The translations under genes and the position numbers were made by a program. From assembly GCA_001643675.2 (NCBI GenBank), contig LSRY02000025.1, positions 744,001 through 808,000 on the forward strand: a stretch of DNA of 64,000 bases. The letters run 5' to 3'. The notes below the pieces were generated by a model. It was given only the letters and a program-made list of their open reading frames with translations, had not been told where the DNA came from and did not search any database. Below, in pieces: positions 1-64,000 of the stretch; the stretch's first letter is position 1, and the number at the start of each line of letters is the position of its first letter. The stretch is from Monocercomonoides exilis PA203 (lineage: Eukaryota > Protista > Preaxostyla).

Positions 1-1079
1 CATTTAAAACATCAAAGGTCAATCTAGATGTATGGCTCCCTCCTTCTTCGACAGAGGATCTTGATCGATATATCGCAGAATATTGCGATGTCATGCTTTT
101 AAAGTTTGTTGCGAATTAACAGCTCAAGATCAAACATTTTTTGTTTTTCCTTGTATTTTTTCGTTATAATGAAAATGTGAAATTCATATGAAAAAAGATA
201 TACATCTAAGCTTCATGGAGTTGTTGTTTCATATTCTGATGTTAAAGTAAATCATTCTTTAGCAGTTATTCCAGATGATCTTGCTCTAATTGGCTTATCT
301 GCTACTGCAATGCTTTCTGTGTTTTCGCCAACATCTGGATCTTTACTTGGTATATTTGTTTTCTGCAAAATTTTTAACGAAATTAAAAAATTTTTTTAAT
401 TTTTTTAAGCCGGAACTGTTCAAAAAATTACATCAACGCAAGTTAGCTTGCTTGTTTATGGTCTCTTTAATGCATCTGTCCGGCTTGTTGATGTTTGCTC
501 ACACATTTTTAAAAATCATTTAATAATATTAATGTTATTTAGGCACCTTCATATCAATTTTCAGGAGGGAGACTTGTGAAGCAAAGGCAAACAAAGGCAA
601 AGAATGGATTTTCATTTCCATCTGTTATAAATGAAAGTCATCGAGTTTTATTTGCGGTTCGAGGATTCTCTGCTGATGAAGGAGTTCCAGTTTTAATTGG
701 ATCATTCAATGAAGACGATGTAACAGACACTGAGCCTCTGCTTTCTGATAAGCCAGCGAAAGAAAAAAAATCAAAAGGAAAAGATTCTAAAGGAAAGGAT
801 ATAGTTAAAGAAGAAAGCAATGATGATACAAAAAAAGAAGTCAAAGAAGAAATTGCAATTAAGGAAGAAGGCACTATTGTTAAGCATAAAAAATCAAAAA
901 GAAAGAAAGAGGATATTGAAAAAGACGAAGAAGAAAAGGAAGAAAAGGAAAAAACGGAAAAAAAGAAATCAAAAAAAGAATCGTCAAAAAGCAAACATAC
1001 ACATGAAAAAAGTGATGAAATTGATGAAGAAAAACGAAAAGAGAAAAGTAAGTCAAAGAAAATTAAACTTGAAAATTGA
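1..1079 (+). CDS. RPA43: RNA polymerase I subunit A43, 5'-truncated by the window edge; introns 104-197, 350-409, 493-542
   Basis: Manual splicing gives ...VWLPPSSTEDLDRYIAEYCDVMLLK|YTSKLHGVVVSYSDVKV...VFSPTSGSLL|AGTVQKITSTQVSLLVYGLFNASVRLVD|APSYQF..., matching the RPA43 pattern (LLxY..LxGVV.Y; VFxP..G..LxG.V; LLVxGxFNAS), followed by a K/E-rich tail. All introns are GT-AG and phase-compatible. Confidence 0.85.
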
Positions 1080-1379
1080 AATGAAAAAAATATTTGGTTT
1101 ATTTGAAAATGGTATCATACATAACTATTTTTATTTTATGAAAGAAAACAGATACCAATCATTTCATTCATCTACAAACTATTTTTTTTCAAAATCACTT
1201 CGAGTATTTTATGTTTTAAATGATCAATAATTAAAAATCAAAATATGAATTTTTGTGATAATTAAAAAAATACAGGTAATTCATCGTATTTGTTGATTTG
1301 ATTTTTGCATTGTTGAATGAAAGGGTTAAAAAAAAATCAATCATATTATTCTTTAAGTTTTTCAATCCTTTCGAATGTC

Positions 1380-1760
1380 AAGGCGAAAAAAATTTTTATT
1401 GAAACTTTCTCATTCAGAGAGTGATATTTTCAGATAAATGCCACTAACTTTTTCTATTTCCGAATTTTGTTCCACACAATATGGGGAAAAATACGAACTT
1501 TAAAGCTTTTTGTGCACAAAGCATGAAACAATTGTTTCTCTTTTAACATTTCTGAACATTTTCAGATTTCATATTAAATCGATATTTTACAACTGTAAAT
1601 AAACACCATTGATATAATAACAAAATGTGTTGTGATATCTCACGTATTTCAAAATAGAGACTTTTTCTTTCCATATTTTTTGATCACAAAAAGTTCATCA
1701 AATGTGCATTCTTTTTCAATGAAATACCAGAAGTCAAATATTTTTTTTATCTTTTTTCAA
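1380..1760 (+). repeat. Degenerate dispersed repeat, family B
   Basis: GGAAAAATAC..ACTTT.AAGCTTTTT...CACAAAGCAT...CAGATTTCATA...TTTTTGAT.ACA.AAG.TTCATC...GAAATACC is shared by eye with 44350-44640 (+) and 45110-45500 (-). Boundaries approximate. Confidence 0.65.
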
Positions 1761-2654
1761 AAATTGCCTATTTTTCAAGATGGTCAGTGTTTATAATGGT
1801 GGTTCCTTTCAATCGCAGTGTACTGTGGTACTGTCTCAATAATAGTTGATAGAGATATTTCTGCTATTAATCCAATTGATTCCTAAATTAACACAAACTT
1901 ATGCAATATATTTTAATGAAACAACTTGCTCAAAAGAATAAAGTTTATGATATTTTCAATAAATGGAAAACCTTGGAAAATCTTATTTCTCCGAAAAGAT
2001 AAAAATATTCTTATTTTCAACTCGTAGTGTTTGTGTGGTGATTAAAATAATTGATATGCATTTGGATTCATTGAGAGAAAAACTTTGAAATTTGTCAGAG
2101 TGCAACAATCAACAGTTGTTGAGATAATGCAACTGCCCATAGTTATTGAAAGCGTGCACCATTAGTTACACTTATTAAATATTAGAAGATATTTCATCAT
2201 TTTCTATATATCTTCATTAAAATTAACTTTCATTGATGGGAAAATAATAAAAATAAGGAACAAACCGTAGGTTTTTGCAGAACTTTGCTTAAAGGAAAAA
2301 TAAAGCAATGGACGTCGGCCAAAAGACAAAACAAATGTGGAGGTTTTTTTAAAGATAACTGCATATATATAATGGATTGAATTTTTCTGAATTATTCTGC
2401 TTGTATCAAACTTTTTTTCTGACTTGAAAATTCGATAAAAATACAATTCCGAACAGACGAAACAATATAATTAACTTTTTTTGAAAATACTATTTGATTA
2501 AACTTCAATTATGAAATGAAAAAGCCAAAACAAGAATTACTGAAGACAAAACAATTATTTTTTAAAACTTAAGAAGATAAAACTGCAACTATCAAATTTT
2601 GCAATCAAACCTAAAAGAATAAAATATTGAAATCCTAAAACAATAGTTAGATAT

Positions 2655-2911
2655 TGAAGTGATTATTTTTGAAATCATATTTTTTCATTCATTGTTTTAG
2701 GGACGAAAATTTGCATTGAATATCAGTGAACGAACATTGAAAAGTGAACGGGCTTGAACTAGAAATGTTTTTCTTTGTTGAAGCTTTTGAATTTTTTTTA
2801 ACACACAAATAATGTTTTTCTCATTTCAAATAAAAATCTTTACTCAGTGACAAACAACCTTTAAAAAATAAATCACACGAAAAAAGTTATGATTTTAAAA
2901 ATTATCACCCA
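2655..2911. mobile_element. MITE family A copy (~257 bp)
   Basis: Left end GAAGTGATTATTTTTGAAATCATA and right end TATGATTTTAAAAATTATCACCCA are imperfect inverted repeats; interior is homologous (reverse orientation) to 62772-63030. Confidence 0.75.
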
Positions 2912-4710
2912 GCTGCTTCTCATTCGGCAACCGCTGAAGCCCCCTTTCCTTCTTCTCAGCTGCCTCTTTCTTCTGCTTGTTGCGAATCTCCTCAAACTTA
3001 TTTTGTCCTTCAGCCTTTCCTCTTCTTCTTCTTTCTATTCAAATTTAATTAGGGACAACTCGGTTTCTTCGTACTTAATTTTTACTGCAAGCGTCTTCTT
3101 CTCCTCCTTCTGCTTCTGCCTTTCTTGATCTGCCATTTTCTTTTACTCATCTCTCAGAATCTTCCCAATCTGTATGTTTTTTTTAACTTCCTTTTCCAGC
3201 TCCAATCATCTCTGTAACCATCGCTCTTCAATCTCCTGCTGCTTCTGCTTCGATTCCATTGCTGAATCTCTCCACTTCTCCTGTTCTTTTTCTCGCTACA
3301 TCTGGATCTCCATTCCTCCCTCTCACATCCGAACAACTTCGTTCGTCTCCCTGCTTCGTGTTATCAAAAGCTGTTATTTTCCAACTATTCGTCTTTCGAG
3401 TCATCCACTTGTGCCTCTTTCGCTTCTGTTTTGCCTTTGTTCTTCTTTCCGTCGCATTTTTCAATCAGCCTTGAAAGAAATGAATCGTCTTTTATACCTC
3501 TCTTGGACCAATTCTTCCTCCCGATCGTCAAATTCCTCTAATTTCTTCTGAAGTGCTCGTTCATTGCGATGATTGTTTTCTGCATAAAGGACTCCTTCAC
3601 TCTGTCTCTCATTTCATCTTACGACATCTCCTTCTCCATCACACGCAGATATTTCACACTCTCATTCATGCAGATCATCATGTCGCACCTCCGCTTGTGG
3701 TTGATGTGCTGCTAATTTCAGATCTCCCGGTTCCACTTCACTCTTTCCAGCCCATTCTGGATTGCCCACTGCAACAGTCACCGAAGCAGCATCGACACCC
3801 CTTTCCACACAACGGCAACGGTGTTCAGCATCCAAAGATACGTCGAATCGATGTTAACTGCAGCATGTGAATGTGAAACAGAAGACGTCCGCAAAGAGAT
3901 GAGAACATCGTGTGAAGTGAAAGATGAAACAACATTTGAAATTGTTGTGACAGACGATGCAGCTGGAAAAGGCGAAGAGGAAGAAGTGGAAGATGCTGGT
4001 GATGAAGATATGCTGCTGTTTTGATGTGAAGTCATCTGAGGAGATGTTTGTGTGTTTTGTCATGTTGAATCAGTAGTTGCTATCAGTTGTTGCTGCTGCC
4101 GTTGTCTGTTATTTTTCCGCGGATGCAGCTGAAAATCAGAAATATAAGAATTTTATTCTGTCATTTGTGAATTTGCTTGTCTTGATGTCAAAGTCTTTTT
4201 ATGAGTCGTCAATGGAATGAAATTAGGTTCGTTCAATATTTATTGTGCATATTTGAAAAAATGATGCTGTCGACATTGATAAAGAAAGCATCTGATAATA
4301 AGAAATAGCAGAAGGATGGGATTGCAGACTCATCCCAGGAGAAATATTGCTTGACGAGGAAGCTTCAGGAGGAGGTTGACACTGCAGCTGGAATTTCTGC
4401 AGCTGCTGTTGCTGCTGTGGATGAAGCAGTCGCATATTTCGGAGTTCGTTTTGAATAGGATGAAGCTCTAACTGTTGTTGCAGCTGTGATAAAAAACAAA
4501 AGATTGGGGCTGAACAAAGTGATGTTCAAGGATGTGACTAATGTGATTGAGGACAAAAAAGAAGGAGAAGAAAAATTGATGGAAGGAGAAGAAGAAGGAA
4601 GAGTAGAAGAGGAAAGAGAAGATGAAGGAGAAGAAGTTGTATTGGAAAGAGGAAAAGAGGAGATGTTGGAAAAAGGCGAAGAGAAAGTGATTTTTCAGAG
4701 ACAAAAGCAG
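2905..4710 (-). pseudogene. Fragmented relic of a Ser/Gln-rich, then K/E/R coiled-coil, hypothetical protein
   Basis: Coding-like composition, but reading frames are broken into 60-85 aa pieces by stops and frameshifts; the 3' end abuts the MITE at 2655-2911. Confidence 0.5.
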
Positions 4711-5769
4711 AGGAAATAAATGAACAGTGAAAAGAGCATAAAAGGAACAAATAGTTTCCCAACAAATTGTTATTCTTCAATTTTTCCTTTCGTTTTCAAT
4801 ATTAATTCAGCTTTCTTCTTCAAAATCGTATAAAGTTTCTTTTTCATTTTTTTTTAATTATCCACATCATAATTTAATTTTGAATATCTTTAAAATTTCG
4901 CAGCTTCTTTCTATTTCCATTTGAATGAGATTCTTTCCGTTGTGGAATTTGAATAATGATGTACAAATCATTACTAATAATGAAAAATCTTCATTGGAGA
5001 AATAACAATTCCGACAAATTTCTATTTTCATTTATCGAATTCAATAATAAAAACAATGATTTTTGTCAAACCTTTTTCATGTGTTAACATGATATTTCTA
5101 CAAATCTGAGTTTGTTTTCAAAACGAAAAATATGTAATTATTATGGAATGCAATCAAAAAAATAGTATTTTTAAAAATAACGTTGATAACGAAGAAATAT
5201 GAAAGCTGATGAAGTGCTAAACAAAATGAGGTTTTGCACATCAATAAAATTATGTCAGACAGATTGGACATTTTAAAACTTTTTCTTTTTTTCAAATTTT
5301 CAAGTTAAAAATGTTATTCTTTTGAATCATTATTAAAAAAACATTTTTAAAAATGGAGAAAAAATATTTGAAAAGGAATATCCGTTCGATATATATATCC
5401 TTTCGACAGACTGATCTTTTTGACAGTCTGATCTTGACAAAGATCTGTCGATCACCCATTGTGATTTCAAAAAATACAAAAATAAAGAATTTATTGATTC
5501 AAATAGTGTTAAAATGAAATAAATAAAAAAAAATTATTAAAAAATGGAAAAATTAATCTTTATTAGTTGTTTTTCATTTTGATCAAAAAAAGAAGAATAA
5601 GCTGACTTTTTTGTCGGAAAACTTATCGAGCCGTTAAAATAATGTCGGTCTGTAGCAAAGGCCTCGATTTTTGAATGAAAAATACCAAAAAAATTATCGA
5701 TTTGTCCCTATTTGAGAAAATTCAATTACACTTCTGTGATAACTTGTTTTTTAAAAAAAGAATTTTTGT

Positions 5770-5940
5770 CATGTTAAAAAAAACATTACACTTTGTGCAT
5801 TTTATTAAAAAAAATTATGCTCTTTTGTTAATTATTAAAATAAAAAATATGTGCAAAATAAGTTCATTTTCTGACATTCGTGTGAGGTCACAAATTATTT
5901 TGTTACGAAACAATTGATGTTCGATTTCGGATGTGAAAAT
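5770..5940 (-). repeat. Partial family B repeat
   Basis: Reverse complement TTTGTGACCTCACACGAATGTCAGAAAAT...GAGCATAATTTTTTTTAATAAAATGC resembles the 45110-45400 copy (TTTGTGACCTTATATGAATGTCAAAAAAT...GTGCATCATTTTTCAATGAAAATGC). Confidence 0.45.
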
Positions 5941-6324
5941 CCAAATAATTTTAAAATAAGAGGAAGTCTAATAAAGTTGTGAGAGAACCAAAATTTTCAT
6001 GATAAGAACAAAAAAATCTTGAGAGTCAAATATTTCTCCTATTTGATTAAACATTCTCAGCTATGTGATAATTATCCTCAAAAATGAATGAAAAAGCGTT
6101 AAATTTTTATTCATAGAAAATGTGACAATTGCTGATGAAAATAATATTCTGCATAATTGTCTTTTTTTTGTGGGTTTAACTCAAAAACTTGTGGTTTATT
6201 CATATTTAAAATGTGTGCTCCGAAAAATTCGAATAACATGTTAATCAAAAAAGATCGAAGAAATGAGTGAAAGATTTTCAGTAACAAAAAGGGCATGCAG
6301 CACAATGATACAGAATTTCGAGAT

Positions 6325-6578
6325 ATATTTGATTATTTTTGGTTTTCATTTTTTCTTTTAAAGATTTCGGTTCGAAAATTTCCCTTGAATATCAACAAAA
6401 GAACAATGAAAAATGAAAAGGCTTTTTCAAGATGCCTTTATCTTTATTTGAGCTGAAGCATTTGTTTCTAAAGCAGTTGTGTAATTTACAACTTGAATAC
6501 AAATCTCTTCCCAATGACAAAAAACTTTTATAAAAAACAACACACCGAAAAAGTTATGAATTCAAATATTATCACCCA
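6325..6578. mobile_element. MITE family A copy (degenerate left end)
   Basis: Right end CCGAAAAAGTTATGAATTCAAATATTATCACCCA followed by TA; interior GAATATCAAC..AAGAACAATGAAAAATGAA matches the other copies. Confidence 0.7.
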
Positions 6579-6997
6579 TATCCAATATCAAAAGTTAACT
6601 GATTGATCGTTTGTTAATAATCAAATAAATTTTTTGATGTGTATAACTATATTTATTTTTTTATTAAAATATTTCGAAAAAAATAGTTCACAATTATCTG
6701 AAAAAATCTTAATAAACATTTCTTGTAATTTTTTGTTTGCTCCGAGCTTGCATAAAACCGTCGTGAAAAAAAAATGAGAGTGATGGGAAATTTTTGTTCA
6801 ATTACATTGAACTATGTCATTTCAATTTGAAAATCAAAATACATAAATATCCAATGAATACAAAAACAAGTGATTAAAAAGGAATTTCTGCTTCCTTTTC
6901 AATCTGGGTTTCGCTCTGAACACTTGGCAAGACATTCAACCATTTTCCAAAAGCAGATGGTTTGCTGGATTAATTTTTCAAAAAGTCATTTTCTTCT

Positions 6998-9900
6998 TCA
7001 ACTTTGATGTTGATCATTTCTCAGTTCATTCAATTGGGAGTGTTTTTGGCTGTTGATAAATATTATTTCTGAGGAGGCCAAAGATCCAGATTGCTCCACT
7101 TCTGAATTTTCCTGAGATCCTTCTTTGTAGGTGACTGCATCAGACATTGTGAGGATCACAGCTCCTGCTGGGAATCTCTGGATGAATTCTCGTTTCAGAT
7201 CGCTCAGTATTGGCCTTGCTCCTGGCTTCTCACTCACTGCCAATTTGACCAGCTCATAAAAAGAAGAGTCGCGAACTGCAGCCATATCTGGTCTTTCTCC
7301 ATTCGCAATCTTCTGCCCTGCCACTTCTGCCTCACACTCCCCAAACGGGATCTGCAGCGTCAGGCACTCCCACAGCATCATCCCTATCGAGAACACCACC
7401 GACTCCTTCATTGCCCCCATCTTCTTGTTGATCAACAGCTCTGGCGCCTTCCACCTCAAGCACTCTTTTTTGAAGCTATCCTCCTCCTCAAACGCAGATG
7501 AGGGAAGAGAGTCCCTTTCATCATCATCATCACTTGCATATGTCACAACTGTTGATGAAGAGATTGATGATGAGTCAGAGTCATCATCTGACAATAAGTC
7601 TGAGTGCATCACAATGCAGATCACCATGTGTTCGGAAAACAGCACAATGTGAGGACTCAAATTGGCAAGTGAAGAGAGTGGATTTTCCATTTCATCAAAT
7701 GAATGCAGTGCCCCATTCGCCACCCAAAACAGGATTTGAGCAGCTGTCTGCTCTCTTTGTTGAAGGCTCCCAATTTCCATCTCCTTCTTCTCATTCCTTC
7801 CATGCAACAGCATGAACAATGAATCCCTCAAGTCCACAATCAGCTTTTCATGAGGAGATGAACAGGCCATTGCATCCACCAGATTCGACATTGACGAAGT
7901 GGTTGGGCACAGATCATCACCACGAACAAATGTTGTATCTGAATCTGTGGTTGAAGTTGTTGAAGTGGATGAGATAGATGGCGAAGGAGTTCGCTTTCTT
8001 GTCTCTTCTTCTTCAACCTTTTCCAATACCCATTCAGGAATCTTGTCTGAGTCTCTTCCCAAAATGTATTCAGTGGAGCCACTCTCAGAGAGAAGATGCT
8101 CTGATGACTCTGAATGCTGCATATTCGTATCATACGCCCTCTTCTTTATTCTTTCTTCATTCTTCTTCTCTGCCTCCATCTCTGCTCTTCTCCACTGCTC
8201 CTCAGGTGACATTTCCATTGTCACCATCTCAAATGCCTTCGGATCTTTTCTGATGTTATTATTCACAATCTCTCTTAGATCTTCTGCCTCATTCTTCATG
8301 TTTCTCCATCTTATTACAAACAAAATAAATCCAATGAAGGCAATCAAAAACATCACAACAAGCACAATCACAACCAACAACCAATAAGATTTCCCTTCTT
8401 TTCCTCCTTCAACAAGTTTTTCATCTCCATTCTTTGCTTCACTTGCATTCTTCAGAATGAAAGGCTCAGTGGCTGAGGGAGCATCAGCATTGCCAAAGAG
8501 CAGACACACAGACACCTCTGCCTCTGCTGGCGCCTCTCGAAGGATGCTCCCTTGTATTTCCCCAAAGGCCTCCTTTTCCGAGACAAGCCCTTTTGCATCG
8601 AACTCGTACCGATGCAGCAATTCCTCGGTTCCGATGGTTGTTGCCAGCCGGAACGACAGGTTGCAGGGCAAGAGGAGCTCTCCCTGGAATCTGATTGTGA
8701 CCTCGCTCGTTGCTTCTGCTTCGTTTCCCGCCTCGTGGGCAGAATGGAGTGTTGGGATGAAGAAGGGAGACAGCCTGTGGCGGGGGATGCCGGCAAGCGT
8801 GCATCCGCTGTCCAGTATCCACAGAGAGGTGTTGTCTTTCGCGCCGTCTCCCCCTTTCACGCTCGCCAGGGTCAGCGACGCCCCATCGGAGCAGGCGATG
8901 TTCCGGCGGGCAGACGGATAGCTGCTGGCCGAAGGGCTGCTGCGGGCAGAGGGGCTGTTGCCCACAAACTTTGCATCGTCCATGCGGACAGTGCCTCCAG
9001 AGACAGACAGCGCTCCATCCGATGCGTTTGCCACTGTGAGATCGCTGATGGCTGCTGTTGTGTTGCACAGATGGACCAGCGACGCATTCCACGAGCAGAT
9101 GCTGTCTGCGCTGTTTCTGTTTCTGTTTCCATTTGCACTTGCAGCTGTTCCTGTGGGTGCTCCCTCAAACACACACATGGCCAGCGAGAGATCTGCTGCA
9201 TTGCTCACACTCACAACGCTCCCCTGCTGTGCCGGTTCATCAGCATCGTTGCCAGAGGATGGGCCACATTGCGAGCAGGTGAAGTTGGACAGGGATATGT
9301 GTGCAGAGGGGGAAGACGCAGAAAGCACAGACGAGCCGAAGGAGGTGCTGGTGCTGGTGCTGGTGCTGGAGCGTGTGCTTGTGCAGTTGCGGAAAGACGA
9401 GCCAGAAAAGGCAATGTCTCCTGTGGAGGTGGCAGTGGCGGGGAGGCAGAGGATGCTGCCCTGCGAAAACACCAGATGCTCGGCTGCCACGCTGTGTGCC
9501 GAGGCGCTCTGGCACTGGCGGAACTCGAAGGCGCTGGCTGACAGCTGGAGGTGCTGGAGGCTTATGTTTGCGAGGGCGACACGGTCGGCAGCGGAGAGGA
9601 GGAAAGGCGGGAGAGCGAACGCGAGGTGCAGGACGGAGCAGTTGTCGACAGTCAGGTGGCCACCCTCGATGGCGAGCAGGGAGGAGTTGAGGAGCACTGG
9701 GTGTGCAGCTGGCGAGGTGGTTGGCGAGGTGGCTGATGAAGCGGCAGAGGAAGCAAACTGGACAAAGGAGAGCAAGAGGTGGCCATCGGTGTGGCACACA
9801 ACAGCACTGCCTGTGTGCGAAAAGGATTGGCTGAAGAGGAAGTCGAGACACTCGATCCGGACGTTTGCAGAGGTTGCGAGGATGGCTGGGCAGTGCTGGA

Positions 9901-12900
9901 TGGGGGTGTCGAGGTGGACAAGCGCAGAGGACGGGGACTCGAGCGAGCGGATGCTCACGCTGGCTGCGCTGCATGGTGCGCAGATGGCTGTCTGGAGCGA
10001 CACCAGCAGCTGGGAGTATTGAGACGGAACGATGTGCTGCACCCCCTCATTCAGCGACTCGCAAGGCTTGCCGAACTCTCCACATTGCTTGCTGTCTTCG
10101 TGGTTGTCTGCAGCAGAAGACACAAAGATCGTCTCGCTCTGGTATTTCACCACCCTCAGCAGCAGATCCACTTCCCCCACAAACGAGTCTGTTGTGCAGC
10201 CCCATATTGCTAGATCCTTCACAAACGGTGCTCGGAAGTCCAGCAAGAATTGTTCATCTGCAATTTGAGTCTCGATTGAGTGGCATCGAACATACACGTC
10301 TCTTCCTCTAAACGCTGAGTTATCCTTGAATGTGATATTTGACAGCATAAACTTCAGAGGCTGCTCAGCTGTCGAGGTGCATTCCAGAAACAGCCACCCG
10401 CCTCTTCCTGTGGTTGAGCAGAAGCACTCAGAAATCGTGCAAAACAAGCAGTCAAGGTGTCCTCCTTCGTTCAACAGGGCAAATATCGCCCCTCCCTTTC
10501 CACACCTCGTTCCGCCACACTTCTTCATCGTTGTGTTTCGAATCACCATTTTCAAAGGCTCAACATCATTGTCATTTCGAATGACAGGAATATCAGCAGT
10601 TGTGTTCTGGGTGACTTCTTCGAATACACTCCACTCAATGACAACATCTTGTTCAACTGCATTTCTCTCTCTTCTTGAATTCTTTGAAATGCTCAATCCT
10701 CTTGCCCCATCCAAATCAACATTCTTCATCGTCAGATTTTTGATGTTCAGAATCGTTGAAGATAACACAGAAATCACATCCTTTGAAAAAGACAGCGATT
10801 GCATTGTCACCAATTCCAATTGAACTGTGCCTCCATCTGCCTTGATCAATCCATAGCTGATTATTTCTTCTCTGCTTTCTTCCATTTTTGTGAATGAACA
10901 GTCCTTCACAGTCAACAACGCATCACTTGATCCAACATCCATCAAATAATTGACTCCACTTGCAAATGATGATGGAATCACAAAGCAAATCAGCTCGAAA
11001 TTTGTAATTCCCTGAATCTTCATTGCTGCTTTCTCTGATCCTTCAAGCGAAGCGAGACATTCCAAGGAGCAAATGAGGCTATTATCTGATTTTATTGCAG
11101 CCCCGCTGAGATCCACACATTTCTGAAGAATCGCCTTCTCAACGATACTGATGTTCCTTTCGTTTCCTTCGGACAATCGATCCAGAGAATAATCGATTGA
11201 CAGGCAAGGACAATCCGAAAACCCACAGGCACCCATATCTTTTCCTTCGCCTCCAACAAATATCTCTGATCCAAGTGCAATCCAGAAATACACCAGCGGA
11301 ATGGCATTTGTTGTGTCATTCCCATCAAACCCTCTCATCGAATCCAAGGAAATATCATTCAGATTCTCAGACACAAATGGAAGCGATGCATTTGTGATGC
11401 TCTTTGTCAAGTTGGATGATTCGACAAACAGGTCATTTCCATATCTCGCAACATTCGGCTTTTCTGTGCCAAAAACAGGAGATGAGATCGCAAACAAAGA
11501 ATAATCATCAATCAACTTCAGTGCCATTCCTCCTCCAAAGCCAGGTTTCTCCTCTCCAGTTGGTGCAGTGCATCCTATGAATGTGCATGAAATAATATTC
11601 AATTGAGTATTCCCTTTCAACTGAGAAAACATTGCCCCTCCTCTGCTTCCATCAGCAAGCACAGAGCATCCATCAAAAACACATTCTTCAATATTTATTT
11701 CTCCATTTGAATTTTCATCATTGCTGTTGTCAATGCTCACACAACCTCCACTTCCAGCTGTTCTTTCTATTTCTGTGAAAGTGCAGTTCGTCATGCTCAA
11801 CCACTGATTGCTCATCAACTCGGCCTTTGTGATGCTTCCAGTCAATGAGATCAATGGATTTCCGCTCAAAGTGATTGACGAAGCTGAGAACGAATCAATT
11901 GTCAGGATTCCCGAGGCAATGGATAAGAATAAGGATACCAGTTCTGATGAAGAATCTTGAAGAGTTAAAGAACATTGAAACAGCGTTAGTGATGAAGAAG
12001 ATGATGAAATAAAAGTGGAATGTGATGAAAAAGAAGAAGGAAGAGAGAAGATAAGTTTCGATAATTCTGTTTCAACGCTTGTTGTTAACATCGCTGAATT
12101 GGATGTTGCACTCGAATCAGAGACTGTCCAGCCACTTTCATCATCATTTCCTCGGATTTCATGATTCTGATTAGCAAAAGCCAATTCATCAGCCATCATA
12201 ATCATTCCACTCACAGCAACTTTCTTTGTTTCTGTTTGACGTGTGAGAGAGTGCTTTATTGTCAAACAGGGGAATTTGACTATTCCGCAATGAGAATGAT
12301 CAGATGCCTCAGTATTACTCACACATATTTCTTCCGGTGTGGGAAGGAGATAGATGCACAAAGGGATGGCCACAGTCGTATTTCCATTGTCATATCCTCT
12401 CACCTTGTCAAACGAGTCCAATGAATCTGTCACACACGTAATCTTTTGTGACTTTGCAGTTTCTTCCAGGTCTGGTGAAATGACAAAGATATCATTCCCC
12501 CATTTGGCTGTGTTCGTTCCAAATGAAGAGGAGATCAGGATGTTTGGACTTCCAGTCGATAATCGAAGAAGAATTCCACCCCCAAGACCATTGGATGCCG
12601 AACAAAAGCAGCCATTAAAAGATCCACCACTCACTTTCACTTCATTTTCTACTCCTGCACATAACATCATTGATCCTCCATTCTCTGAGCCTGTGCTCCC
12701 ACAACCAGAAAATGAACATGAATTCAGCTTAATGTTAATCTTATCATTGGAAAACGAAATCACTGCTGCTTCACTATTTGTTCTCTCAATCCCATCAAAG
12801 GCACACTCCGAAAGCGTCAATGATATTTCATTTGTCGAAGAAAGCGAAAACAATGAAGTTGTGGAGATCGTCTTTGCCCAGTTCACATTGTCCATCTGCA

Positions 12901-14845
12901 GCACACCATTCTGAACATTGATCAGCTCTGTTGTGAATGCTGTTTCTGTTGATTGTCCACTTCCCGTTGAAATGTTCAGTCTGCTCACATACATCTCTCC
13001 TGCTCCAGAAATCTCAAACAGCCTTGACCCACGGTTATTCGGATGAATAAAGTCATGCACAAGAACAAAGTCTCTCACAGTCAATGTGCCTGTCGAGACA
13101 GCAAAAAGAGACAACCCAGCTGCTTCAAATTCTGTCTGCACTGTTGTGCTCAAACCACTCTGGCCATATATTGTGAAAGAGTTTGTGCCACAATCCACAC
13201 TTTTGGTTTCTGTAATCGTTCCTGTGAGTATCTGGACATCCTTCACAACATCCGGGATCAGCTGGGTGAGGCAATGGCTGATGGTGCCACATGGATGAGT
13301 CTCATTAATTCCGCATGCATATGTGTCTTTTGCATTTGGTTTGGTTAACACTGAGGAGACATATCTGATTCTTCCCCCATTGTTCGGAAGCCACTCGCTT
13401 TTGTCACCGTCTGCATAATATCTATTTCCATCTGTTCTTGTTGAATAACACCAAGCAATTTGAGAATTTGTGGGGTTGTCACTAACTAAAATATCATTTC
13501 CTCTAGGAGCACTGTTGTTATGAAAAAAACAAAACCATAAAAGGTTTCCATTATATCTACTTGCATTGATAATCACACCTCCACCATCACGAGCTGAATA
13601 ACATCCTTGTAAAAGGCAATTATGAGAAACAATTTTGTCAATTGGATGCCAATTAAAATAACCTCCCCCTCCTGAACTGTCTATGTTATTACAACAACAA
13701 TTATAGAAAAAGCAATTTAAAATGCAATCTTTTGTTTTCAATGATTTTGAAGTCAAAACGCCAAGTCCTCCACCATCATTTCCTGACCATCCATCTTTAA
13801 ACAAACAATTATCAACAAGGACTTGGACAGACATTTCTTCTATTTCCGCGCCAGCCCCTCCAAGATCTTTGGATGAAACACAGTAACACTCAACAAATGT
13901 GGAATGCTTAACAGTGCATTCCGCAATTTTCAAAGCATATATCCCCCCTCCTCTTGTTGAAGTTGCGTTGCATTTCATAAAGGATGAATTCTCAACTGTC
14001 AGTGTTGCACTCGAATTGCCATAAACATAAAGTGCTCCTCCGCATGAAGCATCGCATTCGATCCATTCAGCGTTTTTGAAGTTCTGTGTCTGGGTGGTTG
14101 TCAGTCTATCAGTGTTTTTCATTCTCGAATCAACCCTTTTATTGTGGAGGAATGTGCAATTGTTGCACAAAAATGAACCAGATCCTTCTGTTCCACTCGC
14201 AATCCCTCCCTCAAGCACATTCATCGATCTTTTAACATCACAATCCTCCATTGAACTCCTCTTCATCAATGTCATTTTTCCAGTTTGCATTGTCTCTGTT
14301 TCACAATATTTATTTGTGATATTCGCAAATTTGCAGTTTTGGATTCCTTCAAAACTTCCTGAACCATCTCTCAAAAAACTGCCTCCATTCTCGCAAAACA
14401 CAACATCCTCAAACTCACTGTTTCTTACAAACAACAAAGACAAATCACCTCCTTCCATCTTCACCACACTCCCCATCATTCCACATTCCTGACCATTATC
14501 AATACCTAAAGTCGTGTTTATCAGCCAGCATGTCCCTCCATTCCTCACATAATTCCCATTCCACTCATTGTTTCTCGCAAACACACTTCCCTCAACCTGC
14601 AGCAATGATCTTGCTCTTATTTCAATCATCACACAATCTTCTGGCTTTTCAAGCAACATCCCCTTCAATTCAACTGATGAGTTGTATATTTCGCAGAACG
14701 TACGAACAACACTTCCCCTCTCCAAAATACCACTCTTCTCCATCCCACGAGCATTGAAAGCATCATATTCATTTCTCAATCTATCATTTCTGTCTTTGCC
14801 ACAAATTGTTGACAACAGGCACACAAGAAAAAGGAAGGGAATCAT
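6998..14845 (-). CDS. Giant type-I membrane receptor-like protein, paralog A (2615 aa): signal peptide, Pmp-like beta-helix modules, TM, TKL-derived pseudokinase
   Basis: Intron-less ORF. Signal MIPFLFLVCLLSTICG; GGA(I/L/M) and FxxN/FxxC repeats; four D-x3-CG-x4-5-PC-x-(T/S)-(I/L) module heads; TM YWLLVVIVLVVMFLIAFIGFILFVI followed by RWR; kinase C-lobe motifs LRWKAPE, SVVFSIGMMLWECLTLQIPF, GERP, ARP. Confidence 0.9.
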   Translation of the reverse strand: MIPFLFLVCLLSTICGKDRNDRLRNEYDAFNARGMEKSGILERGSVVRTFCEIYNSSVELKGMLLEKPEDCVMIEIRARSLLQVEGSVFARNNEWNGNYVRNGGTCWLINTTLGIDNGQECGMMGSVVKMEGGDLSLLFVRNSEFEDVVFCENGGSFLRDGSGSFEGIQNCKFANITNKYCETETMQTGKMTLMKRSSMEDCDVKRSMNVLEGGIASGTEGSGSFLCNNCTFLHNKRVDSRMKNTDRLTTTQTQNFKNAEWIECDASCGGALYVYGNSSATLTVENSSFMKCNATSTRGGGIYALKIAECTVKHSTFVECYCVSSKDLGGAGAEIEEMSVQVLVDNCLFKDGWSGNDGGGLGVLTSKSLKTKDCILNCFFYNCCCNNIDSSGGGGYFNWHPIDKIVSHNCLLQGCYSARDGGGVIINASRYNGNLLWFCFFHNNSAPRGNDILVSDNPTNSQIAWCYSTRTDGNRYYADGDKSEWLPNNGGRIRYVSSVLTKPNAKDTYACGINETHPCGTISHCLTQLIPDVVKDVQILTGTITETKSVDCGTNSFTIYGQSGLSTTVQTEFEAAGLSLFAVSTGTLTVRDFVLVHDFIHPNNRGSRLFEISGAGEMYVSRLNISTGSGQSTETAFTTELINVQNGVLQMDNVNWAKTISTTSLFSLSSTNEISLTLSECAFDGIERTNSEAAVISFSNDKINIKLNSCSFSGCGSTGSENGGSMMLCAGVENEVKVSGGSFNGCFCSASNGLGGGILLRLSTGSPNILISSSFGTNTAKWGNDIFVISPDLEETAKSQKITCVTDSLDSFDKVRGYDNGNTTVAIPLCIYLLPTPEEICVSNTEASDHSHCGIVKFPCLTIKHSLTRQTETKKVAVSGMIMMADELAFANQNHEIRGNDDESGWTVSDSSATSNSAMLTTSVETELSKLIFSLPSSFSSHSTFISSSSSSLTLFQCSLTLQDSSSELVSLFLSIASGILTIDSFSASSITLSGNPLISLTGSITKAELMSNQWLSMTNCTFTEIERTAGSGGCVSIDNSNDENSNGEINIEECVFDGCSVLADGSRGGAMFSQLKGNTQLNIISCTFIGCTAPTGEEKPGFGGGMALKLIDDYSLFAISSPVFGTEKPNVARYGNDLFVESSNLTKSITNASLPFVSENLNDISLDSMRGFDGNDTTNAIPLVYFWIALGSEIFVGGEGKDMGACGFSDCPCLSIDYSLDRLSEGNERNISIVEKAILQKCVDLSGAAIKSDNSLICSLECLASLEGSEKAAMKIQGITNFELICFVIPSSFASGVNYLMDVGSSDALLTVKDCSFTKMEESREEIISYGLIKADGGTVQLELVTMQSLSFSKDVISVLSSTILNIKNLTMKNVDLDGARGLSISKNSRRERNAVEQDVVIEWSVFEEVTQNTTADIPVIRNDNDVEPLKMVIRNTTMKKCGGTRCGKGGAIFALLNEGGHLDCLFCTISECFCSTTGRGGWLFLECTSTAEQPLKFMLSNITFKDNSAFRGRDVYVRCHSIETQIADEQFLLDFRAPFVKDLAIWGCTTDSFVGEVDLLLRVVKYQSETIFVSSAADNHEDSKQCGEFGKPCESLNEGVQHIVPSQYSQLLVSLQTAICAPCSAASVSIRSLESPSSALVHLDTPIQHCPAILATSANVRIECLDFLFSQSFSHTGSAVVCHTDGHLLLSFVQFASSAASSATSPTTSPAAHPVLLNSSLLAIEGGHLTVDNCSVLHLAFALPPFLLSAADRVALANISLQHLQLSASAFEFRQCQSASAHSVAAEHLVFSQGSILCLPATATSTGDIAFSGSSFRNCTSTRSSTSTSTSTSFGSSVLSASSPSAHISLSNFTCSQCGPSSGNDADEPAQQGSVVSVSNAADLSLAMCVFEGAPTGTAASANGNRNRNSADSICSWNASLVHLCNTTAAISDLTVANASDGALSVSGGTVRMDDAKFVGNSPSARSSPSASSYPSARRNIACSDGASLTLASVKGGDGAKDNTSLWILDSGCTLAGIPRHRLSPFFIPTLHSAHEAGNEAEATSEVTIRFQGELLLPCNLSFRLATTIGTEELLHRYEFDAKGLVSEKEAFGEIQGSILREAPAEAEVSVCLLFGNADAPSATEPFILKNASEAKNGDEKLVEGGKEGKSYWLLVVIVLVVMFLIAFIGFILFVIRWRNMKNEAEDLREIVNNNIRKDPKAFEMVTMEMSPEEQWRRAEMEAEKKNEERIKKRAYDTNMQHSESSEHLLSESGSTEYILGRDSDKIPEWVLEKVEEEETRKRTPSPSISSTSTTSTTDSDTTFVRGDDLCPTTSSMSNLVDAMACSSPHEKLIVDLRDSLFMLLHGRNEKKEMEIGSLQQREQTAAQILFWVANGALHSFDEMENPLSSLANLSPHIVLFSEHMVICIVMHSDLLSDDDSDSSSISSSTVVTYASDDDDERDSLPSSAFEEEDSFKKECLRWKAPELLINKKMGAMKESVVFSIGMMLWECLTLQIPFGECEAEVAGQKIANGERPDMAAVRDSSFYELVKLAVSEKPGARPILSDLKREFIQRFPAGAVILTMSDAVTYKEGSQENSEVEQSGSLASSEIIFINSQKHSQLNELRNDQHQS

Positions 14846-14879
14846 TGTTTCAATGACGATTATGGGTTCATGATCCCAT

Positions 14880-15960
14880 ATTTGTGATTATATCCCATTA
14901 TCTTTCCAAATGTCAAAAAATATTATTTCTTGCTCCACTTCCATTTTCTGGCTCAAATTTTCTTCTTTTATTAACATTTTTCATATTCATTTAATTGTAA
15001 ATATTAATTCCGAGAAACTGCCTTCTTCAATTGATTTCTTCTTTTTTCTTCAATATTTTTGAATTTAATCTTTCCCAATAAATTCTGTTTGAATGGACTG
15101 CCTCATCCACTCAGCCACTTTTTCATCTTCCTCAATCTTCATTAAAATGTTGGCTTTTATCTGATATCTTTATATTTTCTTCACTTTATTTCAAAGATTC
15201 CTGAAAATACAAATGGAGGAAAAAAATATCAAAAAATGAAAAGAAATAAATATTTAAATACCAAGATATAAATCTGGCCATTCTAATGCTGTACATGATT
15301 GCTTTTGCTTCATTGAATAATATTGCTTCAACTCTTCATCGTGCCTCCAAATCCTCCTTTTCTGGCGCATCTTTCCATGGAATTTCTTTTTTTCTTTTTT
15401 TCAAAAGAGAAATTGATTTTGATTCACTATCCTCTGTTCTTTCTCTTTTCTGATTTTTCTTCTTTTGTTCCTTCAAATGATCTTGCTTTGCTCTCTTCTA
15501 TTTCTTATCAACTGTTTTTCAGGATTTCTTCTTCTTTGATGCATTCAATATTTTCTGTCAATTTTTGAATTTTGCTGATGATTCAAATTTATTGTTTATT
15601 GTTAAATCAATCTCGATTCAGAGCAATCTCGCAAATATTCCAATGAAATTCTACCTTTTTCAGATATTTTCCTGCTCCTTCAAAAATGCCTCAATTCAGA
15701 CTTTCCTTGCTTTATTGAACATTAACTGTTGCTTTTTGATGAATAAGAGGAGATTTGGAGATTGCTCAATCATAGAAATTGCTCTTTCCATAAAAAAAAA
15801 AATGTTTTTCATATTTCCATTTTCGCTATTGAGTTGTTATGTTATTCACATCTTTGTTCTACCAATGGATTGTTGGAGAGTTTCTGTGATTAATAATCAA
15901 AATAATCCATTTTTTGATAGTTGAACAAAATGTTCCAATAAGCAAATTTCAAAAATTATT
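14880..15960 (-). pseudogene. Degraded K/E-rich gene relic immediately upstream of receptor A
   Basis: The purine-rich minus strand reads as short coding-like pieces (e.g. RYQIKANILMKIEEDEKVAEWMRQSIQTEFIGKD*) interrupted by stops; no family recognised. Confidence 0.3.
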
Positions 15961-17523
15961 TTCACAAAAGAAATACGCAAACCTCCAATTCCTTTGGCAT
16001 TTCTATTATTGAAGCTCTGGGATCTGTTTTTCCTTCAGATTCCGAGTCTGGAGAAACTTTCATTTCTTTTGCATTTTCAGGCCGAATCTCAGTTCTTTGA
16101 GGCAATTGAAATTGACCAAAAAGAAATTCCTCTAAAAACCAATATTTACGCAAAACATGAAAAAATTGCTCAGATATCACTTGAAATGACATTGAATGAA
16201 TCATTTTTCAAAATTATGCCATTCAGTCATTGGTATCAAAAGGTTTTGGTATAAAAGTGGAATTTCTTCAAAAAACAAATTGTTGAACAGGAATGAAAAT
16301 GTATAAAAACAGCTATACTTCATCTACCTTCAAAACAAGTCATTTTCTGTTGGCATCAATAACTGAAGCAAACTGGAAATTCCCATTTCAATTCCACAAA
16401 AAATGTGTGGTAAATGATTTATTATGTTAGCTTATCCTTGATATATGACTTAATGAATTCATAAAACTCCTGAAAACGGAAAAGAAAAAGTGCAGGAATC
16501 TTAATGTTATTATGGGGTGTTGAAGAAAATATGGTACAAAATTTTTTTGCTTTGTGAATGTTGTTCTGCACAGTTATTTCAAGATTTTTATCAACTTTAA
16601 TATATTAATATATTTTATTTTGCAGAGAATGTCAGTTTTATTCATAAAATATTGTTCAAAATGCACGGAACAAGTCATAGAATTTTTCAAAAATGAAAGA
16701 ATTCTGTCACATATGTGGAATTATTTTTTCATTAGTGATAAAAACATAGATTTGTTCCAAACTTTTGCTACCATTTTATCATTATAAGTCTTTCATTCTC
16801 ATGCAAAAAATAATGAAGAAAAATACAAAAATGGAGAAAAATAATAGAAAATATTGAGTGGAACAAAATTCATAAAGCAAATAATTTCGTCCCATATGTG
16901 AAGTGGAAGATAAAAAAATAAAAAAGAATCATGAACATCATCAATTGAAATGAAAAAGAAAAACATGAAATGCAATGCATTCATCAACATGAAATGACAA
17001 GTCGCTCTTATAACAGAACTTGAGCAAGAAGAAAAGAAAGATACGTAAGTTGAACAGTCTTTGCGTTTTTCATTTGAAATGATGAGAATAAAGGATTATT
17101 AAATAAGGCAGTTACAAATATTTAATCATGACAAATCTTTTTAAAATTATATAGCCATTTCTTTCATTTTAATAAGTTTAGTTTGTTCTAATTCTATTCT
17201 TTCAATTGCTTTACCCATTTTTTTTTCTCTTCTCCTTCAAGAGCTTCCTTTATGCTTTCTTTTCCCATATTGTTTCTGTTATTTCCAGCTTTATCGTCAG
17301 TTGTAATTTCACAGCCATCAGTTTCACCTTTGATTTCAGCTTCAATTCAATCCGTTTCTTTATCTTTAGATTTCTCTCTCTCTCTCTTTTTATCTCTCTT
17401 TCTCTGCTCTTTCACAGAAGAGTCCAATCTTCCTTCAGTTGCAGATATCAACTTCTTCAACGATTCCAGCCGAAACCCGTGCAATTGGCTCAATTCATCC
17501 AAAGCAGAACGAACTGACTGCTG

Positions 17524-20159
17524 TTAAGGCTGAATCTGTGCTGCCAATGAGCTCAGATCATCCACAGCTTTTCCACAACAACAACAAGAAGAAGATGATG
17601 ATGATGCAGCTTCTTGCGATCCACTCACTGGAAATTCATTGTCTGTTTTCTCGTTCGTGTCTCTTTCATTATTCTCTCGATGCTTGCTAATTATTTTGCC
17701 AATTGAAGTTATGCCCATCTTCATCTCTTTCACTGCCTCGTCAATGCTGTGTTTCGCAGCTTTCTCCTCCTCGTCATTTTCTTCCATCATTTTCTTCAAA
17801 GTTATTTGAGATTCTTCAACTTCTTTTAATTTGTCGTTTTGTTCGCTTATAACTTTCAGCATTTCGTCAAAATGCCTCTCAGCTTCGCTTTGCATCTCTT
17901 TCCCTCTTTTAACCATCAAATCACTTTGTTCTTTTGAGACACAATTCGAGTTCTGATTATTGAAAATATCAACATACGAGTCAATCGACTGGGGAATCAA
18001 TGTTTCTTTTGCCCACTTCAAAAATGCAACTGCCTTCTGAAAATCTGTTTCCTGCTGAATAACCTTGCGTCTCTTTTCCGCCTGCTCTTCCCAATTCACC
18101 AGTGTCGCTAAGAACTTCTCTCCAATTTCCCTCTTTTTGTTTGCTTCTTCAGAAAGAAGCTCCTCTTTTTGCTTTTTTTCTGTTATCACTTCGAGATATC
18201 TTTTGTGGAGTTTCTCTTTTTCTCTCAGCAACTCATCAGACTCCTGAGCCAGTTTCTTCTTCTCATTCGACAATTTCTCATTTTCCTCTTTCAACATCTT
18301 GTTTTCTTCTATTCCGAGCTTTTTTTCTTTTTCTAATTCTTCTATCTTCTTTTCCATCTTCTCTATGATGCAACACTTTTCGTTGATCTCTTCTTTTTTC
18401 GACTTCTGCTCTTCTTCTAATTTATCTTTCATATTCTTCAGCTTCTCCTTTATATCCTTTTCCCACGCCGCTAGTGCCTTATCTACGGTATCTTCCAAAC
18501 ATTTCAATTTCTGCATTATTTCTTCTTTCCAAACATCAACTTTTTCTGACGAATGTTTCGCATCTTCAACACAGTCTCCCAACGCCTTCAGATCCTCTTC
18601 AGACACAAAGCAGCCTCCGTCGCGCTCGATCTGCTGCTGCAAGTCCTTCTTCAGCCTCTGGATCTCTGCCTGCATCCCTTTGATGATGGATGTTGTTGTC
18701 AGTGACACATTGATTTTCGGCTTGTTTCGTATCGACTTTGTTCGAGTCGCAAAGGCCAGAGTTGAGCGCGAGTGCTCCGCATTGGCTTCTGACAAGTCAA
18801 TCGTTGCTATCATCAGCGTTTTCCCGTTCCCGCCCAATGAGTTCTGCAGCAGTCGAGTCAGATTTGATTCGCGATATGGAATGTACGGGTCGTTATTCTG
18901 CAATGCTGTAATCACCTTGCTGAGTGTGAGCATCGATTGGTTGATTGACCCTGCCTCTTTTTGGTTCTGCCAGTCATATTTCGCTTTTCCAGCGCCTTCA
19001 GAGCCAGCGAGATCAACAAAATTTATTTTGCCTGTAATCACTTCTTCAGAGTCTTTGTCTTTTTTTACAACTACCAAGACATTTATTGTGAAAATGGCAT
19101 GAGAGCGTGAAGAACGGTCGTTGAATACAGTGCCTGCGGTTGATCGTTTCACACAACCTTCTTTGAACCAGAATAAAGCCTCTTCAAGATTATTCACAAC
19201 CTCCCCTCGCAGTCCTTGCACAACAACTTCGCCGCTTAGATTATAAATGATACTGAGCTTTTTGTCTGACTTACCCCTTGGCAATTGTGAAGAGGACCCA
19301 GAAGCAGATGAAGCAGATGAAGAAGATGTCAGCGTTGAAGATTTTGATGTGGGCTTTTGTTCATCAACGAGCAGATCACTTAAAAGTTCATTGTAAATTT
19401 CGACATTTGAAACAGTAATTTGATAGTCAACCACTTCCTTTCCTCCAAACAATGATTGTTCGAATCGTGGAATTTGTACACTTTTCACAGCTTTGGAAAA
19501 AGAATCTGCTATCGCATGCTTTGCCAATGGTTGATGATATTCGTTAATTTGAAGTTCTGTTGAACGCTTCCTTGGACACACTCGCTGCAATATTGTAAAA
19601 ATGTAATGTAATGTTCTTGGAATAAGTCCAATTGCAATTGGATCTAAGCCACCGCTATCTGTATGCTTTCCTTCAATCGTGTATGTTTTTCCGCTTCCCG
19701 TTTGGCCAAATGCAAAAACAGCACAATCATAGCCAGAGAAGCATTCATTAACAATTGGAAGAACCTTCATTAAATTTAATAAATGCAATAAATATATCAA
19801 ACTCATTGCAATGCTCAATAATACGGAAACATACTGCTTTGCTAAATATTATTTCTTGATTTGTACTCGGAGAGAATACTTGATCGAAAGAGTAAGTGAA
19901 TGAAGTTTGCTCTTGTGAATGCTTCGATGATTTTGCCTGAGCAATACATGGAATTGTTACACAATTATCGCCAATGACTAAAAATTCGTGCTCTTCATCT
20001 TGGAGAGGTCTTTCACATAACGGAAAAAAAGATTATTTGTTATAATTCGAATATAATGACAAAAAAAGCATGTACATACCTTGCTCGAACGGCCACTTTC
20101 ACATTATCTTTTAACAAAAGCGCCCTTTGAGAGGCATCATGTTTTTCACTTGATTTCAT
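17524..20159 (-). CDS. N-terminal-motor kinesin, probably kinesin-5/BimC-like; two introns near the 5' end
   Basis: Spliced start MKSSEKHD...DNVKVAVRAR|PLQDEE...YSFDQVF...IFSKA|VLPIVNECFSGYDCAVFAFGQTGSGKT; EIYNE, switch I NDRSSRSH, switch II VDLAGSE, PYIPYRESNLTRLLQNSLGG, STLAFATRTKSIRNKPKIN; coiled-coil stalk. Subfamily is less certain than the family. Confidence 0.9.
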
Positions 20160-20330
20160 GAATAATTATGATTTTTCAAATTTGAAAAAATTATGAAGGG
20201 ATTTCAAATTTCAAAAAATAATGAAAATGCATATTAAATTATTGAGTTTAGTAATATATAACACAAAAATTTTTTGGAATAACCCATATTTATTTTAGTC
20301 GTCTGGAATTAAAAATTGTTTTGTTTGAAA
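20160..20330. promoter_or_regulatory. 171-bp bidirectional promoter between the kinesin and MCM-BP
   Basis: Head-to-head ATGs at 20159 (-) and 20331 (+); contains the perfect palindrome TTTTTCAAATTTGAAAAA at 20172-20189. Confidence 0.55.
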
Positions 20331-22952
20331 ATGTCACAAATTTGGGATTTTTCTCAAATGAGATCTGCACTAGATGAAAGCATTGAAAAAGGAGAACGAT
20401 ATATAGATGAAATTACACTTAATTCAAAACAAGTTATCCTTAATTCATCTTCTCCTGAACATATGGCTGAAAACACAATCGTTCGCTTTAGATGTATGAT
20501 TCAAGACATGCAAACTCCAGACATATACCCAGATAGATATTATGAAGTAGATTCAAGCACTAAAGAAAAATTTTTAAGAAGTGGTCGTTACAGAAATATA
20601 CCTTTGTCATTCTCAGATCCTCAGAAAACACGAGATCCTAGCATTAAGTTTGGAACAGCAAGATCCTTATTTTGCGTCCCTGTTCCTGGAGAAAATTTAT
20701 GGATTTATCAAACATATCAACAACAATCATCTCATAACTCTCAAGATTCTCTTCCTCCGTTCACTGAATCTATACCTGACATGTACGCACCTTGCCAAAG
20801 TAAGACTGAAAAAAAATCTGCGGAGTCATTATTTACATTTCCATCATTTTTTTCTCTATATCCAGAACTTCGTCATCTTGTCTATCCCAATTATCAAGTA
20901 TTTGAAACTTCACTTCCATTTCCTCCAGAAAAACAAAACGGCAGAGAAAATTTATGGCCTCGGTTAACTTCTGCATGTGTTGTTCGGGCGTATGGAGATA
21001 TTGTTGAAAATCTTAGAGTTAACGATATTATTGATGTAGTTGGTATTTATCAATCAATGCCAAATGAATCTAAAGCAAGTGATTTTGTTTCACCATTTTA
21101 CCCTTCAAGAGGATCAAAACTATTTGCAAATGATTTTAAAGATGACAACAGTGAAGAAGAGAGCACAGAAGAGGATGATGAAGAACATTTTGTTGCAGGG
21201 CCAAAGCGAAAGAAGAACAAAAAAATCGAGAAAAATCGCATGCAAAGGTGCAAAGCTGATGAAGCTAATGATGGAAAAGAAAATGATGAATGCAATGAAG
21301 ACGATGAGTTTGTGGAAGATGGAGAAGATGGAGCAATGATGAGCGGGGATGCTGATCCATCTCTTGTTCCTCAAATACATGCACTTCGCATCATCACATG
21401 TTCGGCTCATCCCAAATATACATCAGAGTGGCTCAATATTGATGACGAAATCAATTGTTCTGCAAAACGTGCGAATGAGCTTGTTTCTACCAGAGAAAAT
21501 GATTCGGGAAAAATGGAAAAGGATGACAACGACGAAAATGATGAAACAGATGATTCAGAATTTGAAAAATCACCCAGTCGCCACAAAATTGCTCGTCTAT
21601 CTCATCCATCTGCTTTGCTTTTGGAAAGAGTGTGCCACTCAATGAAATTACTACATAAGCAAATGATCCCATTTATTGCTCAATGCACAGCTGGAGACAT
21701 AAACACTGCCGAGTATGTTTTGGGCACTCTCCTTTCTTCGGTGTTTTCAAGAAAAGAAATGATTCCATTTGGAAAATGCTCGTTGAATATCGTTATCCCA
21801 ACATTTCACCATCCAGAATTGGACCAATTTTTGCAAAGCCAAAAACCTGTTGATCCCACCATAGCTTCAAATACAACCGCTGCTGGTACAAAGCCAGCGT
21901 TGGACTTTTCATTCTCCTCCTTTGTTGCTTCAAAAATTTCATCTTCACTTTCAAGCCTTCTATCATTATTTACACCACTGAGTCATACACAGCATGTGTC
22001 TGCTGATTGGCTTTCGTCTGTTTCATTTTTACCAAAGCAACATCCATCAACAATGAGACTGTATTCGGGCTTTCTTCAGCTTCCAAGTGGATGTGCTATT
22101 TTGTTTGACGAAAGCAAAATTAGAGAAGGTTCATTGACATCAAAGGCTATCGATAATATTCGCGCTATCCAACGAGTAGTTGACGAGCAGCAGGCAGACT
22201 ATCAATTTGGCGCTGGGGTCACTTCATTTAATACAGACTATAGGATCTTCTTTGTTTCTGTGGGCCGTTCATTATTTAAGGCAGCTGATGTTATATGTGT
22301 TCTTGATCCTTCTCAGGACATGCTTTCTGGTCTTGTTAGAGAGTTTATTGCACAGCAGCATCAGACTTCAAAAGCAACAACAGATATTTATCAGTCATCA
22401 TTGCAAACAGATAATTTAGTCAGAGCAATTTCAAGTCAATCAGAAGAGCAACTGCAATCATCGCTTCAATTACCCGCACCAATTAATCGAGAAAGATGGC
22501 TTGTAGATGCACGAGAAGCCATTGAAGTTCTAAGAAGCAGCATATTGAGGATGGACAAGCCAGTTATGGATTATATTGAGAGAAGGCTCGTCGAACTTCG
22601 AACTGAAGAGAATATGTTCCATCAAAATGACTTTTCCCTTTTGCTGGCTCTTTCGCGTGTGGAATGCTTAAGCAGAGGGGAAAGCTGGATGAGCCGAGAA
22701 GGATTTGAAGCGATTGTTGAGCGTGAGAAGATAAGAAGAACAAGATTATTACAATACGAAGCGGCAATTAATGAAATGAAGCAGAAGAAATGGCTTGATG
22801 AAAATGAAGCAGCAGGAATGTCATATGAAGCAATGGAAGAGGAGAAAGAGATGCTTCAAGATGCAATGAAATCCGAAGAATTTGAGGTATACCGAGAAGA
22901 GGAAAGTGAAGATATGGAAGAGGAGGATCAGTTAAAAAGTGATAGCAGTTGA
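20331..22952 (+). CDS. MCMBP: Mini-chromosome maintenance complex-binding protein
   Basis: VRFRCMIQDM, LFCVPVPGENLW, LRVNDIIDVVGI, PSLVPQIHA, GDINTAEYVLGTLLSSV, LYSGFLQLPSG...FDESKIREGSL...NIRAIQRVV.EQQADYQF are characteristic MCM-BP blocks. First ATG is at 20331. Confidence 0.9.
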   Translation: MSQIWDFSQMRSALDESIEKGERYIDEITLNSKQVILNSSSPEHMAENTIVRFRCMIQDMQTPDIYPDRYYEVDSSTKEKFLRSGRYRNIPLSFSDPQKTRDPSIKFGTARSLFCVPVPGENLWIYQTYQQQSSHNSQDSLPPFTESIPDMYAPCQSKTEKKSAESLFTFPSFFSLYPELRHLVYPNYQVFETSLPFPPEKQNGRENLWPRLTSACVVRAYGDIVENLRVNDIIDVVGIYQSMPNESKASDFVSPFYPSRGSKLFANDFKDDNSEEESTEEDDEEHFVAGPKRKKNKKIEKNRMQRCKADEANDGKENDECNEDDEFVEDGEDGAMMSGDADPSLVPQIHALRIITCSAHPKYTSEWLNIDDEINCSAKRANELVSTRENDSGKMEKDDNDENDETDDSEFEKSPSRHKIARLSHPSALLLERVCHSMKLLHKQMIPFIAQCTAGDINTAEYVLGTLLSSVFSRKEMIPFGKCSLNIVIPTFHHPELDQFLQSQKPVDPTIASNTTAAGTKPALDFSFSSFVASKISSSLSSLLSLFTPLSHTQHVSADWLSSVSFLPKQHPSTMRLYSGFLQLPSGCAILFDESKIREGSLTSKAIDNIRAIQRVVDEQQADYQFGAGVTSFNTDYRIFFVSVGRSLFKAADVICVLDPSQDMLSGLVREFIAQQHQTSKATTDIYQSSLQTDNLVRAISSQSEEQLQSSLQLPAPINRERWLVDAREAIEVLRSSILRMDKPVMDYIERRLVELRTEENMFHQNDFSLLLALSRVECLSRGESWMSREGFEAIVEREKIRRTRLLQYEAAINEMKQKKWLDENEAAGMSYEAMEEEKEMLQDAMKSEEFEVYREEESEDMEEEDQLKSDSS

Positions 22953-23136
22953 AAATTTTAATTGAAAAATATCTCACTTCATTTACCCCTGATCACTTCA
23001 TTTTAGACTTTTAGTTAAAAGAAAAAACACTTCAAATCAAAAAACATTAAAATAAATTCACTTCTTTGTTTCAACTTTTTTTTTGATGGAAAGATGAATC
23101 GAAGAAAAACAATGAGAAATAGAGAAATGAAATGCG

Positions 23137-23872
23137 TTAGAACTCTTCGTCATCATCATAGTCATCTTCTTCTTTGTTGTCTGGATCTGAAGTTTTAACA
23201 TCATCCAGTAATTTAATTTTATGCAGTGCCTTTTCTATTTTATACGTATTCATTCTTACTCCACCAAATCCATCTAAACCTTCAATTTTTCCTGCGGTTT
23301 GACCCTTTTCAATAATTAAAAGTGTTGGTATAATCCTAAAAATAAACAATTATTAAAATAGAATGAAAATGCAAATAGATTTCAATAACTTTATATTTAA
23401 TCTTTCAGTTAGAAATGGGGCTTTTTCTGCATTGATCTGAACAAATTTGCATTCAATATGCAATTCTGCAATTTTTCGAAGATGCGTTCCCAGTATGTCA
23501 CTAAATTCCGAAGATGGTCTATGAAAATGAACAAGTCCACGCTCGCATTCTTTTGTTTGCGCAAAAAATTCTTTTTCATCAGTTATTTCATTAAGCTACA
23601 GATAAATTATCATTATTATTTAGTAAATATTATTAAAATGATGCGTGAAGAAAGAAGAGATTATGATAATTGCAAACTTTCCCATGACCAGCTGCAAGCC
23701 ATTTTTGGCGCATTTCTTGCTGTTTTTTTAATTTTGCAAGACGTTGTGCTCTCAATGCCGAAAGGTCATCAACTTCTTTTAGTTCTTCTAATCTTTTGTC
23801 AACTTCTTTTTCAACAATTTCAGCTGCTTGAAGAAGAATTCCAGAAATATCTTGTTGAGGTTGAACTGCCAT
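23137..23872 (-). CDS. TXNDC9: Phosducin-like protein 3 / thioredoxin domain-containing 9 (two introns)
   Basis: Spliced: DDLSALRAQRLAKLKK...WLAAGHGK|LNEITDEKEFF...LVHFHRP...HIECKFVQINAEKAPFLTERLNIK|IIPTLLIIEKG...GFGG, with an acidic tail. Confidence 0.88.
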
Positions 23873-24140
23873 TTTTTAATTATGGAAAATTTTCTTTTTC
23901 AAATTTTTTCTCATTTGCATATAATTGAAAACCATTGGCAGAAAAAAATAGAAAAACAATGCTTGATTATCATTGAATCATTAAGGTGCTAATAAACAAA
24001 AAAATGAAAGTTTCAAAAATCATTTAAAAAAAACATTTAAATTCAATTTTTAAAAAAGAGGAAAGTTCACCAGACGGAATAAACTCAATCTAACGGTACT
24101 ATAAATCATATGCAAATATATACATATTTCAAACGCAAAG

Positions 24141-25122
24141 TTACACCATTTTTTGGGCTGCAATCATCCAATATTGCCTGTGCGTGTCTTGCTCAACATG
24201 GCTCAAGGCAATGCATTTAATCTCTTCCAATCCAGTTCCAAACGCTACAGCTTCTCTAATGTCGGCTAAGCGTACATATTCTGATGGAGGATGTGTGTGA
24301 CCAATTCTCTTTTTGAGATTTTCCATTTCTTTGGCCAATAATTCTCCTTCAATTCCTGGTTGATACTCAAAATCACCAACAATCAAAATTCCTCCAGGTT
24401 TCAGGTTCTCAAGTGCGATTGAGCAGACTTTATCTTTCAATTCAAATGGCATATGTTGGTTGAGTTCGTAAAGACGCCATTCATGAATCATTCTTTAATT
24501 TTCAATTCAAGAATAATAAATCGTTCAAACATAGCCAGAAAACAAACCGATTCAGAACAAGAACATCACATTTAGGTGGAGCTGCAGTTTTTATTTCATG
24601 AGCTGCGAGACGTTGCACGTAATATGGTCGTTCGCCTTCTTGATCTTGAGCAATGCCTTTTCCTTTGACTGGTAGTTTAGAAACAAGAACTTTCGCTGAC
24701 TCTGCCATTGCTGATGGCTCAAACAGGTATGAGGTAACTGATTTTGTTTTTGCAAGATGAGATGTAGCAGGGCATGTTGAACCGCAGCCGACTATTAAAT
24801 GAAAATAAATAAAGTTATAAAATATGATATTGATAGAAAAATCAACCTTCCATAATAACGTCTCCATCCTTCACAAATTCATCCAAGAAGGAGTTTAGCA
24901 GGCTATACGCAGCGTCAGCTAAAATAAAATAAAAAAATAGAATGCCAATAAAAGAAAATGAGATTGGGAAAAAACAGACCTTTGTATTGTGCAGCATATG
25001 TAACGTCAGTGAACGAATTAAATCTTGATTTCTAAAATATCAAAACATGTTACATAAATTATCGTTGCTGTTCATAAAAAAGAAATCATGAAAGAGAATC
25101 AAACAATGTCTTCAGTTGCCAT
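24141..25122 (-). CDS. Class I SAM-dependent methyltransferase (multi-exon), substrate unknown
   Basis: Splicing rebuilds motif I DGDVIME|VGCGS; acidic FEPS motif; CDVLVLN; LENLKPGGILIVGDF. Short first exon MATEDI|. Confidence 0.75.
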
Positions 25123-25563
25123 ATTGTTTCTAAATATGGCTTTATCGATCTTTTCCAAAGATGATAAATGGAATATTAACATGATAAATTAATTTGTATT
25201 AATAATATAAATCTGAACATTATCATATCGAATAATTTCGTATTTGTACCTTATCTTTAAAATTTTTCGAATAAAGAATTTTTCAATACGAAAATAATCG
25301 TCATAACATTTAAAATTTGCACAGTCGCATTTTTACAACGAATCAAATTTCCTTCGTAACTTGCAGAGACGTTGATAATTTTGAAATAAACACCACTTTA
25401 AGTTAAAAAACAAGAAATAGGAAATATGTTGTTTAAAAACAATCAATTGAATCATTTGTTATGCTTATTAGATGAAGATGCAAAATGTGAGATTTCATGT
25501 CACCGGGAAGTGAAGAAGTGAATCCATCAATTGAAAGATGAGATGAATATTCGTCTGATCCAT

Positions 25564-25836
25564 TTAACGATACTATAAACGAATAAACAATAAATAGAAC
25601 AACAAGAAAATCAAAACAAACTTTAGCAAATCCAATAGTTGCTGTATTTTCTCTGAAGCAACGTCTGCACATCATAAGACCGTATTTGCGGATAAGACCA
25701 TGATGATTTCCGCATCTTCGGCTATAAAATAGAAAAGAGAAGAAAATCAAAAAAACCAAACATTAAAAGTAATTTCATACCATTTACGTGAACCAGGTCC
25801 GAATTTCTTTGAGTGACAGTTAAGTTGGAGAGGCAT
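25564..25836 (-). CDS. RPS29: 40S ribosomal protein S29 (uS14); introns 25573-25621 and 25722-25780
   Basis: Spliced [54 protein letters not shown] (TAA) with the CxxC...CxxC zinc motif. Confidence 0.97.
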
Positions 25837-26714
25837 CTTCTATATTTTGACAATGTGTTTCAATTATCTTAAATAAGCACTACCCTTTTTACTTATAATT
25901 TTTTATTTCTGATCATAATTTTTCATAAATTTATATGCAATAATTTCAATAAAATAATAAGACAAAACACAGTTCCGCCATAAATTGGCGAACCTTGCAT
26001 TTTTTGTTTTTGAAAAAAAATTCAAATTTTCCTTTGAAATTTGCTGAAGTGAAATATGAGGAATAAAAAGATAAAAATGCCTAAAGATGTGAAAGAAATG
26101 GGGATAGTTGATACAATGATATGAATGAATGTCCATTAAGAAAGAATCGCTGAAGAAGAAATCGAGAGGCAAAATTGATTTATGACTGCATAAAAGATTG
26201 ATTATTGGAATTATATAATTAAAAATTCAACTATGAAATTTTGCAAAGCACCAATCTTCAGATAAAATCTCAACGAAAAAAAAAAGAAAAAAAGGCAAAA
26301 CTTTATTCTCCACGCAAATGTGTTAAAGTATTTTAAATAAATAAAAGAAAAGAAAACCAGAGAAATATTAAGAGAATGTCAATGATGAAGTGAAATTTCT
26401 ATTTCTCTTGGAACATTGCGTGAATGTGAACGTGTATCGAAAGAAGTGTCCTTCATTCAATTAGAAAAAGAACAGAACTTTATGTGATTTTTTAAAAGGG
26501 ATTGACTTATATTTCGTGGAGAAGAAGAAGAAGAAGAAGAAGAAAATAAAAATTATAAAAAACTAACAAAAAAATATACTTATGAAAGAAAAAAGCTATG
26601 AATAGAATTTTGAATTGAGTGAAAAGATGAGGAAGAACAAAAATGACAAGCTAAAAAAATTTATATATATAAAATAAAACTTTGGAAAATACTTGAAATA
26701 AAATGAGGATAAAA

Positions 26715-26722
26715 AAAGAAAG

Positions 26723-26783
<61 letters not shown>

Positions 26784-26815
26784 AAGAGAGAGAGAGAAAG
26801 ATAGAGAAAAAGAAC
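26715..26815 (+). repeat. Polypurine (GA)n/(GAAA)n microsatellite; (GAA)n nearby at 26521-26543
   Basis: Direct reading of the sequence. Confidence 0.9.
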
Positions 26816-27495
26816 AATTCAATTTGAAGACTTCAAAGAAAGTGGATCACAAATAAATACTTTCAGATTTAAAGAGTGAAAACAAATATCATCAAAGAAA
26901 ATAGAAAAAAAAGAAAAAGAACAATGAAAAAGGGAAATAAAATCATCATAGAAAAATTGAAGCTAAATTTATATTCCAAAAAATAAAAAGAGAGAGAGAA
27001 AGAGAGAAATCATAACCAATAAATCATAAATAAATAAATAATTTACAATATATAAAAGTTATGGAACTAACTGGAACTAACTGAAATGGAATAGAAGCTG
27101 AATAGAGAAGAATATTTCGTGTTCCTTTTATTTTTTTTTTTAAACCATTAGAAAAATTTTGCTAGTTCAAATGTTCTAACCCGAAAAATAATGCTGCTCT
27201 TCAAAAAGATGAATGATCTTAATTGTTATTTTCATTATTTTCTTCCTCTTTTGTATCTTTCAGAGAAATTTTTACCAATTAACTTTTGCCATTGAAATAG
27301 TTGAAACAAGCAGATTCCCAGATTTCTTCACATGCTTCTCTATTTGAAATGCCACATCACCTTTTCCTCTCCTTCACCGCTTTCATTCACTTCCCATCCT
27401 CTCCTCTTCTCTCAACCCCTTTCCCTTTTCTCCTCTTCTCCTCCTCCTCTTCTTCTTCATTCTCTTCTTCTTCATTCTCTTCCTTTTCCTTCTCC

Positions 27496-30400
27496 TTACC
27501 AGCAGTTAAACAGCGAGAACTGCTTTGGCGACTCATACTCCACAATCTCCACAAACACACACTTCTTCTTCACTGGCATAATCGCTCCATCTCCTCCTTG
27601 CCCTGTCTCAAAGGGATCGTTATACGCCCCAAGCATCACGTGGTTGTAGCTCATCTCCTCTTCCCTCCTCTCCTGCCATTCCTCCTGCCTCCGATGTGCT
27701 TCCGCCTCGCTGTCTGAATCGTCCTCGCTTTCTTCCCCTTTCCCTCCACAATTCGATTTTTCATCTCCATTTTCGTTTTCTTCTTCGTCGTTTTCGTCAT
27801 TGTAGATGTTTTCCTCATCTTGCTGCTGCTGTCTTAGAAGCTCTTCGATCTGTTCTTGTATCCTCTGCACTTCCTCTTCCACCTCGTTTTCTCCTTCTCC
27901 TCTTTCTTCTCTATCTTCTCCTTCTCCCCCTTCTCCCGCCTCTCCTTCTTCATTCCTCGCCTTTTCACTCATCATCCCCACTGCTTTCTTCTTCTCCTCT
28001 GCTGTCAACCTCTCTCTCCTCTCCCTCAGCTCCTTCACTTTCCCTTCCCTCTCCTTCCTCCTCACCTCCAGCTGCTCCAACCTCCTCATCACTTTCTCCC
28101 TCTGCCTTCTCAACCGCTTCCGATTGAACGTCAGCACAGCCCATGCGCCTTTATTCCCCACATGTCCGCAATAGTTAGGCGCAGAGAACACAGTGAGCAA
28201 CCTGTGCCCACACCCTGGCTGATACTCCCACCCGCCCATCTTCAGCTGATGTGATCTCAACACCACCTCCAGCCCATTCAGCTTGCAGAAGTCGTATGTG
28301 ATGTTCGGCCCAAACAGGTTTCCGGAACCTCTTTCAGAGGCATACAGGCCGTACTGGTCGTGAGGATCAGACCAGAGCAAAAGAGTGGTGAGATCTCCCT
28401 CAAGTGTCTGCGCAGACCGCTCAATCGACCGGATGTCATTGAGTGTTGCTTGAGGCGCAATACCGCCATGCACACAGAGCACTTTCCCTTCCACAAGAGC
28501 AGCCAGAGGAAGAGACGCAAACATACGGGAGAACGCTATGTATGTGTGCACGCCATACTTCTGCCGGATCTCCGTTGTGAATCCAAAGAGCGTGTTCAGC
28601 TCTGTTGCTTCGTGGTTGCCTCGCAGCAGTGTCAGTGCTCGTGGGTGTGCCAGCTTCAATGCCAGCACCACCGCCAGCACTTCTGCACTGCCTGTGCCTC
28701 TGTCGCAGTAATCGCCCATGAACACCATCGAATGCTCCTCCTCGCTCGGATAGCCTGTTTGTCTGAGCAGACAGCACAGATCTTCAAACTGGCCATGAAT
28801 ATCACCCACAACTGTGCACCGCCACTTCTTCTTCGGTTTGGCTTTGGACTTAACTTTCGAGTTGGACTTGGATTTTTGACTCTTCTTTTTCTTCCTTTGA
28901 GATAGCTTGCCTTTTCCTGATTTTGTGCTTCTTTTGCCCTTTCCTTGTTGGCTTTCTCCTTTTCTTCCTTTCTTCCCTTTCTTCTTCTTCTTCTTTCCCC
29001 CCATTCCTTCTGCTGTTTCACAGAACTCTGCATTCAAATCTCCTTCTTCTCCTTCTCCATTCCCTAATCCTTCACATCCTTCAAATTCTCCATCTGCTCT
29101 TTCTCCTTCTTCTCCTTCTCCTCCTTCTTCTCCTCCTTCTCCTCCACTTCTTCTGCTTCCTCTTCTGCTTCCTCTTCGCCTCGAATCTGGCCGGTTGCTG
29201 AACCTCTCTCTAGCAAATGCAAATGGCATATCTTCAATATCTCCTTCTTCATTCTCTTCGTTTTCTTCCTCTTCCCCTTCTCCTCTTTCTCTCTCCCCCA
29301 TTCCAAAGCGCTTGCGCCCATATCCTCCATGTTCTAGCCCATCCATGTTGCTGTATCTAATTTGATTGTCCTCGTCTTCTTCATCTTCTTCTTCGTCTTC
29401 CTCTTCGTCTTCTTCATCGTATTCTTCATCCTCATCTTCCTCATCATCCTCTTCTTCTCCTTCCCCTTCCTCTTCTTCATCTTCATTCTCTCCTTCCTCT
29501 TTCTTCTCTGCTCCTCCTTCATTTCCATCTTCATCTCCATTAGCATCAGATGAACCTTGCAATGGCTTTGGAACAGACTCGCTTCCCTTCTTCTCTTTCT
29601 TCTCTTTTTTATCTTTGCCATTCTCTTCCTCTTCATCTGCGTCTTCTTCCAAATCTGATAGTCTTCCTTTTCTCTGCTCTTCAATTTTCTCTCCTCCAAT
29701 CGATAGCTGAATGTCTGCATCTACCAGCACTGTTGCAAGAGCAGACACACCACTTTCGCTCTTTTTGCTTGTCTTCTTCTTTTCCTCTTTCTCTTCTTTT
29801 TCTTCCTTCTCTTCTTTTTCTTCCTTCTCTTTCTCTTCTTTCTCATTATCGTCCTCCTTCTTGTGTCTTTGTGTCTCGGGTGATGAAAATGCAGACTCTT
29901 CCCCAGACAATGGATGTGGATTCACCTCTTCTGCTTCCTCTTCTGCTTCTTTTCCCTTTGCACTTCCATTTCCTTCCTTTTCTTCTCCTTTTCTTTCTTT
30001 CTTCTCTTTCTCTTTCTTTCCTTCTATCCCTTCCTCCTCACTAGTCTCTGATGGTGTTCCTTCTCCTCCTCCTTCTCCTCCTTCTCCTCCATTCATCAAC
30101 ATCATCTGCTCTCCTTCATCTGAGCTCAGACTCGATATCAGTGGCGGTGTGGGTGTTGCTGTTGATCTTCCACTCGAATCGTCGTCAAATCCTTCTGTCG
30201 AAGGCGGCTGGTAATGCAAACCAGGCTGCTGGGGCTTTGGAGAGGAGACTGTTATCTGCTGCACAGGGATTGGGCGAGGCTCACTGGGAAGAAGAGAATG
30301 AGATGTGGATTGGGATGAGGGTTGAGATGAATTGGAATCAGAAGAAATGATGTTGTCAGTGGGTGTGAGGGGTTGAGGTGGTATATCGTGTTCTTTGTTG

Positions 30401-33400
30401 GAGTTATTATTATTGTTATTATTATTATTGGCAACAGAAGATGTTTCGCTGCCAGTGATGATGATGCTGGCTTTAGCTTTCTCTTTGGAATCTGCATCTT
30501 CTGTTTGATTGTTCTTCTCCTTCTCTTCTTCCTCTTCCTCTTCTTCCTCTCCTTTTCTCTCTCCTTTTCTAATCTGCTGCGTCTGTAACAGTTTTTGCTC
30601 CTTTTCTGCTTTCCTCTTCGCCTTCGCCTCCTCCTTCGCTTTCCTCTTCCTCTCCTTCTCCTTCTCCTTCGCCAGCTTCCTCTCCTTTCTCTGCCTCGCC
30701 TTCCATTCTTTCTTCTGCCTCAATCTTTCCTTCTCTTCCAGCTCTTTCCACTGCGCAAGTGCAAATGAACCGCATTTAGCACGTGTTATTTCGAGTGGGG
30801 GTTCTGGTGGGAACTGAGTGAGTTGGTCGAACATGAGGGGAGGGGAAGAAGGAGGAGAAGAGGAGGAGGAGAACGATGATAATGAAGAAGATGATGATGA
30901 GAAAGGAGGTGATAATGCTGTTGAGGGTTGTGTGAGTGAAGTGGAGTGTGTAAATGGTGAAATGGATGGAGCTACAAATGAATTGTTATTTGAATAAGAA
31001 GAGGAGGAGGAGGAAGAAAGCGAAGGAGAAGAGGAAGAAGAGAGTCTGAGATCGATTGTGAGAGGGGAGGTTGACAGAGAAGGGTAGCTGTGCACTGGGA
31101 ACTGTGAGGCAAAAGCGATCGTTCGAAACAGAGGAGGTGTGGCTGATTTTTCTGGGTGAGAAAAAGTTGGAGAAAGAAGTCTTTTGACACTGCTATTATT
31201 GTTATTGTTATTGTTACTTCCCTTTCGAATGTTATCACTCGATTCTTTCTCTCCATCTTTCTCTCCTTCTCCTTCTCCGCTTCTTTCATCTTCAGTCACA
31301 CCAAATGCATCTGATTGTGACAGAGGAGAATCTGCTGGATGCTTCAGGAAACCCTCTGGTGTACTGTCATTGTCTTTCTCATCATCTTTCTCTTTCTCTT
31401 TCTCTTTCTCTTCTCTTTCTCTCTTCTCTTTCTCCTCTTCCTCCATCTCATTGTTTGTCTTTGTCTGTCTGAAATGATCAATCCCAACATAATCATCAAC
31501 CGTGTCAAAGCAGATAGCATGCGACATCAATGCAACTTTTGTCGTTGGTTCCAACTGCCAATTCTCCAAAAGCAGCTCAAACGAATTCTTTTCGGGCTCT
31601 TTTGCTTTGGCTTTGCCTTTCTCTTTTGATTGAGTTTTTCCTTTTCCTTTCACTTTCCCTTTCACTTTCCCTTTCCCTTTCATTCCGTTCTTTCCCTTGC
31701 TTTTCTCTTGTTTTCCTGTGTTTTCTTCATTCTCTTCTTTTGTTCCTCTTCCATTCCCACTTGTTCTTCCTCCACTGCTCTTTCTCTTCCTCCTCAATCT
31801 CTTTCTCTCGTCCCTCTCCTTCTGCTTCTGCCTCTTCTCCTGCCTCGACAGCCCATCAATTGTCACTCCAAACATGTCTGCTTCTTTGATCTTTGCTTCT
31901 GTTATCCCACTCTTTTCCTTCGGCTTCCTCCGACCATGCTTGTTCTTGCGATGTCTTTTCTTTCTCTGTGTGTTCTCATTGTCTTCATTGTTATCATTTT
32001 CATTAGCATTTTCATCTTTCTCATTGTTATCATCCTTATCATCATCCTTTTCATCATCAACATGATGATGACTATGATTGTGATGCTCATGATGATGATG
32101 GTGATGCTTGCTGTGTATATGCTTATGATTGTGCATATTTCTGCCTGTGTTTGAGAGAGAGCGAGAACGATATTTCAAATGCTGCTTAGACGCATCAGCT
32201 GTATTGTCTGTTTGAGCATGCTTTGTGGAATTGTCATTAATATCATCATTAACATCATCATCATCATCATCTGGAGAAGAAGAAGAAGAAGAAGATGTTG
32301 ATGACACAGACGATATCGACATCGAAGGCGATGTCGACTGCATTTGCTGCTCTTGTTCGATTTCTCTTTCATCACCTGAATTCTTCTGCTCCGTCTCACT
32401 ACTCGATTGCTGCTCCGGTGTCTTGCTGTTATCTTCCTCTTTCCCTTTCTCTTTCCCTTCTTTCCCTTCCTCCTCAAACACATCTGGTGTTGCATCTGGT
32501 GTGATTTCTGAAGGAGCCTTCCTCAACTCTGGTGGCCCAGGCAAGAGTGAAAGCAGAGCCGCAATAGAATTCTCTTCTGCTTTCTTTCTGTGTGTTTTGC
32601 TTGCATTGCTTGCATTACTTTCTCCTTTGGCTTCATTTCTATCATTAGCTCCATCAACCCCATTCGCATTTTTATTTCCCTTGTCATTCTCATCTTTGCT
32701 GCTACTCTTACTCCCACTGCTGCTAATCAGCTGCCCATGCAGAAGATAGTCTGCTGCTCTCCCCTGTGGAGACAGAGACACAAAGCGACGCAGCATACGC
32801 TCCTTCATCTTTCTGCTGGAGGGCTTTGCAAAGGAAGAGGAAGAAGAGGAAGATGATGAAGAAGCATTCCCTTCACTTCCTTTCCCTTCTGCAATATCTG
32901 ACACAGAAGTATCCTTTGATGCTCCTTTATTTGAAGAAGAAGCACTTCTATTTTCACCAGACCCTTCTGCCTCCATCATCTCGCTCTGGATGAATGCCAT
33001 CAGATGAGAAGAAGCTGAGCTCGACGGCATTTGCGAGCGCGAACGAGCATTGCGATGGAGTCTGCTTGTTCTCCTGCTGTGCTTCGTGTAGTGATACCTG
33101 TGCCTCAGATAACTGTCGATTTTGGCTCTTCTGCTGAATTCATCATTCATTTCTCCACTTTCTTCTTCTTCATCACTTTCTTCTTCTCCTTCTCCTTCTC
33201 CTTTTGCTGTTATTGTTGATTTAATCTTTTCAGATGATCGAAGGAGGAACGGGAATTTATGCTTGTGCAATGGACATTTGCATTTGGGGCAGATTTTGAG
33301 TGGAGTTTTCGCTGGAAAAGAAGAAGATGATGAAGATGACTTTTCTGTTTTGTCCTTTCCGTCTTTTTGATTTTCTTCTGTGTTAACTTTACTGTTAATA

Positions 33401-36400
33401 ATTGTTCCATCTTTTTCTTTCTTTTTATCGCTTTCTCCTTCTCCTTCTTTAATATCAATCTCCTGCTCCTTCTTCAGCACTTCTGGCATTGAATTAACTG
33501 GCCCTGTCGATCTTCCTCTTCTTCTCTGTTGTTTGTGTCCTTCTCCTTCTCCTTCTCCTTCTCCTCCTTCTTTTCCCTTCTCCTCCTTCTCTTCTTCTTC
33601 TTCTTCTTCTTTTCCTTCTTTTCCTTCTTTTCCTTCCCCAGACTCATTCACTGAGCTCGATGCACTTCTTCCTCCTCTTCCGCTTCCTCTCCCTCTTCTC
33701 CACCCTCTTCCTCTGTCTCTCTCTCCTCTCCTCTGCTGATACACCTCTTTCATCACTCCTTTCTCTTCCTTTTTGCTGTCGTCTTCCTCCTCCTCCTCTT
33801 CTTCTTCTTCTTTTGCAGCTTCTGCCTTCTCTTTGTTGTCATCTTCTTCTTTTGATTCTTCTTCAGATTCTTCACTTTCTTCCTCCTCCTCCTCTTCTTC
33901 ATCTTCCTCCTCTTCTTCTTCTTCTTCACTCTCATCTGTCTCACTCTCTTCTTCTCCTTCACTTTCATCAACATCAACATCATCTTCTCCTTCTCCTTCT
34001 CCCTCTTCTGAATCAGTCTGTGACATTTCTGAACAGCTGCTGCCTGATAGGAATGAACCCGTATCCGAGTCAGTCATTGAATCTGTGCCACTATTCGAAT
34101 CACTTTCTTCTCTTTCTCTTTCTCCTTCTCCTTCTCCATTCCTTTTCTCCTTCTCCTTCTCATCTCCTTCACTTCTCCTCCTCCTCCTCATTCTCCTTCT
34201 ATTTCTTTGATTCTTCTCACTTCTATTTTGACTCACACTTCTGCTTTGACTTCGACTTGGGCTTCGGCTGATGCTCCCTCTCTCTTCTGTCCCACTCCAC
34301 TTCACTGAACAAAAACTCGAATCACTTCCAGAATCTGAAGATACCTCATCCTCTTCTCTGTAATTCTTATTCTCCTTGTTATCTTTGTTATCTTTGTTAT
34401 CCTTGTTATTCTTCTTCTCTTGTCTTCCTCCTTCTTTTCCTCCTTCTTTTCCTCCTTGCTTAGCCAATCTCTGAGCCTTCGGTGAGTATGCATCGACTAT
34501 CTCCTGGTAATGCACTTTCTCTGGAATGTGGCACTCACAATTGCATCCACACACACACCTATAAACATGCTCTTTCTTCTTTCTGCTGCTTTTTTCTTTC
34601 TCTTTCTCTTTGCCCTTTTCCGATTTGGGTTTTGTTATTAAAACGATGTCTTTATGTTTAACATTCTCTATTTCCTCTGTTATTTCCTGGTTATTCTCTT
34701 CACTTTGCCCATCTTTTGTTGTCTTCTCTGAAATGTCTTCTTCGTTTTCACTGCTTTTCTTCTTATTCTCTCCTTCTTCTCCTTCTCCCTCATTCATCAT
34801 TTCATCCTTCAGCTCTATCGAATCATCCAATTCACTTCTCCATCTGATCTTTGTTTCTTCTTCCCCTTCTTCTTTCTCTTTCTTTGCATCTTTCTCTTCT
34901 CCATCTTTTTCTTTCCCCTCAAAACTATAAGGCGAATAATCTGTCGGTTCACTCTCATTTTTGATATTTTGTTCGTCTTCTTTTTGATCTTTGTCCATTT
35001 CTCCATCTCCTTCTCCTTTCATCTTGTCACCTTCATTACTTTCATCCATTCCTTTCCCTTCTCCTTCTCTTTCCTCTCCTTCTCCATCTCTCTCTCCTTC
35101 TCCTTCTCCTTCTTCCTCCTCCTCCACATCTGCCTTTAACACTCTCGTCTGCCCGTTCGGCTCCCTCACCAGCATCGGCTTCGTCCTGTGCGGCTGGGCA
35201 CCTATGTGGAACACAAACTCCATCGTGCCCAGCTCCAACTCCTGCCTCACCGCCAGCTCTGAGGGCGGAGGCGACATCGCAGGCGAAGGGGAATTCCGCA
35301 GGGAACTTGCTGCATTCGGGTCGTTGCTGTTTGCTCCGCCTGGCCCGCTCATATCGCCTGTACCTTCGCCATTGGCTCCCAGCCCATCGAAGCCAGTCAA
35401 GGAAGCAGAGTGGTTGGAGAGCTCGGACAAACCTGGGGAGTGCGCCGGAGAAATAGACGGAGAAAAAGCAGGAGAGAGAGAAAGACCGGGGAGACACCCG
35501 AGGCTTCCGTCGTCGGTTGGATCGGTCACGTCTACGAGGGTGGGCTCTTGTGAAAAGAGATAAGTGGAACGCTCCAAGAGATGGAGAATAAGTCTAATTT
35601 GGACAAAATGTGGTATTGAAAGGGAGGGTGAGGAGGATTGCAATTAGAAAAATAGTAATGAAAGATATATATTTTTGAGTTTGAGTTTATTAATCAGATG
35701 GCATTAAAATATAAACAGAAAAAAAATATGAAACACACCTTAATGGCAGATACGAATTTGGCTGACCGTTCAAATAATCAATCATTTCATCTACAAATGC
35801 ATCTGTTACAGGCTCATCCTCTTCCAATCTGGGTCCTGTGTATCCCAGAGGGTATTTAATTGTTCTCCAATCTGGAATCAAAGGCCTTGTTTCATTTCCA
35901 TCAGTTAATGATTGAAGGAGATTAAATTCTGCAATTGCAGCTTGGCACATTTTCATTCTTTCCTTAACTACTCGACTTTCTGGTGCAAGATACAAAACTT
36001 TTCTGAATTCAATTTGCATTTTCAAACAAAAAATTCGAAATCTGTTTAGAAGAATTAACAAATTAATAATTATCACCTAAAATCTTGTAACGATTCTGTA
36101 AAATGTCGAAGATCTAATAATTTTGAATCAAAACTTAAAAATAAATTAAATTAATAAAATAATTGACGAACAATAATGTGCAACTCCTCTTCTATAATAA
36201 GCCTATTAAAAATGAAATGAAATTGTCAAAATTACGCACATAATAAAAAGAAATTTTATAAAATACCTTCACATAGTCTGGATCTAATTCAACAGCATAG
36301 TCTGCATCTTCAAGGGCTCTTTGATAGTTTTCCATTCGCTGATAAGCGAAAGAACGATTTGAATAAAGGACTGTAAGTTCAAAAGGAGGTGCTTTATTTT

Positions 36401-36582
36401 CCTGTAGAATATCAATGGCTCTTGTATATCTGTCGATTGCGTCCAAGTAATTATAATCTTAGCAACATGTTAATTTAATTCAAAAATACAATAAATGTTA
36501 TAAAATGGCAAAATATGCACGTACTCAGAAAGAGAGTATTCCCTTCGAGCTTTAATTTTTCTGGATCTTCGCCTTTCTCCAT
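27496..36582 (-). CDS. PPP5C: Ser/Thr protein phosphatase 5 (TPR + PPP domain) with giant low-complexity insertions, ~2,900 aa; five small 5' exons, then one 8.1-kb exon (35593-27496)
   Basis: TPR: KLEGNTLF..Y.DAIDRYTRAI, LYSNRSFAY, ALEDADYAVELDPDYVK|AYYRRG; PP5 linker YTGPRLE...VTDAFVDEMIDY; catalytic motifs GDIHGQ, GDYCDRG, RGNHE, HGG, LWSDP, RSH, SAPNYC, GNKGA. Confidence 0.9.
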
Positions 36583-36796
36583 TAGTCAAAATGATGTGTT
36601 GTGGATCTTAAGCAGTCCGACCAAAAAAGAAAGGCTTTTGAAAATTCTTCTTTTTATTATAGTTTTAGTGGGCATGATCAATAATAATAATTTTGTTATG
36701 CATATTGATCAAACTATTTAAATTTTTTCAAGGGATAGATAACGTTTATAATAAAAATTAACGTATTGCATATTCAAATTTTTTATTTTCTAGTGA

Positions 36797-39700
36797 ATGG
36801 AGCAACCAAGTTCTGTTTCATCGAAATATGACGCCATTCTATCTGCTTTAAGTTGTGTTGTTAATTCAACTGTACCAGTAAATAATCATCTTTTGAAGTC
36901 CTCAAATTCGCCAATAGAAGATAAATGCATGCAGCTTCTTCAAGCAGCAGAGAGAGGGCAATCTCTTTCTGAAAGTGAAACAAGTATTCCAAAATTAGCT
37001 ATTCCTTCGGCTTCAAAGCCTCAAATACATCCAGCACTTCAATTCCAAGAAGATCGTAATGTTGTGGATACATTTGCGTTTTACAACTTGCCTAGCGTAT
37101 CGCTTCTGTCATCTTCATCTCGCATTTCATCACGTTCATCTATTGCGTCTTCAAGAATAAGTTCAGACGAGCAAAATCGATCAAAGCCTGATGAAGAAAT
37201 AGAAGATTCTGAATCCGAAAAAACAAGTTCGAGAAAGTCTTCAATTCATCCTTTTGAAACCAATGTTTCAGATGGAAAGCATGAAAACAATGAAAATGTT
37301 CAAATTCAGCAAACAGAACAAAATAAAAGATTGGCGAATGCATCATCACCTTCTCCTCAGCCATATTCACCGACTGCTGAATTTGCAAAAATTGTTTTAA
37401 ATCAGATGTCAAAGAAAGCCCAATTTTTGAATCAACCGAGAAGATCTCATGAGCAAGTTAAAATTCAACCTCTGAGCATGATAGGTGTTGAATCGCCTTC
37501 AGCTTCTTCCACAGCACAATATCCTAAGCAACCTATCTCTTCTTTTGTTGGGACAGCGCTTTCTCCAGCTGCATTTTCAAGCACGCATCATTTTGGCTCT
37601 TCTCCACACACTCCGACTGAAACATTTTCATATTCAAGCTTATCACCTTCATCTCAATCAGTCATTCCAGCTTTGAATGGCTCGTATTTGAATCAAACAA
37701 CTCGGTCTTCAAATATGCCTTTGATTCCATCTTTGCCGTTTGTTTCAACTGAAGCCTCACAAAAGCGAATTTTTTCATTTCCTGAATCATACACGCCTCT
37801 TTTCTCTACGACATCAAAAGAAGAACAAGCTCGATCACTCACTCCAGAGCAACTGCACAAAATCTATCCATCTGCACTCACATCCTCAAGCCCACTTCTT
37901 CAAACAGAGAAGCAACAAGGTCAGAGTTTGCTTTCGCAATCAGAACAATCAACTCCAACGCTCAATCCTGTTTTTTCTCCACATGAGCATCTGTCTACTG
38001 TTTCTCCTCGAGTTATATCTGACTCATCTCACATGGCAAGTGATACTTTATCAATTCACTCTTTTGACGCTCCAATGGACATCGAACAGTTTCCGTCTGC
38101 CCTTTCAGCGCGTTCTGTTTCTCGTCCGAATACGAAAGATCTTCCAGCTTCTCATGATTCTTTTCCGCTTTCGACAAATGCACTGAAGCAAACGACTGAA
38201 GATAATAAGACTTTCACTAATCCGAATCAACTTGAAAAAGCTTCAACTTTGCCTTTCTCATTTGATCAGCAATTAGAAGCACAAGCACCTCTTATTCAGA
38301 TGCCTTTCAATAATGCAATGCACACTTTATTTCAAGATCCAATGGAGTTGCATAATGAGATTTCTGCACCTTTCTTGATGAACTCACAAAACACTGCAAT
38401 GCCATTAAGCCACATTTTCGATCAAACTCCAATTTCTATTCCAATGCAAATGCCTTATGCTGTTGCATTGGATCATCCAAGAGAACAAACGGAATTCACT
38501 TCTTCTTTTGCAGATGAAGGAGATGAAAGCTACGAAGATGAAAATGGAGGAGAGACAAGCAAACAAAATGTTTCAAAAGCAAATAAAAGAGGATTTCAAC
38601 AATCATCTGGCATTGCAAATCCTTCTTTTGCTTCTTCCTTACCTTCAAAACGAAAACGTAATGATCTGGAATCATCAACCACAAAGAGATCAGACAATAA
38701 ATCAGAAGAGAACATCCAAACAGCAAAGAAGAAGAAGAAGAAAGGGAAGAAGAAGAAGGAAGCGCGGAAGGAACAGCTGAAACAGCTTTTGCAGATGAAA
38801 GAGATTCTGTCTGATCTTGTCGATCTATCTGCAGCACAGCCAATTAGCTCTTCAACAGCACGCTCTGATTTTTCATCAACTCAAACTGCCCCGCCTTCTT
38901 CTCTTCCACTTTCGCTTTCGCTTCCGCCGCCTCCTCAGCCTCCTCCTTTTTCTCTTTTTTCATCGAATCCTTCATTCCCTTTTGCTGGTCAGTTGCAACA
39001 GCCTGTGAGTCAACTTGTACAAAGCAATGCTTCAAATCCACAGCCGTCAAACACAAACAATGAAACAAATATTAAACAGGCAGATCCAAATCAAACAGCA
39101 ACTGCAAATATGCCGCACCTTCACTTCGAATTGTTGCGCCGTACAATTGACGAGCAAAGTCCTTCTTCGTTTCATGTGCAATTATCTCCACAAAATGATA
39201 AAATGGCATCAAGAAAGGATAGCAACAATTTGAATCAGAATGAAAAAACAGAAAATTATAAGCAAAACACAGAGACTATTGTTAGCGAATTCAAGGCTGG
39301 TAATTCAAACAACAAAGAAGCCAAAACGAAAAATATTCTAAAAAGTTCTGAAGAATTGGAAAAGAGAGAATCAGAAAAAGTGAATGATGAAAAAAAATTC
39401 GATGAAAAGAAAGTTGAAAAGATTTCCCCTTCTTCTTCGCCAGAAGTATCAGAGCGTTCTTTTTCTGCTGATTCCTCGAGTAGTCAGAGAGATGCGTCAC
39501 ATAACTCAGATAAATCAACAGCTCATTCAAAACGCTCGTCAGAAAGAGAGCCTCCCTTGCAGAATGAAAAGGGGGTGAGGAAGAAAAGTCAAGGTACAAA
39601 AAATGAAATAAACGAAAAAGAGAGGAAAAGCAAGTCAAATAAAGAAGGATTGACCAAAAAAGAAGATGAAAATAGAAAACAGATTCCAAAGAAAAAATCA

Positions 39701-41818
39701 AGAGATGACATTGGAATTCGTCATCATTGCCCCTGTCTTGAACACGGAACAAGGCCAAAGCATTCCTTCGTACCACAAACGGAGCGTCAGCCTGAACATA
39801 ACAGAAAGCGAGAGAGAAGAATAAGGGCATATGATTTGCAAGAAGGAGATTTTGATCCTAAATTAGATCGAATAGAAGATGGGATAATGACAACGAGCAG
39901 AATTAGACAGCAGCCCTATCACTCTCACAGACATCATCGTCATTCATCATCAGCATCATCATCGTTATGTTCTTCTCATTCTCTTCATTCTTATCGTTCA
40001 TTATCTTCGCAATCTTCAGTTGAAAGTCTTCAATCTTCACTAAGTCAGGAAACTTCAGCATCTCATTCAACCACATCTCATTCTTATTCATATGCATCTT
40101 CATCGTCGCAAATGAGACCAGATGCTTTCTCCGCAGAGAAAGGAGCACATTTCCACGGTCATTATAACCCTAACCACCATCTGCATAATCACCATTTAGA
40201 GCACAATACTTCTTGGCAGCATCGTCAGTCTCGACCGTATTCTCATGCACTTTCTGAAAAAATGTCAGGTTATCATCAAATTAGCCCAAATGTAGCAGAA
40301 GATAATATCACTAGTAAGCCAACAATTCATCCTCCAACATTAATCTCATCGAGTTCTACTTCAAACAATGCATCAGATTCTGATCCTCTATCCATTTCCA
40401 TTTCTTCTTCAAAGCACTCTTCGTCTCCAACTATTGATCATTCTCATGTGTTGTATAAAAATATCCCTTCTCTTCTTCCTTCTTCCCCGCTCTTCACACG
40501 TAGCGATATTGAATGTCCAAAGAAAACCCCGTCGCTTATTCCTTTGATTCAGACATCAGACGAAAAGGAGCTTAGAGACAAGAAAAAGGAGGAAAAGAGA
40601 AAGAAGCCAGAAATTTTTGAAGAAAAGAGAGAAAATGATTACAATTCTCGAAAAGATTCAGAAGCCTCTCGATTTGCAAATGTGGCAAAAGAAGAAGTTG
40701 AAAAGAATGGAAACAAAAAAGAAGCTGGGCCAATTGAGGAAGAATATCAAACAGGAAGAAAAATGAAAGAAAAGAAAATCAGTGGTTTAGTCTATGCAAT
40801 TTCAAAAGAGGACGAAGAAGGAAGGAAAGAAGAAGGAAAGGATGAGATTGATGCTGAGGAACAAGAAGAAGAAGAAGAAGAATGGGAGATAGATTACGTT
40901 CTTAAAGATTCACAAGAAACAACATCAGAAAATCCAGAGTTGAGAATTCAATCGAACATTGATTCAGATAAAGCAGTTAGCGAACACAGAAAAGCAAAGA
41001 TGCAATTTCCGGACAAATCACAAAAGCTGCTTTGTGGAAATGAGGCTTCGCAATTAATACTCTCAAAACCAGAAATAGAAGGATTAATGCAGCAAATGCC
41101 TGGTAATGAGACAGGAACTGTTTCAAAGAAAGAAGTAACACAAAATTTCGCTTTGAGTGAAAACGAATCAGATGATGCTATTAATAAAAGCAATGCTCGT
41201 ATTTCCGAGAATGAAAATGACATCAAGAAAGAAGAGTCGCCTCCATTTTCGTCTCGTGTTCCTTCTTTTGCTCGCAAGCAGCCAGATGATTCAAGAATGT
41301 TGAACTCTTCCAAGTCATCTTCTGCAACTTCTTCTTTTGCTTCATCATCATCTTCTTCTTCTTCCAAAAACACATCGTTTCCTGATTTTGCTTTTTCAAT
41401 GAAGGAAATCGAAAAATCCAACAAATCTTTACAACCGCCCTACATTCATTCCTCGAATACGGTTGGTTTGCCCTCTTTCACTCAGCAGCCGCCTCTTCCA
41501 CACCATCGCCACAATCAACCTACCAATCATATAGAAAGCGCATCTGTTAGTCTGGAAAAGCCTTTATCTTCAAGCAATACTCAATTTTCAGTGGAAAATT
41601 TTCACTCACCTTCAAGTTATGGATCATTGGATCTTTCGCTTTCTACATCCTCTTTTTCTCCGAGATCATCTTTTTGGAGTCTCGATGTTCAAAGAGAAGC
41701 GTTGAGAAAGACTTCTGAAACAAAAGATAACACGGAGCATGATGTTGATAGCCAACCAGAAACTCCGCCTGCAACACCTCTATCGCTAAGCTCAAACGAT
41801 ATTGAAGATATTATTTAG
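36797..41818 (+). CDS. Uncharacterised, predominantly disordered Ser/Pro/Gln- and K/E-rich protein (1673 aa), divergent from PP5 (214 bp between ATGs)
   Basis: 5-kb uninterrupted ORF; basic NLS-like tracts (PSKRKR, KKKKKKGKKKK); no recognised domain. Confidence 0.75.
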   Translation: MEQPSSVSSKYDAILSALSCVVNSTVPVNNHLLKSSNSPIEDKCMQLLQAAERGQSLSESETSIPKLAIPSASKPQIHPALQFQEDRNVVDTFAFYNLPSVSLLSSSSRISSRSSIASSRISSDEQNRSKPDEEIEDSESEKTSSRKSSIHPFETNVSDGKHENNENVQIQQTEQNKRLANASSPSPQPYSPTAEFAKIVLNQMSKKAQFLNQPRRSHEQVKIQPLSMIGVESPSASSTAQYPKQPISSFVGTALSPAAFSSTHHFGSSPHTPTETFSYSSLSPSSQSVIPALNGSYLNQTTRSSNMPLIPSLPFVSTEASQKRIFSFPESYTPLFSTTSKEEQARSLTPEQLHKIYPSALTSSSPLLQTEKQQGQSLLSQSEQSTPTLNPVFSPHEHLSTVSPRVISDSSHMASDTLSIHSFDAPMDIEQFPSALSARSVSRPNTKDLPASHDSFPLSTNALKQTTEDNKTFTNPNQLEKASTLPFSFDQQLEAQAPLIQMPFNNAMHTLFQDPMELHNEISAPFLMNSQNTAMPLSHIFDQTPISIPMQMPYAVALDHPREQTEFTSSFADEGDESYEDENGGETSKQNVSKANKRGFQQSSGIANPSFASSLPSKRKRNDLESSTTKRSDNKSEENIQTAKKKKKKGKKKKEARKEQLKQLLQMKEILSDLVDLSAAQPISSSTARSDFSSTQTAPPSSLPLSLSLPPPPQPPPFSLFSSNPSFPFAGQLQQPVSQLVQSNASNPQPSNTNNETNIKQADPNQTATANMPHLHFELLRRTIDEQSPSSFHVQLSPQNDKMASRKDSNNLNQNEKTENYKQNTETIVSEFKAGNSNNKEAKTKNILKSSEELEKRESEKVNDEKKFDEKKVEKISPSSSPEVSERSFSADSSSSQRDASHNSDKSTAHSKRSSEREPPLQNEKGVRKKSQGTKNEINEKERKSKSNKEGLTKKEDENRKQIPKKKSRDDIGIRHHCPCLEHGTRPKHSFVPQTERQPEHNRKRERRIRAYDLQEGDFDPKLDRIEDGIMTTSRIRQQPYHSHRHHRHSSSASSSLCSSHSLHSYRSLSSQSSVESLQSSLSQETSASHSTTSHSYSYASSSSQMRPDAFSAEKGAHFHGHYNPNHHLHNHHLEHNTSWQHRQSRPYSHALSEKMSGYHQISPNVAEDNITSKPTIHPPTLISSSSTSNNASDSDPLSISISSSKHSSSPTIDHSHVLYKNIPSLLPSSPLFTRSDIECPKKTPSLIPLIQTSDEKELRDKKKEEKRKKPEIFEEKRENDYNSRKDSEASRFANVAKEEVEKNGNKKEAGPIEEEYQTGRKMKEKKISGLVYAISKEDEEGRKEEGKDEIDAEEQEEEEEEWEIDYVLKDSQETTSENPELRIQSNIDSDKAVSEHRKAKMQFPDKSQKLLCGNEASQLILSKPEIEGLMQQMPGNETGTVSKKEVTQNFALSENESDDAINKSNARISENENDIKKEESPPFSSRVPSFARKQPDDSRMLNSSKSSSATSSFASSSSSSSSKNTSFPDFAFSMKEIEKSNKSLQPPYIHSSNTVGLPSFTQQPPLPHHRHNQPTNHIESASVSLEKPLSSSNTQFSVENFHSPSSYGSLDLSLSTSSFSPRSSFWSLDVQREALRKTSETKDNTEHDVDSQPETPPATPLSLSSNDIEDII

Positions 41819-41861
41819 TTTTTTTCGAAACATGTATGATCAAGACCATATTTTTATTTAA

Positions 41862-42258
41862 ATGCCTTCAAAAAAATCAAAAAACAGTAAAATTGTTAAA
41901 GATAAATATGCAGAACTAGACATCGTGTTTTTATCGGACGATGATACTAAGGAGCAAGTTGCTCCTTCGTTTGATGAGCTCTGCAACGATTTGGAGCATT
42001 ACCAACAAGAAAAACATGTTTGATGATTTTTTTTGTAGAATAAACAAAAAGAAATGACTGTAAATTTTTTTCATCATTTTAATTTAGGAAATGGCTTCTA
42101 AAAAAAATTCAGCAGAAGAGATAATAGAGCCGGAAGTTCCAAAAGATCTTCAACAAATTGAGGAAATGTTTTCCCACATTCACGATGCTTTGTTTACGGG
42201 AGATGTTGCGGAAATGTTGAAAATTAATGAGCACACTCTAACTTCAGTCGAAAGCTGA
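41862..42258 (+). CDS. Small two-exon acidic hypothetical protein (~108 aa), absent from the ORF track; intron 42018-42087
   Basis: MPSKKSKNSKIVKDKYAELDIVFLSDDDTKEQVAPSFDELCNDLEHYQQEKH|EMASKKNSAEEIIEPEVPKDLQQIEEMFSHIHDALFTGDVAEMLKINEHTLTSVES*; GTTTGA...TTTAG phase-0 intron. Confidence 0.7.
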
Positions 42259-42614
42259 AACTTATATCGTCTAAGGACATTTGAATTTATAAATAATCTG
42301 TTGAAGTTATTTGTTCAAATAAATTCGAATTTTCTTTTTTCATTTGATGTTTTTCGAACTTGATGTAATGTATTTATTATTCATTGTTATGTGTTTCAAA
42401 GACTTAAAGAAGTTGGTTCTTTTTTTATAATTGAATTAATAGAATTTTGTGCTTTAAGTTTGGCTGCGCGTAAATATAATTAATTGAAATGCACACATGT
42501 TATGAATTTATTCATTGTTTTTCAAATACAATTTCCCAATTAACTGTAAAGCCCATTTTTTTATTTTTCAAAATCATACAGGATCAATTAACTCTGAAAA
42601 GTCGTTTCAAATCA

Positions 42615-43778
42615 ATGGGATGTATATTTTCTTTCAGAAAAAAGAAATCCCAAGCATACTATGATATTAAGTTGAGAGAACTTGCTGCACAGTTTCGAGA
42701 ACTTCAAGCAATCGCAGTAGACTCACGCTCAAGTCTTGAAAAGAATCAGACAATTTTAAATTTTGCTTTCAGTTTTCTGGCTTGTATTTGGATCACTTTG
42801 ATTGGATTACAGAAGGTTCCTCCATTAACAATTTTGGTTGTCATAGCGCTGTTTATTATTTGCAGACTTTTATTGACTTGGAGGCACTCAACAAAAGTCG
42901 CATCAATTTCCGAAAAACTCAATAAATGTATTGAAGATACTGAAATTTCCTCTGACGATGCGCTTGAACACTTAAATGGAAAATCAGCAAACAGAATATT
43001 AACAAAGTATCATATTCCTGTTGAAGAAAAGCAAAGAACTGAATATTTTGATGCGCTAAGACGGAGAGTGTTCAAACTTTCTCAGCAAGCTCCTTCACAG
43101 TCACATTTAGAAAAATCCGTTTCATCAAGACCCATGCATTCTGTTTCATTTCAGAATTCTCAAATATCTTCATCCAATAATTCTCATTTTGCAACTCAAT
43201 CAGAAATAATGTTACCTGCTCCTTCAAAAACTCCTCAACCACAGCATACGCAGCATTTTATTCCATCAACAGAACTGGAAAAAAGGCCTGTTTCAACGCC
43301 TCTAACTTCTTCACATGAGCCTGGAGTTGCTCAGGAAAATGTTTTTCCTTCATCTTCATTTTCCTCCTCTTTATCCTCTTCTTCGTCTTCGTCATCTTCG
43401 TCTTCGTCTTCGTCATCTTCGTCTTCGTCACCGTCATCTCCATCTCCTTCATCTGCTTCTGCTTCTGCTTCTGCTTCTCCTCCTTCATCACCGTCATCAT
43501 CATCTCGATTATCATCTAATATCACAACATCTTCATTATCATCGGCTCAACCATTTCAGAATAATGATATTTCACATCAACCATCGACTGAGATCATTTC
43601 TCCAATCTCGTCAACTCCTCCATCATCTGAATCGCCTTCTCAAAGTAATTCTGAAGCTCATTCGAACGGCGATGTCTCTTCAATCGCTTGTCAGGATCCA
43701 CTGCCCACTTCAGATGAAAATGCAACTGTTATGCAAAGAAAATCTAAGAAAGGAAATAATCCTGAAAATTCGGAGTGA
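42615..43778 (+). CDS. Lunapark-like ER junction protein lacking the C-terminal zinc finger
   Basis: MGCIFSFRKKK (myristoylation-type start), coiled coil, two closely spaced TMs, second coiled coil ending SANRILTKY (cf. Lnp TAKLILERF), then a Ser/Pro-rich tail. Confidence 0.6.
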   Translation: MGCIFSFRKKKSQAYYDIKLRELAAQFRELQAIAVDSRSSLEKNQTILNFAFSFLACIWITLIGLQKVPPLTILVVIALFIICRLLLTWRHSTKVASISEKLNKCIEDTEISSDDALEHLNGKSANRILTKYHIPVEEKQRTEYFDALRRRVFKLSQQAPSQSHLEKSVSSRPMHSVSFQNSQISSSNNSHFATQSEIMLPAPSKTPQPQHTQHFIPSTELEKRPVSTPLTSSHEPGVAQENVFPSSSFSSSLSSSSSSSSSSSSSSSSSSSPSSPSPSSASASASASPPSSPSSSSRLSSNITTSSLSSAQPFQNNDISHQPSTEIISPISSTPPSSESPSQSNSEAHSNGDVSSIACQDPLPTSDENATVMQRKSKKGNNPENSE

Positions 43779-44339
43779 AATAAGAATTAATAATATGTTT
43801 TCATTTTTAAATTGTTTTTTGGATTTAAAAAAGCAATTTATCTTTTTGAAAACTTTGCTTATAGAAAAAAAAAACCTTTTTACATTTTTTTTTTGAATTT
43901 TCTAATAATGAACAAAATTTTTTGTGCATTTATTATTTGTTTCATCGATTACGGGTTTGTATTAATGAGAAAAAATGCAAATTGCATTGGCTTTCTTTTT
44001 ATATATCAATAAGTCGATCCTCTCTTTTTCTCTGAATTGATTTTATTGAAAGTTTGATTATTTTTTTCTGTATAATTACCATCAAGATTAGAAGAAAATT
44101 AGAAAAAAGTGATATTATAAATAATGTTCAAAAAAAGAAAGAAAGAAATCTTTTTATTCTCTGTTACGATTAGCTTTCAAGCATATCCTTTAGAAAATCA
44201 CTGATTCCCAGATTCTTTATCATCAATTATTTTTGATTGAGAAATACCATCTGAAATCATTTCGATTCAATCAAAAAAAAAAAATTGTTTTCATTTTCAT
44301 ATCCTCGATTTCAAATTTGTTTGGAGGATCGATGTTTTG

Positions 44340-44650
44340 AAATAAAGAGAGAAATTGAGGAAAAATACAGACTTTCAAGCTTTTTATCCACAAAGCATTA
44401 AATATTTGTTTAGCTCATTACTTTAAATATCTTTCTCAGATTTCATAATAAATTTGATTATCATATCTGTAAACAAACCAAATCGATATTATATGAAAAA
44501 GTTTTGTAACATTTCACGAATGTCAAAAAACCAACCCGTTTCAATAGCATTTTTTGATGACAGAAGGTTCATCTTTGGTACATAATTTTTCGATGAAAAT
44601 ACCTGACGAGAAATATTTTGCACCAATTCTCATATTTTTCTATTATGTCC
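44340..44650 (+). repeat. Family B repeat copy
   Basis: GAGGAAAAATACAGACTTTCAAGCTTTTTATCCACAAAGCATT...; aligns by eye with 1480-1740. Confidence 0.65.
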
Positions 44651-45109
44651 TTTCGAAAAGTTGAAAAAAATAATAAGTTATTCTCGTAATTTTTTTTCTT
44701 GATGGAAATAATCCTCATTAAACAAAACTGAATTGTCAAATGCAAAAAATTAACAAAAAAAAGAGAAAGAAAAAAATAAGTGTTTGTGATACAAAATTTT
44801 AAACCAGTTAGCATTTTGTTTCATTCCTGAGATATGTGTTTCTGAGTCTGAACAAATGTTTTATAGAAATTTATATGAAAACAAAAATGAGTCGATTCGC
44901 AATTACATTTTTGTTGCATATTGCCGTTGAAATGAGTGAATATTTTTTTCAAATCATATTTTTTTCGGTGTATCATTAATTCAAAGGTTTTTCAAAACAA
45001 TCAAATCAATTTCACTAGAATATTGAATGCTGAATTATTACTGCAAAAGTCAAAGTTTTATATGAAAAAACATCAGAGACTTCATTAAATATTCATCTCT
45101 TTTCAAAGT

Positions 45110-45500
45110 TTATTAATAAATATTCATATGGTGCAAAATATTTAACTTCAGGCATTTTCATTGAAAAATGATGCACTTCAGATTAATTTTTTGTGTTCAA
45201 AAATCTTAATAAAAATAGGCTAATTTTTTGACATTCATATAAGGTCACAAAACTTTTCGTAATAACATCTATGATGGCTATTTGTCGATAAGAAAAACCA
45301 TTAGATTTTGATGTTTGAGTAAGTTTGATTTTGTTTTGAGTGAAACATTTCTTCAACGCTTTGTTGAAAAAAGCTTGAAAGTCCATTTTTTCCTCCAAAT
45401 ATTCAAGTGATATAGAAATAGATTGATTTCAATCAATTTTTGTTTCCATTCATGATATTTCAGTTGAACGGAAAGGTTTTTTCAACAATGTTATTTTTTC
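45110..45500 (-). repeat. Family B repeat copy, inverted relative to 44340-44650
   Basis: Reverse complement GGAGGAAAAAATGGACTTTCAAGCTTTTTTCAACAAAGCG...GAATGTCAAAAAA...GAAAATGCCTGAAGTTAAATATTTTGCACCA. Confidence 0.65.
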
Positions 45501-46107
45501 CTTCCCAATGCATTTTCTTGAATGTGAACCGATGCTTGATCAAAAAAAAAGTTATTATATAACTTTGAAGACTTGACAACAGAGATTTTCCCAATTAATT
45601 GGCAGCAGGTGTTAAATGATAATGGATTACAACAAAATGTTGTTTCATTTGAAAAAAAAGATTATTGGTTATGATCTTCAATATATTTATATATTTTAAC
45701 AAAAGCAAAAGTCAAATTTGAAATGATTATCATTATCTTTTTGAAAGGAATATTCATAATTTATTGTTCATTTCCAAATAATCAGAATGTGTTTTCTCTC
45801 CAAATTGTTTTTTAAAAAACAAAAAATTTCATCAACAATCACTCACTTTGTTTCAAATTTCAATTCAACTTTTATTCTTTTTGTGATTATTGGAAATTGA
45901 ATAAAAATTATGAAAATATAATAAATCAATTGCCTTTAATAAAATGAAATCTTCAAAAATTTTCCAAAGCAACTCCGTTCTTATTCAAAACTCGAAAGAG
46001 AGAATTAATTTTTAGAAATAAAAACAAAACAAAAACATAAAAAAATAAAAATAAAAATAAAAATGAAAATGAAAATAAAAATAAAATTAAATAAAATAAA
46101 ATTTGCT

Positions 46108-47500
46108 TTAAAGATTAACCAAAAACATTGAATAATTCTGATAACCTTTGTCACTCCGAGCTCCCATCATGCCAGACAACTGTTGTTGAAAGCTTATCAT
46201 TATTTCTTCGAAGCCCTCGTTCTCGTACGCATCAAATATCTCTCTTTTTCGCTTCTTTTTAATAGCATCAATTTCTTTGATATTATTTTCAGTTTTTCCA
46301 TTTCCTTTCTCCGCAAATGATTCTTTGACTTTCACAAAAAATATTATACAATGCCATATCGTTAAATCATCCAGCGACATTTGACTAAATATCTCCAAAA
46401 CTAATTCAATAGCTCCGCCTTTCAACAGTTCATCGATATCAGCAACATTTTGAAGCAGCATTATCCTAAAAATATTAATGAATTTAATCTTCGTTTCTTT
46501 GAAATCCTTTTCGGACTCTTTACACTTTTGACAGATGTATTCAATAAACCCTGAAAAATCTTTTTCCTCGTTAAACCTAAACCAAAGAAAAAAACGTTCC
46601 AAAGTATCAATCCACCTCTTGATGATGAATGCTTCATCATCGCATTCTTCCTTTTTCTTCCAATCCACACACTTTGAAAGCTCCACAAGTTCTCTTGCTG
46701 CTTCCATTGCAAAATGAAGCTTGCTCACAACCTCATTTCCCAATCTTTCGTTTCCCACAAGTCTATTTATCAAAAACCGCCAAGCCGATTGATACGCAAG
46801 TCGTGTAAGGTTGTGATGCACTTGATGATATTGGATGATCGCTTTGATCTGATTCAAATACAATTTTGTATTTATTTTCTTTAAAATATTAATATGATAA
46901 TAACAATTTAAAAAAATAACTGCAAATGTTCAAACCCAAGCCATATTGATGCAACTCAAAGCCAGCAATGCCATTTCCACTTCTTTTCGCGTTTCCTCGT
47001 CCTTTTCTTTGTTCAACGCAACTTTCAAGGCACTGCGAATACATATTGGAAGTAATTTTTGTGAAACAGAGTCCTCCACCAACATTAGATAGTATTCGCA
47101 AAAATCACAAAGCAATTTTTCATTTCTCTCTTCTTTTTTCGTCTCTTCTTCAATAATAATCTTCTCAAATATTATGAAAAGCGGAAAAAAATCAGAATGA
47201 ATGATACATGGCCTTTTGGATATTCTGATATATCCTATACACTTCAACAATGGAATTGCATTTTCCAAATACAGTTTTTTTTGTTCAACCATTATGCCAA
47301 TTTTCGCGAACAATCTTTTTGTAGTAATAGACAATAATTCTTCTTCATGCGCATCATAAATCAATTCTTTCATCTCTTCGAATTTATGTTTTTGTTCATC
47401 GATTGAGATATGATCCAATTCAGAAAGGATCTCTTTAAAAATTTAAAGAAAAAATATTAGATTGAAAATTAAAGTTCATTAAACTCTGAAACTTTTCCGT
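46108..47500 (-). CDS. Member of an alpha-helical (ARM-like) hypothetical protein family that I recall as expanded in Monocercomonoides; intron near 46880-46935; 5' end uncertain
   Basis: Blocks SELDHISIDEQKHKFEEM, ALKVALNKEKDEETRKEVEMALLALSCI, YLNQIKAIIQYHQVHHNLTRLAYQSAWRFLI, LHFAMEAARELVELSKCVDWKKK. Family assignment is from recall, not a search. Confidence 0.7.
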
Positions 47501-48284
47501 CAATAAACTCTTTTAAATTGCACAAAGTGCAAGAAATAACCAAATAACAGCAATTATTTTATTTTTGTTAATTAAAAATATCAACAAGAAGAAAATCATT
47601 GCAAACGGGATAAAATCATTATATAAATAAATCACACGTCTTTGGGAACCTTGCCCATATGTTTCCAACTTTAGCGAAGTCAAACAGCACAAAAATTTGA
47701 AAGCGATAAAATAATTATGATATTGATTTGATCATTTTTAAATATTAAATTCGAAATTTTTTAAAGTGAAGAGAGAGAACAATGTTAAAGATAGAAATGC
47801 TTCGATCAGTGAAACTATTTTAATCATCAAACAATCATAAAAAAGAGAATCAATAATTGTGGCTTCCTTTGTAATTTTTTAATCACTATGCTGTGAGCTT
47901 TTTTTTTCATCATTTATTTATTATTAATGAAAATAAACAATTTCATTCAATAAGAATAAATCTGAATTTATGAAATGGGGCTATTATTTTTTTTATTTGT
48001 TGAAAACCACTGTTTATAACAAATTTTTTGTGAATTAATGTTGAAAAATTTTGGAAATTTATCAAATATCAAAATAGATTCAATTATGTTGGTTAAACTA
48101 TATTTTATTTGATAAATATTTTTTTCACAAATCTTCCCTTCAGAATTTCAGACCTATTTTTGAAAAGCACTTTGAAGATGCACAAATAACTTTTCTTTAA
48201 ATTTATCTATGTTTATTTTTGTTATAAAACATTACTTCATTAAAAACTGAAACAATAACCAATGATATATTAGACAAGCCATTT

Positions 48285-48289
<5 letters not shown>

Positions 48290-48315
<26 letters not shown>
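48290..48315 (+). repeat. A26 homopolymer
   Basis: Direct reading of the sequence. Confidence 0.9.
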
Positions 48316-48778
48316 TACACAAATGAATCTATTCAGCAAATGCAAAGGCTGATATGAGCGAAGATCACTTTGATGCTAATAATGATTGATTTCATTTCAT
48401 TTTCTTTTCACTCCAATTAACATCTGAGGAAAAATTTCTTTATCAAGTCTTGAATGCATTTTCATGATAATTACCAAACGAAGAGTCTAATTTTGTTCAT
48501 TTTTTAAGAATGGTTTATAATGTTGAAACTTAAAAAAAAAGGTCAATAAGAACTAAGTCCATTTGCAAATGAAACACTTATGAACTTTCCTTTAACGATT
48601 CTTTGATAAAAAACAATACTGCGTTAAATGTAAGTTATCTTTTTTTTTCTTTTTTTCAAAAAACCATCCTTGTAAATAACCCAAGCTATGAGAATAGCAA
48701 AGGCACTTATAAATTACAACAATAACAATAACAACAACTTAAAAAAAAAGAAAAATCGATTGAGTGAACGCTGCTTAA

Positions 48779-49832
48779 TCATACAGCAAAGCAAACAACA
48801 AGCACAACTGGAGGAAGAGTGGATTTCAATTTGCCTTCAGACGACGAAGATGCAGAAGAAGACGATGACGAATTCTTAGATGGAGAAACATTCATGCAGC
48901 GAGGTGAATGAGCGAAATGCTTTACAAGAAGTGATTTTGTTAAAAATGGATTCTACAAAAATAATCACATAATCCCCCCCCAAAAAAAACCATTTTAATT
49001 TGTTTGGAAAAAAAAAATAAGGAATTTAACTTACAAATATCACAATGACATACTGCTGCGCGATCTTTTTCAGATGCAACATACAAAGGAACAACATGAG
49101 TCAAACGAGAAGGATCAAACTCATGCTTGAAATTATGTTCAAAATAACTTTTATTTGTCCAAGTTGCCATTGGATCTACGCAAGTGCAATCAAATTAAAT
49201 ATGAATATTGGTTAATTTCTAAAATATTTTTTAATCAAGCAATAACACCTTTCATTCGAGCATCAACAACTTCAAAACAAAAACACTTCACATTTTCACT
49301 TTGAAGAATTAATTTCAAAGGATACATGTACGTGTTATATGCCGTTTGTGGATGTCCATCCATCATCGGTTCTGAAAGGTCTGGAAGCAAGGAAAGAGGC
49401 ATAAAAGTCTCAGAATTTAAGGCAAAGAACATTCGAAGCGGAACAACTTGAATGGAGTCCGGAAGAGTTGCTAAAATAAATAAAACAAAGAAATAATATT
49501 AAACAAAATAAATAAAACAGCCAATGAATTTATGCACATTTTAAAAGATCAAATGCACTTTCTGTTTGCTTTCTGAATGATGAGGCAACAAGTCTTGGAA
49601 CAACAAGCGTTGGGAGATCTGCAACATCATCTCCAACAGAAGATAAATATCCACTTGAGCTTTCACCATCAGATACTTCTGTTTCAGTGAAAGAGGCTGA
49701 CGACTCTCTCTTTTTTGTCTTTGCTTTTGTTTTCTTTTTCTTGGGTTTTTTCGTCAGTTTAGAAAGCAAACACGCAAATGCAGCGCCAACGCCAATGTAG
49801 ATAAATGGCTTAACCGCTTCTATTGAAGCCAT
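48779..49832 (-). CDS. Four-exon hypothetical protein with an N-terminal signal-anchor and basic stop-transfer segment
   Basis: MASIEAVKPFIYIGVGAAFACLLSKLTKKPKKKK...LLK|STLPDSIQVVPLRMFF...DARMK|DPMATWTNK...EKDRAA|NPFLTKSLLVKHF...LPPVVLVVCFAV*; phase-compatible GT-AG introns. Confidence 0.65.
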
Positions 49833-50233
49833 TGATATTATTTTAAAAGCACTTTGATCACGACTTGCGGAATTTAATAATTATTCTTTTTGGGAATAAA
49901 TAATAAAGCAAACAATAAAACATGAAATCTTTTGTCCAATTTCAAGTGACAATAACAGTTATATGTTCAAATATTCAACAGTAAATTTTGTCAATGCTGT
50001 ATTTATTCAAAACGCTTGTTGTCCTTTTGCAACAGTAAAAACACGCCGATATCGCATGATAAAAAACAGAGTGTTAAAATCAATAAGCGAATGCACTCTA
50101 CAGACAAAACTTTTCTGGAATAATTACACAAATTTAAATCTTGCTCTTTCTATTTAAGGAAATCTTGAATCGCAAACATTCACTGTTATAAAAATCAATC
50201 ATTGGAAATTTCTTTTTCATTAATATTATTTCA

Positions 50234-51450
50234 ATGCAACAGATGACGTTGAAATTCTTGTATTTGTTGGAGAAAGATGCATATCGAAACATTTGCATGT
50301 ATATGGATAATGTTGGAAATTATTCGAAAAAAGGAGAACGCAATTCATTGGGAACAATTTGCGAAGCACAGCAATTGAATCAACAAGATGCGTTTTTCAT
50401 TGATGGATTGGGCCTTTTATCACACGATTTTGAAATGGAATTTCAAGACGATCAGAAAAGTCATGAAAGAAACACTTGTGTGAAAAAAACCCTTGGATCG
50501 AACGTATGCTTTTATTTTTCTTCTCTCCTTTTTTTCTTTTTAGCATTCAATAAACAAAAAGAAGTATCCATTGAATTTTACGAATGCTTTGAAACAAACT
50601 TTTTCATTCGTTTTATCCATTTTCTTTTCATTTTTTCTTTTGAAGCAAGTTTTATTTCTGATTTTTGAAAGAAATAATCCACTTAATCAAATATGATGAT
50701 TTTTAAAAAGAAAGCATCGGGGAAGAGGGAACGAATCGTGTGGGCCATGTGCACACTCAACTCGAATGAGTGGCTGGAAGAGATTGCTTTTGTCCAGCAA
50801 GGAGAACAGATGGAATGGGCGTTGTGCTGCTTTGGGGAAGCAAGGGAGTTGCAACAGGCACAGCAAGGCACCACAAAAGACAGCATATTCAGATGGCTTT
50901 GGCTTCGCTAAAATTGGCGCAATCCAGCGCAATGCAGGAGATAGGATCGAAGTCAGAGGCATCGGAGGAACATCAGCAAGGGAATATTTCAAAGGAATTT
51001 CTTTGGTTGCAGGAAAAATAAAAACAGAAGGAAAATAAAATAATAAAAAAAAACCAATAATTATTGTATCTTCAGAGTGATGTGGCTGCAATCTTTTATT
51101 GTTGAAGCAGTGAAACGAAAAATGGAAAAGCAAAACAAAGGAAAGAAATAATATTTTTTATGATGCCTCCAACCTCATGCATATTGAATACCCTTTTGTG
51201 TTTGGCTTTTGTGCCATTCTTTGGCCAAGAAGGCCGAGGGTGATGTTATGCGAATTGGCAAGGCCTGGCTCAGACAATCGATTATTGGTTGCCGGAGGGC
51301 TTTGAGGAAAGCCCTTGGCTGTCGCAAGCCTGAGCAAGGATGCAGAAGCACATGGCAGTGCAACTCTGTCGTTGAGAATCGCCTGTTCTGCGAAAATGAG
51401 GCCAAGAGGAGCAAAATATGTGCTTTGCTCAAACAAATAAGCAAACTTTA
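50234..51450 (+). pseudogene. Relic of a spliced gene: GC-richer exon-like patches broken by stops
   Basis: Three coding-like patches (~50234-50500, 50710-51030, 51160-51450) separated by AT-rich intron-like spacers; no clean continuous frame; family unrecognised. Confidence 0.3.
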
Positions 51451-51555
51451 GGGGGAAAAACAAACACAAAACAAACATCACTGGCGATGATCACCAGCGC
51501 AATTGAAATTCTCTTCTTTCAAATACACTTTTTTTTCCCCATTTCTTTTTCATTC

Positions 51556-54500
51556 TCAAATTTTGGTGTTGACCGTTGGCTGGGCTTCGTTGGCAGTGCT
51601 GCTGGCTGAGAAGGCCAAGGATGTTGTGCCTTGCCTGTGTCCGTCGGTCGAGTCTTCGAGGTCGACTGCGTCTGTGAGGGTGAGGACAGCTGCGCCAGGC
51701 GGGAAGCGCCCGATGAACTCTCTTTTGAGCTGGACAAGGGAGGGGCGTGCACCAGGCGACTGGGACACACAGCTCTTCACAAGGCCAAAGAAGGAAGAGC
51801 ACTGCACTGCCTCGAGTGCTGGCCGCTCTCCGTTCGCAATCTTCTGCCCTGCCACCTCTGCCTCATACTCCCCAAACGGGATCTGCAGAGTCAAGCACTC
51901 CCACAGCATCATCCCAATCGAGAACGAGACTGACTCCTTTGCTGCTCCCATCTTCTTGTTGATCAGCAGTTCTGGTGCCTTCCACCTCAAGCACTCTTTC
52001 CTGAAGTCATCTTCATCCTCAAATGCTGATGAGGGAAGAGAATCTTCATCGTCATCATCACTGGCAGAAGTCACAGCTGTTGATGAAGAGATAGATGAAG
52101 AATCTGAATCATTAGACAATAAGTCAGAGTGAATCACAATGCAGATGACCATGTGTTCTGAAAATAGAACAATGTGCGGACTCAGATTGGATAATGACTG
52201 AAGAGGATTTTCCATTTCTTCAAACGAGTGAAGTGCCCCATTCGCCACCCAGAACAGGATTTGGGCAGCTGTTTGCTCTCTTTGTTGAAGGCTCCCAATT
52301 GCCATCTCCTTCTTCTCGTTTCTTCCATGCAACAGCATGAACAGAGAATCCCTCAAATCCACAATCAGCTTCTCATGCGGAGAAGAGCAGCTCATCGCAT
52401 CCACCAGATTCGACATTGACGAAGTGGTTGGGCACAAATCTTCCCCTCGAACAAATGTGGATTCAGTGTCTGAAGTGTCTGTGGTTGAAGTGGATGAAAT
52501 GGATGGAGAAGGAGATCTCTTTCTTGTCTCTTCCTCTTCATCCTTCTCCAATGCCCATTCAGGAATCTTGTCTGAGTCTCTTCCCAGAATGTATTCAGTG
52601 GAACCACTCTCAGATAGAAGATGCTCTGATGACTCTGAATGCTGCATATTCGTATCATATGCTCTTTTCTTGATTCTCTCTTCATTCTTCTTCTCTGCCT
52701 CTCTCTCGGCTCTTCTCCACTGCTCCTCAGGTGACATTTCCATTGTCACCATCTCAAATGCCTTCGGATCTTTTCTGATGTTATCATTCACAATCACTTC
52801 AAGTTCTTCTGTTCTTCTCTTTTGCTTTCTCCATCTGACTGCCAAAACAACAATTATCGCCAACAACATTATGAAAACTGAACAAGCGATCACAATTAAC
52901 AACCAATAAGATTTCCCTTCTTTTCCTCCTTCAACAATTCTTTCGTCTCCATTTGCTTTTCCATCGCTCTTGTTCTTCAGGATGAAAGGCTCAGTGGCTG
53001 AGGGAGCATCAGCATTGCCAAAGAGCAGACACACAGACACCTCTGCCTCTGCTGGCGCCTCTCGAAGGATGCTCCCTTGTATTTCCCCAAAGGCCTCCTT
53101 TTCCGAGACAAGCCCTTTTGCATCGAACTCGTACCGATGCAGCAATTCCTCGGTTCCGATGGTTGTTGCCAGCAGGAACGACAGATTGCAGGGCAAGAGG
53201 AGCTCTCCCTGGAATCTGATTGTGACCTCGCTCTGTTCATCTGCTTCGTTTCCCGCCTCGTGTGCAGAATGGAGTGTTGGGATGAAGAAGGGAGACAGCC
53301 TGTGGCGGGGGATGCCGGCAAGCGTGCATCCGCTGTCCAGTATCCACAGAGAGGTGTTGTCTTTCGCGCCGTCTCCCCCTTTCACGCTCGCCAGGGTCAG
53401 CGACGCCCCATCGGAGCAGGCGATGTTCCGGCGGGCAGACGGATAGCTGCTGGCCGAAGGGCTGCTGCGGGCAGAGGGGCTGTTGCCCACAAACTTTGCA
53501 TCGTCCATGCGGACAGTGCCTCCCGAGACAGACAGCGCTCCGTCAGATGCGTTTGCCACTGTGAGATCGCTGATGGCTGCTGTTGTGTTGCACAGATGGA
53601 CCAGCGATGCATTCCACGAGCAGATGCTGTCTGCGCTGTTTCTGTTTCTGTTTCCGTTTCTGTTTCCATTTTCATTTTCATTTGCACTTTCAGTGGTTTC
53701 TGAAGGTGCTCCCTCAAACACACACATGGCCAGCGAGAGATCTGCTGCATTGCTCACACTCACAACGCTCCCCTGCTGTGCCGGTTCATCAGCATCGTTG
53801 CCAGGGGATGGGCCACATTGCGAGCAGGTGAAGTTGGACAGGGACATGTGTGCAGAGGGGGAAGACGCAGAAAGCACAGACGAGCCAAAGGAGGTGCTTG
53901 TGCTTGTGCTGGTGCTGGAGCTGGAGCGTGTGTTTGTGCAGTTGCGGAAAGACGAGCCGGAAAAGGCGATGTCTCCCGTGGCAGTGGCAGGGAGGCAGAG
54001 GATGCTGCCCTGCGAAAACACCAGATGTTCGGCTGCCACGCTGTGTGCCGAGGCGCTCTGGCACTGGCGGAACTCGAAGGCGCTGGCTGACAGCTGGAGG
54101 TGCTGGAGGCTTATGTTTGCGAGGGCGACACGGTTGGCAGTGGAGAGGAGGAAAGGCGGGAGAGCAAACGCGAGGTGCAGGACGGAGCAGTTGTCGACAG
54201 TCAGGTGGCCACCCTCGATGGCGAGCAGGGAGGAGTTGAGGAGCACCGGGTGTGCAGCTGGAGAGGTGGCTGATGAAGTGGCAGAGGAAGCAAACTGGAC
54301 AAAGGAGAGCGAGAGGTGGCCATCGGTGTGGCACACAACAGCACTGCCTGTGTGCGAAAATAATGGGCTGAAGAGGAAGTCGAGGCACTCGATCCGGACG
54401 TTTGCAGAGGTTGCGAGGATGGCTGGGCAGTGCTGGATGGGGGTGTCGAGGTGGACGAGCGCAGAGGAAGGGGACTCGAGCGAGCGGATGCTCACGCTGG

Positions 54501-57500
54501 TTGCGCTGCATGGCGAGCAGATGGCTGTCTGGTGCGACACCAGCAGCTGGGAGTATTGAGACGGAACGATGTGCTGCACCCCTCATTCAGCGACTCGCAA
54601 GGCTTGCCGAACTCTCCACATTGCTTGCTGTCTTCGTGGTTGTCTGCAGCAGAAGACACAAAGATCGTCTCGCTCTGGTATTTCACAACCCTCAGCAGCA
54701 GATCCTCTTCCCCCACAAACGAGTCTGTTGTGCAGCCCCACATTGCTAGATCCTTCACAAACGGAGCTCGGAAGTCCAGCAAGAATTGCTCATCTGCAAT
54801 TTGATTTTCGATTGAGCGGCATCTCGCATACACATCTCTCCCTCTGAACGCAGCGTTGTCTCGGAATGTGATGTTGGATAATACAAACTTCAGAGGCTGC
54901 TCAGCTGTTGAAGTGCATTCCAGAAACAGCCACCCACCTCTTCCTGTGGTTGAGCAGAAGCACTCAGAAATCGTGCAAAACAAGCAGTCAAGGTGTCCTC
55001 CTTCGTTCAACAGGGCAAACATCGCCCCTCCCTTTCCACACCTCGTTCCACCACACTTCTTCATCGTTGTGTTTCGTATAACCATTTTCAAAGGCTCATC
55101 ATCATTGTCATTTCGAATGACAGGATTGTCATCCGTCGTGTTCTGGGTGACTTCTTCGAATACACTCCACTCAACAACAATGTTTTGTTCATCTTCATTT
55201 TTTCCTCTTTTTGATCCCTTCGAAATGCTCAATCCACTTGATCCATCCAGATCAACATTCTTCATCGTCAGATTTTTGATGTTCAGCATCGTTGAAGATA
55301 ACACAGAAATCACATCCTTTGAAAAAGACAGCGATTGCATTGTCACCAATTCCAATTGAACTGTGCCTCCATCTGCCTTGATCAGCCCATAGCTGATTAT
55401 TTCTTCTTCACTTTCTTCCATTTTTGTGAATGAACAGTCCTTCACAGTCAACAACGCATCACATGATCCAACATGCATCAAACTTTTAACATCACCAGTG
55501 AATGAAGATGGCATCACAAAGTTTATCAGTTCGAAGTTTGTAATTCCCTGAATCTTCATTGCTGCTTTCTCTGATCCTTCAAGCGAAGCGAGACACTCCA
55601 AGGAGCAAATGAGGCTATTATCTGATTTTATTGCAGCCCCGCTGACATCAACACATTTCTGAAGAACTCCTTTTCCAATGATGTTTATATCCCTTTCATT
55701 TCCTTCGGACAATCGATCCAGAGAATAATCGATTGACAGGCAAGGACAATCCGAAAACCCACAGGCACCCATATCTTTTCCTTCGCCTCCAACAAATATC
55801 TCTGATCCAAGTGCAATCCAGAAATACACCAGCGGAATGGCATTTGTTGTGTCATTCCCATCAAACCCTCTCATCGAATCCAAGGAAATATCATTCAGAT
55901 TCTTACATACAAACGGAAGGGATGCATTTGTGATGCTCTTTGTCAGGCTTGGCGATTCGACAAACAGGTCATTTCCATATCTTGCAACATTCGGCTTATC
56001 AGAATCAAAAACAGGAGATGAGATCACAAACAAAGAATAATCATCAATCAACTTCAGTGCCATCCCTCCTCCAAAGCCAGATTTCTCCTCTTCAGTTGGT
56101 GCTGTGCATCCTATGAATGTGCATGAAATAACATTCATTTGAATGTTTCCTTTCAACTGAGAAAACATTGCCCCTCCTCTGCTTTCATCAGCCAAAACAG
56201 AGCATCTATCAAAAACACATTCGGTAACATCAACTCTCTCACCTTCACCGTTATCATTGCTGATGTCAATGTAAATACAACCTCCATTTCCAGTTACTCT
56301 TTCTATTGTCTTCATTTCACATTTGGTGATGTTCAAGCTCTTTATGCTTCTGCATTCCATCAAGCATCCGCTTTGCTCCCCACTTCCTGAAAAGCGGCTT
56401 TCTGCAATTTCAACTGAAGGGACTCCTCCATTTCTTCCATTGGCAATGATTGCACTTGTCTGCCATCTGATTCCATTCCCAAACGTATTGCTTATTGCAA
56501 TCTTGCCTCTTTCCGCTTTCACAAAGGAAACATCCAAGCTATTTTTTGATGCAATAATCCCACAATCCTGAATTGTCAGTGAGCTGGAAATGCAATGGAA
56601 AATGCTTTCGTGAGATCCTATTCTTTCAGCAACAGAAAACACCAACTCAGCAAAGGTGGTTGGGCAGTGTATCTCAAATACTCCTTTTTGAGCACCAGAA
56701 ATGTCAGCTGCTATCTCATAACTTGAGATATTTCCTTCTCCAGTCACGTTCCATTCATCTATATCCATGATCAGCTCTTCCACAAATGAAAATGGCGAAT
56801 GCAGTTTTATCGACTTGTTTTTTCCAGAAAACCTCAAATCTGCTGCCTGAGTAATTGTGCAACACGGAACCTGCTCAAATCCACACCCACTGAAATCATG
56901 TGCCTTCTGCCCTCCAACGTGGCAAGGAGATGTGAAGTTGTTCCAAAAATACACAACAAGTGGTATCACGAATTCTTCATTTGCCGTTGAGCGCTCAAAC
57001 CCGTTCAACTTGTGAAGTTCATTCACATCAACATTGAAGCCGATTGTTGCCGTGTTTGTTACAGCCCTCAGATCATTTGCATCCAAAAACAAGTCTTTCC
57101 CTTTCCTTCCTGAACATCCATCAAATCTCACGCTCTTCAATACAAAATCAGATGCTCCAGCATCCAAATACAAGCAGGCCCCTCCTCCAAATCCTTTGCC
57201 TCCATCAACATTTGCTGATGCCTCACAATGAGAGAAGCACACTTTTTCCTCCTGTTCATTTTCATTTTCATTTTCATTTTCATTGTTTGAAGGCGCTTCC
57301 GTCACATTGCCAATCCTGAGGGATGATCCGCTTTTTGCCCGCACCCACAATCCCCCTCCATTCCCTCCCTCACTTTTGCATGAACTCATTGTTCCCTCTT
57401 CAAACACAAAGGAACAGCCACTTTCAAGTGTGCATTCAATCGCTCCCCCGTTCTGATTATTCACAGCAAAGTTCGAAATGTCAGAGCGTATAATGACAAT

Positions 57501-60500
57501 TTTGTTTGCATCTGTTGTGGAGATAAGACGCGAGGATGCCAGCTCTTCCGATCGAGCAATTGAAGAAACAACGCTGTCACACACCTGAAGAGAAGCGTTG
57601 TTCTTCACTTCAAATAGTCCTGATGTGAAAGATGTTCCGATCGCATTCAGTTGAACGCTTTTTAATTCTGCCTTTGTGATGCTTCCTGATAATGAGATCA
57701 ATGGATTTCCGCTCAAAGTGATTGACGAAGCTGAGAACGAATCAATTGTCAGGATTCCCGAGGCAATGGATAAGAATAAGGATACCAGTTCTGATGAAGA
57801 ATCTTGAAGAGTTAAAGAGCAATGTGATAGGGTTAGTGTTGAAGAAGATGACGAAATAAAAGTGGAATGCGATGAAAAAGAAGAAGGAAGAGAGAAGATA
57901 AGTTTTGACAAGACTGTTTCAACGCTTGTTGTTAACATCGCTGAATTGGATGTCGCACTCGAATCAGAGACTGTCCAGCCACTTTCATCATCATTTCCTC
58001 GGATTTCATGCTTTTGATTGGCAAAAGCCAATTCATCAGCCATCATAATCATTCCACTCGCAGTAACTTTCTTTGTTTCTGTTTGACGTGTGAGAGAGTG
58101 CTTTATTGTCAAACAGGGGAATTGGACTATTCCACAATGAGAATGATCAGATGCCTCAGTATTACTCACATATATTTCTTCCGGGGTGGGAAGGAGATAT
58201 ATGCACAGAGGGATGGCCACAGTGTTGTTTCCATTGTCATATCCTCTCACCTTGTCAAACGAGTCCAAAGAGGCTGCTACGCATTGAATCTTTTGTGACC
58301 TTGCAGTTTCTTCCAGGTCTGGTGAAAGGACAAAGATGTCTCTTCCCCATTTGGCTGTGTTCGTTCCAAATGAAGAGGAGATTTTGAAATTTGGATTTGC
58401 ATTCAATAGCTGGAGAAGGATTCCTCCTCCGAGTCCATTTGTCACCGAGCAATAGCAGCCATTAAAAGACCCGTCTTTCACATTCACTTCATTTGCATCC
58501 CCAACACACAACATCATTGATCCTCCATTCTCTGAGCCCGTGCTCCCACAACCAGAAAATGAACAAGAATCCAGATTCATGTTTGCCTTATCATTGGAAA
58601 ATGTCAATACAGCTGCTTCACTATTTGTTCTCTCAATCCCATCAAAGGCACACTCCGAAAGCGTCAATGATATTTCATTTGTCGAAGAAAGCGAAAACAA
58701 TGAAGTTGTGGAGATCGTCTTTGCCCAGTTCACATTGTCCATCTGCAGCACACCATTCTGAACATTGATCAGCTCTGTTGTGAATGCTGTTTCTGTTGAT
58801 TGTCCACTTCCAATAGATACGTTCAGACTGCTGATACTCATTACTCCTGCTCCATTTATCTCAAACAGCCATGACCCACGGTTATTCGGATGAGCCGAAC
58901 TGTGTAAAAGGGCAAAGTCACTGACAGACAATGTGCCTGTCGAGACAGCAAAAAGAGACAACCCAGCTGCTTCCAATTCTGTCTGCACTGTTGTGCTCAA
59001 ACCACTCTGGCCATATATCGTGAAAGAGTTTGTGCCACAATCCACACTTTTGGTTTCTGTAATCGTTCCTGTGAGTATCTGGACATCCTTCACAACATCC
59101 GGGATCAGCTGAGTGAGGCAATGGCTGATGGTGCCACACGGATGAGACTCATTAATTCCGCATGCATATGTGTCTTTTGCATTTGGCTGTGTTTCAGTTG
59201 ATGAGACAAATCTCACACTTCCAAAATCGTTTCTCAGCCATTTGCTTTTATCATTTATTGAATTGAAATCGGAACTCACTCTATTTTCTATTTGTCTTGT
59301 TGAGAAACAGCTGAAATCAATGTTGTTTGATGTTGAACCATGCAAAACAATATCGTGTCCTCCCCTTTTGCACGTGTTATTGTGAAAAAAGCAGTAATAA
59401 AACAAGACGCCATTATTATTTGCGTTAACGTGCTGTGTGACAGCACCTCCTCCACACATTGAATGGCAATGACAAAAGAGACAATTGGAAATAACCACTT
59501 TGTCCGTTGGATTCCAATGTTCAATAGCTCCACCATTTCCATCTATTGTATCATTGGCACTACAAAACAAAAACTTTGAATTAATAATGCAGGGTTTTTG
59601 TTTTTCTGTTTTTGTTGGTCGGAAATCAATTGCCCCTCCATCTTCTCCAGATGAACAGTCTTCAAACGAGCAATCATCAACCAAAGACTGTATAAGGACG
59701 TTCCCCATCATAACACCACCTCCACCCAAATCATTTGTCCCTTCGCAAGAACAGTTAATAAATGTGGAATGTTTAACTGAGCATTCTGCAATGTTCAAAG
59801 CACATATTCCACCACCATTTGTTGAAGAAGCATTGCATTTTGTGAAAGAACAATTTTCAACATCCAAAATTGCATTTTCATTGTTATACACATAAATGGC
59901 ACCTCCTTGTGGTGCTGTGCAATCTTCCCATTCGCACAACGAAAATGATTGGCTCTCTGTTAAATTCATTTGCCCTTTTTTCTCAAGAGCATTCATTTCT
60001 CTTTTCCCGTTGCTTATTGTTGTGTTTCTGCAGACAAATTCCTGTGAAGAATGCGAACCACTTGAGATCCCTCCTTCAAAGACATTTACACATGAATAAA
60101 TGAGTGCATTTTCCATTAAACTCAACAGGCATGAATGCTCCATTTGAAAATCACTGCTCTTGTCAGATTTCACAGACATGTTGCAGAAGGTGCAGTCATT
60201 GATCATTTGGCTCTTGGATTTTCCACATGAAAGAAACGGAAAACAATTCGAAACAAAAAGATTGGACAAGCAAGAGTTGTTTAGTGTTATTGAATTAGAT
60301 GCATCAGATGATTGGATGAGGCTTCGAGGATAGATGTTCGGTTGTGGAAGAAGTGTGAGATTTGAAAATTCAAGTGTTCCACTTTGCAGGAGGAACAAGA
60401 AGGAAGGAGATTGAGGTAACAAACAATTGAAGGAATGAAAAGATGATTGACTTTCAATGAATGCAAATGAGGAAGATGAGAGTTTAATGAGAGTGGAAGA

Positions 60501-60794
60501 TATAGTTATTGAAGAATTGATGATGCAGAAGAAAGTGGACATTGAGGAAACAGCCAAAGGGTTTGAAAATGTGGAAGAAGGCAAAACATGTTCAAATGTC
60601 TTTTTGATGATGTTGGTGGACAACTTGTTAGAATCATCAGCCATTTTGATTAAACCTGAACCGGGAAAAGTGTGCAGTGAATGAGCAATTGGGGAGGATT
60701 TTTGCTCATGGAAGGGGGATGGCAGAGCAGTGTTCAAGGTTGTAGTCAGCACAAAGAAGAGCAAGCACACATATAAAGACAGCTGAGACTGCAT
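51556..60794 (-). CDS. Giant receptor-like pseudokinase, paralog B (~3,080 aa if repaired), split by a 1-bp deletion at 54579-54582
   Basis: ORFs 54492-60962 and 51556-54579 join into a homolog of paralog A. Likely start MQSQLSLYVCLLFFVLTTTLNTA at 60794; five CG...PC module heads; TM; LRWKAPE kinase C-lobe. Confidence 0.85.
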
Positions 60795-61140
60795 GGAACT
60801 GTATTCAAGAGATGCTAATGAAAGGATAACAATAACAAATGCTTGCCTTAAAAAAAACAACAAAAACGAAAAATACTTTTTAAATTTTGTGGGGGAAAAA
60901 ACGAAATACTCAATGGAATATGGAATTTGATATGAGTTCGCAAAAATGAAATAAATAACCACAATTCGAAATTTGAAATATTTTTTGTATATCCAGAATA
61001 TATATCTTGGAGATCAAAAGATAACCCTCATTTTTTTTTGGAAAGTTTTTCGATAAAGCTTATGTTTAAACAGATAAATTATCTTCACTTCAATTTTTGT
61101 AAGTATCCAATACTGTGGATTAAATATTAAAATAATTTTC

Positions 61141-61392
61141 GGTTAGTGGAGTTGATCCTGGTACCAAGGTGATCCTACCCACTATTTATATCGTTTTCAT
61201 TTTGAGAATCTCTTCTTGGGTTAACCCTAACCCTAATTTTGCTCTGTAAAACCCTAAACCATCACACTATCCAATATGAACTTGTTTAATTCGTCAAAAC
61301 CCTAAAACCTCAAAAGCACAATTAGAATAAATTACAAAATTTTAATAATAAAGGGCGTTGATCATGAAGTACCAGGATCTTCTCCATTTGCC
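61141..61392. mobile_element. Merlin-like MITE (252 bp) with internal telomeric repeats
   Basis: GG...CC termini; TGGAGTTGATCCTGGTAC (61147-61164) vs reverse complement TGGAGAAGATCCTGGTAC (61369-61386); 8-bp flanks TAATTTTC / TTATTTTC (7/8). Confidence 0.7.
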
Positions 61393-61619
61393 TTATTTTC
61401 ATCAGTTCCAAAATTTTTGTTGATATTAAATATTATTTTTATCATTTTCTTCAAGCGGAATTTCATATAAAAAAACCGTTGAATGTTTTTGATAAAAGAT
61501 ACTTCTCTTTCACAGATAAATGAAATATTAATTTATTGAGTTGAAATATCAAATCATAGCAATGGAGAATGGTTCAAATAATATCTATCTATGAGAAAAA
61601 TAATTATTAAACTCATGTT

Positions 61620-61878
61620 CGTTTTTATTTTTTTCAAATCATAACATTTTTGGGGTTGATTATTTTGAAAATTCATTGTCGTTTGCTAAATTTTTTTCAT
61701 TCAAATGAAAAATGTTTTTCAATCGTTTCAAAAGCCAAAAGTTGATAAAAAAGTATGTAAAAAAATATTTTTTTGTTTGGGTCTCAACTTTTCTGCATTC
61801 ATAAAATAAAAAGTTAAAACAAAATTATCAAACTGATATTTTTATTCGAAAAAATAAGATTTCGAAAACGATCACACA
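61620..61878. mobile_element. MITE family A copy (degenerate)
   Basis: AAATCATAACATTTTTGGGGTTG...TTCATTGTCGTTTGCTAAA...AAAGCCA...GATCACACATA aligns with 62772-63030. Confidence 0.65.
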
Positions 61879-62771
61879 TATTGGAATTCAAGAAGAAGAA
61901 AATGTTGAAAAAATTAAAAAGGATATGATGAAAATAAATCTTCAGATGAAAAGAATAAACATGAACATATTAATGAAGAAGAGTGAGAGTCTTTGAAAAA
62001 AATGAAATAAAAAGATAGGAAGTTTTAAGTGAAAGATGTTTATTATGAAATAAAAACGAATTAAGAAAACACGATTTAGAGAGAAAATGGAAAAAGATAA
62101 GTGCTTCATCAATTAGATTCGTCATTTGTGTTTCTATTGCTTTTCATTTTAGAATGTTGTATTATGCAGTGAAGCTAGGCTATGATCACTATCCATTTTG
62201 CATGATTTTTTGTTGATAGAAACCGTTCTTGATTTTACACGAAATAACTTTTTCATTGAACACTTTTTTCTCAACATATTTTTGACCTTCAAAAATTGAA
62301 AAGTTTCAAATTTTGTCCAAATCCACCATTAATTGCATATTTATCAACGAATAATGTTCAAATGAACTTTATCGTTTATTCTGAAAAAGAAAATGATAAC
62401 TTTCATTTTGGAAAAAATTCGAAAATTGACTGAAAAATTTCCATCATTTTTGAAAATATTGTGATTAATCGCAATTTTTATATATGATAGTTTCTGACAA
62501 AAATACATTAGAATATTTTCAAATATATCTGATAGAGGAAATAAATGTGATAACATGCAGACATGATAACATCAGAGGTTATTACAACCTCGCTTTTCTG
62601 TTAAAGGCTCGACTTTTTTCTGGGACTTTTTCCCTTATTGGCACTTTTTTTGTTTTTGCTTGCCAACAACCGAAAAACGCTGGATGGCTTTCGGCACATT
62701 TAAAATCCTTTTTAACCAGTTTTATTCTATTTATTTACTGTTTTCTTTTTTCTTTTTGTTTTTTACACATA

Positions 62772-63030
62772 TGGGTGATTATTTTTGAAATCATAACTTT
62801 TTTCGGGGTGTTCATAATTTTGAATATCCATTGTCGTTAGTTAAATAATATTCATTCTAATAAATTATGTTTGTTTATCGTTTTTCAAAGCCACAATTTT
62901 TCTCAAAAAAATCGTAAATGCACCATAAAATAGATCATTCACTTTTCAGTGTTCATTAATTGATATTTATTTCAAATATTCAAACCCAAAATTTTGACAG
63001 AAAAAATATGGTTTCAAAAATAATCACCCA
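62772..63030. mobile_element. MITE family A, best-preserved copy (259 bp, TA-flanked)
   Basis: 24-bp TIR TGGGTGATTATTTTTGAAA(T/C)CATA, 23/24 match; TA at 62770-62771 and 63031-63032. Confidence 0.85.
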
Positions 63031-64000
63031 TATAGAAATAAAGATTTTTTGCTCATTTTAATAAGACTTTTATCAGCGAACCAGGTAGCTCAAAAGAAAT
63101 TCATAGCTTGTTTTGAATTGGATAAACTATAATATAACTATTTTTTAATTCTTTTTTTCACAAACACTTTTTTCTTGTTTTTTTTTTCACATTTCATTTT
63201 TTTGACAACATGCAAGGACAAAACTGATTATTTCTTTGTAAATATGATGAAATGATAAAAATAAAAATATGATATGAAAAATAAATACATTATTAATGAA
63301 GTGTTGTCAAAATAAAACCTTGATTTTTTCTATTTGCATACAATTTAACTTTGTCGCAAAAAAGGTTATGTGTAACTTATTGGGTACTAAAATTATCATT
63401 GAAATAATTTTGAATTATTTCGAAAATGCACTTCATTGTTGAAAATTTGATTAATAAATGTGTGATTGAGTTTCAACAATTGACAAATTTGTTTGTGAAT
63501 TTCAGTTTCATCACCAAAAATTAAACCAGAATTTTCAAATATTTATAGAAACATTAAAAATTTTCTTCATTCTCCAACGAATTTTCTTTTAAGAATAACT
63601 TTAATTAAAAAATCCTCAAATAAAATTATTTTTAGTAACAGAATCTGTTGATATTTCATCATTTTTGAAGTTTTCTTTTCATTATCCTGATAAATTTTTG
63701 AATGGATCTGTCCCACCATTTGAGTGATAATGATTTGAACATAATGTTCTGATTGGATTTTTCTTTAAAAATCATAATTTTTCAAAAACAAAAATATCAT
63801 TGGCAAATGGGCACTTTACCGGTACATCAAAATTTGCTTTATTTTATGATAAAAATGATTATCATTGTTTTAAATATATTAGTTCAAAATATTAAAGTAC
63901 GGAAATTATTCTGAGTAGAAAAAAATTTTTTCAAAAAAAAATTTATCAAAAATGTATTTTTTGGTACGAGAAATCTTTCATAAACAAAATTATTTGAAAG

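Follow-up and report, generated by a model that had tools for sequence, protein, structure and literature searches.

Introduction

Exchange of DNA between paralogs is a common evolutionary route to patchwork genes in large surface-protein families. The VSG, vlsE and msp2 systems combine silent donor cassettes with one expression site and somatic switching, and mutually exclusive expression and mitotic recombination have been established and measured, respectively, for the var genes. In the transmembrane kinases of Entamoeba histolytica (EhTMKs), the ectodomains consist of Cys-rich (CXXC) repeats and not of beta-helices. Monocercomonoides exilis is a gut flagellate without a mitochondrion. Its largest gene family, as published, comprises 332 'tyrosine kinases', 320 of them assigned to the TKL group, and overlaps the 'unclassified repeats' of the ONT assembly. 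The family is already known and the mechanism considered here is of a known kind, but patchwork through DNA exchange is so far undescribed for this family.

The window, the whole 64,000-nucleotide stretch analysed, lies on M. exilis contig C20 and contains gene A (MONOS_3388) and gene B (MONOS_15733). Both fall in the several-hundred-copy expansion published under the name "TKL tyrosine kinase", in agreement with the original prediction that the family was probably already annotated as an expanded TKL group. More than 550 proteins of the family were found, every one from M. exilis, with A matching MONOS_3388 at 100%. Scoring covered at least 18 full-length paralogs, and open frames of 2500-3060 aa are present in most matches.

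Architecture of gene A

A and B are both on the minus strand, separated by ~37 kb, and are predicted to encode type I membrane proteins of 2600-3100 aa with a signal peptide, a tip, three or four beta-helix modules of ~350-450 aa, a membrane-proximal region, a transmembrane (TM) helix and a pseudokinase tail. The features of A are as follows.

6998..14845, minus strand: gene A (MONOS_3388, P0001; 100% match), an intact 2615-aa ORF, type I membrane receptor-like
13406..14845, minus strand: signal peptide and variable N-terminal beta-helix tip (aa 1-480), 43-60% nucleotide identity to B
10004..13405, minus strand: three tandem beta-helix modules of ~350 aa, the main mosaic zone, defined by boundary motifs and nearest-relative switching
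8387..10003, minus strand: GC-rich, Ser/Ala-rich membrane-proximal region, nearly homogenised in the C20 group (A, B, its twin B' and paralogs L002-L004)
8312..8386, minus strand: single TM helix (aa 2154-2178), a hydrophobic run followed by RWR
7001..8311, minus strand: conserved cytoplasmic domain with truncated dead kinase, Pfam C-lobe match at 7187-7477

A GND(I/L)(F/L)V motif and a CG..PC.(T/S)(I/L) cap mark the borders of each module. The proposal that the ectodomain is built from beta-helix repeats is borne out by modelling, which predicts a right-handed parallel beta-helix. The AF2 model of the A tip has three-strand coils (pLDDT ~85) and its Foldseek matches are parallel beta-helix proteins. 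The GG[AGS][ILVMF] motif occurs 11 times in A, and when proteins are compared by language-model features, the closest clusters with a name are those of Chlam_PMP, DUF1565 or Beta_helix. Membership among Pmp-like adhesins, which had also been suggested, was not recovered, with no match to Pfam Chlam_PMP or Beta_helix at E values up to 10. By analogy with many other beta-helix proteins, the tip may bind ligands, probably glycans.

By sequence, the cytoplasmic domain appears to terminate in a TKL kinase that is both truncated and catalytically dead, an ILK-like pseudokinase. The Pfam PF07714 match in A covers profile positions 162-257 only, and the best solved relative of the C-lobe is the ILK pseudokinase C-lobe (E = 6e-6). 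The Gly-loop, VAIK, HRD-Asp and DFG motifs are absent from 28/28 tails examined, as expected for the pseudokinase originally proposed. The domain is under strong constraint (omega ~0.08, dS 0.5-0.9). Structure prediction gave no reliable fold for it (pLDDT 39.7). The tail may act as a signalling scaffold.

Patchwork similarity between A and B

A and B are 90.8% identical over 6.1 kb, with blastn giving ~90% identity across A nt 1440-7558, and the original prediction was that this similarity changes abruptly along the gene. The identity profile, exact tracts and mismatch clustering all bear this out. In 100-nt windows, identity swings between 1.00 and ~0.68-0.85. It is low where divergence had been claimed: 43-60% in the N-terminal ~1.4-1.7 kb (the first ~500 aa), 57-62% in the last ~300 nt, 0.68 in the TM/juxtamembrane segment at 8245-8345, and 0.68-0.80 and ~0.79 in internal patches at 11650-11820 and 12520-12660. 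The near-identical tracts expected at ~8460-9120 and ~12765-12965 contain exact runs of 192, 260 and 200 nt.

A 12765-12964 = B 58612-58811, minus strand: exact tract of 200 nt, an example of putative exchange
A 8457-8648 = B 52982-53173, minus strand: exact tract of 192 nt, inside near-identical 8457..8998
A 8739-8998 = B 53264-53523, minus strand: exact tract of 260 nt, inside near-identical 8457..8998
A 11163-11367, 9997-10150 and 11844-11971, minus strand: other exact tracts in the A versus B comparison
11687..11822, minus strand: example of a divergent A/B patch, in which A and L002 agree at 51 informative sites in a row in a 3SEQ-like triplet

The longest exact tract (260 nt) compares with a permutation maximum of 135, and the variance-to-mean ratio of mismatches per 100 nt is 7.68, whereas permutations average 0.90 and never exceed 1.67. 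Within 11687..11822, A is 0.99 identical to L002 and 0.72 to B, and the divergent last ~300 nt of A are closest to L010/L017 rather than to B.

Silent sites follow the same pattern, with sliding identity and dS between A and B both non-uniform along the gene. In 300-nt steps, 4-fold degenerate sites diverge by anything from 0.00 to 0.56 (chi2 104.5, df 20, p = 2e-13), and dS rises from 0.07 in the stalk through 0.23 in the modules and 0.43 in the TM/juxtamembrane segment (dN 0.16) to 0.62 in the cytoplasmic domain. These values bear on whether a simple duplication, followed by regional differences in selection or mutation rate, could have left constrained tracts intact while other patches evolved fast. 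Conservation does vary across the family (0.5-0.7 in the tip, 0.8-0.9 in modules 2-3 and 0.8-0.9 in the tail), and the cytoplasmic domain is strongly purified. However, the heterogeneity lies in silent-site divergence itself, and dS runs opposite to constraint, being highest in the most constrained domain and lowest in the stalk. The 200-nt tract shared by A and B is hypervariable in the family, with 137/198 positions polymorphic across 18 paralogs. Together with the changing nearest relatives and the non-coding flanks described below, these observations make duplication with variable selection extremely unlikely.

Tests for recombination among paralogs

Tests for recombination took in up to 18 of the several hundred paralogs, and because of this sampling the donors are mostly unsampled and the tract ends approximate. 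The PHI test gave z = -27.8 for 10 paralogs and z = -14.2 for the C20 group. In a GENECONV-like test restricted to polymorphic sites, 38/153 pairs reached the minimum p, and five runs of 109-176 sites, including the 12765-12964 tract, exceeded the 99.9% global null of 100. Seven triplets gave 14 ascent/descent tests in a 3SEQ-like analysis, of which 10 had p = 0.0002, three had p = 0.0004-0.007 and one was not significant; permutation p-values have reached the lowest value possible, and sites are treated as exchangeable in the permutations.

A copying model describes A better as a 17-segment mosaic (0.934 identical) than as a copy of the best single donor (0.893), and its nearest relative changes ~17 times along the gene, alternating in the module zone among B, L002, L003, L004, L009, L010 and L011. 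Almost all paralog DNA alignments to A begin near nt 1440 and stop near nt 4842. The A tip is closest to C20:601770 (80% aa) and to a cluster on C27 (74-77%), and the paralogs that match the body of A are not the best relatives of its tip. Trees built per segment conflicted significantly in one direction only: in AU tests, the clades found for S2, S3 and S5 are rejected by segment S1 (p = 7e-5, 6e-7 and 0.002), whereas the reciprocal tests of other segments against S1 clades were not significant, the clades having been picked after the trees were seen. The 3' non-coding flanks of B and L002 are 95-99% identical while their cytoplasmic coding DNA is 65-89% identical (omega 0.08). Flanks more alike than the selected coding interior contradict duplication with variable selection. 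The reading of the patchwork as segmental gene exchange thus draws on agreement among dS heterogeneity, PHI, GENECONV-like and 3SEQ-like tests, nearest-relative switching and non-coding flanks.

Exchange also homogenises, which qualifies the description of the family as recombination-diversified. Inside the C20 group, the membrane-proximal region is 93-100% identical, against ~50% to other paralogs, its GC3 is 0.67-0.70 against 0.34-0.42, and the stalk dS is only 0.06-0.09. With the stalk homogenised in this way, we infer net diversification rather than observe it.

Gene B and its inverted twin

Gene B differs from A in its tip and in an additional module, and most of it lies in an inverted duplication.

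51556..60794, minus strand: gene B (MONOS_15733), ~3079 aa if read through, two overlapping ORFs
56310..57660, minus strand: extra 454-aa beta-helix module (1.35 kb), an alignment gap lacking in A and most close paralogs
59254..60794, minus strand: N-terminal tip of L002 type, ~90% nucleotide identity to L002, including ~135 nt upstream
50670..59240, no strand assigned: left arm of the 8.6-kb inverted duplication, 99.6% identical to the right arm

The right arm carries B', the inverted near-identical twin of B, and lies outside the window at C20:811349-819921. Inside the coding sequence, B and B' differ by only three homopolymer indels and one substitution. Read depth on the insert common to both is ~2x that of B-only sequence. 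A foldback-type repeat with ~740-bp inverted arms lies between them.

The B tip ends where similarity to both A and B' starts, with the onset of A/B similarity and the B/B' repeat boundary no more than ~60 nt apart. B' carries an orphan tip (best match 42% aa) on a body identical to that of B. The tips of A, B and B' are of three different types, exchanged at one junction. The extra module is 25-31% identical in amino acids to adjoining modules and is common only to paralogs on C28 and C49, at 75-77% nucleotide identity. Tips, extra module and tails occur in different combinations, consistent with the proposed shuffling of parts.

Could the chimeras or copied tracts have been made by ONT assembly or short-read polishing? 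The assembly is ONT-based, the B and B' homopolymer indels are typical of unpolished ONT consensus, and short-read contigs, which are unable to phase both sides of a shared tract, do not bridge the shared tracts. The frame of B is itself broken at 54579, where a C homopolymer (C4/C5) carries a 1-nt indel in comparison with B' and A; the extra C is present in 4/4 runs, the older gene model P0123 continues across the site, and the indel is probably an assembly error. Nevertheless, an older gene set, EukProt EP00770, contains an identical A protein (2508 aa) and a 2847-aa B protein that matches at 100% over 1008 aa and 99.1% over 1855 aa, extra module included. Differences between the gene models suggest that this set derives from an independent 454 assembly, and its reproduction of A and B argues against assembly chimeras. 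DNA runs of 2016 and an independent RNA study of 2024 yield contigs that stop at the borders of shared tracts but agree fully with B, showing zero differences on the B patch flanks and across the lower junction of the extra module, which they bridge. The pattern is family-wide (38/153 pairs), and patches differ by 15-30%, well above what polishing could produce. The concern that the identical tracts are collapses or chimeras is contradicted by the older gene set and independent contigs, and we consider an artefact very unlikely.

Shuffling by transposons, with family genes or fragments carried as DNA transposon cargo, would find some support in the foldback-type repeat. However, no transposase ORF was found between or beside A, B and B', with no ORF longer than 118 aa in the B-B' spacer. 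The exchange tracts lie inside the genes, keep the frame and measure tens to hundreds of nucleotides, which points to homologous conversion rather than transposition. We give this explanation almost no credence.

A somatic system like those of var, VSG or vlsE, in which programmed or high-rate mitotic recombination keeps producing new receptors and expression is restricted or exclusive, would account for tip cassettes exchanged at one recurrent junction on identical bodies in B and B', for tracts whose 100% identity implies very recent exchange, and for a very large family clustered in the genome. Against it, there are no silent truncated cassettes and no recognisable expression site, and contigs of several paralogs occur together in one RNA library, evidence that applies at the population level only. 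The analogy to VSG, vlsE and msp2 drawn in the original prediction does not carry over, because the paralogs here are full-length genes, each with its own start, signal peptide, TM helix and tail. Somatic diversification is improbable, and would supplement the main explanation and not replace it.

Taken as a whole, the A/B patchwork very probably arose over evolutionary time as paralogs repeatedly underwent non-allelic homologous recombination with one another. Gene conversion in tracts of roughly 70-1700 nt would be the main process, joined by larger exchanges at domain boundaries, one of them swapping tips at A nt ~1440 / B nt ~1710. Gain or loss of a whole module and replacement of a tail are further events at this level. 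Exchange partners would lie both inside the chromosomal cluster and across contigs, and new combinations may have been selected for recognition diversity.

Comparison with known systems

In the EhTMKs (e.g. the B1 family), too, receptor-like TKL kinases with a single membrane pass have undergone a large expansion specific to one lineage, again in an anaerobic gut protist; numerous members are nearly identical, and inactivity is predicted for many. Selective expression of EhTMKs has been reported (PMC2880585). The proteins of M. exilis exceed the EhTMKs 2-3 times in length, and none of the sampled tails retains any part of the catalytic apparatus of the N-lobe.

The var (PfEMP1) genes of Plasmodium falciparum, and similar protist families that use ectopic or mitotic recombination, share with the M. 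exilis family full-length paralogs on several chromosomes, a mosaic of domain cassettes and short shared blocks, and a distal end that is most variable. Mutually exclusive expression and measured mitotic recombination are features of var. M. exilis is regarded as a commensal, so that immune evasion is no obvious driver.

Chlamydial Pmps and the Pmp-like/BspA-like families of Trichomonas share the predicted right-handed parallel beta-helix with recurring GG[AGS][ILVMF]. In place of the autotransporter barrel of the chlamydial Pmps, the M. exilis proteins have a TM helix and pseudokinase tail. Integrin-linked kinase (ILK), a TKL-group pseudokinase scaffold, also lacks catalytic residues, but its kinase fold is complete and it is a cytosolic protein with ankyrin repeats, whereas in M. 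exilis the Gly-loop/beta3 region is apparently missing and the domain forms part of a giant receptor.

Clusters of plant receptor-like kinases or proteins and NLRs, shaped by gene conversion and unequal crossing-over, belong to an unrelated lineage and use an LRR fold rather than a beta-helix. Plant receptor-like kinases are mostly active, unlike the dead kinase tails of M. exilis. Both systems nonetheless consist of clustered receptor paralogs in which variable ligand-binding repeats (putatively so in M. exilis) are joined to a conserved signalling part and change in repeat-unit number.

Gene A encodes a predicted beta-helix receptor of a known family

Gene A, a giant receptor-pseudokinase gene (window 6998-14845, minus strand) in an assembly of 82 Mb and 101 contigs where the window is C20:744001-808000, is an intact open reading frame of 2615 amino acids, identified by protein search as MONOS_3388. 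Its C-terminal half has more than 550 matching database proteins; all 120 of the matches listed are "uncharacterized proteins" of M. exilis, and most of these carry PF07714. The original prediction guessed correctly that the family was already annotated as an expanded TKL group: it has been published as the largest gene family in M. exilis, with 332 predicted "tyrosine kinases", of which 320 fall into the TKL group (PMC6759080), and in the Nanopore assembly its genes overlap "unclassified repeats" (PMC8767320). Neither of these papers mentions recombination in the TKL family, nor did a full-text literature search that included gene conversion find such a mention. We analysed 18 paralogs and four fetched stretches. 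The paralogs are full-length genes, each with its own start, signal peptide, transmembrane (TM) helix and tail, and most have intact frames of 2500-3060 aa. Genome-wide, a minority of family copies contain in-frame stops, and the family falls into two length classes, ~2550-2650 aa and ~2950-3060 aa, consistent with one ~450-aa module being present in some copies and absent from others.

From the N to the C terminus, A consists of a signal peptide, a variable tip, three modules, a Ser/Ala-rich region, a TM helix (aa 2154-2178) and a cytoplasmic part of ~460 aa. The three modules are bounded by GND(I/L)(F/L)V and CG..PC.(T/S)(I/L) motifs and recur with a period of ~350 aa. The ectodomain is predicted to adopt a right-handed parallel beta-helix fold of the pectate-lyase-like kind. 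An AlphaFold2 model of aa 1-840 has a mean pLDDT of 74 (~85 in the tip) and consists of stacked three-strand coils, with PL6 alginate lyases (E = 9e-7), Ag43, AlgE epimerases, PfbA and phage tailspikes as its best Foldseek matches in the PDB. In language-model features, the nearest named clusters carry DUF1565, Chlam_PMP or Beta_helix, and none of the corresponding Pfam profiles (Chlam_PMP, PF02415; Beta_helix; DUF1565) matches the tip or modules at E values up to 10. The proposed Pmp-like beta-helix ectodomain therefore stands as a modelled beta-helix and falls short of a significant match to the Pmp repeat HMM, making these proteins Pmp-like in style rather than demonstrated Pmp members. The annotated MONOS_3388 drops ~107 codons of the continuous reading frame as an intron (window ~13516-13836, A aa 337-443). 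This intron is probably spurious, because the excised part is confidently modelled as beta-helix coils (pLDDT 84-93).

The cytoplasmic domain is a conserved kinase remnant

The PF07714 match in the cytoplasmic tail of A (E = 4e-8, above the gathering score) covers only profile positions 162-257 of 258, corresponding to the C-lobe. The APE motif and the alphaF-alphaI helices are present, the blocks WKAPEL...FSIGMMLWE...PFGE are invariant or nearly so, and the C-lobe aligns with ILK, TNNI3K and TAK1, with the pseudokinase ILK as the best solved relative. Judged by its catalytic motifs, the domain would not be an active TKL kinase (PF07714/PF00069): the Gly-loop, VAIK lysine, HRD Asp and DFG are all absent in 28 aligned paralog tails, where the HRD-equivalent block reads (A/S)NLSPHIVLF and Ser-rich low-complexity sequence takes the position of the N-lobe. 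Sequence support for a kinase-like fold in the tail comes only from a beta4-beta5/hinge-like block and the C-lobe, and an AlphaFold2 model built from the 28 tails (pLDDT 39.7) was left out of the fold search. Across the 28 paralogs the domain has a mean column identity of 67% with long invariant blocks. Its omega is ~0.08, and dS is old (0.5-0.9) in every pair. The low omega together with the old dS indicates that the domain has been kept through selection and not through homogenisation, which argues that the dead kinase has a function, most plausibly that of a scaffold.

Similarity between A and B is patchy beyond chance

Gene B (MONOS_15733, window 51556-60794, minus strand), a paralog of A, lies in the same orientation ~37 kb away, and the genes between the two are unrelated to them (a kinesin, an MCM-binding protein and a Metallophos giant). 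Two other giant open reading frames lie in the window:

27496-35643, minus strand: giant intronless open reading frame of 2715 aa with a C-terminal calcineurin-like phosphoesterase domain
36797-41818, plus strand: giant intronless open reading frame of 1673 aa for which no Pfam match was found

The 2715-aa frame has a very strong strand composition skew, with GC skew and AT skew both about -0.4.

By blastn, A and B are ~90% identical over A nt 1440-7558, an alignment broken by 1.35 kb present only in B. Within it, 100-nt windows swing between 1.00 and 0.68-0.85 identity, and the ends are divergent, with only 43-62% identity over the initial 1.4-1.7 kb and the final 300 nt. The tracts originally described as nearly identical proved to be exact over 200 nt (A 12765-12964, equal to B 58612-58811), 192 nt (A 8457-8648) and 260 nt (A 8739-8998), and three further exact tracts were found. 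This clustering exceeds chance by three measures: the variance/mean ratio of mismatches per 100 nt is 7.68, whereas permutations average 0.90 and never exceed 1.67; no exact run in the permutations is longer than 135 nt, compared with 260 nt between A and B; and at 4-fold degenerate sites the divergence per 300 nt varies between 0.00 and 0.56 (chi2 104.5, df 20, p = 2e-13). The patchwork is confirmed, and extends to the whole sampled family.

Selection and recombination as sources of the patchwork

Regional identity between A and B could reflect conservation driven by constraint on the protein. Along the genes the A-B dS is non-uniform: the modules have 0.23, the membrane-proximal region 0.07, the surroundings of the TM helix 0.43 and the cytoplasmic domain 0.62. 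It therefore peaks where protein constraint is strongest (omega ~0.08), the reverse of what constraint-driven conservation predicts, and this trend contradicts the selective explanation.

Several further, independent observations point to recombination between paralogs. In the paralog alignment, the closest relative of A changes every 150-1700 nt among B and the paralogs L002, L003, L004, L009, L010, L011 and L017, and the identity of a single paralog to A often drops from 0.95-1.00 to 0.71-0.80 between adjacent windows. A copying model that composes A from 17 segments reaches 0.934 identity, compared with 0.893 for the best single relative. The PHI test gave z = -27.8 for 10 paralogs and z = -14.2 for five genes of the C20 cluster. 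A GENECONV-like test, which is insensitive to regional conservation because it uses polymorphic sites only, reached the permutation floor in 38 of 153 pairs, and five shared runs (109-176 polymorphic sites) exceeded the 99.9% global null of 100. Between A and B, the tract at 12766-12963 contains 137 polymorphic sites in 198 nt, and is thus hypervariable in the family even though A and B are identical there. In 3SEQ-like triplets, 13 of 14 ascent/descent tests gave p <= 0.007, ten of them at the floor of 0.0002; the remaining test was not significant. The same triplets show that the patch at 11650-11820, originally singled out as divergent, is a block in which A equals L002 at 51 consecutive informative sites and B differs. 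B and L002 are themselves whole-locus duplicates, with a non-coding 3' flank 95-99% identical for ~1 kb, yet their cytoplasmic coding regions are only 65-89% identical despite strong purifying selection, a combination that could be produced only by replacement of internal segments.

Segment trees also conflict. AU tests on segment S1 reject the clades of S2, S3 and S5 (p = 7e-5, 6e-7 and 0.002, respectively), while the reciprocal tests fall short of significance, probably because the segments are short and mosaic themselves. The clades were named after the trees had been inspected, so that, together with the non-significant reciprocal tests, the AU results provide partial support only. Overall, the paralogs display the statistically supported mosaicism of ectopic gene conversion, along with incongruent segment histories for which AU support is partial. 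From dS, the switching of closest relatives, the PHI, GENECONV-like and 3SEQ-like tests, and the B/L002 flanks, the gene-conversion reading of the patchwork is well supported.

Whole domains are exchanged between paralogs

Differences between paralogs also follow domain boundaries. The 480-aa tip of A is nearest to C20:601770 (80% aa identity) and a cluster on contig C27 (74-77%), and is not close to the genes that match the body of A. The C-terminal tail of A is nearest to L010 and L017 (0.83-0.89), compared with ~0.6 to B. The tip of B is of the L002 type, ~90% identical in nucleotides, including ~135 nt upstream. The extra 454 aa of B form one more repeat of the module, with 25-31% identity to the neighbouring ones, which matches the ~3000-aa length class of the family beside the ~2600-aa class.

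B has an inverted twin, B', just past the window end (C20:811336-819034), with 7.7 kb of coding sequence identical to B except for one substitution and three homopolymer indels. The two lie in a larger duplication:

window 50670-59240 and C20:811349-819921, inverted arms with B and B' head to head: inverted duplication of 8.6 kb, 99.6% identity

Its arms contain ~0.9 kb of 3' flank and end at the tip/body junction, so that B and B' differ only in the N-terminal ~515-570 aa and upstream DNA. The tip of B' is wholly unlike that of B, an orphan (best family match 42% aa identity) fused in frame. The B/B' boundary (~59187-59240) is within ~60 nt of the onset of A/B similarity (~59253, A 13405), and most paralog DNA alignments to A begin at nt ~1440 and end at ~4842. 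We make no claim of a conserved DNA anchor at this junction, where the step in the family-wide profile, from 0.6 to 0.72, is only modest.

The AT-rich spacer separating B from B' contains an inverted pair of 742-bp repeats (window 62612-63353 and C20:808758-809498), 99.9% identical and 1.4 kb apart, parts of which are found in inverted pairs at at least 40 places on many contigs. The pair resembles a foldback or MITE-like element and may have promoted the B/B' inverted duplication. A transposon origin of the patchwork at the A/B locus was rejected, as no transposase ORF is present there.

Assembly errors and the patchwork

Because the assembly is based on Nanopore data, the possibility that the patchwork is an assembly artefact has to be taken seriously. 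Against it, the older EukProt gene set contains exactly the same 2508-aa protein for A, and for B one model, MONOS_15733.1, of 2847 aa. Aligned to the window, this model is 100% identical over 1008 aa and 99.1% identical over 1855 aa; it contains the extra module and runs uninterrupted over position 54579. The newer annotation splits B ("MONOS_15733p2") and bridges B' (MONOS_17641) with gaps, and these differences between models suggest that the two gene sets were derived from different assemblies. On the patch flanks, contigs of DNA runs from 2016 and of an unrelated RNA-seq study from 2024 have zero differences to B; they also span the lower junction of its extra module. The borders of shared tracts at 58782-58790 and 54735 are where contigs from all runs stop, a pattern expected of tracts that occur in several genomic contexts; short-read contigs break at such tracts and cannot phase mosaics. 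A joint from 54507 to 55141 in reads on B, with a shorter side of only 20 nt, was ascribed to a paralog. Sequence common to B and B' has ~2x the read depth of B-only sequence (60-89 compared with 41 in run X1), supporting a real duplication.

The three indels between B and B' are each of 1 nt, lie in C4/C5 or T4/T5 runs at 52443, 54579 and 56685, and each break the frame of one copy. The T4 variant of B' at 56685 is absent from all sequencing runs examined, and an extra C at 54578 is present in all four runs, with a partial contribution from paralogs possible. Given this run evidence and the homopolymer location of the indels, B and B' are likely, although not proven, to be intact, with the breaks being unpolished Nanopore consensus errors inside an exact repeat.

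Discussion

The patchwork is best explained by recurrent non-allelic homologous recombination among full-length paralogs, in which short conversion tracts, plus occasional exchanges of whole domains or modules, pass within the C20 cluster and between it and genes on contigs C58, C7 and C27. Exchange works both ways, making new combinations and also homogenising. In the GC-rich membrane-proximal region, members of the C20 group are 93-100% identical to one another and ~50% identical to other paralogs. In A (window 8446-10105), as in B, L002, L003 and L004, this region has a GC3 of 0.67-0.70, compared with 0.34-0.42 elsewhere, and across these five genes it has the lowest dS (0.06-0.09). The high GC3 and low dS may result from GC-biased gene conversion.

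The family makes up several percent of the genome of M. exilis, the first eukaryote shown to lack mitochondria, and publications have so far treated it only as a number of "TKL tyrosine kinases" and under "unclassified repeats". New here are the predicted nature of its proteins as giant beta-helix receptors carrying a conserved dead kinase, the swapping of tips, modules and tails between members through recombination, and the likely origin of some annotated breaks in assembly errors. An anonymous expansion thereby becomes a testable receptor system, with questions about its ligands, signalling and expression logic, and one that calls for paralog-aware assembly, polishing and annotation.

The proteins may be located at the cell surface, bind ligands and perhaps recognise bacteria. 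It is improbable that they form an actively (mitotically) recombining combinatorial repertoire, with tip cassettes placed onto constant bodies at a fixed junction, as in B and B', and with clone-variable or restricted expression. If true, a bacterivorous, mitochondrion-less gut commensal would possess var-like or immune-receptor-like discrimination of prey or host ligands. The analogy to VSG, vlsE and msp2 in the original prediction, and with it programmed or somatic switching, is not supported, since the paralogs examined are all full-length genes with no silent, truncated donor cassettes among them, and contigs of several co-occur in one RNA library, at the population level. The family is already known and its evolutionary mechanism is conventional for large surface-protein families; closer analogues than VSG, vlsE or msp2 are var-type families and the Entamoeba transmembrane kinases (PMC2880585).

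What the first reader, a model, noticed from the sequence alone, without database searches (positions are those of the whole stretch)
28825..35526. ~2,230-codon low-complexity insertion inside the PP5 catalytic domain
Seen: between EPTLVDV (ends ~35527) and WRCTVVGDIHGQ (starts 28824) lie 6,702 nt of stop-free in-frame sequence with poly-E, poly-S, K/R, poly-H and poly-N tracts and small Cys/His clusters (YRCVCGCNCECH, ICPKCKCPLHKH). Established: in canonical PP5 these two motifs are joined by a loop of under ~10 residues. The metal-binding and catalytic motifs downstream are intact (GDIHGQ, GDYCDRG, RGNHE, HGG, RSH). Inference: a ~500-aa enzyme has become ~2,900 aa through a huge disordered polyampholyte loop separating the autoinhibitory TPR unit from the phosphatase. 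It may act as a scaffold or condensate former, or be excised at RNA or protein level.
Basis: partly seen in the sequence, partly recalled or inferred. Interest (0 to 1): 0.8.

Follow-up and report, generated by a model that had tools for sequence, protein, structure and literature searches.

The report
Giant loop inside a PP5-like phosphatase
A second, PP5-like protein phosphatase gene of the mitochondrion-less protist Monocercomonoides exilis carries a real, coding 2,234-residue, mostly disordered loop in the first hairpin of its catalytic domain; the loop is shared in shorter form with a related cockroach-gut flagellate, and it is one more example of this genome's habit of splitting enzyme domains with huge insertions.

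Summary
On the minus strand, 6,702 stop-free in-frame bases (28825-35526) lie between EPTLVDV and WRCTVVGDIHGQ, and all catalytic motifs are intact.

By assembly size and contig count the genome is Monocercomonoides exilis. My six-exon model, checked exon by exon, gives 2,892 aa.

- **Paralog, not the PP5:** a canonical short PP5 lies on contig C38. It has a 6-residue loop at this site.
- **The insert is old and coding:** two Blattamonas nauphoetae proteins (1,296 and 1,077 aa) carry 660- and 540-aa inserts at the same site. Four anchor motifs inside them lie in the same order as here.
- **How it grew:** the M. exilis insert grew mainly in the spacers, through E/K/G/S-rich repeats whose period is mostly a multiple of three.
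- **Predicted structure:** AlphaFold2 gives a confident PP5-type core and a disordered insert, except for a charged helix of about 83 residues after one island.
- **Against an intron:** the gene's real introns are 58-145 nt at 14-28% GC. Four RNA runs hold 42-57% of the sampled words, more than the other exons can supply.

Direct read laying failed, so transcript continuity is inferred. The scan has already reported giant loops in other PPP genes of this genome, on other DNA. I checked one such locus.

The parts
36525..36582 (-). Exon 1: ATG at 36582, start of TPR repeat 1
   Evidence: Sequence read; GT donor at 36524. The 19 aa map to P0002 residues 8-17.
36267..36457 (-). Exon 2: TPR repeats
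   Evidence: Pfam TPR_2 E 1.6e-7 and TPR_1 E 1.2e-5. Maps to P0002 residues 21-83.
36172..36202 (-). Exon 3 (AYYRRGVAHY)
   Evidence: Maps to P0002 residues 84-92. Flanking introns run GT..AG.
36077..36113 (-). Exon 4 (LRHFTESLQDF)
   Evidence: Maps to P0002 residues 95-105.
35739..36002 (-). Exon 5: end of TPR unit and the PP5-type linker region
   Evidence: Pfam PPP5 (PF08321) E 6.8e-5, 23.4 bits against a cut-off of 23.5. Maps to P0002 residues 107-182.
27496..35593 (-). Exon 6: 8,098 nt including the stop codon. It holds the first strand, the insert, the catalytic core, a second insert and the C-terminal tail.
   Evidence: Open frame. Acceptor AG at 35595-35594. The six exon lengths sum to 8,679 nt, a multiple of 3.
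35527..35593 (-). Last helix and first strand of the catalytic domain, ending in EPTLVDV
   Evidence: Aligns to P0002 residues 203-224. The matching stretch of P0127 is strand 165-168 with pLDDT 77-97.
28825..35526 (-). In-frame insert of 2,234 codons
   Evidence: No Pfam family except Metallophos in the whole ORF. 37 of 44 tandem-repeat rows have a period that is a multiple of 3. The modelled part is mostly pLDDT < 50.
35266..35292 (-). Island A (SPSPAMSPP)
   Evidence: SPAMSPP in P0002 at 285 and SPAQSPS in P0127 at 252.
31471..31587 (-). Island B (hydrophobic stretch ending in VGIDH)
   Evidence: BLASTP E 1e-6 to P0002 residues 569-604. Three-way alignment has 8 invariant columns.
30511..30795 (-). 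Island C (CGSF....W) followed by an E/R/K-rich helix of about 83 residues
   Evidence: CGSF and W are invariant in all three proteins. The helix has pLDDT 88-97 in the M. exilis model and 86-88 in the P0127 model.
28126..28824 (-). PPP catalytic core, from WRCTVVGDIHGQ to AWAVLTF
   Evidence: Pfam Metallophos E 1.9e-29. PP5 structures match at E about 4e-57. 64% and 48% identity to P0002 in two blocks. pLDDT about 90.
27568..28125 (-). Second insert, about 186 aa, E/R/K-rich and mostly helical in the model
   Evidence: Helices 992-1048 and 1068-1107. Shorter inserts sit at the same place in the C38 PP5 and in P0002.
27499..27567 (-). Conserved C-terminal tail (VFVEIVEY...LF); stop codon at 27496-27498
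   Evidence: Weak alignment to the P0002 C-terminus. Low pLDDT.

Best explanation
The locus is one six-exon gene of Monocercomonoides exilis. It encodes a roughly 2,892-aa paralog of protein phosphatase 5: a TPR unit, the PP5-type linker and a PPP catalytic domain.

A 2,234-residue insert is transcribed and translated as a loop between the first two strands of the catalytic fold. A second loop of about 186 residues sits before the last strand. The loop was already present in the common ancestor of Monocercomonoides and Blattamonas, probably a few hundred residues long. It carries four anchor motifs and a charged helix.

In M. exilis the spacers between these anchors then grew, by slippage of codon-phased repeats, into E/K/G/S-rich disordered sequence. 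Because the two ends of the loop are neighbouring strands, the core can still fold and the phosphatase is probably active.

Shown: the open frame, the gene model by homology, the shared site and shared islands, the canonical paralog, and the predicted disorder and helix. Inferred: that the whole loop is in the mature mRNA and protein, that the enzyme is active, and that the conserved islands serve as docking or targeting motifs held on a flexible tether.
For: - **Open frame:** 2,715 codons, with 0 stops in the insert against 44-180 in the other five frames.
- **Gene model:** five GT..AG introns of 58-145 nt at 14-28% GC. Exon lengths sum to a multiple of 3. Every exon maps in order onto Blattamonas P0002.
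- **Composition:** the insert has 37-57% GC, unlike the introns.
- **Shared site:** P0002 and P0127 of Blattamonas nauphoetae carry 663- and 543-aa inserts between the same two strands.
- **Shared islands:** the four anchor motifs lie in the same order (first strand, A, B, C, second strand). Positions are 33/120/1386/1624/2274 here, 218/285/601/716/890 in P0002 and 162/252/393/493/713 in P0127.
- **Canonical PP5 in both species:** C38 in M. exilis and P0232 in Blattamonas. In the tree the three insert-bearing proteins group together (SH-aLRT 90), and C38 groups with P0232 (96).
- **Structure models:** the core has pLDDT above 90 with PP5 structures as best matches. In the M. exilis piece the core is confident, 721 of 1,199 residues are below 50, and helix 113-195 scores 88-97.
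- **RNA:** four RNA runs of one study hold 0.42-0.57 of the sampled words of 27400-36900. Everything outside the insert makes up at most about 30% of that stretch.
Against: - No read or cDNA was laid on the locus.
- The RNA libraries may contain pre-mRNA or DNA. If they are those of the 2025 culture study, they are rRNA-depleted total RNA.
- No protein fragment from transcript assemblies was found in the protein collection.
- Neither the word search (259 aa only) nor the length-free representative search returned a protein identical to this M. exilis gene. I therefore could not see how the annotators modelled it.
- Only two species carry the paralog, so conservation of the short islands rests on three sequences.
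- Activity and folding are predictions.
Confidence: 0.8

Rival explanations
1. The insert, or most of it, is removed from the mature mRNA as a very large in-frame intron or exitron. The cell would then make a protein of near-normal size.
For: A GT follows the codons of EPTLVDV (GAC|GTGACC), and AG dinucleotides lie just before the TGG of WRCT. No transcript was laid on the locus.
Against: - A spliced-out intron has no reason to stay open for 2,234 codons or to keep protein-level islands in the same order as in Blattamonas.
- Known introns of this gene are 58-145 nt at 14-28% GC, while the insert is 6.7 kb at 37-57% GC.
- The RNA runs hold more of the stretch than the other exons can supply.
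- The Blattamonas gene models keep their inserts in the coding sequence.
Confidence: 0.07
2. The frame is translated but gives more than one product. Internal transcription or translation starts, or proteolysis in the disordered loop, would yield a separate TPR fragment and a separate phosphatase fragment. The giant single chain would then not be the working form.
For: Long disordered loops are protease-sensitive (general knowledge). The two halves could reassemble, because the cut would lie in a hairpin loop. Nothing here measures protein size.
Against: No internal promoter or start evidence was found. The islands and the long helix are conserved, which argues that the loop itself matters.
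Confidence: 0.08
3. The region is an assembly artefact that joins a TPR gene, a low-complexity gene and a phosphatase gene.
For: The assembly is built from nanopore reads and the region is repeat-rich.
Against: The same order (TPR, first strand, islands A-C, second strand, core) is found in two proteins of an independently assembled genome. The frame is unbroken over 8.1 kb, and RNA contigs share words across the stretch.
Confidence: 0.02

Closest known systems
Canonical protein phosphatase 5 (PPP5C / Ppt1), including the organism's own copy on contig C38
   Same: N-terminal TPR unit, PP5-type linker, and a PPP catalytic domain with the GDxHG, GDxxDRG, GNHE, HGG, RxH and SAPNYC motifs. PP5 structures are the best-matching natural PPP subfamily by sequence, and they are the best fold matches for the model of the Blattamonas relative P0127.
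   Different: 2,234 residues between the first two strands, where C38 has 6. A 186-residue insert before the last strand. A long branch in the tree. The C-terminal helix that helps autoinhibition in PP5 was not recognised.
Blattamonas nauphoetae KAK2952072.1 (P0002, 1,296 aa) and KAK2946212.1 (P0127, 1,077 aa)
   Same: Same architecture, same insertion site and the same four anchor motifs in the same order. The first half of the catalytic core is 62-64% identical.
   Different: Their inserts are 3-4 times shorter and S/P-rich (19-25% charged against 41% here). They carry an extra conserved insert after HGG that M. exilis lacks. Their automatic names (PP2A catalytic subunit; phosphatase with EF-hands) do not fit the TPR-PP5 architecture.
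Other PPP genes of M. exilis split by giant in-frame loops (scan notes s1-468383, s1-464231, s1-471595)
   Same: Same genome and same superfamily, with kilobase-scale open loops and retained catalytic motifs. I confirmed one such locus, G000:C33:130400-138000.
   Different: There the loop lies between GNHE and HGG, which is a different site. Those genes have no TPR unit and are only 38-49% identical over short stretches.
Low-complexity insertions inside enzymes of Plasmodium, Dictyostelium and other protists (from general knowledge; not tested here)
   Same: Codon-phased repeat expansions tolerated in surface loops of conserved folds.
   Different: The scale differs: the insert is about five times the size of the host enzyme. 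It also holds conserved islands and a long charged helix.
ER/K single alpha-helix linkers, as in myosin VI and X and caldesmon (from general knowledge)
   Same: About 83 residues of alternating E and R/K, predicted as one helix with pLDDT 88-97.
   Different: Here the helix lies inside a loop of a catalytic domain. A stable single helix was not tested.

Membership tests
PP5 / PPP5 subfamily of PPP phosphatases | N-terminal TPR domain | tested here: met
   Exon 2 matches TPR_2 at E 1.6e-7 (31.4 bits, cut-off 27). Exons 1-5 map in order onto the P0002 N-terminus, and that N-terminus aligns to PP5 structures 5jjt and 1wao over residues 6-199 at E about 1e-21.
PP5 / PPP5 subfamily of PPP phosphatases | PP5-specific linker region (Pfam PF08321) between the TPR unit and the core | tested here: inconclusive
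   Exon 5 scores E 6.8e-5 and 23.4 bits, just under the curated cut-off of 23.5.
PP5 / PPP5 subfamily of PPP phosphatases | PPP catalytic domain with all metal-binding and catalytic motifs | tested here: met
   Metallophos E 1.9e-29. The invariant G, D, H, N, R and H columns are shared with 31 relatives.
PP5 / PPP5 subfamily of PPP phosphatases | Core closer to PP5 than to PP1, PP2A, PP2B or PPEF | tested here: inconclusive
   - PP5 structures match at 3.9e-57, PP2A at 5.7e-53 and PP1 at about 2.5e-48. The top hit, an engineered calcineurin chain, is raised by two matched stretches.
- Many of the closest representatives carry a PP5-type TPR N-terminus: 41 of the proteins fetched match the P0002 N-terminus.
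- In the quick tree the non-PP5 rows sit apart, but rooting failed and several rows were poorly cut.
PP5 / PPP5 subfamily of PPP phosphatases | C-terminal helix that locks the TPR unit onto the active site | tested here: inconclusive
   The tail is conserved with Blattamonas but has low pLDDT.
PP5 / PPP5 subfamily of PPP phosphatases | Phosphatase activity, and activation by Hsp90 or fatty acids | not testable with these tools
   The residues that I recall as the carboxylate clamp (K, N, N, K, R) appear to be present in exons 1-3 by eye. This rests on memory, not on a test.
Spliceosomal intron | Short, AT-rich, GT..AG and not constrained to stay open, as in the five introns of this gene | tested here: not met
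   The insert is 6.7 kb at 37-57% GC with 0 in-frame stops and conserved protein islands.
Intein | Hint domain with Cys/Ser/Thr at the start and His-Asn plus a nucleophile at the end | tested here: not met
   No Hint family was found in the Pfam scan of the whole ORF. The insert starts TDPTDD and ends PKKK before W.

The most novel reading that the evidence does not exclude
The loop may be a conserved regulatory module rather than tolerated junk. Oxymonads would then have duplicated PP5 and turned one copy into a tethered phosphatase. Its docking motifs (islands A-C, with a basic, possibly nuclear-targeting helix) would ride on an elastic disordered loop that leaves and re-enters the catalytic fold at one hairpin. 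Together with the other split PPP, dual-specificity and 5-phosphatase domains noted in this genome, M. exilis would be a natural experiment showing that folds tolerate loops several times their own size.
Probability: 0.3. Interest if true: 0.65.

Novelty: new variant of a known kind. Interest (0 to 1): 0.5.

Why it matters
This is a natural case of a roughly 470-residue enzyme scaffold carrying about 2,400 extra residues at two loop sites with every catalytic motif intact. It bears on how much insertion a fold tolerates and on how disordered regions grow.

Three graded versions of the loop (540, 660 and 2,234 aa) with fixed anchor motifs show where it grows and what stays constrained. A normal PP5 in the same cell provides a built-in control for experiments.

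It also corrects the automatic names of two Blattamonas proteins. And it shows that M. exilis has two PP5-type genes, which matters for reading its chaperone and signalling repertoire.

Tried and rejected
- **Transcript-derived fragments in the protein collection.** Two searches over the 5' junction, with 400-aa and 130-aa queries, were blank. A blank here says little.
- **The M. exilis protein itself.** It appeared neither in the word search (length window 710-2,259 aa) nor in the representative search.
- **More orthologs in metagenome contigs.** A scan with the paralog-specific alignment found only generic PPPs at 31-58% identity in the best segment; none looked like an ortholog.
- **Literature.** There is no mention of PP5, phosphatases of this kind or low-complexity inserts in the M. 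exilis or Preaxostyla genome papers. No supplements were held.
- **Zinc-binding role for the two Cys/His clusters.** They have no counterpart in Blattamonas.
- **Genes on the opposite strand.** These are only 150-200 aa mirror ORFs of the purine-rich coding strand.
- **Intein, intron and misassembly.** See the rival explanations and the membership tests.
- **The tree.** The outgroup slices were poor and the rooting failed. I use only the two local groupings.
- **Spliced model.** It was never joined or searched as one sequence. Exons were handled one by one, by reference.
Full report
**What is there**

Translation of the minus strand and the ORF list show one open frame at 27496..35643, 2,715 codons long. 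fixes EPTLVDV at 35547-35527 and WRCTVVGDIHGQ at 28824-28789. The insert between them is exactly 2,234 codons (35526-28825).

The insert has no stop in its own frame. The other two sense frames have 57 and 180 stops, and the antisense frames have 44-70. Pfam finds only Metallophos in the whole ORF, at residues 2277-2468.

**Organism**

The window lies in an assembly of 82,301,135 bases in 101 contigs. This matches the nanopore assembly of Monocercomonoides exilis PA203, which has 101 contigs and about 82.3 Mbp (PMC8767320). The closest proteins found are from the oxymonad Blattamonas nauphoetae, which fits that identification.

**Gene model**

Upstream of the big frame I read five small exons. 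On the minus strand the exons are:

| Exon | Coordinates |
|---|---|
| 1 | 36582-36525 |
| 2 | 36457-36267 |
| 3 | 36202-36172 |
| 4 | 36113-36077 |
| 5 | 36002-35739 |
| 6 | 35593-27496 |

- All five introns run GT..AG, are 58-145 nt long and have 14-28% GC.
- The exon lengths sum to 8,679 nt, which is 2,892 codons plus a stop.
- Each exon, translated on its own, maps in order onto Blattamonas P0002: residues 8-17, 21-83, 84-92, 95-105, 107-182 and 203-232.
- Exon 2 is a TPR repeat, and exon 5 matches the PP5 linker family at its threshold.

The exons were handled one by one, by reference.

**Relatives decide the question**

The word search, using the C-terminal piece as query, found Blattamonas P0002 (1,296 aa, TPR plus Metallophos). 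The representative search added P0127 (1,077 aa). Both are from Blattamonas nauphoetae (KAK2952072.1 and KAK2946212.1).

Both read EP..(I/L)DL, then 663 or 543 residues, then W(R/K).TV(V/I)GD. The insert therefore sits at the same site in both.

Four anchor motifs lie inside the inserts, in the same order in all three proteins:

| Landmark | M. exilis ORF | P0002 | P0127 |
|---|---|---|---|
| End of first strand | 33 | 218 | 162 |
| SPAMSPP-type motif (island A) | 120 | 285 | 252 |
| (V/I)GID(D/H) (island B) | 1386 | 601 | 393 |
| CGSF (island C) | 1624 | 716 | 493 |
| Second strand | 2274 | 890 | 713 |

- BLASTP gives E 5e-12 for the first block and E 1e-6 for island B.
- The three-way alignments show invariant H, F, D and GID columns in island B, and invariant CGSF and W in island C.
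- The spacers are what differ. A to B is 1,266, 316 and 141 residues, and C to the second strand is 650, 174 and 220.
- The M. exilis spacers are E/K/G/S-rich (41% charged, net charge -153). The Blattamonas inserts are S/P-rich (19-25% charged).
- Tandem Repeats Finder gives 44 rows in the region, and 37 have a period that is a multiple of three.

My reading is an old loop with conserved anchors whose spacers expanded in M. exilis by codon-phased slippage.

**It is a paralog**

Searching the organism's own genome with the Blattamonas N-terminus found a second TPR-plus-PPP gene on contig C38. Its catalytic part was already the second-best hit to the core. Its translation reads EPNLVTV, then PLTRRG, then VTVVGDTHGQ, which is a canonical 6-residue loop. 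It carries only small E/K inserts.

Blattamonas also has a 512-aa canonical PP5, P0232. In a quick tree the three insert-bearing proteins group together (SH-aLRT 90), and C38 groups with P0232 (96). The rest of that tree is poorly rooted and I do not use it. The duplication therefore predates the split of the two genera.

**Structure**

- An AlphaFold2 model of P0127, built with an alignment of 46 sequences, has pLDDT above 90 for the linker helices, the first strand (165-168) and the core (711-843 and 920-1073).
- In that model nearly all of the insert is below 50, except a helix at 498-520 (pLDDT 86-88) directly after CGSF.
- Its best PDB matches are PP5 catalytic domains (E about 5e-24, TM by target about 0.7).
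- A model of the M. exilis piece 27499-31095 gives a confident core. In it, 721 of 1,199 residues are below 50.
- The same model has one uninterrupted helix at residues 113-195 with pLDDT 88-97. This is the E/R/K-rich stretch after island C (window 30759-30511).
- The second insert is predicted as long helices of moderate confidence.
- By sequence, the core matches PP5 structures at E about 4e-57, ahead of PP2A and PP1.

**Is the insert in the RNA?**

What remains is indirect.

Four RNA runs of one study hold 0.42-0.57 of the sampled words of 27400-36900. Everything in that stretch outside the insert adds up to at most about 30% of it. At least a fifth to two fifths of the insert's words must therefore be present in RNA contigs.

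These may be the rRNA-depleted total-RNA libraries of the 2025 culture study, so pre-mRNA cannot be excluded. Together with the open frame, the coding-like composition and the conserved islands, I put retention and translation at about 0.8-0.9.

**Context in this genome**

One search shows further PPP matches inside open frames of 3,492-8,292 aa. I cut out one of them, G000:C33:130400-138000. It is open for all 7.6 kb, has GDIHG, GDYVDRG and GNHE at local residues 174-243, and has HGG only at residue 2250.

Earlier notes of this scan describe such split PPP domains, as well as split dual-specificity and 5-phosphatase domains. The present case is thus one instance of a genome-wide habit, and the scan has seen the kind before on other DNA. 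It differs in four ways. It belongs to a different PPP subfamily. Its insertion site is different. It has cross-species anchors, and a canonical twin exists in the same cell.

**Mechanism and limits**

The loop leaves and re-enters the fold at neighbouring strands. That these two strands form a hairpin in PPP structures is from my knowledge of PP1 and PP5 structures. The models only show strands on both sides. The TPR unit therefore need not be separated from the core.

I infer an active phosphatase whose loop acts as a flexible tether carrying short docking or targeting motifs and a stiff charged helix. None of this is tested. The flagged Cys/His clusters are not conserved.

Noticed in passing
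G000:C38, about 318900-321100 (L014): Canonical PP5 gene of M. exilis. It has a normal 6-residue loop at the site of the giant insert. It carries a roughly 45-aa E/K-rich insert before VLCVHGG and a roughly 60-aa insert before the last strand, which is the same second site as in the giant paralog.
   Followed up: partly
G000:C33:130400-138000 (L061): Another PPP gene, open for 7.6 kb, with GNHE and HGG about 2,000 residues apart. One search lists more PPP hits inside open frames of 3,492-8,292 aa on C28, C22, C47 and C12.
   Followed up: partly
P0002 residues 1013-1095 and P0127 residues 836-935: Both Blattamonas paralogs share a conserved insert of about 80-100 aa after HGG (PPPPSF..LPE and PL(F/Y)YRNP). 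M. exilis lacks it.
   Followed up: no
window 36583-36796: Only about 215 nt separate the ATG of the PP5 paralog (minus strand) from the ATG of a 1,673-aa ORF on the plus strand (36797-41818) that has no Pfam match. This looks like a head-to-head gene pair.
   Followed up: no
window 20316-22949 (+): An MCM-binding protein whose Pfam match is broken into four stretches in an 878-aa frame. It is probably also interrupted by inserts.
   Followed up: no
window 7001-14845 (-) and 51559-54579 (-): Giant open frames (2,615 and 1,007 aa) that end in Tyr/Ser-Thr kinase domains. They are members of the expanded kinase family described for this genome.
   Followed up: no
window 28126-28824 versus 28825-35526: GC at third codon positions is 0.61 in the catalytic core but 0.39 in the insert. 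The first 500 nt of the insert, which are conserved with Blattamonas, are 57% GC. The repeat-rich spacers therefore differ from the conserved parts in codon composition.
   Followed up: partly
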